From Haliotis rufescens (lineage: Eukaryota), in NCBI RefSeq assembly GCF_023055435.1, contig NW_025963857.1:20336001-20400000 (forward strand): a stretch of 64,000 nt of DNA. Direction: 5' to 3'. The translations under genes were made by a program, and so were the position numbers. The notes below the pieces were generated by a model. The model did not search any database, had not been told where the DNA came from, and was given only the letters and a program-made list of their open reading frames with translations. Within the stretch, counting starts at the first letter, position 1; each line of letters starts with the position of its first letter. This document shows positions 1 through 64,000 of this stretch, in pieces.

Positions 1-270
1 CAAATACATTCATTCATACACTCAAATTCATGAAGAAACTTTAAAAGTTGAACAATGATGAGGGTTTGATAAAGTATTAGTTTAAAGTGTGCTTATAATT
101 TATGTTCTGTACTAAAGGCAGTTCAATTATTGTTTGCAAAATGACGAGAATAAGGTTTGTGACATTCCTACAATTATCAGAATTCCACAAAAACTCATGC
201 TAAGTCTCAGTTTGAACGAGTGGCACCAACCAGCTGACTCCATACAGGTCGGAAGTGTCTGGTAGTTACA

Positions 271-541
271 GGGGGCACGGTTTCCCAGTCGTTTAAAGCG
301 CCGTAATTCGCTGTGCATAGTTGCGTCCCTTGGGCACACCAGAAACCTATGATCGTGGGCTCGAATCGCTGTTCGTCGATCATGTTTCTAGGTTCATCAG
401 CACCATGCCCATACTGGTTGGTTTTACCGAAGTGGTGAACGTCTGAGACCTGCATCACTTCGGGCTTTCTTACTACATTCGGCTGACAGGAAGTCATGAA
501 ACACTGTTCAAAGCGGCATTAAACCAATCTCACTCACTCAC
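271..541 (+). mobile_element. tRNA-related SINE, local family A (~270 bp)
   Basis: GGGGGC head, B-box-like gggctcgaatc, (ACTC)n tail; many similar copies in the window. Confidence 0.8.
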
Positions 542-587
542 CCAGACAGTTAAAATCATCTCTGTACAAGTCAGGGAGTCAGACCCT

Positions 588-1214
588 ATGAAGGTTTGTG
601 TTGTCTGACTCGTCTGAGTATCGTCTGTTAGGCTGAAAGCGTCAGGGAAATAAACGTTACTCTGTAAAGGTTTGTGTTGCCTGACTCGTCTGAGTATCGT
701 CTGTTAGGTTGAAAGCGTCAGGGAAATAAACGTTACTCTATGAAGGTTTGTGTTGCCTGACTCGTCTGAGTATCGTCTGTTAGGTTGAAAGCGTCAGGGA
801 AATATACGTTACTCTGTGAAGGTTTGTGTTGTCTGACTCGTCTGAGTATCGTCTGTTAGGTTGAAAGCGTCAGGGAAAAAAACGTTACTCTGTGAAGGTT
901 TGTGTTGCCTGACTCGTCTGAGTATCGTCTGTTAGGTTGAAAGCGTCAGGGAAATAAACGTTACTCTATGAAGGTTTGTGTTGCCTGACTCGTCTGAGTA
1001 TCGTCTGTTAGGTTGAAAGCGTCAGGGAAATATACGTTACTCTGTGAAGGTTTGTGTTGTCTGACTCGTCTGAGTATCGTCTGTTAGGTTGAAAGCGTCA
1101 GGGAAATATACGTTACTCTGTGAAGGTTTGTGTTGTCTGACTCGTCTGAGTATCGTCTGTTAGGTTGAAAGCGTCAGGGAAATAAACGTTACTCTGTGAA
1201 AGTTTGTGTTGCCT
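588..1214. repeat. 76-bp minisatellite, ~8 copies
   Basis: aaggtttgtg recurs at 591, 667, 743 ... 1199. Confidence 0.95.
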
Positions 1215-1472
1215 GTAGAATATTTACACATATAATGAGTAATCTTAACCTCTTGCACCAGTTCGATCAATGGGAATTATGTTATGAAGTTATACAGTTA
1301 TAAAAACATCATAGTCACAAATGTGACACAGCAGTATCAAGAAATACCAGGCAAAACATTTGTCTTAAATTAATAGTGTGTAAAAGAGAAGTATAAAAAC
1401 ATAATACACATGTTGTGTTCATTCGATTTTGTGTCAACCTTTGTCAACTTCAGTGTATGGTCTTCATCTCCT

Positions 1473-1802
1473 GACCGCCTCCGTGGTCTAGTGGTAGAGC
1501 GTCCGCCCGGAGAGCGGAAGGTCCGGGGTTCGATCCCCGACCGCGTCATACCAAAATACGTCAAAAGATGGTACTTGTTGTTACCCTGTCTGGCGCTCGG
1601 CATGAAAGGGCTCAAACAAGGACTGGTCGGCTCGGAGTCAGTATACTGTGTCTGAGTGGGGTATTCATGTTAAACTGCGGCATGATATCTCAGTTAGCGA
1701 GCACTTTAAATCGGCATCAGTCCGGACTAGTACAAGCAGCCACACACACACACACACGTACATGCACGTCGCTATATAAGTGCAATAATCTTGGACCTCA
1801 CC
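1473..1802 (+). mobile_element. tRNA-derived SINE, local family B, with target-site duplication
   Basis: A-box tggtctagtgg, B-box ggttcgatccc; TSD tcttcatctcct on both sides. Confidence 0.88.
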
Positions 1803-2129
1803 TCTTCATCTCCTGCGTGGTCAGCACTGCTCTCAGGGTAGTGACATACATCAACTAGATGGTGTAAGAACCTGAGTTGTTTCCACATCATCTGACCTCA
1901 AAGTCTGACCTGAAGACGCGTCATCACACTGTCCATATACTATGCCAAAAGAGTAGGGGATAATGGGTATCATCAAGACAGATCTTCTGATCTACATTGG
2001 ACTGGCAAATGGAAATAATATGGTCATATCTGCTGGGGAGTAGGCGATCAGATCTAATGGGTTCAAATGGTTGGTGTGATAAAATGGAGACGCACGAATT
2101 CGAAATTTGCATTTTGCAGCCAACGTCAC

Positions 2130-2640
2130 TAATATCGGGTAAAACCACCTTAGTTGGCCAGAAAATCGCGAATTCGTCAAGGCATGCTTCTGATGAGTCG
2201 ACCAATGTCAGCTTGACTCATGGTGTTCCACTCATCAGTGAGATCAACACCGACACAACTGGCACCACGAGTGGCTCAATGTTGTTGTCCTGATACTATT
2301 GACTGTGACTCTGCCATGGATAATACGGAGCGCAGTTAGAAAACAAAACTTTAGCCCAACGTCTATTATCTCAGTGCTGACACCACTGGCGCCTCAGCTT
2401 CCAATGACGTGCAGTAAGTTTTGGGATGACACGTGGACGTCCTGCACGCACGATTTCGCTTCATGTGGGCATGTACTGTTGCAACCGCTCCCTTATCTGA
2501 GTGGCAGTTTGCTACATATTTCTTAATGACATCGTTCTGACTTATCAGATTGAGAAACATGTAGCGTTTGGGCAACAATATTCTGACTTGTGCTTACCTG
2601 TAACATGCCTAGGACACGACAACGTCCAGAACGTTGATAA
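2130..2640 (-). pseudogene. Decayed, internally deleted Tc1-like transposase
   Basis: Reverse-strand translation AGRPRVIPKLTARHWKLRRQWCQH*..WAKVLFS and C-terminal EWNTMSQADIGRLIRSMP*RI..GGFTRY, both Tc1 motifs. Confidence 0.8.
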
Positions 2641-3651
2641 AGCTGCATGATCAATGCTATTGCTTCCTAAATGATTAAATGTGTTGAATAAAGTGTCTTC
2701 AAGCGGTTAGTTCCAAGTAAACATTATGCGTCTGCTCACAACCGAGTCTGAGTGACAGTGGTAAATCTGACATACCACCCCTTGCACGTGTTGTCCGAGG
2801 TCACGTGCGTTATGACTGTCACAATGTTGTTTTGGGGAGCTTTGTTTCTTCTGAAATGTTCTTGCCACATAAATCACGTACTTGTACTGCCAGACATAGG
2901 TGTATTTTTTCCTGAAGTTTCACCTCAAACAAAATATCCTCTACTTTATTTTACGTAGTATACAAGATATGTGCCCATATTAACGATTCTTATATTTTAC
3001 CTGCGGTTCAATTGATCATCTGCTGTTCTTACAAACCTTATCACTGACGATCGCCATTATGGTGAATTTGACCTGCTCCAGAAGTAAACCAAAATGTAAT
3101 CTATTTCAGATTGAGCATTGGGTGTCACGTACGCCTTTTTCGGTAAATATCCTTTTAGAAAACGACGACTTGGCATGTTGTGTTCGATCATATCTTTTAT
3201 ACGCATTGACTTTGGCCTATGTTGTTACACGTCAGGAAATGTCCCAAACATATATTGGTTTTATATCAAGTTTGAAAGCTCAATGTATACCCAAACATAC
3301 TTTTCGATTTTGTCAATATTGTTGTTAAAAATGATGGTGAAAACTGCGTGACATTCCTTACACTGATGTGTCCAATGATAACGGTTTACTCCATATTTAA
3401 TCGGTCTAAATCAAATTTATGTTTTTTTTATTTGTCAGAACATTTGAACATGGTAGGTTGGATGTGAGGATGGTTTCGGGTTCAAGTGCAATGATTGGGA
3501 GGGCTGGCTGTCAAGACTGAAGACGGACCAATGATAACTTGTCACATTATTACATCAAGGTTACGTATTCCATGTACTGTGATATGTTTAACATAATTTT
3601 GGGACAGTTTAGATAACGATCATTGGAGTTGTTATACACTTATAATCATTA

Positions 3652-3818
3652 GGGACGGTGGAGTAGCCTAGTGGTTAAATCGTTCGCTCGTCACGCCGAA
3701 AGGCCCGGGTTCGATTTCCCACATGGGTACAATGTGTGAAGCATATTTCTGGTGTCTCCCGCTGTGATATTGCTGGAATATTGCTAAAAGCGGCGTAAAA
3801 CCATACTCACTCACTCAC
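3652..3818 (+). mobile_element. tRNA(Asp-like)-derived SINE, local family C (~165 bp)
   Basis: ttcgctcGTCacgccgaa..gggttcgatt head, (ACTC)n tail, near-TSD tataat[c/a]atta. Confidence 0.88.
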
Positions 3819-4876
3819 TATAATAATTAATCCAGCAACGTTTTTGATATTCATTTAACTTTTTTGAAAAAATGCAATTAAAGAAGACATAAATTAGATT
3901 AATATTTAAAACCTAAAAGGAGATAATAAGAATCAAAAGGAAATATGATAACACATATAATATAATATAACACATATAATATAAGTACTTTTGTTAAGAA
4001 TGTACGGTTGCACACGATACAAGTGTGAAGAAAATATGAAAATACACGATATATGTACATGTATTAAGAAAGCAAGGTTGATCACCTTTATATTGTTATG
4101 AAAATTAATATGTCAAAAACATTAATGTCTTACATGTTCGTATCAAGAAATGTTCGGTTGCTACATGTGCGTTTTAGGAAAGGTAAGGTTACGTAATATG
4201 AATGTGAAAAGCACAATATTTTTACACAACACGTTCGTGTTAACAAAAGTTCGACTACGCAACAGCTACGTTTTAGGAAATGCAAATGTGTAAAGAAAAG
4301 TAAGATCGCTCACAATTGAAGTGTGGAAGGAAGCAGCACAAGGTGTATGTGTTCAGCGACTAAGGTAGCCAATTTTGAACATTAAGAGGAATGCAATACT
4401 TCTGACCATCCTTGTGGTTGCATTCAAGATCAGATGTGACATGTATTGAATAATTCACAAATCAACCTGGTAGAAATTAACTTTAGTTCCAAAACTTTCC
4501 AACCTACCTTTACCTGTAATACATCACAAGGAACAAATAAGGTCTCTAACTCGGCAACAGGATCTGCATAATCTAAGAAAAGGGTGAAGACATTTTGGTA
4601 TTTTGAACATGAGAAAATATTTTACTGTCAGGTTAATTTTCTTAGTAGATGTAGATAAGCATATGGTTAAAAACCACTCTTACAAGTAGGTCACAGACTT
4701 GCTTATGGGTCTTATGTACTTTATCATACTAAATATATATCAAAGGAAATTGGCTAGTTGCCAACCTTTGAGGCCAATACTACCCATAGTTTTTGAAAGA
4801 TGTGTGTTTTCTGGAGCGCACGTTGTAGAGGTGCACGTATAGTTACCCATGTTCTCGTTGAGGGATATCTTCACAT

Positions 4877-5320
4877 GTGAGGTGAGGTGAGGTGAGGTGA
4901 GGTGAGGTGAGGTGAAGTGAAATGGGNNNNNNNNNNNNNNNNNNNNNNNNNNNNNNNNNNNNNNNNNNNNNNNNNNNNNNNNNNNNNNNNNNNNNNNNNN
5001 NNNNNNNNNNNNNNNNNNNNNNNNNNNNNNNNNNNNNNNNNNNNNNNNNNNNNNNNNNNNNNNNNNNNNNNNNNNNNNNNNNNNNNCCTGACTGATGCCA
5101 GTTTCATATAGCTAGCCCACTGAGATACCCTGCAGCGCATGAATACCCCACTCAGACACAGTATACTGACTCAAAGCTGACCAGTCCTTGTTCTACACCC
5201 TCAATGTCGAGCACCAGACAGGGTAACAACAAGTTCCATATTTTAAGGTATTTTGGTATGACGCGGTATCGAACCACCGACTTTCATCCTTACGGCCAGA
5301 AGCTTTACCCACTAGACCAC
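4877..5320 (-). mobile_element. SINE family B copy spanning an N-gap, with (GTGAG)n tail
   Basis: Reverse complement of the 1473 element. Confidence 0.75.
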
Positions 5321-5404
5321 GAAAAAATGAAACAATGAAATGATAGTGAACGTATAATGTGATACATATATGTGACACTGTACAATTTATTTCGAGCCTG
5401 TAGA

Positions 5405-5960
5405 TTAATGACTAGTGTGGCCACCGTGTTGGGCGATACATGCAGGACACCTTGATGGCAACCCCTGGATTAACTTTCATATGGTTACCTTAAGTTTGGT
5501 TTTGTCCGCCATTGACGCCTGAAGAGCTGCCCTGAGCCGGGGTAGGTTGGTGGGAGCTGAATCTCTGGCGTACACTCTCTGCCAGAAAACACCCCATAGA
5601 TGCTCTATTGAGGACATTTCAGGGAACATAGCGGGTCAGTTCCATGACTGCATACCTCCTGGTTCGAGATAATCGGTGACGGCCTGGGCTCGATGTAGTC
5701 TGGCAATGTTATCTAGCAGTTCAGTTCCTAATTTCCGCCGATAAATCCAGCTGGGAAGTCCAGTGTAAAAACCAAATCAGTTCGCCTGAAATGTGTGATA
5801 CCGCTCCACACCATAACAACTACCGCTCCCATATTTATCATGGTTAAGCATTGTTGCCCTGGCATACCGCTCGCCGCTACATCGCCAACAAGTTTTCTGC
5901 CATCTGTGAATTGGAGCCAAACCCTTGATTCGTCTGTAAACACTGATGTTGCCGCCTATG
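5405..5960 (-). pseudogene. Decayed Tc1-type (DD34E) transposase fragment
   Basis: FTDESR, VMVWSGI, LDNIARLHRA..N*PAMFPEMSSIEHLW, CIAQHGGHT motifs with frameshifts and stops. Confidence 0.85.
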
Positions 5961-6460
5961 GTAAGCTGTTGGGTCACACCCTTCACAGGGCGCCTTGCTT
6001 TCAGACGGGCTGCACAATTTTTTTTAAAGGAGAGTTGTTGAAATTCGCCTTTTGAAATAGAGAGCAGATTTGAATCTATTGCGTAGTGAAATTAATGCAG
6101 TGAAACCCTCTATCGTATTCAATGTATCAATTCGCCATTTTGTCTGTTCATTTTTTGTGTCCATGTTTGACCATGCACAAACGAGCTTTGTCGCATAAAA
6201 ACCAACCGCTGCATGAAATTAAAAAAAACACATCACCAGCACCGTGACAACCGACCCGACGGTAAGCCCGACGGTGACGAGGACTCTATCAGATGGACCT
6301 GTTGTAGCTATAGTATGGAGCCTTGTTTTCGAACTAGTTGCCATGACAACGACCGTGATGTAACAATGCCATTGTTGGAAATTGGTTAGGTAAACATCTT
6401 ATCCAGATACTCGGTAACAACGTGCAGATCTGTACAAGCTTGAAAAGACGGATGTCAATT

Positions 6461-6739
6461 GAGATGAAACAGGGTTTAACTTATACAGCGACGTGCAGGC
6501 ACGTATGTGTGAGCAGCTGCTTGTATTAGATGTCGGTTTCATTGTACGAGATACCGTGTAGCAGTTTAAGATAAATACCACACTCAGACACAGTATGTCG
6601 ATTCAGAACCGATCATTCCTCGTTTTATCCCCTTAATGCTGAGCGCCAGGCAGGGTGACAACAAATACCATCTGTTGACATGTTTTGGTATTTCCGGACT
6701 CCGGACAGACGCTCTGTCCACTTGACCACGAAGGCGGTC
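6461..6739 (-). mobile_element. SINE family B copy
   Basis: Similar to the 1473 element on the reverse strand. Confidence 0.75.
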
Positions 6740-8833
6740 TTCAATAGACGGGACAAATCTCCTGGGACAACAGGAGGATTACTATTGCTATGAGAACCCA
6801 TGGTAGCGAGAGAGGGGAGCGTCGTTTGTACTGTCTGGCTGTCATGGATGGCAGTTCACGTTGAAGGACAAGTAAAGACGACATAGCAACTTTGTAGATA
6901 ATGATAATTTATGGTGTACTTAATCACAAATGCTTGACCAGAAGTAAATTTGAAAACGGAAATAGCATAAAACAGACGATAAACAACGACAGGCGAAATC
7001 GTCGCCCCAAACGATAAAAATCGCCACAGAGGGGATTCCCCTTACTGGGTTGAAACGAGTTCCCGGTGTTTGACGCGCTGCACAATCTCAACGATCGGGC
7101 CGGCACCCAGTCTGCCTAGTGGTTTTCTGAAGGTCTTCCTACTTGTCCAGCATCTATCGTTATTGGTACAAACTCACTAAGACAACAGGTGATTAAGGGA
7201 GGCATCTCACATATGGCACAAGTAATTGGTGACAATCTCACAAAATATTACGACACAAGTAATTAATGAAACTATATTCACATTCAACGTACAGCGTAAA
7301 AACTTTAAAAATATATATCAGTGAGTGGGTCAAGATAGTAATCATTTAGTACGTTTGAGCTATAAAAGGAATTTCAGACAAAAAAACAGCATTCCTCTGT
7401 GGAATATGCTCAGGTCGACTTACAGTTTATTTCCAAATAATTACATCTATTCACAATGGTGTTTCACTTTAGTTTGACTGTGCATCATGTTTATTTGAGA
7501 TATGAAGGAAAAGCGCATATATTGTGTATTCTTGGTTTGCAAATCGTTATCTATGTGTTGGAAGCATCCGCCGGTACAAGTGAGGTGAGGTGAAATGGGG
7601 TTTAACGTCGCGGCCAAGATTATTGCATTATATTGCACATATCTCACACCACCAAATGAAAGCCTTTGACACGCACCACATACCACGCCGGTATCTTTTG
7701 TTTATTTTAGAAGCCGATTAAGGAAAGTGTTATTTCAACATTTTCACTTAGACAATTAAATACTTTCTGAAAATGTTTTGAATGTTTTCTCCTCGGAAAT
7801 TTATTTAATATACAGAGGACAATTGATGTTTTTAAAAAAAATCGCAATATTTTTCGCTTCACTTGACCTCTAAAGCTGACCTGAACTCTCGTCTGTTGAC
7901 GGTGTGTGGCAAGAACCAACATAGAAATATGTCCCGGCAATGGCAGAAAAAGGAAATGTATCTGTTCAGAGGTAACTGAGAGAAGGTACTTCCGCATAGA
8001 TTCCAATGCTGGCGCGTTGAGAAATATGGACTTTGAACGCAATAGCGATGCTGCTGTTGCTCCTGTGGTCATACAGGAAGAATGCCTTCACTCACCACCC
8101 CGCACCACCACCAGGACCCCATCCACACCCCACACCTACCCATTATAGGTGTTTGTGTCCCGTCTGTGGGTAGATTGTCTCCACGGTCAGGTGTTTGTGC
8201 CTACATCGCAATGAAATTTAAGACTCACAAATCGTGTAGTATGAAAATATAAAGCAATGGGGAAGCATAGTTTGTAGAGTGTCATCCCGAAGGTCTGGGT
8301 TCTGTCCAACGAGATGACGATGTCTGAAGCCCATTTCTGTTATGCTCATACAATGAATACGCTCAAAACTTTATAGAAGAAGCTTTTTGTGCCTTCGTAA
8401 TATTCTCGGCATTATCACTGGTACCAGTCTGTGCCTGTTGTCAAGTATAGTTCTAGAAGCTAAACTAACCTTAAAGGAACAATTCACGTCGGTGGTGTGC
8501 GAAAGTAGTCGCGTTGACCGCCTGGCGTGTGAGCGTGGGTGGGCAGATAGGTTGTGATTATCTCTAAAGTCTAGTCATAGTTACATATTACAAGTATCAC
8601 TTTTTATATAAATAATGTCGACCAGCTGGCTTTGAGTATTTTATCTTACTTCTATTAGTTTACTATCACTCTGGATGACTCAGTGTGTGTAGTTCCTCAT
8701 GCGCACCTGTCAATAATATTTGCAGTTATTATTGAAATCATGCAATATGAATTGACGAAAGACGTAACAAGCTAGCTGAATACACACAGATAATGATGTA
8801 TGAGCATAAGAATGATGTTAGTGTTAACCGGTA

Positions 8834-8995
8834 TGAGTAAGTGAGTATGGTTTTACGCCGCTTTCAGCAATATTCCAGCAATATCACGGCGTGGGACACC
8901 GGGCATGGGCTACAAATGTACCCATGAGGGGAATCGAACCCGGGGCTTTGGCGTGACGAGCGAACGCTTCAACCACTAGGCTACCCCACCCACCC
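8834..8995 (-). mobile_element. SINE family C copy
   Basis: Full length, degenerate TSD gttaac(c/a)ggt. Confidence 0.85.
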
Positions 8996-9278
8996 GTTAA
9001 CAGGTTTGAAGACAATCACGGAAGTACGGGAACAGTCGCGGTTGTCATAGATCGTATAAATACTGTGTACATCCCGCATTTGCACTGGAAGACATCCCAT
9101 AGCCTAGCACATGTACATGTATTGGGAGAACTTTCGTGCGTGTGTGTTTTATTCATATTAAAAAAGAGTGATTTTTGTACATGTGCTGGTGATTAGGGGC
9201 CTCACTCTGGGAGTGCGGGTTCCAATCCCGGATGGGAGTCAACCCAAAAAAGTAATAGAATGTTTACTTAACTAAGAA

Positions 9279-9552
9279 GTGAGTAAGTTGGGTTTAATGC
9301 CGCTTTGAACAGTATTCCAGTTATATCAAGGCGTATCAGTTTATTGTGGGAGCAAAGCCCGATTTGATGAAGGTCTCAGACGTTTACCACTGGGTGAAAC
9401 CAACGAGTACGGGTATGGTGCTGACAAACCTAGAACCATAATCGGGGCGAAGAGAGATTAGAACCCACAATCATAGGTTTCTGGCGGGCCCAAAGGACCC
9501 AACTCTGCACAGCGAATTGCGGCGCCTTAAGCTACTGGGCCACCCATGCCCC
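9279..9552 (-). mobile_element. SINE family A copy
   Basis: Reverse complement of the 271 element; flanking aactaagaa on both sides. Confidence 0.8.
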
Positions 9553-11009
9553 ACTAAACTAAGAAAGTGTGTTATAAAGAGGTAATTCAAGGTTATTATT
9601 GCACTAAAGTTCATACGCGTCCTTACAAAATGGGAATACTATTTTAGCAATTAAAGGTATCGGGTGTTGTGTACAGATAATCAATGATTAAGATGTTTGA
9701 GTGTACGCAACTAACATATTATTACTCTAGATTCGAGCAAGAAGATGTGTCTCTTGACGTTAAACCGGCCATCACTATGCTTTCTAAGTTTGTTTGGAGG
9801 ACGCTTCCAAGTATGACGCATCAGTGACCAATATGGTGTCCCTAGCAATTCGCTGTTTTGACTTGGGCCATATGTCCCCGTGTTTGTTCGGGTGAACAAA
9901 CAACTGATTAGCCTTTGCCTTTGCCGGCAGGATAAGCCCATTTTTTAATAGTGATTATTTGATGCTATTGAGTCATGAACACATGGTCGTGATATAGTCG
10001 GAAACGTGGTATTCACTTTTCCTTTAGCAGGGAAGTCTTATGACTATGGAAATTTTGCGCTTTTATTTGAATTATTACACGAAAAAGGTAAAGCCTTCTT
10101 TAACACACATGTACAATGTATATTTTTACGTAATTTTACTGTACATTCTATCGGAAGGGAAAATATGCCCACCTAGCATTAGATGTGTTCTTGTGTCATG
10201 ACATTATTGTCTATTTTGTCATTCCACGATTGATGTTTTGTTTTTCCAATATTTGGTGTGAAAAATGTAGTGCGACGGATGATAGATATATGGACATATA
10301 GTACTAAAAGCTTTGTTTACAGTTACAGCGAATACATTGTATGTCGACAATCGTTAATTATATTATATGATGTTGTGTTATGTTATAGAAGAATATAAAA
10401 ATATATTATTGTGTTAATAAAATAATATATTTTTAATAATGAGCGTGTATATAAAGAAACATATGTTTGTTGAATATATTTTTAATTCTGCATGTCATGA
10501 GTGTGTGTGTAATAGAAAACACCTGTCCGTGTGGGCGAGTGATAATGGGTCACCCTGTCCACACTGTAACAGCTATGCATTCCTTGCCATTCTCGTTATG
10601 CGACGTTGCCTAGATTAATCATTACTATGTTCAAAGAAATAATTACGTTTTATTGAGACATTTTGTACGATGTATCCAAAATATGACAATGTTCCATTCC
10701 CATGACTCTCTGCAATGACCTCGCGATGACCTAGTTCTTTATGTTTTCCACGAAAAAATAGAAATCACTCATGTCCTGCAACGATGTAGTTGAACTGTTT
10801 TGTTTGGAAGTCAACTGCCATGGAGTCGACACGAGAGGTACACGTACGTTCTAGAATTCAAAACGTCAACACAAGAGAAACACCAGTCTCCATTATCTGC
10901 CGAAACAGTTCCATTGGGTGTAAAAACCAAAATATCAAAAAAATTATATGAAACAATATATTTATTACGAACATGTATTTAGAAAAGTAGCAATGTGTAG
11001 GTGGCATAT

Positions 11010-11657
11010 ATCGAGAAAGTCACTAATGCGTGGGTGACAAGTATAGAGAAAGTCACTAATGCGTGGGTGACAAGTATAGAGAAAGTCACTAATGCGTTGG
11101 TGACAAGTATCAGGACGACAATAATGCGTGGGTGACAAGTATAGAGAAAGTCACTAATGCGTTGGTGACAAGTATCAGGACGACAATAATGCGTGGGTGA
11201 CAAGTATAGAGAAAGGCAATAATGCGTGGGTGACAAGTAGCAGAACGGCAATAATGCGTGGGTGACAAGTATAGAGAAAGGCAATAATGCGTGGGTGACA
11301 AGTATCAGAACGGCAATAATGCGTGGGTGACAAGTATAGAGAAAGGCAATAATGCGTGGGTGACAAGTATCAGAACGGCAATAATGCGTGGGTGACAAGT
11401 ATATTGAAAGGCAATAATGCGTCGGTGACAAGTATCAGAACGGCAATAATGCGTGGGTGACAAGTATAGAGAAAGGCAATAATGCGTCGGTGACAAGTAT
11501 CAGAACGGCAATAATGCGTGGGTGACAAGTATAGTGAAAGGCAATAATGCGTCGGTGACAAGTATCAGAACGGCAATAATGCGTGGGTGACAAGTATAGT
11601 GAAAGGCAATAATGCATGGGTGACAGGTATCAGAACGGCAATAATGCATGTGTGACA
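11010..11657. repeat. 32/33-bp minisatellite with 65-bp dimer structure, ~20 monomers
   Basis: Core aatgcgtgggtgacaagtat alternating agagaaagg and cagaacgg. Confidence 0.95.
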
Positions 11658-12260
11658 TTTATGGAGAAAGGAAACATTACGCGGATGACATAAATCGAGA
11701 ATGGCAGTATCGATTATGTAAGAATTTTACATCTAGGAAATATGGTTGTGACAGTAAGTGCAGTTATTTCTCGATGCTCTCACACACGTACAGCAATTCT
11801 ACGCTTACCCCACTAATTCCATTACGGATAACTACATTGAGTTGAATCTTTCCACGGATGTAAACAAGAATACACAAACAGAAACAATTGTGTGAAAGTA
11901 AGCTTAAACAACAGCTTTAACTGGTTGTCTTTGAGATAGCGTGCCGAACTGTGACCCATGTGTGGGAGGTGATTTGATAACGTGCAGAGATAAAAAAAAA
12001 AAATTAGTGATAAAAAATACATATATTTTTTCATTAAGCATTCGTCTCCCTTTTCCATCATTACAAAAAAGGAAAAGCATTATATATTCTTTTGAAATGT
12101 GTGCATGTAAAATATCACACTACAACGTGTATTTTAAAGATATTTCAAATATCCAAATATCCACACAAACTTAATAAATAATTAATAGGTTCATTTAACT
12201 GATCATGAGTTATCTCCCTTGTGTTTCACTCAGTTAAGTAATCTTGGTAACAAACTGGAA

Positions 12261-12330
12261 CCGGAAAGTAACCCAGGTGTCACGTGACGTTTTCGTATAA
12301 TACCGCGAGAATTGCGGCGAGATGTCAGAG
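12261..12330 (+). promoter_or_regulatory. Putative core promoter of the giant gene
   Basis: CCGGAA ETS-like site at 12261, palindromic GTCACGTGAC E-box at 12279-12288, TATAA at 12296-12300, TCAG initiator-like site about 30 nt downstream, ATG at 12348. Confidence 0.45.
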
Positions 12331-12347
12331 TGCATCAGAAAGCCATC

Positions 12348-12426
12348 ATGAACAGGGGCCTTTGTATAGCCCTGACTCTCATTGTCGCCACCCAGGCGTC
12401 GACAGTAAGAAAAAAGGAAGATCAAG
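12348..12426 (+). CDS. Exon 1: signal peptide MNRGLCIALTLIVATQASTVRKKEDQ
   Basis: ATG in gccatcATG context, hydrophobic core, donor G|gtaagt, phase 1. Confidence 0.8.
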
Positions 12427-15400
12427 GTAAGTGATCTTTTTATTTAAAAAAATGTTAGATACTAATACAATTTATTTAAAATGTAGCAACTACATTCAAT
12501 ACATGTAGCAACTCAAATGTGTCATTTATCACAATTTAAAGGATTATTGTTAACCCTTTTCGTGGTTCCAAATTAAAGCCAATACATCCGATTAAAATGA
12601 AAACATTTAAGACGTCGATAGAAAAATGTTATGGGGATTTATATCTACTGTATTTTGAGGGTTTACTTGATATGTACCCATGGATATTAAAATGCTAGTT
12701 TCTTAACATAAGGCGAACATAAGAAGGTATTTATAGCGAACATTTGGTATCATCACTATTTGATAGTGATTCATAAACTAATGCTTATGACAAAATCATA
12801 TTCATACAATGAACTCTGTTTTAGCAGCAATTTCGTATGATTGTGTACACGGTTTTGTAGCGTTTAATAATTAGAATTGAAGGTAGTTTAATATATTTCA
12901 ATTATATTCAACATATAAAAAACACGCTTTACACTATTTTTCTGAAGATGCACCTAACCACCTACATGGTACGCAGTTTTATTTGTACTATATATACAGT
13001 TGGAACATATTTAGTGTACAATTAGTCAGGACAAGTAATGGCAACATATGTTGTTTTAGAAACTTCTAGATTACAATAAAACAGTTGGTGTATCTCTCAG
13101 TATAGATAGACAAGGAAGGTCAGAGGTGTGCCTCAGTGTGGGTCACTGTTCATATACACGTAATGCGTTATCTAGCTTTGCCCCAGGTCCTATTTATAAG
13201 TACTTGCTGTATCTTGTAACTTTACGACAACAACAACAAAAACAACAACAAAGACCTCATTAAATAATAAACATTTTTTAAATATCTTTCATAAATGTTG
13301 ATACGATGTTTTGTAGAATGCACAAGAAGTTAATCAAAATTGAAAGCAATTTTATTTCAGAACCCAAACTAATCATATGTCCTTATGCCGTTTCAAAGAT
13401 CGACGTTTTATTTGGTTTTATTTAATGCAATGACACCGAAGCAAATGATCATTAACAAATGCAATTTTTTTTGTTCCAGAAAAAAGAGCGGCACCTACCG
13501 GTAAGTTAGAATCCTGAAGTAATATATACTGATATATAAGGTTTTTTTCTGTGAATAACGAACCAAAAGCATATAAATCACATCGAATACAACAAAGCGT
13601 TACACACCAACACGCCTATGATATATGTATTCTTGGCGTGGATGCAGTTTATGTCCAGACATTGGCCCTCGGTACAATATATTTCGACATCCAGTGAGTG
13701 GCATACACACGGAGATGGTTTCGAGCAAATTCCTTTGTGGCGATAGCAATGTACAAATCTCATACACTGGAAAACAATCGCTGAACAATGTTTTTTTTCT
13801 TAGTTTTTGATATAAGTCACATTTAGAATAATATGCTAAAACTAATGACAACTTAATTTCTGATTGCAAATGTCAGAATAAACTATTCTTGAATACTTGG
13901 TTAAGAGTGGGAAAATGTGAAGTGCTGTTACTGACGTTATCACTTGTGGTAACCGTTAAAACATCTAACACATGGTTCCAGCTGTCGTCGATCTTATCAC
14001 AGAAGAAACCATTCATATAGTTTCAGTACTCTTAATGCACACATAATAAACTTTGGTGTAATCATGTTACAGTCAGACACTTGAAAGACAAAACTATGCT
14101 TGTAAATACTGATTGCATTTAGTTTAATCCCATCTGAAGACAAAACTATGCTTGTAAATACTGATTGCATTTAGTTTAATCCGATCTGAAGACAAAACTA
14201 TGCTTGTAAATACTGATTGCATTTAGTTTAATCCGATCTGAAGACAAAACTATGCTTGTAAATACTGATTGCATTTAGTTTAATCCCATCTGAAGACAAA
14301 ACTATGCTTGTAAATACTGATTGCATTTAGTTTAATCCGATCTGAAGGTCATCTCCTGCAGTCCAAAGTCACGTAGCACAACATATGGTAACAGATCATC
14401 CCAACATGGTGGCCCAGTGCTATGGAACAATCTACGGTCGATCCCATCGGAAATATGAAAATCCGAAAATTCATACAAAAACGTAAAAAAACATATTGAC
14501 ACACCTGTCTCTCCAAGCAAGCCTTTCACTGGGCCTGAGATGGCCAGAACTTTAAGGCTGGAATTATATTAATTTAATTGCTTTTAATGGCGCGATGTTA
14601 TGGTACACGTTTCCGTGTCAGCTGCGCGTTTGTTGAAACGTAGTTGTCCATTTTTCAGTTGAAACATGCGTGGACCAAACCGACTGCACGAAGTACCCAA
14701 GCTCCGTGTGTACGCAATATAGCGACTGGTCCAAGGACAACTGTGCAGCATACTGTGGAATATGTAAACGTAAGTCTGACCTGCAATCTTTGTAAGTTCC
14801 CCGTGCAAGTGCATAGCCATTCTCATTGCCTCTGCATGGAATGGTTTAAACATGTTGTTCTCTGATGACTCTTTATATTCAAAGAAAATTGCTGATACAG
14901 ACAAGAATTATTATGAATTCCTGCACAATCCACAAAGACATGCCACTATTTAAAATGGCTATTTGATGGTCGCATCACTGTAGGAATTTTAACACGGAGA
15001 TATAAGCCCATAGATTTCAATATCAAATGTGGCAAAATGTTTTCTCCTTTTAATGATTGCTACTTCTACACCAACATGTATTCACATGACACCCTGACAA
15101 ATGAACATGAATGGTAATATTTCCGAATTAAAGAAGGAATGGAACGAATAATGAATGCAATGGCCACAAGGTGTCCAAAGAGCTGACACTCTCTGTTCAT
15201 CAATGGCTTCAGTGTTGAATGATTGTTCCAGCACTGCACACTACTGCTCCCCCAGCTTGTGAGGATAGTCTGACGAACTGTCCGGAGTACGGCCTGGACG
15301 CGTGCACCAAGTACGCTCCCTGGGCTCATGAGAACTGTCGCAAGTACTGTGGCTTCTGTCGTAAGTATGATCTCAAATAGAGTTACAGATTCTTTGTACC

Positions 15401-15504
15401 GGATATCAATACCGAAAAGCCAGTGACTGTCAACAAATGTGGTGTAAATTGAAAGTGGGTTTAACATTATTGTACTCTGCGAGTGTATGTGTGATTGTGT
15501 GTGT

Positions 15505-15535
<31 letters not shown>

Positions 15536-15848
15536 ATTGAGTGGTGTGTATGTGTGAGTGTNNNNNNNNNNNNNNNNNNNNNNNNNNNNNNNNNNNNNNN
15601 NNNNNNNNNNNNNNNNNNNNNNNNNNNNNNNNNNNNNNNNNNNNNNNNNNNNNNNNNNNNNNNNNNNNNNNNNNNNNNNNNNNNNNNNNNNNNNNNNNNN
15701 NNTGTGTGTGATTGAGTGATTGTGTGTGTGTGATTGAGTGATTGTGTGTGTGTGTGATTGAGTGATTGTGTGTGTGTGTGATTGAGTGATTTTGTGTGTG
15801 ATTGAGTGATTTTGTGTGTGTGATTGAGTGATTTTGTGTGATTGAGTG

Positions 15849-15922
<74 letters not shown>

Positions 15923-17555
15923 GTTGTGTGTCTGCTTCTACTAGTTGGGAATTATGCCGGTTTTAATTGCTGGCCCGTGCCACGAACCACAGATGCGGTC
16001 TCAACAAATGTAGAATGAATGAATGTTGGTGAATGCCGCATCAATATTCCAGCTATATGTAAACAGGTGACAGGAAGCAGGAGAACAGTAGACGATATAG
16101 GGCATGATGACACTTTGGCCAAGATGATTTGATGAATCTCTCAACATTACCAATCCATCGATACTTAAACACTTTGCATGTGGCCTTGATATACTTGTAT
16201 GTCACAGTGATGTAAAACACCACTCCCTCACTCGCCATGTCGTCATGTTATGATACTATCCTTTTTCTTCAGTGGATGAATGTGAAGATGGGTCGACATT
16301 TCGTTTTAGGTAGAAATGAACAAAACAAGCAAGTCAAGCTTATTGCTTAAATTTTTAGAACATAAACCTTTCTGTTTCCAGATATTCAGTCGACTGGGTT
16401 CTGTAAGTATAAGCTAAAGCGCTTTATTGTTTAAAATGGTTAGAAAATCGTAATAAAATGCATCGAATACTTCAAACGGTCTCTCTGGCAGATGTATGCA
16501 CCAAAACATCTTCTTTTAGACCTGTGCTGGTGCTTCTGTTAATTCTGTTGACCATATTTGGTTGCAATGACTATATTAAATTTTATTGACAACATATGGT
16601 TCCATAACTACATATTCTTAAAGTGACAATATGGACCTTTGTTCAATGTTCAACTGACTGTATATAATTCCATTCACGATATATGTTTCTATGGACTAAA
16701 TACATTGGTTTCCACAGAAACTTCTATTGACTATATATTGCTCTATTGTCTGTATATTTTTCTTAATGTATATTTTGTATCTGATCTAGTGCTCTACCGA
16801 GTATATATTCTCAAAAGAATTATTCTATGACACGTGGACATTTTGTTTTACACAGTTCACATAATGAACTGTTACTGAACAGAAACAACCTTCCATAACG
16901 TACGTAGTTGCATGTAACGTGCAGTGCTATGCAGTTCACCACCTTCTATGGTATGTGTGTTACTGCTGCTGTTACACGTGTCCTTCTGGTGCAATTAAAT
17001 GCGTCCTGATGCTGTACACGTGTCCTGTTGGTTCTATTACACGTGTCCTGCTGGTGCTATTACACGCACCCTGCTGGTGTGATTGCACGTGTCCTGCTGG
17101 TGTTATTACACGTGTCCTGTTGGTTCTATTACGCGTGTCCTGCTGGTGCTATTACACGTGCCCTGCTGGTGTGATTGCACGAGTCCTGCTGGTGTTATTA
17201 AACGTGTCCTGCTGGTGCTATTACACGTGTCCTGCTGGTGCTATTACACGTGCCCTGTTGGTGTGATTGCACGAGTCCTGCTGGTGTTATTACACGTGTC
17301 CTTTTGGTTCTATTACACGTGTCCTGCTGCTGCTAAAACATATGTGCTACTACTTTCTGCAGATGGCCAGTGCTCCTACAAAGGGAAGACTTACAATCAA
17401 GGAGAAAAATGGGAGGACGGCTGCAGCTACGACTGTGAGTGCGTGGACGGCGCGACTGGAACCTACAAGTGTACAAACAAGTATGTATAACCACACCTGC
17501 TACCACTACCACTACCATGACTACTACTACTATTACTACTTCCATCTACTTCCAT

Positions 17556-17590
<35 letters not shown>

Positions 17591-17591
17591 G

Positions 17592-17622
<31 letters not shown>

Positions 17623-17679
17623 CACAACCATGACGACTACTACTACTACTTCCATCTACTACTACTACAGCTACTACTG

Positions 17680-17713
<34 letters not shown>

Positions 17714-20700
17714 CATGACTACTCCTACTATTACTTCCATCTACTNNNNNNNNNNNNNNNNNNNNNNNNNNNNNNNNNNNNNNNNNNNNNNNNNNNNNNN
17801 NNNNNNNNNNNNNNNNNNNNNNNNNNNNNNNNNNNNNNNNNNNNNNNNNNNNNNNNNNNNNNNNNNNNNNNNNNNNNNNNNNNNNNNNNNNNNNNNNNNN
17901 NNNNNNNNNNNNNNNNNNNNNNNNNNNNNNNNNNNNNNNNNNNNNNNNNNNNNNNNNNNTACTACTACTACTACTACTTCCATTTACTACTACTACTACT
18001 ACTACTACTACTTCCATCTACTACTACTACTACTTCTACTATTACTATTACTACTAAGATCCGGGATAGAATAGGTCTTTAGCAACCCATACTTGTCGCA
18101 AGAGGCGACTAACGGGATCGGGTGGTCAGGCTCGCTGACTTGGTTGATGCATGTAATCGTATCCCAATTGCGTGGATCGATGCTCATGATGTTAATCACT
18201 GGATTATTCGGTCCAGACTCGATTATTTACCGACCCCCGTCATATAGCTGGAATATTGGTGAGTGCGGCGTTAAACAACAAACAAACAAAGCCACGGTAG
18301 GTTGACTCAACATGTGTTCCTTGTCCCCCTCAGGTGCCCTATATACAACAGTCTCCCCCCGGCATGCACCCTGGTGTCCACCCCCGGGCAGTGTTGTCTG
18401 CAGCCTGTCTGTGACTTCAATAAGAAGGTCGTGACCTCTCAGGGGTCAGCCCTCGGGACAACGGCTGCTGGAGTCAGTAAGTAACGTGTACACGCTCAAA
18501 CCGGGGCACATTAAAAGTTCCCAGCACATGTTTATACACTGTCAATCCTTGTACATACATACTCACACAGTCACAATGTCATTCCTAGCACATATTTATA
18601 CACTGTCAATCCTTGTACATTCACACTCACACAGTCACAATGTCATTCCTAGCACATATTTATACACTGTCAATCCTTGTACATACATACTCACACTGTC
18701 ACAATGTCATTCCTAGCACATATGTGTACACTGACAATCCTTGTACATTCACACTCACATAGTCACCATGTCATTCCTAGCACATACGTATACACTGACA
18801 ATCCTTGTACATGCACACTCACACAGTCACCATGTCATTCCTAGCACATACGTATACACTGACAATCCTTGTACATGCACACTCACACAGTCACCATGTC
18901 ATTCCTAGCACATGCGTATACACTGACAATCCTTGTACATTCACACTCACATAGTCACAATGTCATTCCTAGCACACGTTTATACAGAGTCAATCCTTGT
19001 ACATTCACGCTCATACCCATTCCCAGTACATGTGTACATGATCACACTGTCTGTCTTACTAGACGTACACACAGCCACGTGCACATTGTCAGTCCTACTA
19101 CATGTCTACTTTTTCTTATCACAACAGTGGTGAAGCTTTTTACTTTCACATGAAATGACCCTAACTGTGACCCTCACCGCCGATATGCGTTGGTCACGGT
19201 CTATGGAGTCACTACTTGTGTGTGCTTGCCATAAAAGGTGAGTATGCTTGTCGTAAGAGGCGACTGACGGGATCGGGTGGCCAGGCTCGCTGACTTGGTT
19301 GATGCATATAATCGATCCTAATTGCGTGTATCGATGCTTATGATATTAATCACTGGATTGTCTGGTCCAGCCTCGATTATCTACAGACCGCCGTCATATA
19401 GCTGGAACATTGCTTAGCGCGGCGTTAAACAACAAACCAACCAACTACTTGTGTGTGTTGGTCACTTTCTTTCGATCTCTTATTGTAGATGTGTGCGTAC
19501 GTGTGCGTTTTAAAATCTTTGGATTTTCTTATTCTACGATTATGCGTTGGTCACTGTCCTATGGATATACTACGTGTGTGTTGGTCACTATCTCTGGATA
19601 TCCTTATTGTCTTATTCTACGAATATGCGTTGGTCACTGTCCTATGGATATACTACGTGTGTGTGTTGGTCACTATCTCTGGATATCCTTATTGTCTTAT
19701 TCTACGAATATGCGTTGGTCACTGTCCTATGGATATACTACGTGTGTGTGTTGGTCACTATCTCTGGATATCCTTATTGTCTTATTCTACGAATATGCGT
19801 TAGTCACTGTCCTATGGATATACTACGTGTGTGTGTTGGTCACTATCTCTGGATATCCTTATTGTCTTATTCTACGAATATGCGTTGGTCACTGTCCTAT
19901 GGATATACTACGTGTGTGTGTTGGTCACTATCTCTGGATATCCTTATTGTCTTATTCTACGAATATGCGTTGGTCACTGTCCTATGGATATACTACGTGT
20001 GTGTGTTGGTCACTATCTCTGGATATCCTTATTGTCTTATTCTACGAATATGCGTTAGTCACTGTCCTATGGATATACTACGTGTGTGTGTTGGTCACTA
20101 TCTCTGGATATCCTTATTGTCTTATTCTACGAATATGCGTTGGTCACTGTCCTATGGATATACTACGTGTGTGTGTTGGTCACTATCTCTGGATATCCTT
20201 ATTGTCTTATTCTACGAATATGCGTTGGTCACTGTCCTATGGATATACTACGTGTGTGTGTTGGTCACTATCTCTGGATATTCTTATTGTCTTATTCTAC
20301 GAATATGCGTTAGTCACTGTCCTATGGATATACTACGTGTGTGTGTTGGTCACTATCTCTGGATTTCCTCATTGTAGATGTGTGCGTCTACAACGGCAAC
20401 AACTACTACCAGGGTCAGACATGGGCGGTTGGCTGTGACCTGCGGTGCACGTGTAATGACGCCACTCAGGGGTCGTACAGATGCCAGTCATTGTAAGTAA
20501 ACCTAGGATTAACATAAGCATGTTGTTAGGCGTTTGTGGTCGTTCCTTGCATACAGTTATCTACCCTACAGCTTAATGGTGACCGATAGCGAAATTCATG
20601 CATTTTTTCATGAGATAAGGGAAGATCAACCGAACGGAACGAAATATAGTGTATCGAGACGGATTTGAATACGATAGTCTAAAATGTAAGGTCTAAGTCT

Positions 20701-23700
20701 AAGACATGACCCCTGATTATAGCCTGTCTTCCATAGTATCAAAAGTCCTCTCTCTCTCAGCTGTTCACAACCTGACAATCTTCCATCTAAGTTACAGACT
20801 GCTCTGGGGCGGTCGGGTAGCACAGTGGTTAAAGCGTTCGCTCGTCACGCCGAAGACCCGGGTTTGATTCCCAACATGGGTACAATGTATGAAGCCCATT
20901 TATGTCCCCCGCCATTATATTGCTGGAATATTGCTAAAAGAGGCGTAAAACCATACTCACTCACTCACTTCAGTCCGCTCTCTTGTGTTGTAGTTGTTCA
21001 CAATCTTCCCTCTAACTAAAACATCCCTCTCTCTTGTGTTGTAGTTGTTCACAATCTTCCATCTAACTAAAACATCCCTCTCTCTTATGTTGTAGTTGTT
21101 CACAATCTTCCATCTAACTAAAACATTCCTCTCTCTAGTGTTGTAGTTGTTCACAATCTTCCATCTAACTAAAACATCCCTCTCTCTTGTGTTGTAGTTG
21201 TTCACAATCTTCCATCTAACTAAAACATCCCTCTCTCTAGTGTTGTAGTTGTTCACAATCTTCCCTCTAACTAAAACATCCCTCTCTCTTGTGTTGTAGT
21301 TGTTCACAATCTTCCATCTAACTAAAACATCCCTCTCTCTTATGTTGTAGTTGTTCACAATCTTCCCTATAACTAAAACATCCCTCTCTCTTGTGTTGTA
21401 GTTGTTCACAATCTTCCATCTAACTAAAACATCCCTCTCTCTTATGTTGTAGTTGTTCACAATCTTCCATCTAACTAAAACATTCCTCTCTCTAGTGTTG
21501 TAGTTGTTCACAATCTTCCATCTAACTAAAACATCCCTCTCTCTTGTGTTGTAGTTGTTCACAATCTTCCATCTAACTAAAACATCCCTCTCTCTTATGT
21601 TGTAGTTGTTCACAATCTTCCATCTAACTAAAACATTCCTCTCTCTTGTGTTGTAGTTGTTCACAATCTTCCATCTAACTAAAACATCCCTCTCTCTAGT
21701 GTTGTAGTTGTTCACAATCTTCCCTCTAACTAAAACATCCCTCTCTCTTGTGTTGTAGTTGTTCACAATCTTCCATCTAACTAAAACATTCCTCTCTCTT
21801 ATGTTGTAGTTGTTCACAATCTTCCATCTAACTAATACATCCCTCTCTCTTGTGTTGTAGTTGTTCACAATCTTCCCTCTAACTAAAACATTCCTCTCTC
21901 TTGTGTTGTAGTTGTTCACAATCTTCCATCTAACTAAAACATCCCTCTCTCTTGTGTTGTAGTTGTTCACAATCTTCCATCTAACTAAAACATCCCTCTC
22001 TCTAGTGTTGTAGTTGTTCACAATCTTCCATCTAACTAAAACATCCCTCTCTCTTGTGTTGTAGTTGTTCACAATCTTCCATCTAACTAAAACATCCCTC
22101 TCTCTAGTGTTGTAGTTGTTCACAATCTTCCATCTAACTAAAACATCCCTCTCTCTTGTGTTGTAGTTGTTCACAATCTTCCATCTAACTAAAACATTCC
22201 TCTCTCTTATGTTGTAGTTGTTCACAATCTTCCCTCTAACTAAAACATCCCTCTCTCTAGTGTTGTAGTTGTTCACAATCTTCCATCTAACTAAAACATC
22301 CCTCTCTCTTGTGTTGTAGTTGTTCACAATCTTCCATCTAACTAAAACATTCCTCTCTCTTATGTTGTAGTTGTTCACAATCTTCCATCTAACTAAAACA
22401 TCCCTCTCTCTTGTGTTGTAGTTGTTCACAATCTTCCATCTAACTAAAACATTCCTCTCTCTTATGTTGTAGTTGTTCACAATCTTCCATCTAACTAAAA
22501 CATCCCTCTCTCTTGTGTTGTAGTTGTTCACAATCTTCCATCTAACTAAAACATCCCTCTCTCTTGTGTTGTAGTTGTTCACAATCTTCCATCTAACTAA
22601 AACATCCCTCTCTCTAGTGTTGTAGTTGTTCACAATCTTCCCTCTAACTAAAACATCCCTCTCTCTTGTGTTGTAGTTGTTCACAATCTTCCATCTAACT
22701 AAAACATCCCTCTCTCTTATGTTGTAGTTGTTCACAATCTTCCAACTAACTAAAACATCCCTCTCTCTTGTGTTGTAGTTGTTCACAATCTTCCATCTAA
22801 CTAAAACATCCCTCTCTCTTGTGTTGTAGTTGTTCACAATCTTCCATCTAACTAAAACATCCCTCTCTCTTGTGTTGTAGTTGTTCACAATCTTCCATCT
22901 ACCTAAAACATCCCTCTCTCTTGTGTTGTAGTTGTTCACAATCTTCCATCTAACTAAAACATCCCTCTCTCTTATGTTGTAGTTGTTCACAATCTTCCAT
23001 CTAACTAAAACATCCCTCTCTCTTATGTTGTAGTTGTTCACAATCTTCCATCTAACTAAAACATCCCTCTCTCTTGTGTTGTAGTTGTTCACAATCTTCC
23101 ATCTAACTAAAACATCCCGCTCTCTTGTGTTTTAGCTGTCCCGTGTACGGTCAGATGCCCACTGACTGCGTCATGATCAAGGATCCGGGACAATGCTGTG
23201 AAAGGCCCCAGTGTACTTTCAGCAAGCAGTTTGGAAGTTTTTCGGGAAGCGGTTCCGTCAGCGGAGCTGGCATAAGTCAGTTGATCATACACTATCCATT
23301 TCTATTTCACTCGAAGTATAAATTTCTCAACATCTCTTTTATTTAGTAATTGATATAGCTGAAGTATTGCTAAAAGCACAGTAAAACCATACTCGCTCAC
23401 TCACACTATCACGCCGAGGATCTGTGTTCAGTTCCTTACAGGGGTATAAGGGTGAAGCCCGTCCGAGGTGTAAAACCTTATTCATTCCATGTGTCAACCG
23501 CAAGTTTACTGATAAGGAGGTTAGTGTTAACGTGGGAGCAGTATGATTTCGGTTTGATCCCGCTAAAGAGTAGAGTTAAATAACAATCTCTGCTGTGGGG
23601 ATCTGTGCACAATTACTAAGCAATGGTATCAACACGGACGGGGATTGCTGTTTACTACACGACACTGTATGCTGATATTCCAGGTTTGCATCCCACCGCC

Positions 23701-26700
23701 GCCTCGGCATGCGTGGATAAAATACCCAACTGTGCAGACTATACCAAGGAAGCCTGTCCCAAATATCCAGGCTGGGCCGGGTCAACCTGCAAGAAATACT
23801 GTGATCTATGTCGTAAGTGTCAAGAAACACCCAACCATCAAATCAACAAAGAAATGAAATATATAATGGCGTTTTGTCAAGATCAACTGCTACTCTTGTA
23901 CATTGGGGAGTCCAAACGGTGGCTTCACTCATTGCTGTCAAAATATTTTTTGTCCCTTTCCATAACCTAAATATCCCAATCATCGTATAAAAATATGTCA
24001 ATGTTTAGATGGGTTATGACAACGCCATTCGGGTCCATTTGGTTTATGTCGTTATCAGTATAATGCATCGGACAGTAGTGAATTAGTGATATTGTGTGAA
24101 TCAGGTGTAAACAGTGTGACGCCAGATCCCGACGGATACACTTCGTTATAGTTCAACAGCCGTATCTGAAGCCACGTTATGCCGTGCCTAACAGAAATTA
24201 GGTTTACACTTTCGTTTGACGACAAAAGCAAACGGAGGCAATATGAACAGTGCCACCAGTTAGTAATGAGTCGCGTTATACTCAAGTACAACAAAAATGG
24301 TCTTCTTACTACGACTTCTTATGGTAACAACTAAGCCAGACAAAGAAAGCTGGACTCTGATGAGGATATCGTCAAGAGCGTTCTTACTCATGTGATTTAG
24401 GGTATAAACATTACGTCCAACACTTGAGGTTTCAAATGTAACGTATTCCTCGCATCGGGTACTCAATTACACCCGCGATTCTAAAAACAAACACAACTGT
24501 TTACGGACATTGGAAAACATAAATCGTTCAACGTACTCAAACAGCTGTGAAACATATATGACGTCACTCAGGAATGCTATGATGTCATAATACAATGAAT
24601 GACGTTATATTGTTCCATGACAACTGACAAATGACAAGCTCTATGCATATATATCTGTTTAACACAATAGCGCCATTTCCTTGCTTTACGCGCCATTTCT
24701 TTACTTTCACATCACTTAAGAACATCTCATTTTGAAGAAGCAAATTTAACAATGTCGCTCATGACAAACGTGATGTACTAGAAACGCTACAGATTTATGT
24801 ATAATTTGGTACCCTTTTTGCTGTTAAACCTCCAATAAACTGGTTTGTTTTCGCTCTGTTACCAGATCTAGCAGCCCCAACTCCCGGACCGAACGGTAAG
24901 CACATGTTCAATGAGCCATACTCGTGTAAATATTTATAAGCCTGAACATTATATTATTATCCATCTGCGATTCAAAACAAACATAAATTAACCCACTGTG
25001 GCATAATGCTGTTCAGATCCAGTGTAAATTCCATCTTTGTATCAACTGGTATTCTCAGTGATGGCCTATGCATACCTTATCCGACGTATCAATTGCTCAA
25101 CTCCAATTGATGCCTCAACATGTTTTGAAAACCAAGTTTCAAGTTGACTTTATTTACATAAAACAAGGGCGGTGGGGTAGCCTGGTGGTTAAAACGTTCT
25201 GTATGGAGAGCAATGTGTGAAGCATATTCCTGGGGTCCCCGTCGTGATATTGCTGGAATATTGACTAAAGGTGGCGTAAAACGATACTGACTCACGCAAC
25301 ACTATGTAGAAATGTATCGCCACCACTTACTGTTCTCTCTTAGATGCCTGTGTGTACCAGGGCCAAGCCCACAAACAAGGAGAGACATGGGCCATTGGAT
25401 GCGACCAAAGATGTGTCTGTGAAAACGCAATCTATGGCTACTACAGATGCTCCAATACGTGAGTGTCTCGCCCTTAACCCATCCCAACCACCCATCCCAA
25501 TACCCCCGAAAAAGATAAAAAAAACCCATCCATTTCTGTGTTTTACGTGTCCCAAATTATCATTGAAGATGACAATGGACAAGCCTTAAAGCCTCATTTT
25601 CTCGATCTCCGCCAATGCCCTAAATATGCCTCCTCTTACTGGTAAAGACGTTTGTGACAGTCACCAGGACTAGTTAACTAATATTAAGTTGACATGTAAT
25701 CAATCAATCTTTATTGTATGAAAGGCCATTGGCCCATATACACATACAGATAAACAATATCATTTACAGCTCATTATATAATTATTGGATAACTAATATG
25801 ATGCTTGACATGTATTAGAGGTATTGTAATAACAGTGGTAATAACCACAGGAATGGAATAGCATAGCACGACGTTCAATACAAAAGAATCTATCAGTAAT
25901 ATACTCATCATGTCATGACAATTTGACAATTTAAATGTATATGCATTTCTAGTAGAAACAAACAGACAAAAATGAAATGTAGATACTTCTGATCTAGATG
26001 CGAAAGTTTCAAAACAACTATTTTTGACATGTACATATGGGAACGCTAATTTTGTATACAATAATGTAATTGAACAATTAAGGTGAAATATCTAGATATT
26101 GTTCAACTAGGAAACAGCATATCATTATTGTTGGCGAATATACCTACCTACGGCCTGTGTGCTCCTCCCTGCAGGTGTCCCTCCTACACCAACCTCCCCC
26201 CTCAGTGCAAGACGGATAAGAAGGTCAACGACTGCTGCGAAACCGTCAAATGTACATCCGGGTCTTTCTACTCCTCCTCCACCAACCTTCAGAGTATCGG
26301 CAGCGGGGGCGGCATCAACATCAACGGTGTGACCCCTAACCCATCCACAGGGACAGGGACAGGAAACGGAGGCAGTTCCCTAGGCACGGGGATGCAGCCC
26401 CCTAAACTATGTGAGAGATGTTATGTTTCTCAGCTTCATTAACTTTGGGGTGATGTTTTGTTTGTTTGTTTGTTGTGTTAAGCCGCACTCATCAATATTT
26501 CATCTATATGATGGCGGTCTGTAAATAAACGATTGACATCATGAGAATCGATCCATACCTTTGAGATACGATGACATGCATCAACTAAGTCAGCGAGCCT
26601 GACAACCCGATCCCATTAGTTGCCTCTTTCGACAAGCATAGTCGCCTTTTACGGCAAGCATGGGTTGCTGAACACCTATTCTACCCCGGATCTTCACGGG

Positions 26701-29700
26701 TCTTTGGGTGATGTGCATCTAATTATCAGTTGGTACTTCATAAACTTTTAACTTAAGATGTGTTCATAATGCATACAAATGGGGTTTCAGAATCGGGTTG
26801 GGTAGTCGGTAGGCCGTAGGAATGTCGGGTAACATTGGAACAATGAGATAGTTAACCCAGATTCACTCATTCAATCTCATGGTTCAGAACTCAACGCTCA
26901 ATTTACCTGAAAGAAGCAACACGTATTATTAATCAAATGCATGATTTGAATTCAAAATTTAAATTATGTAGATATGTTCAATCGGGACCTTGTCATAAAT
27001 GATATAGTTCCACAAGGAAAACAGTATACATATAAGTCACGAATCACTCCACGAAAATGCATATTTTTCAAATATGGAATACACGTGACAATTGGCGACA
27101 GCTGCTTGACTTTTCACTGTTCACAGCCGGATGTCTTTACAATGGTCAGCTGTATGTCCAGAACCAGCAGTGGGAAGATAAATGTGCCACGGTCTGTACC
27201 TGCAACGACGCCTCAACGGGAATATACGCGTGCAGAGAAAGGTACTATCGATTACCACTTATGTCCCGATACACAATGGCGATAAATCCAGTCATTCGAA
27301 CCCTATTTACTGTTTTCTTTTTTATTCATTATGTGCTCCTATATCTGTGTGAACATGTGAATGGTAGGAACAATTACAGTTTCCATTACAACGATGTCTT
27401 GTTGCTCGTCTCATACTGTGAAACCAGTAATTGTGCTGAGAGAATAATGTCTGAAAGATGTTTTGGTCGGTCTCAGTAAAATGTACTTGTTTTGATTCTG
27501 GATCAGCTAAATGTAGAAAAGATGCACATGCCCACTACATGTTGGGTAGCCTAGTGGTTAAGCATTCGCTCGTCTCGCTGAAGACCCGGGTTTGATTCCC
27601 CACATGGGTACCATGTGTGAAACCCATTTCTGGTGTCCCCCGTCGTGATATTGCTGAAATATTGCTAACATACTCACTCAACGTATTTATGTAACGAAAA
27701 GAGCATGATAGGTTAAGCCGGTAAGGAAGTAACATACAAACTGGACATAATTTCTCCTCTACCCATTTCTTGTATCTGTATGATATTGGCACCTACCCGC
27801 TACCCACAACTATACTACTCCATTTTTGATAGGGTCGTTGTTTTTCTTTCCTTGATACATAAAACTGATTCTCATAATAGGTCAAGCGTAAATTGACATA
27901 TCTCGTTATCCCTGTCAAACGCTGGGTAGATTAAATAACCAAATCTTCTACAGTAACATGTAATGACCTCAATGACCTGTTCCAGATGTCCCAAATTCGA
28001 CGGAGTTCCTGCTGGATGCCAGATGACCCCTGACCCCAGCGACAAGTGCTGCACAGTGCCCCAGTGCCCCCCATCCATCAGCTATGTTCCCAAACCCGTG
28101 TACCAACCTTGGAAACAAACCACCTCCCAAGTCAAACCTCCAAGCATCGTTGACCTTACTTCTGGGTTCTTTACAAATGAAGTAACGATCAACTTCAGTG
28201 GGGGCACGGTAGCCCCACCAACCGTACCAGTCGGGGCTGTAGGGACCGGAGGCATAGGTACACTGTTCTTTCAGTTATATCCTTTCCCTATAATCACGCA
28301 TATACATTAACACGCCTCTCGCCTTCTTTGTCTTGCGGTGGCTTAGTCTAGTGGTTAAAGCGTTCGCTCGTCACGCCGACGGTCCGGGTTCTATGTCCAA
28401 TATCGGTGCAGTGTGTGAACCAATTGCTGGTGTGCAACGCCGTGATCATGTTTGAATATTGCTGAAATCACACTCACTCAGACCTTCCTCGACAGTAAGA
28501 ACAGTATTTTTAGCTTGAGCTTGTTACTGACTCAAGAAAAAACACAAAATGGTCATTCAATTGCAAATAAACAAAGATACAACATAGTGGGCAAGTAAAG
28601 ACTGCTTTGCTAGTGGAATAGAACTTATTCAAACGTAGCCTTGATTGAAAGATTTACTAGCGTCTGTCCCGAAACGTAGCCTTGATTGAACAATGCACTA
28701 GTATCTGTGCCGAAACGTAGCCTTGGTTGAACAATGCACTAGTATCTGTGCCGAAACGTAGCCTTGATTGAACAATGCACTAGCATCTGTACCGAAACGT
28801 AGCCTTGATTGAACAATGCACTAGTATCTGTACCGAAACGTAGCCTTGATTGAACAATGCAATAGTATCTGTACCGAAACGTAGCCTTGGTTGAACAATG
28901 CACTAGTATCTGTACCGAAACGTAGCCTTGGTTGAACAATGCACTAGTATCTGTGCCGAAACGTAGCCTTGATTGAACAATGCACTAGTATCTGTACCGA
29001 AACGTAGCCTTGATTGAACAATGCACTAGTATCTGTGCCGAAACGTAGCCTTGATTGAACAATGCACTAGTATCTGTGCCGAAACGTAGCCTTGATTGAA
29101 CAATAAACTAGTATCTGTACCGAAACGTAGCCTTGATTGAAAGGAAACAAGCATCTGTACCGAAACGTAGCCTTGATTGAACAATATACTAGTGTCTGTT
29201 CCGAAACGCAGCCTTGATTGAAAGAAAAACAAGCATCTGTTCCGAAACGTAGCCTTGATTGAACAATATACTAGTGTCTGTTCCGAAACGCAGCCTTGAT
29301 TGAAAGAAAACAAGCATCTGTTCCGAAACGTAGCCTTGATTGAACAATATACTAGTGTCTGTTCCGAAACGCAGCCTTGATTGAACAATGTTCTTGTTTA
29401 TGTACCGAAACGTAGCTTTGATTGAAAGAACACAAGCATCTGTACAGAAACGTAGCCTTGATTGAATGATTTACATGCATGTGTACCGAACTGTCGTATT
29501 GAAAGAATATATGAGTTGTAATCCATATCACCCTCATTGATACAACAGGTTATAAAATATCACTTAAAGTTATAGATACCAGTGTTGATGAAAACCGTTG
29601 TCCCCACAGGCTTCTGTGAGTACAAGGGCCGCCACTACCTTCAGAGCGAGAGGTGGGAAGATGGTTGCAAGTATCAGTGTGTGTGTGAGCGGGCATATGA

Positions 29701-32700
29701 TGGATTCTGGAGATGCTTAGACAGGTACTTAGCTTTATCACATTTTATTTATAATATTTGATATCAAGGATATGGAAACGCACCCGGCTAAAACTCGGAA
29801 TATCCTAATCATGGTACTGCATGGAGATGGTCCATTTGTTTAAATCCGTTAATAACTGAGTATGCCAGTAGGGGGAACGGGGGCCAGGTCGCCAAAGGCG
29901 CCGCGATTCGCTGTGCAGAGTTGCGTCCCTTGGGCATGCCAGGAACCTATGATTCTGGGTTCGAATCCCGATTTGACCCAATTATGTTTCTAGGTTTGTC
30001 AGCACCATACCCGTGCTCGTGGGTTTCACCGAAGTGGTAAACGTCTGAGACCTGCATCACTTCGGACTTTCCTCCCACATTAAGCTAACACGCCGTGATA
30101 TAACCGGAATACTGTTAAAAGCGGCGTTAAATCCAACTCACTCACTCACTCACTATCCAGTAGGTATGCTAGAAACTACTATCCAGTATGAACATGTATA
30201 TTGGATTCGTTTAGCGCTCGATATATCAGTAAGATCCGTTCCGTTTACTACCTTGTATGTAAATATGAAATGTCAACACCAGAGAACATCAGTCTCGTGC
30301 ATTTGCCGAACCAAAATGGGCGTGAAAGGACAAATAGCGCTGAAAATTCAATGAATGTATCACTGTAATTCAGTTATGAAGCACCCGGTGTTCTCGTATT
30401 CTATGGTCTTATATCCTAGATCCGTTATTCCATGTTAATGTAAGCTCTGTTATTCCATGTGTATCTAAGGTCCGTCATTTCACGTATGTGTTAGGTCGGT
30501 AGGTCATGTACATGTTATGGATATATCGTCATCCTAGTAATGGTAATATATGTATATCCCATGTGTATGTTTCTTCGTTATTCCACATGTATGTTATTCT
30601 GTTTATGTTTACCGCCCATTAGTCCGGGTTCTTGTTAGGTCCATTATTTCATGAATAATTGAAGTCTTTAATATACATTGTTTTTAACTTGCAGGTGTAA
30701 AACATACGACGACTTGCCAAAGGATGTATGCTGGCTCATTCCGGATCCCAGCGATTCTTGTTGTCAGGTGCCGTTTTGCAAATTTAATCCTAAATTCGAA
30801 GAGATCTACGGTACCGGTCACCCAGGGACGTATACGACCCCCCATATCACCATGAAGCCTGTGGTCACAGCACAACCTACCACCCCAAGACCAGGTGAGA
30901 CCCGCTGCGAATAGCCTGCATATTGAGGTTGCAGACAAATTTTGACCCTCTTGCCATCTCTTTAACGCCAGAACGATACATTGTGAAAAAGACGGGCATC
31001 AATTCCAACACAAATGATAAAGAATTGACTATATGTATCCTTTTCGCTATATCGACCTTAAGAAACTAGCTCAATCTGTAAAACTTGTCAGAATGCGAGA
31101 TCTCACAAACGCGAGAATGCCCCTTTGACTATTCCATAGTTTCGATATCGTGTGTGTAATTCGTTGTGGGTGTATGTAATGTTGAGTATGCCGGAATTTC
31201 CTAACACCCGGTGTTTTGTCCCGTCCAGCGTACTGTGTGTACAAGGGCCAGAATTACGCCCAGGGCCAGCAGTGGTACGACGGCTGCAGCATGAAGTGTT
31301 CCTGCGATAACGCTCAGTCAGGATACTACAGATGTGCCAACAGGTGAGACGGACTGTTCATACGTCAGAGTTAGAATACTGGAAAACCCTGCATTCTAGG
31401 TGCATGCTTGGGACGTCTACTTATGCACAAAGGACTTTACTTCGTAGTCCTGATTCATTAATCCAGACATTTATCAGGCCTGACATTTCACTTGGATGCT
31501 CTCTGGATTAACGAGGTTTCACTGTATAACCGCCTTAACTACTATGGTATTAGACCGACTATTTAATATTCTGGGGTCTTGGATTTTTGTTAGAAATGAG
31601 TCTAGAAAAAAATAATTTTTCTTTGAAAGGAGAACCAGCGAAAAGTATGTTTTTTTTGTAAAACTTTTGGCAAAATTATTTATTTGAGTACCTAAGCTTA
31701 ACTGTGTAATAAATCAGTTGTATAATATGTATCAGTTACACGCGTACTTGCAACGTAGTTAAGAACCACACAAAACGAACACGGAAACACAGTCCACCGT
31801 CTTTGATAATGATATGTAACTTGATATTGGATATGTGTAAGATATAAGGCAAATGTTATCACAGTCCACTGGACTCCATATATCACCAGTCTACAAGAGA
31901 CGTGTAGGAATACATAGCGACAGTTGCTCACCAGGCATGTTGTCCTTCAGATGCCCACTGTACTACAACGTACCCAAGGGGTGCACGCAGCTGCCCGACC
32001 CCATAGATCCGACCTGCTGCACCGTCCCTCACTGTGACTTCAACTCCACGTCAGGTTCCGTCTCAGGGACAGGCGCCCCCGCAACCATCCCCCCGGGGCA
32101 GATCACTGGCAATGGGCAGAACCCAGGAGAACACACCAAGATAGGTAAGTATAAGGCGTCAGTATTTATAGTCTGACGAAACAGATTTTATTCGGCGTAA
32201 AAGGTAAAATAGTGGTCAACATTATACGAATGGATCACTGAAAATCAGTGATGACACCAGGTGTTCAACGGTAGCAACTATCGGTACAAACGTTCTAGTG
32301 CGTCAGGGAGAAATACATAAAACACCTGGTAAAAAGTGTGTTGGTTGTTTCTATACAAGATGACGAGTACCAACATGACAATGTGTTGTTTTGTTGTTTG
32401 TTTCTGTACAAGATGACGAGTACCAACATGACTATTTGTTGTTTTGTTGGTTGTTTCTGTACAAGATGACAAGTACTAACATGACTAATTGTTGTTTTGT
32501 GGGTTATCCCTGTTGAAAATGACAACTTCAAGTTTGGTTTTTACAGGGTACTGTTTGTACAAGACGAAGAAGTACAACCAGGGCCAGAAGTGGACAGATG
32601 GCTGTCAGTACACCTGTGAGTGTGAAGACGCAGACAAAGGCAGCTACAGATGCACGGACATGTACGTACAACTCAAGTTCCGCTTGGTATGAGAGAGGGA

Positions 32701-35700
32701 GGTGGAGTAGCCTAGTGGGTAAAGTGTTCGCCAGCTATGCGGACTCCGGGTTCCATTCCAACACTATTGGAAGTCTGTTCTTGGCGTTCACATGGCATGA
32801 TGTTGGTAGACTTCTGTTGAAGCAGCGTAAAATAATTTTACATTTAAGCTTCTAAATGAAGTACAGGCGGTCACGTAGCCTAGTATTTAAAGCGTTCGAC
32901 ATGAGTACAATGTATGAAGCCCATTTCTGGTGTCCCCCGCCGTGATATTGCTGGAATATTGCTAAAAGCGGCATATAACTATACTCACTCACTCACTCTA
33001 AATGAAGTTGTGGTGACTTGATCCCACAGTAACTGGTTGCCATTCAGTACGAACCAGTTTTACTGTTTATTGTGTAACCTAAGCCGGTGTTTTGACTTTG
33101 AAAGTTTTCAGAATATTTGGGAAACTTTTAGGAAATTGTGAATTAATGCTTGATGTTTTGGTGCCTCCAAGTGTTATGTGACACAGCAGTGAACACATTC
33201 GGCTACACTCCGTCAATTCGAAATTTAATGAACCCACAGTTGTACATCGTGAAATCCGTTATTCGAAATATGAGGAGAGCGAATAAGGATTATGATAGGG
33301 ACATTACGTATGACGTTTTCAGTTGACAGCTCGATTGAAGGAAGATCGAAGACATGAATTAACTGTTATTTTCACAAATCTTCATTCCCCGATACAGGTG
33401 CCCTCGTTATGCCAGCCTTCCCCAACAGTGCCGGCTTGTGACCGACTTCTCCAACCCTTGCTGCCAGGTCCCCGACTGTAACTTCCAGGGTACCTCTGGA
33501 GGAATCAGCGGCGCTGGCCACGTCACTCCCTCCCCCGGACCACAGCGTATGTATACATGTTGTTAACATAGTGAGCGTGAGTGTTTGGTTTTCACGCGTT
33601 TTTTAACACTACACTGATCTGACGGCGTGACACCTTGATGTGGAAATAAAGCCCGAAGTGATGCAGGTTTCAGACGTTTATCACTTTGGTGAAACCGACG
33701 AGCACGGTATGGTGCTGAAAAACCTAGAAACGTAATCGGGGCGAACCGGGATTCGAACCCACAATCATAGGTTTCTGGCATGCCCAAGGGATGCAATTCT
33801 GCACAGCGAATCAGGGCGCCTCAGACGACTTGGCCGCCGTGCCCCCTTGTGAAAGAAGACAACTCTGTACAATCAATTGTGGCGCCTTAAAAAAACTTGG
33901 TCACCTGTGTCCCCGTTACATAGTTGCACATATTTACCCTATAAACTAACTATAAGATATACAGTATTCGCTTGTCAGACCCAAAACATGGGTCCTGTGT
34001 GTGAGGTCCATTCAGGGGCGCCATTTTTGTTGTTGACATGTTGCTTAATAGCGGGTTGAAGTCATCCTCACTCACAACAAGTACACAACCTGTATTTACG
34101 TGGCCATTACACACTATGTATGACTGATAGCGTGGATGAGTAACTGCGTTATTACAATTGTTAAGACGTTTGATGTCTCGTGTCTCTTGTTTGATAACGG
34201 TGTAAGTCTCCCCACCTATACGTGGCTGTAATTATAATAAAGTTGTCCATTCATACTATCTGAGCAAGTTTAAAACCGACACACTAAAGTGACGTTTGCA
34301 TGCAGAAGTTATCGGGTTGTACGGTATAACGTGTACACAACGTAAATTGTATACTATGCTTGATGAAGAGAACCCGAAAGACTTCTTGTTTTGTTGTGTG
34401 ACAGTGGGTGTAGTGTTGTCCCTGTGTTGTAGCCACCTGTACCTACATCACTGCCAAGTACTACCAGGGCCAGACATGGAAGGACGGCTGTAGCAAGTCC
34501 TGCCGCTGCGAAGACGCTGTGAAGGGACTCTACGTCTGTGACGACAGGTGAACTTTACCTTGCCTCTTTCTCATCATGTGTAGTATGTTTAATACCATTA
34601 CATGACGCCTTGGTTTTGACCTGTATAGGGGCGTTAGGGTAGCTAGTGGTTAAAGCGTTCGCTCGTCAAGCCGAAGATCTGGGGTCGTTTCCCTGCATGT
34701 GTACAATGTATGAAGCCCATTTCTGATAGTGCTGGAATAATGTCCAAAGCGGCGTAAAACCATACTCACTCACCCGTAAAGACCACGTATCACCCAGATA
34801 CACCCAGATTGGTCGTTTCACAGGCAGAACTGTGTGATGACCATCGTTTATAAGGTCTTCCTCGTTGTGATATCTGAAATAATGATTGTATTTGGTACCA
34901 TTAATGATGATATTAATCTCCATGAATCTTAAACATATCAGGGATGGAAGATAGCCTTGTGGTGAAAGGGTTCGTTATTCACGCCGAAAACCTTGGTTCG
35001 CTTCCCCACATACAATGTAGGTACAATTTGTAAAGTCCATTTCTGGTATTCGCTGAGATTGCTGGCTTTTTGCTAAAAGCGGGGTAAATTTCACTCGTAA
35101 AAGGGTAAAACATATAAATTGGTAATAAATGTATTTCTTTCCATGACTTTCAAGATGTCCGAAGTTCGGTTCCATCCCATCCCAGTGTCAAATGGTCACT
35201 GACCCCGCTGACCCCTGCTGTCAGAAACCACAGTGCCACTTCGTGTCGACGTCAGGGTCTACTACTGGTTCAGGCAACCCGAGCAACATTCCCACCCTGG
35301 CTCCTGCCATCATCACCGGTCAGGTTCCCACCCCAAAGCCTGGGCAGACCCCCATACCCGTCTGTGAGTAACCCACTACCAATGGATCTAGCATAAACAA
35401 AGCGATCGGGTCCTAGGATCACTGTTTTCGCTTACTGACGTCGCTAAGAGTAGCCAATTGTTTTTTTGTAATTCCAAAAAGCGTTGTCTTGACATTGTTT
35501 AAAATTGTTTAATTGAAATTGTACCTAAAGTCAGCCTTTTTGCCGGCGAACAAAAACGTGATTACAGACCTTATTTTTCAGCGGTATGTACATACAAAGG
35601 TCAGCAGTACCACAAAGGTCAGACGTGGGTAGATGGCTGCAGCTATAACTGTGAATGTCTGGATGATCAGACTGGCAAGTACAAGTGCACTGAGAGGTTA

Positions 35701-38700
35701 GTATGTGGACGTTTAAACAGGGCTGCGGGGCGGTCGGGTAGCCCAGTGGTTAAAGCGTTCGCTCGTCACGCCGAAGACCCGTGTTCGATTCCCGACATGG
35801 GTACAATGTGTGAAGCCCATTTCTGGTGTCCCCTGCCGTGATATTGCTGGAATATTGCTAAAAGCGGCGTAAAACCATACTCACTCACTCACTAAACAGG
35901 GCTGCATTTATGGCGCAGGTGGAGTTTCTGAAAGCCTTCTGACCACTCCTTGTACCCTAAATCCTGTTGGGATGGTGCGGTAGCTTTGTACTTAAAGCGT
36001 TCACTCGTCACGTCGAAGTCCGGGTTCGTTCCCAACGTGGGTAAAATGTGTGTAACCACATTCTGGTGTCTCTTGCCGAATATGGCTGAAAGCGGCGTAC
36101 AACCATGCTCACTCACTCAAAAAACGAGCAGTCGAGGAAGAAAGTTCATTCGCTGTGAAACGTACAGTGGCTCCCATAGTTTTCAACTGTGTTTGCAATT
36201 CTCCATCCGATATGTTCTCATGTGTCTTGTAACTAGCTCTTATCCTGATGAAGTAAGGGGTTAAGCATGTGACAAGCCTGTGACATGGTATTTCAGGTGT
36301 CCCCGATTCGCTGGGTTGCCTCCCCAGTGTAATCTGATGAAGGATCCAAGTGACCCCTGCTGTCAGGTGCCCGTGTGCGACTTCAGCGGCCACAGCGGTG
36401 GCTTGACTGGACATGGTCAGTTCACACCCGCTCCAGGTGTCACGCCCAAACCTAAAGGTCAGACTTCAAGGTCTTTACTTCCGGTTGATAAAAAAAACAT
36501 GGTGATACATTGTACATTAGGACTGATAGTACATTGGGGACAAACTACACATTAAGGATAAACGTTATATTGACGAATTGTAGTATTTTGAGGACAAACG
36601 AAAGTTGGCTTTAACGCTGTTTTGAGCCGTATTCAAGTTATCAGAAACGTGTCTGCGTTATGTGGGTGGAAAGCCCGAAGTGATGCAGGTCTCGGACGTG
36701 TATCATTTAGATGAAACCGACGAGAACGGTTATGGTGCTGACAAACCTAGAACCTAATCAGGGCAATTCGGGGTTCGAAACCACGATCATAGGTTTCTGG
36801 TGTCCCTAAGGGACGCAAATCTGCAAAGCGAGTTTCGACTACTTTGACGACTGGGCCACCGGTCCCTTCTCAATACATTGAAGCTTTATATATATATAGT
36901 TATGGTTCGTGTTACCACGATTTTAGAAGTTGGATTCGGAACCCAAGATGTATGATCTGGCGAAACATTGACGATTGGCGATTCACTACGTGTTAATTGA
37001 TTGACGAAAGGTTGAGAAAAATCTTAAAACAGTCCGATGCCAGTGCGGCTATAAGTGCCTAGAGAACTTACGATGCATTAATTAGTAATGCTACATCGAG
37101 TGCTAACGATACACATTGACACCTGACCGTGTGATGGCCCAAGATGTGTGCTTTTTTCATTTAAATAAGATCTACAAATATGTTTAATTTCATTATAATA
37201 AATGAATTATTTAGAATTATAATAGTAATACTATTTAGCAGATATTATTTCGTAATAGTGATACTATATAACAGACAATAAAACCTTTTGAAATATTATA
37301 ATATATTAATATGCTGTTCAGAAGGTAGCTGTCATTTTTTGCACTGATATCAATCCCCGTATCCCCAGGTATGTGCGTGTACAAGGGTACAAGCTACGCC
37401 ACCGGTCAGCAGTGGTTCGACGGCTGTGACTACACCTGCGAGTGCGAGAACGGTGACCAGGGCATATACCGCTGTAACAAGAGGTGAGACAAACACCCGA
37501 ACACTTTATATCATAAATAAAATATATGTGTTATAATCTTGTCCAGTCGGCTGCGAGGAGGTGGGGACCCTAGCATTTGCTCGTCACGCCAATGCATAGG
37601 TTCGATTCCCTTAATGCGTGAAACCTATTTCTGGTGTCCCCCGCCGTCATATTGGTTGTATATATTGGTGATATATATGTTGGTGGTATACTGCAAAATT
37701 AAAAACACAAGTGACTCCAATCAGATGCAAACGTAAGTGTGTCAAACTCTACTGCATGTATAATTTGTTTCCTTATGGCTACTGTAGACACAAGAAGGGC
37801 TTGTTAGATATAGATAGTTTAAGACCAAGATAGTTATAGGTACCAGACCGTGAAGATTTCACATTCATTCACTTGCATATAAGAAAAGTTGCATCGTGAT
37901 TTATGAAGAGATTGCAAACCATATCTCAACAAAAATAACCCTATGTCTTCCAATGACCTCTACCCATATAGTTTTTGTTAGGATATTTTACCTGCGTCAA
38001 GTTCACCTCCATGTTTGTCTGTACGTAGGTGTGCAGTGTACGACAACCTGCCCAAGGGGTGCCATCTGGAGGCCGATCCTCAGGACCCATTCTGCTGCAA
38101 GCGTCCAACCTGCTCCTTCACCCCAACCAACGGCTCAAACACAGGCTTCGTCCTCCCATCCATTCCCCCGGGCACTGTGACAGGAGGCAGCGTCATCCCC
38201 ACCCCTAACCCTCTCCTGGCCCCATCCCTTGGACCCGGGGTATCACCGACTCCAGGCCCAGGCATGGTACCTCTACCTAAAGGTAAAGACTTGCCTCATT
38301 CTCATATGTTACAGTAGGGGCTCACATTAGAATGTATGTAGGCCCCCGTACTATTATCGTCCTAAAAGGGTCTAAGTTGGATTGGTGGGTTGGAGGGAGG
38401 GGAGTGTCAAAGTGTCCCAATTGCGTGGACATCTTCCTGAAGGAAACACATGCCTCCATGGTTTAGTGGATATCACGTCTTCCCAGAGAGCAGAAGGTCC
38501 ATGGTTCGAACCCCCTGGATTGTCAACCAAGAAGACGTTAAAAGATAGTACTTGTTTTAACCCTGTGCGGCGAGAATAAAAGGACTGGTCGGCTCGGAGT
38601 CAGTACAATGTATATGAGGGAGGTATCCATGCGTCATGGTATCTCAGTGCGCTAACACTATAAAACTGGCATAAGGCCGGCCCAGTATAAGCAGCTACAC

Positions 38701-41568
38701 ACACATACGTCGCTGAGAGTGAAACTCCCTTTCACCTCACCACCTCCAAAGGAAAGCACTTTCCACAATCCCACGTATTGCTATCTGCTCCTAGAGGAAT
38801 ATTTTATATAATATTATGCGTTTTTTATATTTTGGGTTTTTGACGATACAGTCATTGACTTATCATGAAAAGATGAAATAACACATGTGCTCTCCTTCGT
38901 CAGATGTGTGTGTATACAAGGGCAAGCAGTACGCCCAGGGACAAAAGTGGCAAGATGGCTGCGTCTACAACTGTGAATGTCTGGATGCCCACACCGGCAA
39001 GTACAAGTGTACCGAACAGTAAGTAAATTAACGTTTTTACGACCAATCCCTCCTTTTCTCATTAGAAAAATAAATAAAAAATTATCACAGATCATGTGTG
39101 TGTTTTGGAAAGACTCTTCTATAATATCTCATAGTCCCAGTCGTTTAAATCGACATAATTGATGTGGGTTCCAATCGTCCAGATTGTGTTACTAGGTTGG
39201 TCCGCACCGTGGTCGTGAGTTACACGGAAGTGGTAAAGTTCTAACACTTGTATAGATTCGGGCTGTCCTCCCAAATCAAGTTGAAATTGTTACTGAAACA
39301 CGCTGTTAAAAACATATCACTGACTCACTCACGTATGTACACACGCTGTATGTGTAGGTGTCCCCGGTACGCCCAGATCCCGGCCCAGTGCCACCTTGTC
39401 AGAGACATCTATAACCCGTGCTGCCAGAAACCATACTGTGACTTCTCAGCTACTTCCGGTCAGGCCACAGGGACTGGTGTCCCCCCTACTCCACCAACTC
39501 AGAAAGGTAGACTAACCATTAACTTTCAGGTTTTATCCATTTCATCCAAATTATGGTAGTTTAATCCCTGTAAAATTGCTTCCTTAGAAAGAAGAGAAAG
39601 AGCAGTATATATGGAATGAAGTTCACTTTTTTAAAACATGCATACATATATTGGGGAAGTACCTGACATCATTTGTATCACAAGTACATGGACACTGAAT
39701 TAAGTTTCTTAGTTTCTTTGTTTCTCATAATGGAAATAAAACTGTTATCTCCATTAATTAATCATGGCGCTTGTAATTGTATTGTTGCAGATTTCTGTGT
39801 GTACAATGGCACCCCCTTCAAGCAGGGTGCCACGTGGAATGACGGCTGTGATCTCGCGTGTAGGTGCGAGGATGCTAAGACTGGAGTGTACAGATGTGAC
39901 GAGAGGTGGGTTATATATATTATCCTGGTCTGCGCACTCCATACACTCCGATGACGTAGTCAGCCCAGTCGGCCCTTGGGCCTGCTAGAAACCTTTGATT
40001 ATGGGTTCGAATCTCGGTTCGTCCAGATCATGTTTCTAGGTTTGTCAGCACCATTTCCGTGCTCGTGAGTGTCACCAAAGTTGTAAACGTCTAAGACCTG
40101 CATCACTTCCGGTTTTCTTCCAACATCAAGCTCTCCGTTTGACATAGTCGTGAAATGACTGAAACATTGTTCAAAGCGGCGTTAAACCCAGCTCAACAAA
40201 CCAACACTCAGATATTTGAAACGATTTGTCTGATACATTTTTCGCGAGTAATTAAACGTGTGTATAAATTATTATCCTGCAAACATGCTTTAAAAACAAT
40301 ATTAATATTACACTCTGTTTATGTCTTTATATTAATTATATGTGGTTTTCCTGTCGACAAAGGACATTTTTCAACAAGACATTAATGTCATGAACCATAT
40401 TACTTGTAACATCTGTAAGCCACACAGAGCGACAAACCCACTTGGCTGTTGTTGTCAATAGTAATACTTCAAGAGTTTCTGTCAACTCCAATTTGAGGCA
40501 GTGTAGTGGAGTTTCAACATACAAACTGCATGAGTCGTGTTGTTTTACAGGTGCGCCAGCTTCCAGGTGCAACCAGGATGCTCTTTGATCGCTGACCCCA
40601 AGGATGTGTGCTGCAAGGTGCCCTCCTGCCAACCGGTCCTGCCCCCTACCCCTCAGCCAGGAATCAACCCGGGGCAGAATCCCACTCCCTTCCCCTACCC
40701 CGTACCCACAGCTGTCCCCGGAACGATCCACGGCCAGACCGTCAACAAACCCAACACCAACAACCCAACAAATTCATGTAAGTTGTGAACGTCACTGTGT
40801 GTGTGTGAGTTGCGTTTAACGGCGCTTTTAACAGTGTTCCAGTTATATCACGGCGTGTCAGTTTAATGCGGGAGGAAAGCCTGACACAATGAACCACTTT
40901 GGTGAACCCCACGAGTATGGTGCTGACAACTGGGATTCGAACCCACAATCATGGGATTAGGGAACAAGCTACTCTACACAGCGAATTGTGGCGAATTAGA
41001 ACCCTGGGTCATATTGTAGACCTAAGCTGTTTGGTGACAGCCACGAGAACGTTGTATCCTATGGGTCCATAGTCACTAGGATCGCTACCAGTGTATCACA
41101 CCAGGTTATCTGGCACCGTTAAGGTACCGAACTGTATGCAGTGAGTCATCCGCCTAATACAACTTGGCAGCCAGGAAGCTTATCTCGAATACAGTAAAGC
41201 AAGTGTGGATATGTTGTATTACATGTTATTTTTCCAGCATATACATGTACATAACTCGCCACACTATGTTTTGTCTTGCCAGCGTTCTGTACTTACAACA
41301 ACATCAACTACAAGACCGGTCAGAAGTGGGATGACGGCTGTCAGTACTCCTGTGTCTGTGATGACGAGAAGACTGGCAGATATACCTGCGTCCAGAAGTA
41401 CGTCAACTCGATATCTCAAATTATATATAAAGAGAAAAACACACGATATCTCAAGTTATAAATAAAGAGAAAAACACACGATATCTCAAATTATAAATCC
41501 AGAGAACCAGAGAAAAACTCAAAATAGCTCAAATTATAGATCTACAGCAATCGAAAGGCCAAGAGCAC

Positions 41569-41628
<60 letters not shown>

Positions 41629-44600
41629 GATACATATACAGAAAAAAACATATGCCTTGATGCTGCCATGAAAACATTTGACAACTTCCATCCTAGGTGT
41701 GCCCCGTATTCAAACATCCCTGCATACTGTACACTGGTTGTCGACCCGACAGAACCCTGCTGCAAGAAGCCAAGTTGCCAAAACCCATTGTCGCTCCAGA
41801 CATCACCCCCCGTCCCTGGGGTCAGTCCCACCCCCAACACCAACATCAACACTCCTCTTCCTCTGCGTAAGTATCATTGATCAACATACACAGCCATCGT
41901 GCAACCTTACAACTGTACTTATTACCCTTGATCGAACTGTGAGCATGATTTTAATCACAGTAGTTATCGCTAGTTGTCACCAAACCGTGAATATACCGAA
42001 TATACCCTGATATATATACATTGTATACTTCACTTGATTACTCAGTCACCCGTGAAAGTATAGGCCGATATGTGATGGTTTGGTGACGCATGCTTATTTT
42101 AAGTCAAATAATGAAATTATCTCGAAGACTGTCCAGCCCTACTCTGTCTGTGTGCTGTTGTCTGATATTGGAACAATGTGTTGCGTTGATGGTCATAAGG
42201 CTGTTGCAAACGTCTCACGAGACATATAGCCGTTTGTGGGATGTTTACTCATTGGTCAAAACACTCGCTAGTTTCCCTCTCGCTGGAACCAGGCCGTGGG
42301 TTGATTGGTTAACTTCAACGAATACACTGTAAAACGGCCCTATGTATTCAATGGCGATGGGGGAATTTAGTATATTCAGACCCGTGATGTATTGACGATG
42401 TGATAAAATGATATCTCGCTACAAATGAGAAAAGGAAATACTATTTTATGGGTATATACCCTAGCAGCTTGTGTAACATAACATTACTATATCTGTTTCA
42501 CCAGGGAATATTACTTTCATTGATTGGTTGGTTGGTCTGTTGTTTTACGCCGCACTCAGCAATATTCCAGCTATATGACGGCGGTCTGTAAATAATCGAG
42601 TCTGAACCAGACAATCCAGTGATCAATGTCATGAGCATCGATCGACGCAATTGGGATCGATGACATGCATGAACCAAGTAACCAGACCTACATGACTTAT
42701 TCTCGAACATGAGTGAGTGAGTGAGTGAGTTTGGATTTACGCCGCTTTTAGCAATATTCCAGCAATATCACGGCGGGGGACACCAGAAATGGGCTTCACA
42801 CATTGTACCCATGTCGGGATTCGAACCCGGGTCTTCGGCGTGACGAGCGAACGCTTTAACCACTAGGCTCCCCGACCGCCCTCTCGAACATGATCACAAG
42901 GAGAGAGTTCCTACATTATATTTATCAGCATGTTGTTCTTTTACAATAGCATCTTGTGTATACAAGAATCAGCAGTATTTCGAGGGCCAGGAGTGGTATG
43001 ACGGGTGTGACAAGAAGTGTGTGTGTGAGGACGCCAAGACCAACTACTACAGATGCAGCTCCAGGTAGGGTTACTGGTGTTACTGGTGAAAAATCTAAAA
43101 GTGTCTTAGGCAACGTTACGTTCATATAGCATAAACAATATAATTGTATGCCATTCATACTGTCATTCGGATATCATTATTATTGTTCTTGCTTTGAAGA
43201 AATATGCGTGTCTTGCAAGTATTTTTTTTTCCAAAAGGAAAGGTTTTATGATTTTCATCTTAATTCCCAGGTGTGCAAGTTTCGGAAAGGTGCCCCCACA
43301 GTGCCGTTTGGTAGCAGACCCCAAGGACCCTCAATGTTGTCAAGTTCCACAGTGTCTCCCTACCCCCGGGCCTAATGGCTACCTTACCCCAGGGCCAGGC
43401 GTATCTCCCACACCTGCCAACATTCCCACTGGCGTCGTGACGGGAGTCGCTCCAACACCGACCCCAGGACCTGGCGGACAGACGCCACCTCCACGACGTA
43501 AGATACCACGATACACACGATGTCAACATTTCATTTAAATGTATACTCACCGACAAAAGAAACGCGAATACCATCCTATGTTGGTTAATATACGAAGAAT
43601 TACTCATGTTCAAGAGATATTAGATTGGTTCGACGAACATACTGGTATGTTGGGTAAATCGACGCTCATGAAATCATCATATGTGACGTCATAGTCCGAT
43701 GACTCGAAATGCACCATTTGTCTCCCGTGTAAGATTTGAAATCACGTGCAGTCTATTGTGATTGTTACTTTTGTCATTAAGTGGTACAGATTGGAAACAT
43801 CTTTTCTTAACGTACATATTTCTCTATATGTTTCTACTGTTCGCGTTTCTTTTGTGTAAACATATGCATCACCGCACGGGTGTTCATGGGTTTCATCACT
43901 TCGGGATTTTCATCTAACTGATGGGACTGAAATACAGTATAAAGCGGCGTTTAATCTAACTCACTTACCCACCCACATTAATAACATAAATCACAACATC
44001 ATTTAGACTCGGTAAAGCCTGTGTTTGTAGAGTAGACAATTAGTCCCATTGGCGGATCTTATTAAAAGATTCATTGATATTGCTGGAGTATTGCCCTGCC
44101 AGCCAGAACCCCGACTGACTGACAGCCTCTGTTGCAGACTCCTGTGTATACAAGGGACGAGACTACCGCCAGGGAGAGAGGTGGCAAGATGGCTGCAAGT
44201 ACAACTGTATATGTGAGGACGAAACCACAGGCAAATACAAGTGTGATGAGAGGTGAGGCAGAATGAATAAGTGTTCAGTTTGTTAATATATCATGTCCTT
44301 GAACTTTAAAAAAATGCAAAGAATACTTGGGTCTTGGGTTCGAATCTCAAATACCATGATCTGTCTGCACACTTACTGTGGTCGTGGGTCTAACGAAGTT
44401 GTAAACGTCTAAGATAAACGTCTATATATCAGCTTCAGCTTTTACTCAAGTAGTAAAATAATTGCAACTGCGAACCCTTTACCACTTAATCCACTATCGT
44501 TGTTCTTACAGGCACGGGCATCCATGGTCTGGTAGCCCGTGCCTCACCTCTGGCATATCGCATGATAATTGAAATATATACTAACTCCGTAAATTAAACT

Positions 44601-47600
44601 GCTGGGCAAAAAAAGTATACACTTTCAAATTGGATTTGACAAAAGAATTACAAAAGTTATCAAAACGTTACTAGGCTGGAAAAAAGTCGCTGAAAAACTG
44701 CAAACTTTAGGTCCGAAACACAACTATGATACCCATGTCAAATACATCACCATCGAATAAACATTTATTGTTTGTATAATCTTTAGCCATCATCAAACAT
44801 GGGTGTATACATTCGTTTTCTCCATCACTTATGTACCTGTTTGAAGTTAACATGGAACTGTTACCGTGATGTGTTATCTAAGGGGTAATGACTTGTTTCC
44901 CACAGGTGCGCCTCCTACCCCTTCGTGCCACCCCAGTGCACCCTGCAGAGGGATCTCACCGACATCTGCTGCCACAAGCTAGCCTGTGACTTCTCCAAGC
45001 CCACAATAAACCCCAACGTCAGCCCTCTGCCCAATGGGACGCCAGTGCCCACGCCGAGTGAGTGTCCTGTGTTTCATCACTTGTTGGTTATAGTGTCCTA
45101 GTTTCACAAAACTTCCAGGGGATACACCAATCCAGACAGCAGAAACCGGATGGGGTGGGTGGGGTTGGTTTAGTTTGGCTTTTGTGGTAATCATATAGGT
45201 GTAATCATATAGCGACACACGGAACCCCCTCAACTAGAGTAGATGGTAGACCCAGGGTGGCTCCTATAGTGTGATACACACACGGAAGCCCGGGGACTCG
45301 ACTAGTGTAGATGGTAGACCCAGGGTGGCTCCTATAGTGTGATACACACACGGAAGCCCGGGGACTCGACTAGTGTAGATGGTAGACCCAGGGTGGCTCC
45401 TATAGTGTGATACACTCACGGAAGCCCGGGGACTCGACTAGTGTAGATGGTAGACCCAGGGTGGCTCCTATAGTGTGATACACACACGGAAGCCCGGGGA
45501 CTCGACTAGTGTAGATGGTAGACCCAGGGTGGCTCCTATAGTGTGATACACACACGAAAGCCCGGGGACTCGACTAGTGTAGATGGTAAACCTAGGGTGG
45601 CTTAAGATATTAGTGTGAGTATAAATGGATTAGAAAGAAACCACTGATGAACACAGCAGAGGCAATGACTGAAATGTACCCTCAACTTTCTAAATCAAAT
45701 CATGAAAAGCACAGGTCAAACATTCCTGTCAAACTTGACTGCCTGTCTATAGTGCCATGTATTCCCTCCCCCAGAATTCTGCGTCTACAAGGGCGTGGTC
45801 TACAATCAGAACCAGGTGTGGACCGAGGGTTGCGACAGGAAGTGTAGGTGCGACGACGCTGACACCAACTTCTACAACTGCTATGACAGGTGAGCTACCG
45901 ACAGTTTGTTAAACAGCAAATGTTTGTTGTATTGTACAAGCAGCAATAAATGAACAATTGCGGTAGACTGACATAGGAATTACTTCCTTTTTGTCTACTA
46001 GACTACTCTGGACACAGCTATTTTCTACAAGGTATATTAATGACATAAGAATTCCTGGTCCCGGTAATCTGTTAATCCGGATCATTTCAGTTGGAACGTC
46101 ATAATCCTTATTAATGAAGTTTTTATCTTTACTTCAATCCATTTCAATTTCAGATGTCCATCTTACAACAACCCACCCCCAGGCTGCACTCTGATCGTTG
46201 ACCCCAAGGATCCCTGTTGCAAAGTACCACAGTGCTTCGTGGTCCCAACCCTCGCCCCAGGAGCTACCCCTAACCCCAACCCTGGCCAGAACCCAACCCC
46301 TAACCCCTACCCTCTCCCAACAGCTGTTCCCGGGACTATCACAGGGCAATCGCCTAACCACAACCCGCTAGAGAAGATTGGTATGTTAACATATATAGCT
46401 TTCCTTTGTAATAGGTAGTCGAGCGGTTTGCCATAAAGGCTTCACTTGTTACGCCCCATGATCCTTTACAATTCCCTGACTGACAGTATGGAGATATAAA
46501 CTAAGGACAAGATATGATAAGGCCCCTTTTGGCCCACGGGGTATGTATAACTTAGGAAAAGAGGAAACTCTTCATATATTTGAAAATCGTTGTGAAAGTT
46601 ATCAGATGTATTCACATGAGACAGAGTTAGACTTTGTTCATTTGAATATTTGCACGTTTTGGATTTATTCCAACACTTAATGTAGAGGTAATGCTAAAAT
46701 GTGCCGAAAATGGTGCTTTATAGAAGTTTTCAAAAAACGTTTTTTTTATATAATTTTGACCCAAGCTGATGTTTGGAGATGTGAATGAAAACAGTTCATG
46801 TTTACCGTAAAATACGTATCTTGGATCCCGAAGTGGCTCATACTTACATTGTTTCTTGAATTTTGAAAATTCCTTTTAGCCCTACTTATGTATTTAATCG
46901 TGTACTAATCTGTCAAGAAAGACGAAAGTCACTGCAACATTGATGATGAGTTTCATAGAAACATTTCAAAATTGTACAGGACTTCAAAATTTGACATTCT
47001 GGACCAAATGATTTGTTTATGTCACACTAACCCCCGTTTGTGTTCGCAGGGTACTGTGTGTACAAGGGCGTTAAGTACACCCAGGGCCAGACCTGGCAGG
47101 ATGGCTGCGGCATGAACTGCGAGTGTCTTGACGACAGTACCGGCCAGTACAAGTGTACCGAGAGGTGGGTTCAGCATGAGATTGGTGTTGTTTGATTTCT
47201 TCAATTACTGTGTTTCGTTATTGTCATAAATTCTGGTTTTATTCTTCTTATAGTACCTTCATACATCCTTACCGTAAATAATAAATAAACGTGCAGTTCA
47301 TAAATATGTACCGAAATATTGTCGTTAGTCCGGTAGGTATGGGTAGGCGCTTTTAGAACAGGCATGTACCATATAACATCCGTGATTTGTTCAGATTTGA
47401 AAGAACCCCAGAATACACCAATCAAAACATAAGGCGAAATTAAGTTAAGCTGGGGCATAATGATAAGTTATGATGATCACATGTCTATGTTAAACTTTGA
47501 GAGTTACGACCGTTTAAAACTAAGGTCGCTTTGCGTAAAGAGGCCCAGTAGTTTAAGAGGCATATGTCCAGCCTAATAATATTTCTAAGCTTATATGATG

Positions 47601-50600
47601 GAATACTTCTGAACAATGCTTCCTTAGATGTGCCAGAGACTTATGATCGTGGGTGCGAATCTCGATTCATCCTGATTATGATTCTAGGTTTGTCAGCACT
47701 ATACCCGCACTCGTGGGTTTCACCAAAGTGGTAAACGTCTAAGACATGCATCACTTTAGGCTATCCTCCCACATCATGCTGACACACCAAGTCATGACTG
47801 AAATACTGATCAAAGGGGCGTTAGACCAAACTCACTCACACATTCTTTCAGGTGCCCCAACTACGTGAACATCCCTAGCTACTGCATCCTGGTGCAGGAC
47901 CCCCGAGACAACTGCTGCAAGACCCCCACCTGCCCCGGGCTCAACCCCAACCCCAGCAACGTCTCCCCAAGCCCCGGCTCACACATTACCCCCACCCCCG
48001 GGACACCCAAAATTAAAGGTAAGCAGACACGTAATTATATTTGAGTGACTTCGCCGCCACATAGCACTCTTTACCGTATTGGGTGAAGAATTCTAGCCTC
48101 ACATGACACGGTCATGTTTTATGAATAATTATACATTTTGTGAAGAATAATGTTTGGTTTTGCTAACAGCAACGCCGTTTTGCAATACTGTGTATATGGT
48201 GTTATTTGTCAAATTAAACATACAAGACAACACACGGAGTTTCTTGGCGTGTAGAATATATATTATTTTTAGATCGTTTATCAATACTAAACTCGTTGCT
48301 GTTACCCCACACCAACACTTTGACATATGAATCAGATGGAGAACAGTGGTCTGTACCTTCGACACTACGGAACGGATTTTGGTAAAAGAGGATTCTTGCC
48401 GTAAAAGGCGACTATGCTTGTCGTAAGAGGCGACTAACGGGATCGGGTTGCGAGGCTCGCTGACTTGGTTGATGCATGGCATCGTATCCCAATTGCGTCG
48501 ACCGATGCTCATGATGCCAATCACTGGCTTGTCTGGTCTAGACTCGACTATTTACAGACCGCCGTCATTTAGCTGGAATGTTGTTGAGTGCGGCGTTAAA
48601 CAGCAAACAAACAAACAACGGTATATACAGTATAGGAGTTGTGTTACAAGTATTATTGATGGACCCTGTTGTGTGTGTGACGTGTGGTATTGGCTGTTAC
48701 AGATGTGTGTGTGTACAATGGACGCTCCTACACACAAGGCCAGGAGTGGTATGACGGCTGTGAGAAGAAGTGTGTGTGTGAGGACGGCATGACGGGCTTC
48801 GTCAGGTGTACCGACAGGTAAGTTATCACTAAATCTACTGGGGCGTTTTCTTTATGGCAAGTTAACAGGGGAATAGTTAGAGGTATACAGCTGCATTGAC
48901 ATCTGAGGTTATACAGCTGTAGTGACATGTACATTTTTGCGGTTTTAGTGACATGGAAATTTATACGAACATTATATTCATAGTGTGCACCCTGTGTATG
49001 TCAATAAAGTGTAGTGTAGTGTAGTGTAGTGTAGTGTAGTGTAGTGTAGTGTAGTGTAGTGTAGTGTAGTGTAGTGTAGTGTAGTGTAGTGTAGTGATAG
49101 ACCTGTGAAGATCCGGGGTAGAATAGGTCTTCAGCAACCCATGCTTGCCGTAAAAGGCGTCGTAAGAGGCGACTGACGGGATCGGGTGGTCAGGCTCGCT
49201 GACTTGGTAAAGCATGTCATCAATCCCAATTGCGTGGATCGATGCTCATGATGTCAATCACTGGATTGTCTGGTCAAGACTCGATTATTTACAGACCGCC
49301 GTCATATAGCTGGAATATTGCTGAGTGCGGCGTTAAACAACAAACCAACCAACCAACCTGATGATAACATCAATTGCAATGCCTATCTTATTTAACATTC
49401 TGAATCAAGGTGCGCCAAGTTCAACTCCATCGCCCCCAACTGTGTAATGGTGCCTGACGCCAAGGACCCCACGTGCTGTTTGGCGCCACAGTGTGACCAG
49501 ACCAACAAGACTGTCCCCACTGGGGTCATCGGTCACATCACTGGGTACGGTCTACCCCCTACCCCCCAGCCAATGGTCAGCCCCGCCCCAGGAGTTAGCA
49601 CACCAGCCCCCGTGGTCACACTCACGCCCCCATTCAAAGGTGAGAGTTTCTAACAGTTTGTACATTCCAATGAAGATTCAATGCATACTTTGATTAAAGG
49701 TCACAACACGTTTCTTCCTCGTCTCGCTATGTTCGGATTAAAAATACGCCCAATTGAGATCCTTGTTCTCTCAACACCTTATATGTGCTGATGGTTTTCT
49801 CACAATCGCTTTGAACTTTCATTTAATATTATCACGTCTAGCGAAAGCATTTCAAAGTGGCGTTTTCTTCAATTCATTTACACTAAATATATACTCAGTT
49901 AAGGCATAAACATCTAACGTAACTGATGAGATATTATATTTGACAGTGCAGACCAGATTGATTTGTTAATAAAATATCGAGACTTCCTACAACATGTATC
50001 ATTCTTTTGCAAAAGTGTATTTGTATCGAGAAATGTAGAATACCGGTCCAGCGATCAGCGGCGAATAAGAGCGGTCTGAATCACAATGAATTGAAAGGGT
50101 CTGTTTTGTTCTCAGATGTGTGTGTCTACAAGGGCACGCCCTACAAACAGGGTCAGAGGTGGCAAGACGGATGCGACTACACCTGTGTTTGTGAAGATGG
50201 TACCACTGGCAAATACGACTGCACTGACATGTAAGCTATTGCATATGCGCACTATTTAAAACGAAAACTTTCATTTATGTTTACAGGTTGATGGATCAGA
50301 AAAAAAAACATGATTCACAACTATTTTATTTCTATTTGGCACTTTACTTGTTTGACACTTTTTGTTTGTTGTTTGTTGGTTAACGCAGCCCTAATGGTTA
50401 TTCCATCTGTATCACGGTGGTCTGTAAGTAGAACCAGACAATCCAGTGATTGACATCATGAGCATCGATCTACGCAATTTGGATATGATGACATGCAACA
50501 ATCATTGGATTGTCTGGCTCGATTATTTACATACCGCCGTCATATAGCTGAGTGCGGCGTTAAACAACAAACAAACAGAACAAATATTGTATCATATAAT

Positions 50601-53600
50601 CACTCTATTGTCCATCTGTCCAGCTGTCCGCGCTACCCGAACATGCCTTACTACTGCACCATGGCATACGACCCCACCAACCCCTGCTGTCAGAAACCCG
50701 AGTGCCACGTTCCCAGCCCCTCCAAGACACCAAATGTCAGCCCCTTGCCTGGCGCCACCCAGGCTCCCACTGCAAGTAAGACTTTACAGAGGATATAGTG
50801 AACCGACACCATTAAAGGAGGTCAAGGCTCGGGAAATTGGCAGTTCCTGCAAATTTGATTCAAGTCTTTACGTTTTATGATGCATCATATTGAAACGGTT
50901 AATAATTACCGTTATCACCTGAAGACTGTGTCTTAGGTTCCCACAGGAACTAATTGCAATGTCAAGCCGAAACTGAAAATGAGCAACGAACCCCATTCAG
51001 CAACGTCCCTCTTTAAAGCAGATGTTTCTAAAGGAAATATGCAATTGAAATCTATTGAAGTTCTAATAACGTATTTAAAGCTACAAATACATTTCGATAA
51101 TCATAAGAAGTGTCCATTGTATAATTCCGACTCTATCATAAGCACGTATCTGTGAATCACAATCAAATAGTGATGAAAGCATGCTTGGTTTATAATCTCT
51201 CTGTTATACAAGAAACCCTGTCTGCTCGTTTCCTTACCACTACCTCGCACTACGCTTGTAATTGCAGACTTCTGTGCCTACAACGGTATCCCGTACAGAC
51301 AGGGGCAGAGTTGGCCAGTGGGATGCGACAAGGTGTGTCGTTGTGAGGACGCCATGGCCAACACCATCAACTGCGATGACAGGTATCTGTGTAAAGATAA
51401 ACCCATTCTCTCTTTTGTCATCCGAAAACTATTATAATGACCCATTTGTAAATGTATGCAAAGGTATCGTTTTTGATAAGTCTAGTACTATCATATATGT
51501 TCGATTCTGCATTTATTTTTCAGTAACATTAGGGGTGACCGTTTGGTGTTCTGGGGCGTGGGGCCTGGGCTTAAAAAGGAAATGCTGAAAATAAATTGGA
51601 CTTTGGTTTTACCAAAAAACTTTATTCGCTGGATGTCATAAAAAAAACATTGATCGGCTGCTCTCTTCAGGGAGAAAGTGTATGTCTTAATACAGTGACC
51701 GAAAACACTTTCTGTTTCTGAGGGGATCCCAAGCCTCCCTTGAATATTTAATGTCGATGCCTTAGAACAAGATTGATCAATTACTCAAGATGAAAATGAT
51801 AAGTAGATATAATAATAAGTATATAAAGCATAATTCTAATTGTACAGCAGTTGAAATGTCAAGTTTCTTTTTAAAATGGCAATATGCCTACTGTCAGTGA
51901 GACAACAAAGATTCACACAGTAACACTCCTGTCATGTCCTCTAGGTGCGCGAGCTACCCTCAGACCCCGTCTGACTGCGTGTTGATCACTGATCCCTCCG
52001 ACAAGTGCTGCCAGGTACCAAGCTGTGGTAACAGCCCCAACACCAACAACCCCTCCCACACCATCACCGGCGTCCCCGGCACCATCACCGGACAGATGCT
52101 ACCCCCAGACATCCCATTACCACTCGGCAAAAGTAAGACTGAACCTACAGATACCTGTATTGGTATAAATATACTTGCTGAAGCCAAGGACTTGCTAAAA
52201 GATTTACATGAAGATTAATTAAATTGGAACTGAGGAGATAATTATATAAATAAAGCGCCAAAACCCTTTCCATATCCAACAGAAATCTCTGCGAGTCGAT
52301 AGTACGATTCCGACTCTATCATGAGTATGTGTTTATGAATCACAACCAAATAGTGAAAATACCAGGTTTTTACGAAAAAGTGAGCGTATCCTGACCTACA
52401 GGTGGCACCCTTCACGAACACATGCAAAGGCAATTAATTAACAAATCCGTGGAAGTTGTCGTGGCCGACAAACGAAATGTCAGGCTTGTCATAAGATGAA
52501 GATTTTACTCGCAAAATTTGTCCAATATCATTTCATAATCTACACATGAGTTAACATGTTGCCACAGATATATATCTATTTTACAATCTTGAAAGTTATT
52601 AAAGGTTATTGATGTAACAAAAAGAATACGTCCGGATTAATAAATCTTGACAGTGTTAACACGACCCGCTCTCCACCCGTGTGGAGCCCACAATCCCATT
52701 GCCATTGGCTCATATGCATCTGTCTCAAGCATTCAATGGTGAAATGGATTCAATAGCATACTATACTTGAAATGGAAATAAGTTGTCATCTTGATAAAAT
52801 GATGACCCAGTTGGATTTCGGTGACTTATGGGTTTTTCCTATCAGTTACACCAAGGCTGCTGAACATGCACATGTGATTGTATCGTCATTTGACCAATAA
52901 TACCCGTTATCGCCTTCACTACGTATACCAACAAGCGTGCTCTACTCACAGGTGTATGCGTGTACAATGGCAAGAGCTATCACCAGGGAGAGAAGTGGGA
53001 GGACGGCTGTACCTACGACTGTGAATGTATTGACAGTGCAGATGGCAAATATAGGTGTACTGAAAAGTAAGTACTTTTTGACAATTGGCAAATCAAGTGT
53101 TTGGTTCATATTTGGATCTTACATGGGTGTCACACATTGTACCCATGTGTGGAATCGAACCCGGGCCTTTGGCGGGGCGAGGGTTCGATTCCAAATATGG
53201 GTACAGTGTGTGAAACCCATCGCCGTGATATTGCTGGAATATAACGTAAAACCATACTCATTCACACATTTGAACAATTCGCACCAACGTGTATGTGTTT
53301 CCTATGTTGCAGGTGCCCGGCGTTTCCCCAGGTGCCCTCCTACTGCACCATGATGCAGGACTCCAGGGACAAATGCTGCGAGGTTCCCTACTGCCCAACA
53401 CTTGTACCCCCAATGAACACGCTGTACCCCACACCATACCCGATTGGTTACACGCTGTACCCAGGCGCCACTCCATACCCAGGTCCATCTAAGTACCCAA
53501 TAGGGTTTACACCATCTCCAGGGGCAACACCGTACCTCGGACCTACTCCTTATCCAATTGGATACACTCCCTACCCAGGTGCAACTCCTTACCCAGGGCC

Positions 53601-56600
53601 AACACGCTATCCAATAGGTTTCACCCCCTCTCCTGGTGCAACGCCCTACCTTGGACCAACACCCTATCCAATCGGCTACACGCCTTACCTTGGTGCAACA
53701 CCCTACCCGGGACCAACACCTTACCCAATAGGATTCACACCCTCTCCTGGTGCCACACCTTATCACCTCCCTACACCCTGGCCAATAGGATTCACGCCAT
53801 TCCCTGGTGCTACTCCCTACCCAGGACCATCTAAATACCCGATTGGATTTGTCCCATCTCCCGGTGCTACTCCTTACCTGGGACCAACGCCATACCCAAT
53901 TGGATACACTCCATATCCAGGGGCAACACCTTACCCAGGGCCTTCAAAATACCCAATTGGTTTCACTCCTTCCCCGGGAGCTACTCCCTACCCTGGTCCA
54001 ACACCGTGGCCTATTGGGTACACCCCATCACCAGGTGCGACCCCATATCCAGGACCTAAGTTTAACGTACCGACACCATATCCCATTGGTTACACTCCGT
54101 CCCCTGGAGCTACCCCATACTTGGGACCAACTCCCTACCCTATTGGGTTCACGCCATATCCAGGTGCTACACCATACCCAGGACCATCGAAATATCCTAT
54201 AGGTTTTACACCTTCACCAGGTGCAACTCCTTACCTTGGACCGACACCGTACCCAATTGGATATACGCCATGGCCCGGGGCAACACCATATCCAGGTCCA
54301 TCAAAATATCCAATAGGTTTCACACCATCTCCAGGAGCTACGCCCTACCTTGGACCTACCCCATACCCCATAGGATATACACCATTCCCAGGTGCCACAC
54401 CTTATCCAGGACCAACAAGGTACCCTATTGGATTCACCCCATCACCAGGCGCTACGCCATATCTAGGACCAACACCGTATCCAATCGGTCATATTCCGTA
54501 TCCTGGGGCAACACCATACCCTGGTCCATCTAAATATCCAATAGGATTTACACCATCAATTGGTGCCACACCTTACCTAGGACCAACACCCTACCCGATC
54601 GGATACACTCCATGGGTAGGAGCAACCCCCTATCCAGGACCAACCCCCTATCCTATTGGCTTTACGCCATCGCCAGGTGCCACACCCTACCATATTCCAA
54701 CACCTTGGCCTATTGGCTATACGCCGTTTTTAGGTGCAACGCCATACCCAGGTCCTACACCCTATCCCATTGGATACACACCATCACCAGGTGCCACACC
54801 ATACCGTGCTCCAACACCTTGGCCAATTGGATACACCCCATTCCCTGGAGCAACGCCGTACCCTGGACCAACACCTTATCCCATTGGATACACACCATCA
54901 CCAGGCGCCACACCATACCATGCTCCAACACCTTGGCCAATTGGATACACCCCATTCCCTGGAGCAACACCATACCCTGGACCAACACCCTATCCTATTG
55001 GTTATACTCCTTCTCCTGGGGCTACACCATATCCAGGACCTACTCCATATCCAATTGGCTACACACCATTCCCTGGTGCAACACCTTATCCAGGCCCATC
55101 TAAATACCCAATTGGATACACACCATCTCCAGGTGCGACTCCATATCTTGGACCCACTCCTTACCCAATAGGTTTCACACCATACCCTGGTGCAACACCT
55201 TATCCAGGCCCATCCAAGTATCCTATTGGATACACGCCATCGCCTGGTGCTACACCATATCTTGGGCCTACGCCATATCCAATTGGTTACACTCCTTGGC
55301 CAGGGGCAACACCATACCCAGGACCATCCAAATACCCCTTTGGATACACACCGTCTCCCGGAGCTACACCATACCTTGGGCCAACCCCTTACCCAATAGG
55401 TTTCACACCATACCCTGATGCAACACCTTATCCAGGCCCATCCAAGTATCCATTTGGATACACCCCATCTCCCGGTGCTACCCCGTACCTTGGGCCAACT
55501 CCTTACCCAATCGGTTTCACTCCATCACCCGGTGCTACACCCTACCCAGGCCCATCCAAATACCCAATTGGGTTTACCCCGTTCCCTGGCGCAACTCCTT
55601 ATCTTGGACCAACACCTTATCCAATTGGCTTTACACCATACCCTGGAGCAACACCTTATCCGGGTCCATCTAAATACCCGATTGGATTTACCCCATCACC
55701 TGGTGCTACGCCCTACCCAGGACCAACACCGTACCCTGTTGGCTATACACAATCTCCCGGAGCTACCCCTTATAAGCTGCCAACTATTCCATCAACAAAC
55801 ACTCCCACCACTCCATATCCGATTGGTTACACCCCATGGCCAGGTGCAACGCCGTACCTAGGACCTACCCCCTACCCAATAGGATTCACACCATCTCCAG
55901 GTGCCACACCCTACCATCTTCCAACACCCTGGCCTATTGGTTATGTACCATACCCTGGTGCAACACCATACCCAGGTCCCACTCCCTATCCTATTGGATT
56001 CACACCATCCCCAGGTGCTACCCCATATCTTGGACCAACACCCTACCCCATAGGATATACGCCTTACCCTGGAGCCACCCCCTACCCTGGACCATCAAAG
56101 TACCCCATTGGATTCACACCTTCCCCTGGAGCAACTCCTTATTTGGGACCAACACCATATCCTATTGGCTACACACCATGGCCAGGTGCAACACCTTATC
56201 CAGGACCATCCAAATACCCAATAGGTTTCACGCCTGTCCCCGGAGGAACTCCTTATCTGGGACCCACTCCTTACCCCATTGGATATGTGCCATATCCAGG
56301 TGCAACCCCGTACCCAGGACCAACCAGATATCCTATCGGATTCACCCCATCACCAGGTGCCACACCCTATAGAGGACCTACACCTTACCCTATTGGCTAC
56401 ACACCATATCCAGGAGCAACACCTTATCCAGGACCCACCCCATACCCAATAGGATTCACACCTTCCCCAGGGGCGACTCCATACAGAGGCCCAACACCTT
56501 ATCCAGTTGGCTACACACCTTGGCCAGGAGCAACACCATACCCAGGTCCAACTCCATATCCTATTGGGTTTACGCCATCTCCTGGCGCAACACCCTTCCA

Positions 56601-59600
56601 TGTTCCTACTCCCTGGCCAATCGGCTACACTCCTTATCCTGGTGCTACTCCCTACCCTGGACCAACACCTTACCCCATTGGATACACACCCTCTCCTGGC
56701 GCGACACCCTTCCACCTAGGAACCCCATGGCCAATAGGTTTCACCCCTTACTTAGGGGCTACGCCATACCCAGGACCTACACCTTATCCCATTGGTTACA
56801 CACCATCCCCTGGAGCCACACCTTACAAAGCACCAACACCATGGCCCATTGGCTACACTCCCTATCCTGGAGCAACGCCATACCCAGGACCAACGCCATA
56901 CCCTATTGGCTACACACCTTCACCTGGAGCAACACCGTACAGAGCACCAACACCATGGCCAATTGGTTTCACACCTTATCCCGGAGCAACACCATACCCA
57001 GGACCAACCAAATATCCAATTGGATTCACGCCATCTCCCGGAGCCACCCCGTATCTTGGACCAACCCCATACCCGATAGGCTACACACCATTCCCTGGTG
57101 CAACGCCATATCCTGGCCCAACTCCTTATCCTATTGGGTATACACCATCACCAGGTGCCACACCATACTTAGGACCAACACCATATCCAATTGGATTCGT
57201 TCCTTATCCTGGAGCCACCCCTTACCCAGGACCATCTAGGTGGCCAATTGGTTTTACTCCTTCACCTGGTGCCACGCCATACAAGGGACCCACTCCTTAT
57301 CCCATTGGCTACACCCCATGGCCAGGTGCAACACCCTACCCTGGACCAACACCCTATCCAATAGGCTTTACTCCCTCTGTCGGAGGAACACCCTATCTTG
57401 GACCTACACCTTACCCCATAGGATATGTTCCTTACCCCGGTGCTACTCCATATCCAGGCCCCAGCCCATATCCTATTGGATTCACACCCTATCCAGGCGC
57501 AACGCCATACCTTGGACCAACACCTTATCCCATCGGCTACACTCCATGGCCAGGTGCAACACCTTATCCAGGACCATCCAAATACCCCATTGGGTTCACA
57601 CCTTCCATTGGAGCCACTCCCTACCTTGGACCCACTCCGTATCCAATCGGATACACGCCTTACCCTGGAGCAACACCTTACCCAGGTCCAACACCTTATC
57701 CCATTGGATTCACACCCTCGCCTGGTGCCACACCGTATCACCTACCTACACCTTGGCCCATTGGTTACACACCATTCCCTGGTGCTACACCTTACCCCGG
57801 ACCAAGTAAGTATCCAATTGGATTTACCCCGAGTATAGGTGCCACACCATACCTTGGCCCAACTCCTTACCCAATAGGATTCGTACCCTACCTCGGTGCC
57901 ACCCCATACCCAGGACCATCCAAGTACCCTATTGGATTCATCCCATATCCAGGAGCTACTCGCTATTTGGGACCTACTCCTTGGCCAATCGGATTCACCC
58001 CATCAATAGGGGCAACACCATACCCTGGACCTTCTAAATATCCTTTCGGTTTCACGCCATACCCGGGGGCAACACCTTATCTCGGACCAACACCATACCC
58101 GATTGGTTACACACCATCAACTGGTGCTACACCTTACCCTGGACCATCTAGATATCCTATAGGTTTCACCCCATCACCTGGAGCTACGCCCTACCTCGGA
58201 CCAACGCCATACCCTATTGGTTTTGTGCCCTACCCTGGAGCAACTCCGTATCCAGGACCAACACCTATACCAGGTATGCCTTCTTCACCATGTGACATAA
58301 TAGAGCAGGGTACTGGTATCTCACACACGGTATTCAACGTAATGTTATTCAACATAAATTGTAATCTTGGAAAAAGTCTTATATTGCGTATTTTCCTATA
58401 AGAAATGAACGTGTGTAATTCAAAACATATAGTGTACATTGGTGTAAAGGTATAGAATCAAATGTTTAATATTTGTGTGTTTGTTTGTTGTTTAACGCCG
58501 CTCTCAGCAATATTCCAGCTACAAACGGCGGTCTGTAAATAATCGAGTCTGGACCAGACAATCCAGTGATTGACATCATGATCCATACAAATGAGATACA
58601 ATGACCACCCGTTCCCGTTAGTTGCCTCATTCGACAAGCATGGGTTGCTGAAGACTTATTTTAACCAAGATCTTCAAGGAGATTAATATTTCTTAGCTGG
58701 GGGCAAGTAAAGTAAGGTCAGCATTGTATTATTTTTGCTTAACTCCAGGCTATACACCAATGACGGGCGTGACACAAGCACCAGGACTTAAAGGTGAGTG
58801 TCAGCTATTGTATTACGTTGTGATGTTGTGACTCCTCAATCAGCGAAAATAAAATAACCGTGAAAAACAGTAAATGTAACAAACAAACCTCGGACAAAAA
58901 AATAATTATTTATTTCATTATCCCATTATTATAAACAGGACATATATGGGTTTTTCTTGTATAATCATTGTTGTAAATATCTGCCATATATGTGTTAACA
59001 TTGGTTTCCTCTTGACAATTACCTGTTGTCCCTCCATCTAGGCATGTGCGAGTACAACAACCAGTACTACAAGGAAGGCCAGCTGTGGTACGATGGCTGC
59101 AGCAAGGTGTGCCGCTGCGAGAGTGCCGACGTCAACTTCCACAGATGCCAGGACAGGTAGGATGACATACGGGTTTGAACATTGTTTGTTGTTTAATGCC
59201 TCACTCAGCAATATTCCAGCTTTATGACGGGGCCGTTCGCGGCCTGTCATCTTCCCGAGGCAAGGGAGTTAACTGACTATAAAAGTCCAGTTTCCACCCT
59301 TGCCGAACTAGGCTGGATTTATGGAGTTATATTTTTGCTCGACTAACAAGTCTATGCATAGTCCAATCAAAATCGCGTAACGAAATGAACATCCGGTTCG
59401 TAAACTGCGGTGCAGATTTCGGTCGACTGCAGGATTTGCAAAGCATGTGTACCGTCAACTTAGCATCAACAGATATTTTCCAATTTGTTGAGTTTTTAAT
59501 GAAGGTCCTCACGTGATTTGATGCACTTCGCGAAGTAAGACCCGTTTTATTACGATATAGATCTTGATTATCGATCAGATCATAATAATTTGTTTGAAGC

Positions 59601-62600
59601 AAATGCAAGTGATATCTGAGGTGGAATCTGATTAGTCAATATGAGAGACATAGGATGGGCATTACTCGTGGCGCTACGATCGAACCCAGAAATTCCGGCC
59701 TAGCTCAGTGATGTAACCGGCACAAAGGCACACTCACTGATTATTTCAGATGGTCGCTGGGGTTTCGGATATAACAGTTGAACGTCTTTGTTCCAGGTGC
59801 ACGAAGTATGACAGCATCCAGTCTGACTGCCTCATGGTGCCTGATCCTAAAGACCCGTCCTGCTGCAAGAAGCCTCAGTGTCCAGTCCCGACCCCTGCAC
59901 CAGGAGTGACGCCGACACCAGGGTTCATCTCCGTCACCCCCGCCCCTGGCTACATCAACGGCTACGGCAAACCCCCGACCATGGCGCCAGGTGTATCGCC
60001 ATCACCCGGATCCCAGCCCACACCCTCGCCTAGAGGTAACAAGGAGTAGTTCGTTATACATGGATCACCCGGTTACACAATAGGATTAGTGTCATCCCAG
60101 GATCAACTTCAAAACGTCCACCACGAATAGCTGCAATATTGCTGATGCAGAGTTAAGCAAATATCCCACACAGACACAGGATGACAGTGTGTGACACGTG
60201 ATAACAATCACCCAGCTCCCTACAACACAGTACTGACCCTTTACAAGTGTCACAATAACAACATCAGTTTGCTGATACCGTAAACTACCAAAGACAGCAA
60301 CCCTGGTCTAGTGGATAGAGCGTCAGTGNNNNNNNNNNNNNNNNNNNNNNNNNNNNNNNNNNNNNNNNNNNNNNNNNNNNNNNNNNNNNNNNNNNNNNNN
60401 NNNNNNNNNNNNNNNNNNNNNNNNNNNNNNNNNNNNNNNNNNNNNNNNNNNNNNNNNNNNNNNNNNNNNNNNNNNNNNNNNNNNNNNNNNNNNNNNNNNN
60501 NNNNNNNNNNNNNNNNNNNNNNNNNNNNNNNNNNNNNNNNNNNNNNNNNNNNNNNNNATGTACAAGGGCCAGGTCTACAACGAGGGACAGACGTGGGAAG
60601 ACGGATGCGACTTCGACTGTGAATGTCTGGATGATGCTACTGGCCAGTACAAGTGCCTCAAGAAGTGAGTCACCAACTATTTCACATCCTGGTATTCTTC
60701 CCTTTAGCCAGTCATTACTCTCGCTATGTCCTGATCCTGTTTGGGTTCATCACTGGCATTCTATCACGCATTACCACTCAAGTTTCTACATACCTCTCCC
60801 CTATATGTAAACATATTTCATATAGGTCGACATGATTATTTTGCAAATGTCAACTGTTCTCCCTAACGAATAATTATGTTAATAACATTTCTCTCGAAAT
60901 ATATTATAAGGTAAAATGCCCATATATTCGCCCCGAATGCACATAAACTGCGGTATTACTTACTGACCTGGACCCACTTGCACAAAGCAATTTCAGCGCT
61001 AAGACTATCTTAAGCCTATGTTAAAGTATGGGAATTACGATCATCTTAGCTCTAAGATCGCTTTGTGCAAGTGGGCCCTGGACATCTGAGGAGCAACAGA
61101 AGATATACTGAGGGGCAAGAGAAACTATATCTCTCAGCTGATATTATTATGTGTTTGATTTTCAATTGGAAATACTCGTATCTGAAGTTAGTCATATAAT
61201 ATACAAAAAAGATTAACTTTACTGGCGTATAGTCAGCACTCAAAGAATACTTCTACATGGTTTTCCTTTCAGAAATATAATTAATTTAAAACTTTAAAAA
61301 AATTAACTATTTTTTTTACAACTGCTGATGATTCTATTAGACATCTTATCTTTAAGAAAGTAAAGGCACAAAATTACAAAATTTCAAACATTTCACAAAC
61401 TGTTGCAGGAAGGCGTGATTGTTAATAGACATAATCAAATTTAACAACAGTTTCTTTTTTTCAATTTTCAATTACTTAAAAAACAAACTAGGTATACAGT
61501 AAACTACGTTTATAACGAACACGCTAATAACGAACTGACCGATGTAACGAACATCTTTTTTAGTCTCGATCATATATGCTGCATATATATGCTTATAACG
61601 AACTACGGTTATTACGAACTAAAATTAGTGGTCCCTTTGAATACGCTATAACCGTAGTTTACTGTACATATTTTGCCCTTCAGTTTATGTCAAGTTATCC
61701 ATAGTTCGAGGCAAACGGAGTGATGATATAAAATCCCATTTATAAAGATTCTACCATCTTACATTATATACCGTTATTTTATCACATCGACTTAAACGAT
61801 ATTTCGAATAAATTTGACTTTTGATTCAAAAGGTTTCATTGTGTCACTTCTAAATGCCATTCAAAGACATGTTAAATCTTTGTTCATCTGGACGTTGAAT
61901 ATCCTTTGTATTTATTCTCCAGGTGTCCGGCGGTGCCTCAGCTTCCGAACCGCTGTGTGATGCTCCGTGACCCGACCAATCCCTGCTGCCAGCGTCCATA
62001 CTGTGACTTCCTGAATCCCACTCCCTTCCCTGGCGGTATCCCCACCCCCAACCCGATCCTCAACCCCTCTCTCGGACCTAATCAACACACAACACAGAAA
62101 CCAGGCCCCGGTGTGTCTAATGCAGCCAATCACAACCCTAGTCAAAGCACTGGTAAGTGTTAAAGACATCATGGTAATGACATCGAGTCATACATAAAGG
62201 CTTGAGGACCAGAAGTAACACATGACAAATACGCCACATTGGATTTTCCCTTTCGTCAACATCTTGATTAAAGATCCCGCAAAACAAACAATTACTAAAG
62301 TAAACAAGGTAGCGTTGCTTGTGTTCTATTACGAAGTGCCAACAACCGTGAAGTGTATGAAGTTTACAAAGTTTGTTAATAACGTGCAAATATATCATTC
62401 TGTAGCTGTCCTTCCATTGGAGAAGGTTCAGGCAAACTGGCACACAAGGATCCAATTCAACGTCTGTGGATTGAAAATGAGCAACAGACAATGGAACATA
62501 GTACCCCTTTAATATAACCATACATTTAAATATTATAAACAGTGGCATCTAAAACTGTGAGGAAAAGGTATGTGGGTCCGAATTTGAAAAAATAACTTTC

Positions 62601-63534
62601 CTGACACTACCATGTCTTTACGCACTGCTGTTATATTCCCGTCCTCGTCCAGGCTTCTGCGTATACAAGGGGGTGCCGTACCACAAAGGTCAGACATGGA
62701 GCGATGCCTGTGACAAGACGTGTGTGTGTGACGATCCTACCAACAACCTCTACACGTGCAGAGATAGGTCAGTTTTGTTTGTTTGTTTGTTTGTTTGTTT
62801 GTATGTTGTTTAACGCCGCACTCAGCAATATTCCAGCTTTATGACGGCGGTCTGTAAATAATTGAGTCTGGACCAGACAATCCTGTGAATGATATGATGA
62901 GCATCGGGTTAGTTAAAAACCCGATCTCCGAGAATATAAGTAAAAGTTAAATGTTTGCAAATCAGTTCACTCAATGTCGAAATCTTGTCTTACCGTGAGT
63001 CGTGGCGTGTCAGTGTATTGTCGTGGCGTGTCAGTGTTGTCGTGGCGTGTCAGTGTAGTGTCGTGGCGTGTCGTGGTGTGTCAGTGTAGTGTCGTGGCGT
63101 GTCGTGTCAGTGTAATGTCGTGGCGTGGCGTGTCAGTGTAGTGTCGTGGCGTAGCGTGTCAGTGTAGTGTCGTAGCGTGAGAGTGGATTGTCAATGAGTG
63201 TGATGTCACTCACTCACTCACTCGTTTACTTGCAGGTGTTCCTCCTTCAACAACCTCGCTCCCACGTGTACTCTCGAGACTGACCCCAACGACCCATGCT
63301 GTGTCGTCCCCGACTGCAATCACCTCCCTCCATTAAGTCTTACCCCCAACACACTCCCCGGCATCAACGGAACCAACAATCCTCTGAACCCCAATCCTTC
63401 CTACGGCCCCGGCTTCACTGGTCACCCCACGTACATCCAACCAACCAGCATCCCAGGCACCTTCACTGGTAATACTGGGTTCGGACCTGGTTACCCCGGA
63501 CAACAAGTCGGTGGATTGGTAGCTGGAATGAGAA
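12348..63534 (+). CDS. Giant secreted multi-exon protein: signal peptide, 3x ShKT, 24x VWC-like modules with Pro/Thr/Gly linkers, one ~1,600-aa Pro-Thr-Tyr-Gly repeat block; 3'-incomplete
   Basis: 56 exons with GT..AG boundaries whose phases chain without a stop (module junctions phase 1, intra-module introns phase 2). Hand-summed CDS about 12,904 nt, assuming 115 nt for the gap-truncated exon. Conserved Cys/Trp patterns in every module. Confidence 0.9.
13480..13500 (+). CDS. Exon 2: 21-nt micro-exon (EKRAAPT)
   Basis: ttttttgttccag| ... G|gtaagt, phase 1-1. Confidence 0.7.
14084..14347. repeat. 52-bp tandem repeat x5 (intronic)
   Basis: gacaaaactatg at 14087, 14139, 14191, 14243, 14295. 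Confidence 0.95.
14659..14769 (+). CDS. Exon 3: ShKT domain 1
   Basis: ETCVDQTDCTKYPSSVCTQYSDWSKDNCAAYCGICK; 6 Cys ending C-x3-C-x2-C; phase 1-1. Confidence 0.88.
15232..15360 (+). CDS. Exon 4: ShKT domain 2
   Basis: LHTTAPPACEDSLTNCPEYGLDACTKYAPWAHENCRKYCGFC; 129 nt, phase 1-1. Confidence 0.88.
15482..15920. repeat. (GT)n / GTGATTGA compound microsatellite with N-gap
   Basis: Direct inspection. Confidence 0.95.
16382..16402 (+). CDS. Exon 5: 21-nt micro-exon (HIQSTGF)
   Basis: tctgtttccag| ... T|gtaagt, phase 1-1. Confidence 0.6.
16970..17335. repeat. 23-bp minisatellite (acacgtgtcctgctggtgctatt), ~15 copies
   Basis: Direct inspection; ends just before the module 1A acceptor. Confidence 0.9.
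17363..17480 (+). CDS. VWC module 1 exon A
   Basis: GQCSYKGKTYNQGEKWEDGCSYDCECVDGATGTYKCTN; 118 nt, phase 1-2. Confidence 0.9.
17490..18056. repeat. (ACT)n trinucleotide microsatellite with N-gap
   Basis: Direct inspection. Confidence 0.95.
18056..18290 (+). mobile_element. Interspersed repeat family D (SINE-like, (AAAC)n tail)
   Basis: gtcg[c/t]aagaggcgactaacgggatcgggtggtcagg...gcggcgttaaacaacaaac; other copies at ~19223, 26457(-), 42520(-), 48394, 49100, 58478(-), 62775(-). Confidence 0.8.
18334..18476 (+). CDS. VWC module 1 exon B
   Basis: CPIYNSLPPACTLVSTPGQCCLQPVCDF..; phase 2-1. Confidence 0.9.
18520..19010. repeat. 64-bp minisatellite, ~7.5 copies
   Basis: ttcctagcaca recurs every 64 bp. 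Confidence 0.92.
19223..19445 (+). mobile_element. Family D repeat copy
   Basis: Similar to the 18056 copy. Confidence 0.78.
19525..20377. repeat. 85-bp minisatellite, ~10 copies, ending in the module 2A acceptor
   Basis: Direct inspection; shadow ORFs recur at 255-bp (3 x 85) spacing. Confidence 0.95.
20378..20492 (+). CDS. VWC module 2 exon A
   Basis: VCVYNGNNYYQGQTWAVGCDLRCTCNDATQGSYRCQS; 115 nt. Confidence 0.9.
20806..20968 (+). mobile_element. SINE family C copy at the start of the 51-bp array
   Basis: Full head and tail; a degenerate array unit lies upstream at ~20748-20790. Confidence 0.85.
20975..23135. repeat. 51-bp minisatellite, ~42 copies, composed of 3' splice-site sequence
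   Basis: Unit ttgttcacaatcttccatCTAACtaaaacatccctctctcttgtgttgtAG; last copy is the real acceptor at 23135. Confidence 0.97.
23136..23275 (+). CDS. VWC module 2 exon B
   Basis: CPVYGQMPTDCVMIKDPGQCCERPQCTF..; donor gtcagt. Confidence 0.85.
23684..23812 (+). CDS. ShKT domain 3 exon
   Basis: LHPTAASACVDKIPNCADYTKEACPKYPGWAGSTCKKYCDLC; 129 nt like exon 4. Confidence 0.88.
24866..24895 (+). CDS. 30-nt micro-exon (HLAAPTPGPN)
   Basis: ctctgttaccag| ... G|gtaagc, phase 1-1. Confidence 0.7.
25344..25458 (+). CDS. VWC module 3 exon A
   Basis: ACVYQGQAHKQGETWAIGCDQRCVCENAIYGYYRCSN; 115 nt. Confidence 0.9.
26175..26410 (+). CDS. VWC module 3 exon B
   Basis: CPSYTNLPPQCKTDKKVNDCCETVKC + Gly/Ser/Thr linker. 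Confidence 0.88.
26457..26702 (-). mobile_element. Family D repeat copy
   Basis: Reverse complement; flanked by ctttggg(g)tgatgt on both sides. Confidence 0.8.
27127..27241 (+). CDS. VWC module 4 exon A
   Basis: GCLYNGQLYVQNQQWEDKCATVCTCNDASTGIYACRE; 115 nt. Confidence 0.9.
27545..27680 (+). mobile_element. SINE family C copy
   Basis: Similar to the 3652 element. Confidence 0.78.
27986..28257 (+). CDS. VWC module 4 exon B
   Basis: CPKFDGVPAGCQMTPDPSDKCCTVPQC + linker. Confidence 0.88.
28632..29470. repeat. 41-bp minisatellite, ~20 copies
   Basis: ccgaaacgtagccttgattgaacaatgcactagtatctgt[a/g]. Confidence 0.95.
29610..29724 (+). CDS. VWC module 5 exon A
   Basis: FCEYKGRHYLQSERWEDGCKYQCVCERAYDGFWRCLD; 115 nt. 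Confidence 0.9.
29871..30153 (+). mobile_element. SINE family A copy
   Basis: ggttcgaatccc B-box, (ACTC)n tail, ccagta flanking both ends. Confidence 0.85.
30695..30894 (+). CDS. VWC module 5 exon B
   Basis: CKTYDDLPKDVCWLIPDPSDSCCQVPFC + linker. Confidence 0.88.
31229..31343 (+). CDS. VWC module 6 exon A
   Basis: YCVYKGQNYAQGQQWYDGCSMKCSCDNAQSGYYRCAN; 115 nt. Confidence 0.9.
31951..32144 (+). CDS. VWC module 6 exon B
   Basis: CPLYYNVPKGCTQLPDPIDPTCCTVPHCDF + linker. Confidence 0.88.
32340..32520. repeat. 53-bp tandem repeat, ~3.5 copies, resembling the module 7A exon start
   Basis: tacaagatgac at 32354, 32407, 32460. Confidence 0.8.
32547..32661 (+). CDS. VWC module 7 exon A
   Basis: YCLYKTKKYNQGQKWTDGCQYTCECEDADKGSYRCTD; 115 nt. 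Confidence 0.9.
33398..33546 (+). CDS. VWC module 7 exon B
   Basis: CPRYASLPQQCRLVTDFSNPCCQVPDCNF; 149 nt. Confidence 0.88.
33571..33847 (-). mobile_element. SINE family A copy
   Basis: Reverse complement of the 29871 element. Confidence 0.8.
34433..34547 (+). CDS. VWC module 8 exon A
   Basis: TCTYITAKYYQGQTWKDGCSKSCRCEDAVKGLYVCDD; 115 nt. Confidence 0.9.
35155..35363 (+). CDS. VWC module 8 exon B
   Basis: CPKFGSIPSQCQMVTDPADPCCQKPQC; AAG acceptor. Confidence 0.86.
35582..35696 (+). CDS. VWC module 9 exon A
   Basis: VCTYKGQQYHKGQTWVDGCSYNCECLDDQTGKYKCTE; 115 nt. Confidence 0.9.
35727..35892 (+). mobile_element. Young SINE family C copy with 13-bp TSD
   Basis: TSD taaacagggctgc at 35714 and 35893. 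Confidence 0.92.
36297..36457 (+). CDS. VWC module 9 exon B
   Basis: CPRFAGLPPQCNLMKDPSDPCCQVPVCDF. Confidence 0.88.
36604..36866 (-). mobile_element. SINE family A copy
   Basis: Similar to family A on the reverse strand. Confidence 0.78.
37369..37483 (+). CDS. VWC module 10 exon A
   Basis: MCVYKGTSYATGQQWFDGCDYTCECENGDQGIYRCNK; 115 nt. Confidence 0.9.
38029..38282 (+). CDS. VWC module 10 exon B
   Basis: CAVYDNLPKGCHLEADPQDPFCCKRPTC + Pro-rich linker. Confidence 0.88.
38452..38745 (+). mobile_element. Diverged SINE family B copy
   Basis: tRNA-like head, ggactggtcggctcggagtcag core, cacctc tail. Confidence 0.7.
38904..39018 (+). CDS. VWC module 11 exon A
   Basis: VCVYKGKQYAQGQKWQDGCVYNCECLDAHTGKYKCTE; 115 nt. 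Confidence 0.9.
39358..39506 (+). CDS. VWC module 11 exon B
   Basis: CPRYAQIPAQCHLVRDIYNPCCQKPYCDF; 149 nt. Confidence 0.88.
39791..39905 (+). CDS. VWC module 12 exon A
   Basis: FCVYNGTPFKQGATWNDGCDLACRCEDAKTGVYRCDE; 115 nt. Confidence 0.9.
40551..40777 (+). CDS. VWC module 12 exon B
   Basis: CASFQVQPGCSLIADPKDVCCKVPSC; 227 nt. Confidence 0.88.
41283..41397 (+). CDS. VWC module 13 exon A
   Basis: FCTYNNINYKTGQKWDDGCQYSCVCDDEKTGRYTCVQ; 115 nt. Confidence 0.9.
41570..41624. repeat. (CT)n microsatellite
   Basis: Direct inspection. Confidence 0.97.
41697..41866 (+). CDS. VWC module 13 exon B
   Basis: CAPYSNIPAYCTLVVDPTEPCCKKPSC. Confidence 0.88.
42711..42881 (-). mobile_element. Young SINE family C copy with TSD
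   Basis: TSD tctcgaacat(ga) on both sides. Confidence 0.92.
42950..43064 (+). CDS. VWC module 14 exon A
   Basis: SCVYKNQQYFEGQEWYDGCDKKCVCEDAKTNYYRCSS; 115 nt. Confidence 0.9.
43271..43497 (+). CDS. VWC module 14 exon B
   Basis: CASFGKVPPQCRLVADPKDPQCCQVPQC; 227 nt. Confidence 0.88.
43543..43865. mobile_element. Probable Tc1/mariner-type MITE
   Basis: Inverted repeat acaaaagaaacgcgaa (43553) / ttcgcgtttcttttgt (43840). Confidence 0.55.
44138..44252 (+). CDS. VWC module 15 exon A
   Basis: SCVYKGRDYRQGERWQDGCKYNCICEDETTGKYKCDE; 115 nt. Confidence 0.9.
44906..45057 (+). CDS. VWC module 15 exon B
   Basis: CASYPFVPPQCTLQRDLTDICCHKLACDF; 152 nt. Confidence 0.88.
45208..45601. repeat. 68-bp minisatellite, ~5.8 copies
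   Basis: ctcctatagtg at 45261, 45329, 45397, 45465, 45533. Confidence 0.95.
45775..45889 (+). CDS. VWC module 16 exon A
   Basis: FCVYKGVVYNQNQVWTEGCDRKCRCDDADTNFYNCYD; 115 nt. Confidence 0.9.
46154..46380 (+). CDS. VWC module 16 exon B
   Basis: CPSYNNPPPGCTLIVDPKDPCCKVPQC; 227 nt. Confidence 0.88.
47050..47164 (+). CDS. VWC module 17 exon A
   Basis: YCVYKGVKYTQGQTWQDGCGMNCECLDDSTGQYKCTE; 115 nt. Confidence 0.9.
47625..47839 (+). mobile_element. 5'-truncated SINE family A copy abutting the module 17B acceptor
   Basis: Family A body; tail ctcactcac ends about 12 nt before the acceptor. Confidence 0.78.
47852..48018 (+). CDS. VWC module 17 exon B
   Basis: CPNYVNIPSYCILVQDPRDNCCKTPTC. Confidence 0.88.
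48394..48618 (+). mobile_element. Family D repeat copy
   Basis: Similar to the 18056 copy. Confidence 0.8.
48703..48817 (+). CDS. VWC module 18 exon A
   Basis: VCVYNGRSYTQGQEWYDGCEKKCVCEDGMTGFVRCTD; 115 nt. Confidence 0.9.
49009..49096. repeat. (GTGTA)n microsatellite
   Basis: Direct inspection. Confidence 0.97.
49100..49357 (+). mobile_element. Family D repeat copy
   Basis: Similar to the 18056 copy, (AACC)n tail. Confidence 0.8.
49410..49639 (+). CDS. VWC module 18 exon B
   Basis: CAKFNSIAPNCVMVPDAKDPTCCLAPQC; AAG acceptor. Confidence 0.86.
50116..50230 (+). CDS. VWC module 19 exon A
   Basis: VCVYKGTPYKQGQRWQDGCDYTCVCEDGTTGKYDCTD; 115 nt. Confidence 0.9.
50624..50775 (+). CDS. VWC module 19 exon B
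   Basis: CPRYPNMPYYCTMAYDPTNPCCQKPEC; 152 nt. Confidence 0.88.
51268..51382 (+). CDS. VWC module 20 exon A
   Basis: FCAYNGIPYRQGQSWPVGCDKVCRCEDAMANTINCDD; 115 nt. Confidence 0.9.
51945..52132 (+). CDS. VWC module 20 exon B
   Basis: CASYPQTPSDCVLITDPSDKCCQVPSC. Confidence 0.88.
52952..53066 (+). CDS. VWC module 21 exon A
   Basis: VCVYNGKSYHQGEKWEDGCTYDCECIDSADGKYRCTE; 115 nt. Confidence 0.9.
53313..58273 (+). CDS. VWC module 21 exon B plus giant Pro-Thr-Tyr-Gly repeat (4,961-nt exon, ~85 x 19 aa)
   Basis: ttgcag|G TGC CCG.. (CPAFPQVPSYCTMMQDSRDKCCEVPYC) then repeats of GP[T/S][P/K]YPIG[Y/F]TP[Y/S/W/F]PGATPY[P/L]; donor CCAG|gtatgc; lies within the 1702-aa ORF of the track. Confidence 0.92.
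58749..58793 (+). CDS. 45-nt linker exon (GYTPMTGVTQAPGLK)
   Basis: aactccag| ... AAAG|gtgagt, phase 1-1; continues the GYTP motif. Confidence 0.8.
59042..59156 (+). CDS. VWC module 22 exon A
   Basis: MCEYNNQYYKEGQLWYDGCSKVCRCESADVNFHRCQD; 115 nt. Confidence 0.9.
59797..60035 (+). CDS. VWC module 22 exon B
   Basis: CTKYDSIQSDCLMVPDPKDPSCCKKPQC + linker. Confidence 0.88.
60558..60664 (+). CDS. VWC module 23 exon A (5' end hidden in N-gap; predicted start ~60550)
   Basis: MYKGQVYNEGQTWEDGCDFDCECLDDATGQYKCLK, donor gtgagt. Confidence 0.85.
60967..61081. mobile_element. Short palindromic MITE
   Basis: cccacttgcacaaagc / gctttgtgcaagtggg terminal inverted repeat, cctgg at both ends. Confidence 0.7.
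61495..61666. mobile_element. Tc1/pogo-type MITE with TA target site
   Basis: TA-CAGTAAACTACG ... CGTAGTTTACTG-TA. Confidence 0.8.
61923..62152 (+). CDS. VWC module 23 exon B
   Basis: CPAVPQLPNRCVMLRDPTNPCCQRPYCDF + linker. Confidence 0.88.
62653..62767 (+). CDS. VWC module 24 exon A
   Basis: FCVYKGVPYHKGQTWSDACDKTCVCDDPTNNLYTCRD; 115 nt. Confidence 0.9.
62993..63180. repeat. GTGTC/GTGGC-based low-complexity tandem repeat
   Basis: Direct inspection. Confidence 0.85.
63236..63534 (+). CDS. VWC module 24 exon B
   Basis: CSSFNNLAPTCTLETDPNDPCCVVPDC + linker; donor gtgagt, so the gene continues. Confidence 0.88.
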
Positions 63535-63576
63535 GTGAGTGCACCTGGTTCTCGTGAATTAACTGCTATGAGTGTT

Positions 63577-63731
63577 TTAGTGGATAGAGCGTCTGCCGGA
63601 GAGCTGAAGGTCGTTGGTTCGATCCCCGGCCGCGTCATAATAAAAAACGTTTAAAGATGGTAAGTGTTGCATTAAGGGGGTACTGTGTCTAAGTAAGGTA
63701 TCCATGTTAAATTTCGGCATGGTACCTCGGT
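63577..63731 (+). mobile_element. Partial SINE family B copy
   Basis: tagtggatagagcgtc..ggttcgatccccggccgcgtcata. Confidence 0.7.
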
Positions 63732-63774
63732 GTTTTTTTCTCTTCCTCCTGTTTACAGTTTAGATCTAAACCTC

Positions 63775-64000
63775 AGCTGTATATTGCTGGTGCATGATAG
63801 CCGTTGTATATTGCTGCTGTGTATGGTGGATATATAATGAAAATGTATTTTGGATGTGCGTGATAACCGTATAAAGCGACTGTATAAAAATCGTTGTTGA
63901 CTGCAGCTGTATAATAACCGTTGTATACTGTGGCTGTATAATAACCGTTGTATACTGTGGCTGTATAATAACCGTTGTAAACTGCGGCTGTATAATAACC
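63775..64000. repeat. ~27-bp tandem repeat running off the window end
   Basis: ctgtataataaccgttgtatactgtgg units. Confidence 0.85.

What the first reader, a model, noticed from the sequence alone, without database searches (positions are those of the whole stretch)
12348..63534. Giant secreted ShKT + 24x VWC + tyrosine/proline-repeat protein, probably an uncharacterised structural or gel-forming biopolymer
Seen: 56 phase-compatible exons give over 4,300 aa, running signal peptide, ShKT-ShKT-VWC-VWC-ShKT, then 22 more VWC-like modules (C-x-Y-x-G-x2-Y-x2-G-x2-W-x-DGC-x3-C-x-C..C..C..C..CC..C) with P/T/G linkers and a ~1,600-aa PTYG block. Known: VWC arrays occur in kielin/chordin, gel-forming mucins and matrix proteins; ShKT domains occur in secreted invertebrate proteins. 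Inference: I do not recognise this combination as a named gene. It looks like a mucus, adhesive or shell/egg-coat matrix scaffold with disulfide-rich beads and a cross-linkable rod. The ORF track hides most of it because exon A is only 38 codons.
Basis: partly seen in the sequence, partly recalled or inferred. Interest (0 to 1): 0.85.

Follow-up and report, generated by a model that had tools for sequence, protein, structure and literature searches.

The report
Giant secreted abalone matrix protein gene
The window holds the first 56 of 78 exons of a real, intact red-abalone gene, already in RefSeq as an unnamed "uncharacterized protein", for a 5,431-residue secreted protein made of 31 disulfide-locked VWC beads and a half-micron proline/tyrosine rod; it belongs to a mollusc-wide family that nobody has studied.

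Summary
On the + strand, 56 GT-AG exons (12348-63534) encode a signal peptide, ShKT-ShKT-VWC-VWC-ShKT, 22 more VWC modules and a 1,643-residue Pro/Gly/Thr/Tyr block. Each VWC is split into a 115-nt exon A and a variable exon B.

It is not the whole gene. The window is Haliotis rufescens, and the gene is RefSeq LOC124133941 (XP_048253644.1, 5,431 aa, "uncharacterized protein"). That protein maps exactly onto 78 exons running about 16 kb past the window. The full product has 31 VWC, 6 ShKT and an unnamed C-terminal domain of about 190 aa.

Two assembly gaps are intronic; the third clips the first ~8 nt of exon A23.

The same scaffold occurs in other gastropods and in bivalves, always unnamed or auto-named.

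The rod is 84 units of 19 aa. It is saturated at synonymous sites, 95% identical with no indel between abalone species, and has the same 38-aa consensus in a Gigantopelta paralog.

All cysteines are accounted for within domains, and no VWD or CTCK was found, so "gel-forming mucin" is not supported.

Best reading: a secreted beads-on-a-rod structural matrix protein.

The scan had already noted the rod exon on this same window (s1-810269).

The parts
12296..12302 (+). TATA-like heptamer 46 nt upstream of the ATG (possible core promoter)
   Evidence: Read directly. This is only a consensus resemblance, so it is an inference.
12348..12426 (+). Exon 1: start codon and signal peptide (26 codons + 1 nt, phase-1 donor gtaagt)
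   Evidence: 87.5% identical to the N-terminus of the H. rubra ortholog.
13480..13500 (+). Exon 2, a 21-nt linker micro-exon
   Evidence: Exact mapping of P0192.
14659..14769 (+). Exon 3, ShKT domain 1
   Evidence: Six-Cys pattern. Pfam ShK 16.3 bits, below the 20.9 cut-off.
15232..15360 (+). Exon 4, ShKT domain 2
   Evidence: Pfam ShK 28.3 bits, above the cut-off.
15562..15702 (.). Assembly gap inside intron 4
   Evidence: No ortholog residues are missing across it.
16382..16402 (+). Exon 5, a 21-nt micro-exon
17363..23275 (+). VWC modules 1-2. Exons 6-9: 17363-17480, 18334-18476, 20378-20492, 23136-23275
17746..17959 (.). Assembly gap inside intron 6, between the two exons of VWC1
   Evidence: Residues 160 and 161 of P0192 flank it with nothing missing.
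23684..23812 (+). Exon 10, ShKT domain 3
   Evidence: Pfam ShK 18.8 bits, plus the six-Cys pattern.
24866..24895 (+). Exon 11, a 30-nt micro-exon
25344..53394 (+). VWC modules 3-21 (exons 12-48 plus the first 82 nt of exon 49). A exons start at 25344, 27127, 29610, 31229, 32547, 34433, 35582, 37369, 38904, 39791, 41283, 42950, 44138, 45775, 47050, 48703, 50116, 51268 and 52952, each 115 nt. B exons start at 26175, 27986, 30695, 31951, 33398, 35155, 36297, 38029, 39358, 40551, 41697, 43271, 44906, 46154, 47852, 49410, 50624, 51945 and 53313.
   Evidence: Exon table. Alignments A1 and A4. A halves match Pfam VWC positions 1-31 and the CCN3 VWC chain.
53395..58273 (+). Rod: the rest of the 4,961-nt exon 49, holding 84 units of 19 aa in a/b alternation (38-aa super-repeat); part of the 1,643-aa Cys-free stretch between VWC21 and VWC22
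   Evidence: AlphaFold gives no fold.
58749..58793 (+). Exon 50, a 45-nt linker exon
59042..63534 (+). VWC modules 22-24. Exons 51-56: 59042-59156, 59797-c.60037, (gap)60558-60664, 61923-62152, 62653-62767, 63236-63534
60329..60557 (.). Assembly gap in intron 52 that also removes the acceptor and the first ~8 nt of exon A23
   Evidence: It is the only one of 77 introns whose GT-AG could not be read.
63535..64000 (+). Start of intron 56. The gene goes on for 22 more exons beyond the window (7 VWC, 3 ShKT, the C-terminal domain, then 2 VWC and the stop)
   Evidence: A dispersed short repeat sits at about 63573-63670.

Best explanation
What it is. This is one intact gene, Haliotis rufescens LOC124133941. 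It has 78 exons over about 68 kb, and exons 1-56 lie in the window. The product is a 5,431-residue secreted extracellular protein.

Domain order. Signal peptide; ShKT x2; VWC x2; ShKT; VWC x19; a rod of 84 units of 19 aa (consensus ATPYPGPTPYPIGFTPSPG, alternating with a Leu/Tyr variant); VWC x8; ShKT x3; a conserved unnamed domain of about 190 aa; VWC x2.

Most likely function. It is a structural component of a secreted matrix, built as beads on a string.
- Each VWC is a small bead locked by five internal disulfides.
- The beads are joined by 23-109-residue Pro/Thr/Gly/Ser linkers that probably stay extended and may carry O-glycans.
- The central rod is an unfolded or polyproline-II-like stretch of fixed length. 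If fully extended it would be roughly 0.5 micrometre long.
- About 220 tyrosines in the rod give it aromatic/proline stickiness, or sites for enzymatic cross-linking (DOPA or dityrosine).
- The ShKT clusters and the C-terminal domain plus two VWC are the conserved ends, and most likely mediate assembly or anchoring.

Shown here: gene structure, domain identities, conservation, the selection pattern on the rod, and the absence of free cysteines.

Inferred: secretion, disulfide pairing, rod conformation and length, cross-linking, and the structural role.

Unknown: tissue and partner molecules.
For: One real gene.
- P0192 maps exactly on 78 exons, and 76 of 77 introns are GT-AG.
- The gene is collinear with H. 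rubra (about 84% identity per exon; about 90% over the whole protein), H. asinina and Gigantopelta proteins.

VWC identity.
- Ten invariant Cys.
- Exon-A halves hit Pfam VWC positions 1-31 of 57 at about 19 bits and the CCN3 VWC chain at E 3.5e-4.
- The Gigantopelta ortholog scores 73.3 bits for VWC with a full-length 1-56/57 match.
- A modelled family member superposes on the CCN3 and collagen IIA VWC structures.

ShKT.

No intermolecular disulfide handle. The 351 Cys equal 31x10 + 6x6 + 4 (C-terminal domain) + 1 (signal peptide).

The rod is under strong constraint.
- Identity among units by codon position is 0.91 / 0.82 / 0.38; dN/dS is about 0.11 and dS about 1.6.
- Rod length is 1643 / 1642 / 1643 aa in three abalone species, at 95% identity, with zero indels against H. 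asinina.
- Orthologous units are 95% identical, against 79% between units within one species. The whole protein is only 89-90% identical.
- The a/b consensus is nearly the same in a Gigantopelta paralog.
- AlphaFold gives no fold: pLDDT 29.6 and no secondary structure.

Family scaffold. It is conserved in gastropods and bivalves, often with a 0.5-1.9 kaa Pro/Thr/Gly/Tyr rod.

Literature lead.
- VWC-only 'kielin/chordin-like' proteins top the Argonauta eggcase matrix proteome, and are reported from Lottia and Crassostrea shells (bioRxiv 10.1101/2021.07.10.451900).
- A 6xVWC protein of unknown role is in the C. gigas shell proteome (PMC5854119).
Against: No expression, splicing or protein evidence for this gene could be obtained here. 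The tissue and the matrix are therefore guesses.

The H. laevigata nacre/prismatic proteome paper mentions no VWC or ShK protein in its text.

The link between the shell or eggcase 'kielin/chordin-like' proteins and this family was not tested.

VWC domains in chordin-type proteins bind BMPs, so a signalling role is not excluded.

Cross-linking of the tyrosines is pure inference.
Confidence: 0.55

Rival explanations
1. A mucin-like lubricant or hydrated-gel protein. The Pro/Thr-rich linkers and rod would be densely O-glycosylated and the VWC beads would be ends and spacers, as in secreted mucins.
For: Thr is 14% and Pro 32% of the rod, and the linkers are P/T/G/S-rich. NCBI auto-names relatives 'mucin-2-like' and 'mucin-19'. 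ShKT plus a mucin domain is known from nematode Tc-MUC proteins, as discussed in PMC7333891.
Against: No VWD, C8, TIL or CTCK appears in Pfam scans of the ortholog, nor in the precomputed domains of the 90% cluster representative. No unpaired Cys is available for polymerisation. Unlike mucin VNTRs, the rod has a fixed unit number and is more conserved than the rest of the protein. Ser is only 4%.
Confidence: 0.15
2. An extracellular BMP/TGF-beta-binding regulator or ligand sink, working like kielin/chordin-like protein, chordin or crossveinless-2 through its many VWC (chordin-type CR) modules.
For: The modules are bona fide VWC. An oyster relative is auto-named 'kielin/chordin-like protein'.
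Against: There is no CHRD domain and no C-terminal VWD. The 1,643-aa Tyr/Pro rod, the ShKT clusters and the paralogs carrying VWA pairs fit matrix proteins better. No binding determinant could be tested.
Confidence: 0.1
3. An immune or clotting matrix protein. The C-terminal domain would act as a fibrinogen-related or intelectin-like lectin, and the VWC array would act as in arthropod single-VWC immune proteins or hemolectin-type clot proteins.
For: The C-terminal domain has weak fold resemblance to intelectin-1 (Z 6.3, rmsd 4.5, 162 aligned) and to several fibrinogen-like domains (Z 4.5-4.8). The nearest named Atlas clusters are intelectin and Fibrinogen_C, at 0.82-0.84. The authors of PMC5854119 speculate on an immune role for a 6xVWC oyster protein.
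Against: All the resemblances are below the tools' own trust levels (Z under 8, score under 0.9). There is no Pfam hit for the domain. TLDc domains score almost as well.
Confidence: 0.07
4. Not a single functional gene: a mis-merged gene model, or a decaying array of duplicated exons.
For: Transcript support could not be inspected. One exon is clipped by an assembly gap.
Against: There are no stops or frameshifts in 78 exons, and phases are consistent throughout. The same 31-VWC order is kept in three other species. Purifying selection acts on the rod.
Confidence: 0.02

Closest known systems
RefSeq LOC124133941 / XP_048253644.1 (Haliotis rufescens) and its orthologs XP_046570033.1 (H. rubra), XP_067652804.1 (H. 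asinina) and XP_041376878.1 (Gigantopelta aegis)
   Same: This is the gene itself (exact 78-exon mapping) together with collinear orthologs that have 31 VWC and the rod after VWC21.
   Different: All are automatic predictions called 'uncharacterized protein', and no paper in the library cites them. The Gigantopelta model lacks the N-terminus, and its rod is shorter (480 aa) and Tyr-poor.
Paralogous molluscan VWA-ShKT-VWC giants (e.g. H. rufescens LOC124148430, Gigantopelta LOC121389362; Mytilus, Mya, Crassostrea and Littorina relatives), auto-named 'collagen alpha-4(VI)-like', 'mucin-2-like' or 'kielin/chordin-like'
   Same: They share the scaffold ShKT x2 - VWC x2 - ShKT - about 27 VWC - ShKT x3 - C-terminal domain - VWC x2. 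Several have a Pro/Thr/Gly/Tyr rod, and two have the same 38-aa super-repeat.
   Different: Most start with about 400 aa of VWA domains. This gene has none, and no VWA-coding sequence lies within 12 kb upstream. In bivalves the rod sits at a different position, after VWC 10-12.
Kielin/chordin-like protein, chordin, crossveinless-2/BMPER
   Same: Secreted proteins with tandem VWC (chordin-type cysteine-rich) modules.
   Different: Those have 4-18 VWC plus CHRD or VWD domains and act on BMP signalling (background knowledge). Here there are 31 VWC, ShKT, a Tyr/Pro rod and no CHRD or VWD.
Lustrin A of Haliotis rufescens nacre (Shen et al. 1997, listed in the references of PMC5854119)
   Same: Same animal and same design idea: cysteine-rich modules alternating with proline-rich spacers in an elastomeric matrix protein (background knowledge).
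   Different: It has a different cysteine-rich module. No Pfam family other than VWC/ShK (plus weak FnI/TILa look-alikes) was hit at E up to 1 on the exons or up to 0.01 on the ortholog. Lustrin A is about a quarter of the size, with a Gly/Ser domain and a protease-inhibitor-like end (background knowledge).
Gel-forming mucins and von Willebrand factor
   Same: Very large secreted proteins with VWC modules and a long Pro/Thr-rich central region.
   Different: The VWD-C8-TIL assemblies and the CTCK knot that polymerise mucins are absent. There is no spare cysteine, and the rod is not length-variable.
Tyr/Pro tandem-repeat structural proteins: mussel foot protein-1, plant extensins, resilin
   Same: Short Pro- and Tyr-rich tandem units without a globular fold. 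In those proteins the tyrosines are cross-linked or turned into DOPA (background knowledge).
   Different: There is no sequence homology. Those proteins lack flanking VWC/ShKT arrays. Any modification of this rod is untested.

Membership tests
VWC / chordin-type cysteine-rich repeat (Pfam PF00093) | Ten conserved cysteines, including a C-x(2-3)-C-x-C cluster and a CC-x(n)-C cluster | tested here: met
   Alignments of 23 exon-A and 24 exon-B peptides. C1-C5 and C6-C10 are invariant. The spacings are C-x3-C-x-C and CC-x4-C.
VWC / chordin-type cysteine-rich repeat (Pfam PF00093) | Profile match above Pfam's gathering score | tested here: inconclusive
   Exon by exon, the A halves give about 19 bits against a 27.6 cut-off (profile positions 1-31 only), and the B halves give nothing. 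The ortholog P0001 gives 73.3 bits with a full 1-56/57 match. The 90% cluster representative that includes this gene's protein carries precomputed PF00093.
VWC / chordin-type cysteine-rich repeat (Pfam PF00093) | Fold like solved VWC domains | tested here: met
   Tested on family member P0050, not on this gene. Its VWC models match CCN3 VWC (TM 0.66 on the target; Z 5.0, 65 of 70 residues aligned) and collagen IIA VWC (TM 0.65; Z 4.1). By sequence it matches 5nb8 at E 3e-7. The window's exon-A profile hits 5nb8 at E 3.5e-4.
ShKT / SXC domain (Pfam PF01549) | Six-cysteine pattern and a profile match | tested here: met
   All six copies have the six-Cys pattern. The Pfam scores of the three in-window copies are 28.3 (above the 20.9 cut-off), 18.8 and 16.3 bits.
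Gel-forming mucin / VWF type | VWD-C8-TIL assemblies and a C-terminal cystine knot for disulfide polymerisation | tested here: not met
   Pfam on ortholog P0001 lists only VWC and ShK. The precomputed domains of the cluster representative list only PF00093. All Cys are accounted for within domains.
Kielin/chordin-like, chordin, crossveinless-2 | CHRD domains or a C-terminal VWD next to the VWC array; BMP binding | tested here: not met
   No CHRD or VWD hit was found. BMP binding is not testable with these tools.
Molluscan VWA-ShKT-VWC giant family (unnamed) | Order ShKT x2 - VWC x2 - ShKT - long VWC array - ShKT x3 - conserved C-terminal domain - VWC x2 | tested here: met
   The same order is seen in about 25 gastropod and bivalve proteins. 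The C-terminal domain was recognised at E 1e-40 to 1e-160. This gene lacks only the N-terminal VWA pair.
Fibrinogen-related / intelectin-like domain (for the C-terminal domain, which lies outside the window) | FReD fold and profile match | tested here: inconclusive
   No Pfam hit. Atlas scores of 0.82-0.84 are only leads. VIA-align gives Z 6.3 for intelectin-1 and 4.5-4.8 for fibrinogen-like domains, with TLDc at 5.4; all are under the tool's trust level.

The most novel reading that the evidence does not exclude
The family may be a major, so far unrecognised fibre or scaffold protein of molluscan extracellular matrices. It may be the source of the 'kielin/chordin-like' VWC fragments that dominate some shell and eggcase proteomes.

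Its 38-aa Pro/Tyr super-repeat may be a new kind of sequence-frozen, length-controlled extracellular rod, acting as a molecular ruler or elastomer. Each of the 84 units is individually conserved, rather than homogenised as in ordinary repeat proteins.
Probability: 0.3. Interest if true: 0.75.

Novelty: new variant of a known kind. Interest (0 to 1): 0.48.

Why it matters
Abalone is a classic model for tough biological composites, and H. rufescens gave the field lustrin A. Yet this 5,431-residue secreted protein and its relatives across gastropods and bivalves have no name, no paper and no known tissue.

The rod is unusual for a low-complexity repeat:
- It has 84 units with no gain or loss between abalone species.
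- It is 95% identical at the protein level while synonymous sites are saturated.
- The same 38-residue consensus occurs in a distantly related vent snail.

That pattern argues for a precise structural job rather than a filler or mucin spacer. It also gives biomaterials research a defined, testable motif: polyproline-II content, coacervation, tyrosine cross-linking and single-molecule elasticity.

For annotation, the case shows how a 68-kb gene made of 115-nt exons escapes ORF-based views, although it was already captured by RefSeq.

Tried and rejected
Transcript evidence.
- A word search with exon B4 for short ORFs that might come from cDNA contigs found nothing.
- The one Logan member of the protein cluster (P0193) reads into the intron, so it is genomic, not cDNA.

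Exon-B halves alone. They give no Pfam hit and only a chance-level PDB hit. Their assignment rests on the Cys pattern and on full-domain matches in relatives.

Rod fold. AlphaFold with a pseudo-alignment of six in-register rod segments gave pLDDT 29.6.

Protein Atlas on P0192. A 434-aa relative (P0050) was used instead.

Literature.
- An accession search found nothing.
- The limpet adhesive proteome (PMC7333891) has VWD, EGF and one ShKT protein, but nothing of this architecture.
- The text of the H. laevigata shell proteome has no VWC or ShK protein.
- The abalone-mucus searches were unhelpful.

Rejected readings.
- Lustrin-type module: no such Pfam hit.
- Hidden VWA exons upstream: tblastn found none.
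- Toxin reading of the ShKT domains: they sit inside a 5,431-aa matrix-type protein.

Joined model. Exons were searched one by one by reference. The full-length view comes from the public protein returned by the tools.

Full report
1. WHAT IS IN THE SEQUENCE

A motif scan of all six frames finds the exon-A signature (W..DGC...C.C) and the exon-B signature (CC..P.C) only on the + strand, in strict alternation from 17.4 kb to 63.3 kb. The only exceptions are two chance matches on the - strand inside the repeat exon.

Each readable exon A has a pyrimidine-rich AG acceptor and a GT donor. Within the window 22 are exactly 115 nt, A1 is 118 nt, and A23 is cut by an assembly gap. Introns before A exons are phase 1, and the intron between A and B is phase 2, always between the fifth and sixth cysteine. 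Each module is therefore a phase-1/phase-1 cassette.

Exon 1 (12348-12426) starts with ATG and encodes a typical signal peptide. A TATA-like heptamer lies 46 nt upstream.

2. IDENTITY OF THE GENE

The window is G000:C79:20336001-20400000, on a contig of 32,824,957 bases.

A profile of the A peptides, searched against 1.84 billion proteins, found 634 relatives. The best was a 4,135-aa Gigantopelta aegis protein with 31 matched stretches. Searching onward from that protein found 5.4-kaa abalone proteins.

One cluster member is XP_048253644.1, 'uncharacterized protein LOC124133941 [Haliotis rufescens]' (P0192, 5,431 aa). It lies on a contig of exactly 32,824,957 bases.

P0192 maps residue for residue (5,406 of 5,431 residues; the remainder are split codons) onto 78 exons. 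They run from window position 12348 to a stop about 16.2 kb beyond the window end. I read that downstream sequence from the same contig. Seventy-six of 77 introns are GT-AG, and the remaining one abuts a gap.

Position 63534 is a donor, not the end of the gene.

Exons were searched singly by reference, and the full-length view comes from the public protein that the tools returned.

3. ASSEMBLY GAPS (TESTED FIRST, AS ASKED)

- 15562-15702 lies in intron 4.
- 17746-17959 lies in intron 6.
- Across both, consecutive residues of P0192 and of the H. rubra ortholog flank the gap with nothing missing.
- 60329-60557 lies in intron 52 and also removes the acceptor and about the first 8 nt of exon A23, including its first Cys codon.
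- The orthologs are collinear across that gap, so no exon is lost.

4. DOMAINS

Exon by exon:
- The three in-window ShKT exons score 16.3, 28.3 and 18.8 bits against Pfam ShK (cut-off 20.9).
- The A halves match Pfam VWC positions 1-31 of 57 at about 19 bits (cut-off 27.6).
- The B halves alone match nothing.

Supporting evidence for VWC:
- The A profile hits the solved CCN3 VWC domain at E 3.5e-4.
- The Gigantopelta ortholog scores 73.3 bits for VWC with a full-length match.
- The 90% cluster representative that includes this protein carries PF00093.
- A 434-aa family member was modelled (mean pLDDT 65.5; 70-88 in the domains). Its VWC modules superpose on the CCN3 and collagen IIA VWC structures.

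The complete architecture is: signal peptide; ShKT x2; VWC x2; ShKT; VWC x19; rod; VWC x8; ShKT x3; a domain of about 190 aa; VWC x2.

The 351 cysteines equal 31x10 + 6x6 + 4 + 1 (the last in the signal peptide). No odd cysteine is left for intermolecular disulfides.

No VWD, C8, TIL, CTCK, CHRD or VWA was found.

5. THE C-TERMINAL DOMAIN (OUTSIDE THE WINDOW)

It is conserved in nearly all family members. It has no Pfam match. It resembles intelectin and fibrinogen-like folds only weakly: Atlas scores 0.82-0.84; Z 6.3 and 4.5-4.8, with TLDc at 5.4. I treat this as a lead only.

6. THE ROD

Structure and composition:
- Exon 49 (53313-58273, 4,961 nt) encodes the second half of VWC21, then 84 units of 19 aa.
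- 81 units have exactly that length.
- Two unit types alternate, giving a 38-aa super-repeat.
- Composition is Pro 31.8%, Gly 15.1%, Thr 14.1% and Tyr 13.7%.

Selection within the gene:
- Identity among units is 0.91 and 0.82 at codon positions 1 and 2, but 0.38 at position 3.
- dN/dS is about 0.11, with dS about 1.6.

Conservation between species:
- The Cys-free stretch is 1,643, 1,642 and 1,643 aa in H. rufescens, H. rubra and H. asinina.
- It is 95% identical, with no indel against H. asinina.
- The whole protein is only 89-90% identical.
- Units at the same position in two species are 95% identical, against 79% for different units within one species.
- So there is no concerted evolution. 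Each unit is conserved individually.

Wider distribution of the motif:
- A VWA-bearing paralog in H. rufescens and one in Gigantopelta carry virtually the same a/b consensus.
- Several bivalve relatives have 0.6-1.9-kaa rods of similar flavour at another position in the array.

Fold: AlphaFold predicts none (pLDDT 29.6, no secondary structure). That fits an extended or polyproline-II-like chain. At about 0.31 nm per residue it would be roughly 0.5 micrometre long, which is my inference.

7. THE FAMILY

About 25 long gastropod and bivalve proteins share one order: (VWA pair) - ShKT x2 - VWC x2 - ShKT - about 27 VWC - ShKT x3 - C-terminal domain - VWC x2.

This gene is the version without the VWA pair. 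No VWA-coding sequence lies in the 12 kb upstream.

The H. rufescens genome has further clusters of exon-A-like sequences on another contig, at about 5.0 Mb and 17.5-17.7 Mb.

Database names for relatives are automatic and inconsistent: 'uncharacterized', 'collagen alpha-4(VI)-like', 'mucin-2-like', 'mucin-19', 'kielin/chordin-like' and 'cysteine-rich motor neuron 1'.

8. FUNCTION

No direct evidence could be obtained:
- A search for short cDNA-derived ORFs found nothing.
- No paper holds the accessions.

From the anatomy I commit to a secreted structural matrix protein built as beads on a string with a fixed-length Tyr/Pro rod (confidence 0.55).

Published leads fit a matrix role for the family, but I did not verify them for this gene:
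- VWC-only 'kielin/chordin-like' proteins are the most abundant entries in the Argonauta eggcase matrix, and are reported from Lottia and Crassostrea shells.
- A 6xVWC protein of unknown role is in the C. gigas shell proteome.
- Against a shell role, the text of the H. laevigata shell proteome mentions no VWC protein.

Rival readings:
- Mucin-like gel: weakened by the lack of polymerising domains and by the frozen rod.
- BMP-binding regulator.
- Lectin-type immune or clot protein.
- Mis-merged gene model.

9. VERDICT

The gene is already annotated publicly but is uncharacterised. It is longer than the finding and belongs to a wide molluscan family.

The most interesting new point is the behaviour of the rod. 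Interest is moderate (0.48). The gene is built from known domain types and is present in RefSeq, but the family and its repeat are unstudied and experimentally approachable.

Noticed in passing
window 20957-23092 (intron 8, between the two exons of VWC2): A long tandem minisatellite. It yields a spurious 711-aa ORF on the - strand and ends just before the productive acceptor at 23135. The scan's note s1-810340 reads it as an array of 3' splice-site-like units.
   Followed up: no
window 16868-17360 and 19410-20440: Two further intronic tandem repeats lie directly upstream of exons A1 and A2. They give long Cys-rich pseudo-ORFs in several + frames that could be mistaken for coding sequence.
   Followed up: no
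window c.63573-63670 (intron 56): A short dispersed repeat, 84-90% identical to dozens of copies on many contigs of the genome. It overlaps a 101-aa ORF on the - strand and looks like a SINE-type element.
   Followed up: partly
window 12281-12286: A palindromic CACGTG (E-box-like) hexamer lies about 10 nt upstream of the TATA-like heptamer of the gene's putative promoter.
   Followed up: no
L006:9416-9763 (about 12 kb downstream of the gene's stop) and G000:C79:20303410-20303514 (about 32 kb upstream of the window): An isolated ShKT-like open segment lies downstream, and an isolated exon-A-like match lies upstream. These may be further small family members or relics flanking the gene.
   Followed up: no
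G000:C101 c.5.00-5.06 Mb and c.17.54-17.69 Mb: Two dense clusters of exon-A-like matches (about 33 and about 45) on the - strand. Presumably they are the giant paralogs, among them the VWA-bearing LOC124148430, whose rod has the same 38-aa super-repeat.
   Followed up: partly
P0050 (434 aa, JGI/IMG contig of 1,523 nt): A family member's C-terminal part (ShKT, C-terminal domain, two VWC) is encoded without introns on a short metagenome-collection contig. It is probably cDNA-derived, which would indicate that some family member is transcribed and spliced in an environmental sample.
   Followed up: no

Follow-up and report, generated by a model that had tools for sequence, protein, structure and literature searches.

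An ancient proline- and aromatic-rich repeat exon in the gene for a giant predicted-secreted abalone protein

The repeat exon and its host gene

The window analysed, a stretch of 64,000 nucleotides of the Haliotis rufescens genome, contains at positions 53313-58273 a single exon of about 4.96 kb, recognized by splice-site inspection and RNA contigs. This and all the other features described below for the window are on the + strand. An acceptor AG occurs directly before 53313 and a donor GT directly after 58273. Spliced RNA contigs display the joint 53066 → 53313 in four out of four public runs, from three organisms, and the joint 58273 → 58749, with GT..AG borders, in four runs; the latter was printed as 58269 → 58745, and the cut was shifted by +4. 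The only open frame starts at 53314 and runs through 1653 codons without a single stop, compared to 14 to 111 stops in each of the other five. The borders given to the exon in the initial annotation were in this way corroborated, together with its presence in mRNA. So, it can be said that the repeat exon is a real, transcribed coding exon of a giant predicted-secreted abalone protein.

The first part of the exon (53314-53394) is the B half of the twenty-first VWC domain of the host gene, the A half of which is encoded by the preceding exon (52952-53066), where contig pieces end exactly and from which the joint to 53313 starts. After a short lead-in, the 84-85 repeat units occupy 53428-58273. 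They are followed by an intron of 475 nt (58274-58748) containing a high-copy SINE-like element, which gives a contig pile-up at 58313-58710, and by a mini-exon of 15 codons (58749-58793), defined by the spliced contigs, with which the post-array linker ends.

Concerning the host gene as a whole, its sequence predicts a giant, secreted, disulfide-rich protein with a signal peptide, at least six ShK domains and at least 32 VWC domains. The candidate first exon (12348-12404), located by sequence inspection only, encodes a Met and a hydrophobic, signal-peptide-like stretch, and ends at a GT donor. Two exons for ShK (six-Cys) domains lie within 14667-15359, with Pfam ShK E values of 2.6e-6 (above the cut-off) and 0.014 and a concordant six-Cys pattern scan, which also located a third ShK domain at 23710-23811. 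The 21 tandem VWC domains upstream of the array extend over 17371-53394. Each of them is split between an A exon with five Cys and a B exon with five Cys followed by a short P/T/G/S linker, and the ten Cys are arranged with a C-x-C in the first half and a CC-x(3-5)-C in the second. The assignment to VWC is based on this Cys spacing and on half-domain matches below the Pfam cut-off (E=1.3e-4; 22.6 and 17.5 bits vs 27.6 for PF00093), each domain spanning two exons. The A and B halves alternate strictly, both in the 21 domains upstream and in the at least 11 downstream. The post-array domains of the window (59047-63317) have their A/B halves at 59047/59798, ?/61924 and 62658/63237, the missing A half being probably hidden in the N gap at 60329-60557. 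The gene continues about 16 kb past the end of the window. In Logan, two short relatives of a VWC half-exon were observed. Over a region reaching 20 kb upstream and 40 kb downstream of the window, the only patterns seen were those of VWC and ShK, and no VWD, C8, TIL or CTCK domain was noticed, in what is a weak test.

Ordinary linkers between the VWC domains of the host protein also contain the TPxP motif (18 out of 31), and the array has the appearance of a linker of this kind that became greatly enlarged.

The repeat unit and the selection acting on it

The repeat had been described as some 85 copies of the 19-residue unit GPTPYP-IGYTPYP-GATPYP, often paired in 38-residue dimers. Both points hold: there are 84 anchored units, with 81 of the 83 spacings exactly equal to 19 and two short insertions, and, since columns 11 and 18 of the unit alternate over nearly the whole array, the true period is 38 residues, with about 42 dimers. 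In TRF, a period of 114 obtained the best score. The unit is laid out as three short Pro-X-Pro-X-Pro segments with Gly-containing hinges, with an aromatic residue every 3 to 9 residues and a Pro-Gly turn motif every 6-7. The composition of the repeat part is 32% Pro, 15% Gly (Pro+Gly thus 47%), 14% Thr and 14% Tyr (13.6%), with aromatic residues amounting to 18%, Ser+Thr also to 18% and Lys to 1.4%. The absence of Cys and the near absence of acidic residues (one Asp, no Glu) were as first described; with 33 Lys and Arg vs one acidic residue, the net charge is weakly positive. No Pro-Pro, Pro-Pro-Pro, Ser-Pro-Pro or Tyr-X-Tyr was found in the 1615 residues of the array. Columns Ile6, Gly7, Ala14 and Thr15 are near-invariant, with a strictness in excess of what a simple spacer or brush needs; either a defined fold or some specific partner, neither visible to AlphaFold2, may lie behind it.

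The swapping of aromatic residues seen in the initial annotation is real, and it occurs at specific columns. Column 8 contains 42 Tyr and 41 Phe, column 4 exchanges Tyr with Trp, and column 11 can be Ser, Tyr, Phe or Trp; only column 17 is specific for Tyr (82 out of 84). Therefore, at most aromatic positions it is aromaticity, rather than the phenol group, that is selected. DOPA or dityrosine chemistry requires the phenol. This bears on the view of the array as an adhesive or elastomer that is tanned in the manner of mussel foot protein 1 or extensins, being covalently cured after conversion of Tyr to DOPA or dityrosine and hydroxylation of Pro. The Tyr content, the near-invariant Tyr of column 17, the weak positive charge and the 116 Pro-Gly sites, in an X-Pro-Gly context of the type used by collagen prolyl hydroxylases, are in its favour. 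Nevertheless, the free substitution of Tyr by Phe and Trp at columns 4, 8 and 11, the low Lys content, the absence of Pro-Pro, Ser-Pro-Pro and Tyr-X-Tyr, and the absence of sequence similarity to foot proteins in a search among 1.84 billion representatives make tanning quite unlikely. The array resembles mussel foot protein 1 in being a secreted, weakly cationic molluscan sequence in which units with Pro, Thr and Tyr are repeated in tandem, but differs in its unit of 19 or 38 residues, its scarce Lys, its lack of Pro-Pro, its exchangeable Tyr and its unhomogenised DNA; mussel foot protein 1 has a 10-residue unit, about 20% Lys, Pro-Pro and homogenised repeat DNA. The Ser-Pro(3-5) blocks and Tyr-X-Tyr cross-link motifs of extensins are missing from the array.

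At the DNA level, the identity between units was 0.90-0.93 at the first codon position, 0.77-0.88 at the second and 0.35-0.40 at the third, in line with the third-position freedom that had been noticed with the motif kept. The same codon was used for the same residue with a frequency of 0.394, compared to 0.382 expected at random. The dN/dS among units was 0.06-0.07, far below 1. So, the synonymous sites are saturated between units while the protein is almost unchanged. The contrast with near-identical intronic satellites was also borne out, as TRF gave, within the window, 93-98% likeness for the satellites vs 68-77% for the coding array. A codon-shuffle test left a longest exact DNA repeat of 48 nt, vs 28.5 ± 3.3 nt in the null, i.e., residual repetition was slightly more than random. 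This rules out an active selection for codon scrambling, which is therefore interpreted as a passive decay and not as active repeat avoidance.

When compared to two other abalone species by means of RNA contigs, the exon was collinear and about 1% different, with a dN/dS of about 0.18 (24 synonymous and 11 non-synonymous changes listed). Neither indels across the 4.96-kb exon nor variation of unit number were seen in those contigs.

A paralog of the whole gene occurs in another contig of the same genome (G000:C101:5028719-5032024), with an array of about 54 units. The order of its domains is that of the main gene, and the two arrays have both consensus units in common. The sequence split by the 475-nt intron in the main gene is one uninterrupted exon in the paralog. 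Its VWC domains are 62% identical to those of the main gene (55% without the Cys), and no synonymous collinearity remains between the two arrays. The silent sites of the paralogous array are also saturated, apart from one 11-unit duplication, and this rules out an independent recent expansion of the two arrays.

Considering together the dN/dS values, the saturation of silent sites and the paralog of identical consensus, the original proposal is upheld, namely that the array is old and that purifying selection keeps its precise periodicity of proline and aromatic residues. The array is ancient and, so to say, frozen: without recent unit turnover and under strong purifying selection. The alternative of a sequence without any selected function, born of neutral low-complexity expansion or of faulty annotation, could draw only on the repetitive nature of the sequence, and it is refuted by the 1653-codon open frame, the spliced RNA, the dN/dS far below 1 in the array and between species, and the conserving paralog; the probability left to it is negligible.

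Relatives of the repeat

A word-indexed search with the whole exon, among proteins of 909-2893 residues, retrieved only a CD109-like thioester protein. Its bait region contains three units, of which one matches the array consensus exactly, and such bait units were found in the same genome, in H. asinina and in H. rubra. They are conserved despite saturated synonymous sites. An exhaustive search of the 1.84 billion representatives yielded one true relative, the H. rubra protein XP_046576224, with a signal peptide, three ShK domains and then array-type repeats; the other matches were, on inspection, unrelated low-complexity proteins. Contigs C46, C1, C334 and C594 of the genome gave weaker matches, which were non-coding satellites or simple repeats and not relatives. 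The word-indexed and exhaustive representative searches revealed no repeat homologue beyond Haliotis, and the repeat had no match in Pfam, NCBIfam, PDB sequences or the protein Atlas. Full-text literature searches gave nothing on the peptide motifs, and no paper describing the gene appeared in the literature on abalone VWC, ShK and mucus proteins.

The bait units, together with the very strict conservation of the columns, would fit an array of recognition sites. On this view, each unit would be a site of docking or cleavage for a defined partner, which may be an enzyme (a protease or a modifying one), a lectin, chitin or mineral, and the long array would work by multivalent display or as the natural substrate imitated by the bait. 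But the bait units could also be what drift has left of a linker fragment captured once, and Pro-rich chains are generally poor protease substrates; recognition sites are thus considered very unlikely. A related and highly speculative idea, also of low probability, is that the 19-residue unit could be a module common to a structural polymer (about 85 copies) and a bait of the CD109/TEP type (three copies), the latter acting as a protease-trapping decoy.

Likeness to known systems and proposed function

The initial suggestion that Thr-Pro sites may be O-glycosylated stood at the level of motifs only: 217 out of 228 Thr precede Pro, and 167 sites fit the pentapeptide X-T-P-X-P, given as a consensus for mucin-type O-glycosylation (PMC4123919). 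It is then pertinent to consider an ordinary mucin-type PTS domain, a dense O-glycan bottle-brush for hydration or lubrication in which the aromatics would be incidental. In its favour, one very large exon occupies the centre of the gene and has exons for Cys-rich domains on both sides. Gel-forming mucin genes have such an exon, flanked in the same manner. A combination of ShK with a mucin core also has a precedent in the Tc-MUC-1 to 4 of Toxocara canis (PMC7333891). Conservation is, however, as strong in the aromatic, Ile, Gly and Ala columns as in those of Thr and Pro, there is no homogenisation of the units, the array length is constant across species in the contigs, Ser+Thr are only 18%, and neither VWD nor CTCK was seen in the weak, pattern-based test. 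An ordinary PTS domain is therefore regarded as unlikely.

Compared to gel-forming mucins, the host gene shares the huge Pro/Thr-rich repeat exon between Cys-rich exons, including VWC, and the strong context for Thr O-glycosylation. It differs in the abundance of aromatics, in the strict non-Thr columns and in the array lacking DNA homogenisation and observed length change, and the VWD-C8-TIL and CTCK domains of those mucins were not found by that weak test. Tc-MUC-1 to 4 share with it the ShK/SXC domains and a Thr-rich repeat core, a layout that is also that of the H. rubra protein, but they belong to another phylum, have another repeat sequence, are far smaller and lack a VWC array. In kielin and kielin/chordin-like proteins, VWC (chordin-type Cys-rich) domains likewise follow one another in a long tandem series, with no giant repeat insert and no ShK; the C-terminal VWD typical of kielin was not noticed in 24 kb downstream, again in a weak test.

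In the same organism, Lustrin A of red abalone nacre has a large low-complexity, aromatic-containing domain thought to be elastic and to provide sacrificial bonds (PMC5850307). Like the host protein, it alternates Cys-rich modules with Pro-rich linkers and contains one large domain of that kind. The differences are that its Cys modules form their own Pfam family and that its large domain is Gly/Ser-rich, vs Pro/Thr/Tyr/Gly here. A Pfam scan of the Cys-rich exons gave VWC, fn1 and TILa only, with no match to the Lustrin-type Cys domain. Lustrin A is also smaller than the host protein. Elastin, resilin, flagelliform silk and HMW glutenin resemble the array in high Pro+Gly, recurrent Pro-Gly turns, predicted disorder and spaced aromatics, but their sequences are unrelated, and the Thr-Pro content of the array points to glycosylation. 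A high combined Pro+Gly is linked to hydrated, disordered elastomers in PMC5703643, which cites Rauscher 2006.

AlphaFold2 applied to the repeat gave a mean pLDDT of 28 and no secondary structure, so the array is predicted to be unstructured. With about an even chance of being correct, the reading that we prefer is that of a long, non-globular, probably O-glycosylated, extensible tether with aromatic cohesion, anchored by the VWC domains in an extracellular polymer. The 1615 residues would form a non-globular chain rich in polyproline-II and turns, with a full contour length of about 0.5 micrometre; its Thr-Pro sites may carry O-glycans, and hydroxylation on X-Pro-Gly is possible. The chain would act as a long extensible tether in which the regularly spaced aromatic side chains could provide reversible cohesion, and the flanking VWC blocks would anchor it, covalently or multivalently. 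Mucus, an adhesive, a matrix or a shell-associated layer are candidates for the polymer. The near-invariance of columns Ile6, Gly7, Ala14 and Thr15 counts against this reading.

Work on tough natural composites and on underwater attachment uses abalone as a reference organism, and the protein and repeat described here are very large, well expressed and without a described counterpart. The array shows that a protein can keep an exact periodicity over a very long time in the absence of concerted evolution, and it is, for that reason, a clean natural example of selection on material sequence and not on DNA repeats. For the same reason, the gene, with its scrambled DNA, can easily be assembled, cloned and synthesised. 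The unit, with proline rods, glycine hinges, glycosylation-type Thr and evenly spaced aromatics, is a candidate new design for extensible or cohesive biopolymers. As the unit also occurs in the bait of a thioester protein, whether innate immunity is tied to a structural material can be put to the test: if the decoy idea were true, abalone would trap the proteases, e.g., of pathogens or borers, that attack its structural material.

Repeat exon and host gene

The exon at 53313-58273 of the forward strand is flanked by an AG acceptor and a GT donor. Its sole open frame, starting at 53314, runs for 1653 codons without stops; each of the other five frames contains 14 to 111. The exon opens with 27 residues that form the second half of a von Willebrand C (VWC) domain; a short lead-in then precedes 84 anchored units of 19 residues, spaced by exactly 19 in 81 of 83 cases, with two small insertions. 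Each unit is laid out as three Pro-X-Pro-X-Pro segments with Gly-containing hinges between them. The repeat is composed of 32% Pro, 15% Gly, 14% Thr and 14% Tyr, with a single Asp and no Cys or Glu, and lacks adjacent prolines. The borders, frame, units and composition seen in the initial annotation were thus confirmed. Since columns 11 and 18 (residue positions within the unit) alternate between units across almost the whole array, the true period is 38 residues, in agreement with the period of 114 that gave the best score in Tandem Repeats Finder.

The host gene, on the same strand, is a strict alternation of 5-Cys A exons with 5-Cys B exons, each pair making one VWC domain. There are 21 such domains upstream of the array and at least 11 downstream, extending about 16 kb past the window end. 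ShK domains were found at 14667, 15258 and 23710, plus three more downstream, all on the forward strand, and a Met followed by a hydrophobic stretch at 12348 (forward) is a plausible candidate signal peptide, as judged from sequence. In Pfam, the VWC half domains matched below the cut-off, each domain being split over two exons, and one ShK domain matched above it. Two B halves, at 59798 and 61924, have no A half in between, so the N gap located there (60329-60557) probably conceals one A-half exon. The linkers behind the other B exons comprise 20-60 residues rich in Pro, Thr, Gly and Ser, with TPxP in 18 of 31, and the array therefore looks like one inter-VWC linker enlarged about fifty-fold.

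Transcription and selection

In contigs from four public runs (three coded organisms, four studies), 53066 was joined to 53313 and 58273 to 58749, each skipped interval being bounded by GT and AG. The runs were recorded as RNA by guess only; it is because the introns are omitted at exact exon borders that the contigs can be taken as transcripts. A processed copy of the array was not found in the genome, where the only matches were two array loci and one three-unit exon. Spliced sequence extended about 6.6 kb upstream of the junction in one contig and about 1.4 kb downstream in another. The exon is present in spliced RNA. Contig depth reached tens of thousands at 53139-53337 and 58313-58710, where intronic tRNA-like or SINE-like elements of high copy number lie; the RNA-derived contigs of all four runs contained these elements.

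Pooling all 3486 unit pairs, pN was 0.14, pS 0.71 and dN/dS about 0.07, the excess of dS over dN anticipated in the initial annotation; for neighbouring units dN/dS was 0.06. Identity between units was 0.90-0.93, 0.77-0.88 and 0.35-0.40 at first, second and third codon positions, respectively. The same residue was encoded by the same codon in 39.4% of cases, close to the 38.2% expected from the codon usage of the array itself, so silent sites are at saturation. Together with the low dN/dS, this supports the reading of an old array under purifying selection. The proposed contrast with the near-identical intronic satellites is also real, because those of the same window are 93-98% alike.

Compared to shuffles that kept both protein and codon usage, the real array contained more repeated DNA words, and its longest exact repeat was 48 nt versus 28.5 ± 3.3 nt. 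Being more repetitive than the shuffles, it shows no sign of selection against repeats, and the excess is a faint remnant of old duplications. In the youngest block that could be detected, the same-codon rate was about 0.60. For two other coded species, contigs tiled the exon without any indel at about 1% divergence. Over 1378 synonymous and 3581 non-synonymous sites, the 35 codon changes listed (24 synonymous, 11 non-synonymous) correspond to a dN/dS of about 0.18, with dS at about 0.02. Among units, dS exceeded 2, roughly a hundred times the between-species value.

Paralogous gene and other relatives of the unit

A second array exon, of 1102 codons and about 54 units, lies on another contig (G000:C101:5028719-5032024, minus strand; loci L011, L014 and L015). 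It likewise begins with a VWC B half, and its gene is collinear and more compact, with identical VWC and ShK order. In the window gene an intron of 475 nt (58274-58748, forward strand), spliced and carrying a high-copy SINE-like element, separates the array from a 15-codon mini-exon ending at 58793; the equivalent paralog sequence is continuous, so this intron was gained or lost. Position-matched VWC halves were 62% identical (55% excluding Cys), and the two consensus units are shared by both arrays, save that each unit differs at a single aromatic position (column 8, Phe or Tyr; column 11, Tyr or Trp). Synonymous collinearity between the two arrays was absent. From these three observations, the 38-residue dimer is older than the gene duplication and has been constrained more tightly than the folded domains. 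The paralog carries one younger segmental duplication of 11 units, with a same-codon rate of 0.78. One of its introns holds a minisatellite made of many copies of the acceptor-side start of a VWC A exon (about C101:5025978-5028017; reverse-strand offsets 13982-16022 of the joined L015, L011 and L014).

Haliotis proteins were matched at 76-79% identity. H. rubra XP_046576224 (402 residues, named 'nematocyst expressed protein 4-like') has three ShK domains after its signal peptide and then about ten highly uniform units; its ShK part had no close match in the H. rufescens genome. Three units are also encoded by an exon of a CD109-like thioester protein (G000:C583:5699601-5699942, minus strand; locus L012), in the bait/hypervariable region immediately ahead of the FPETWLW motif. 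H. asinina and H. rubra proteins have the same insert, which in H. asinina follows the bait-region domain (466-600) and precedes the A2M domain (761-852), at residues 680-743. The silent sites of these units are saturated versus both arrays. No relatives of the repeat outside Haliotis were found in an exhaustive search of 1.84 billion representatives; a separate word-indexed homology search, whose length range excludes full-length orthologues, recovered only the CD109-like protein.

Predicted conformation and possible role

AlphaFold2, run on ten units with an alignment of six in-register array segments, predicted no secondary structure (pLDDT 28), and neither solved structures nor protein families matched the repeat. 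At the polyproline-II rise of about 0.31 nm per residue, 1615 residues would span about 0.5 micrometre. The 116 Pro-Gly sites fit X-Pro-Gly, the context used by collagen-type prolyl hydroxylases. Proline and glycine make up 47% of the repeat; it is a high content of the two combined that maintains elastin-like proteins in a hydrated, disordered state (PMC5703643). Thr directly precedes Pro in 217 of 228 cases, and the pentapeptide X-T-P-X-P, given as a consensus for mucin-type O-glycosylation (PMC4123919), occurs at 167 sites; the suggestion of Thr-Pro O-glycosylation is thus supported at the motif level only.

Successive aromatic residues are 3 to 9 positions apart, most often 4 or 6. Tyr, Phe and Trp interchange at columns 4, 8 and 11, and column 17 alone is Tyr-specific. 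These swaps fit reversible contacts between aromatic side chains better than they fit chemistry of the phenol group, which somewhat weakens the tanning analogy proposed initially. Within the array of the window, a unit that carries His, Arg or Lys at column 18 and a residue other than Gly at column 19 is, as a rule, followed by one with Trp at column 4 (10 of 13; Fisher 4e-8). The two side chains might form a cation-pi pair, or the link may simply mark an old subtype of the unit; the subtype is absent from the paralog.

Taken with the Pro and Gly content, the predicted disorder, the Thr-Pro sites and the aromatic swaps suggest that the array may be a long, extended tether, probably glycosylated, along which regularly recurring aromatic residues would act as 'stickers'. 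A block of VWC domains, knotted by disulfides, would flank it on either side, the whole being part of an extracellular polymer. The nearest architectural analogue is Lustrin A of the same animal (PMC5850307). The array is a known sort of thing, a repetitive low-complexity domain of a molluscan secreted protein, and it is unusual in its size, its frozen unhomogenised state and its reuse within the bait region of a thioester protein.
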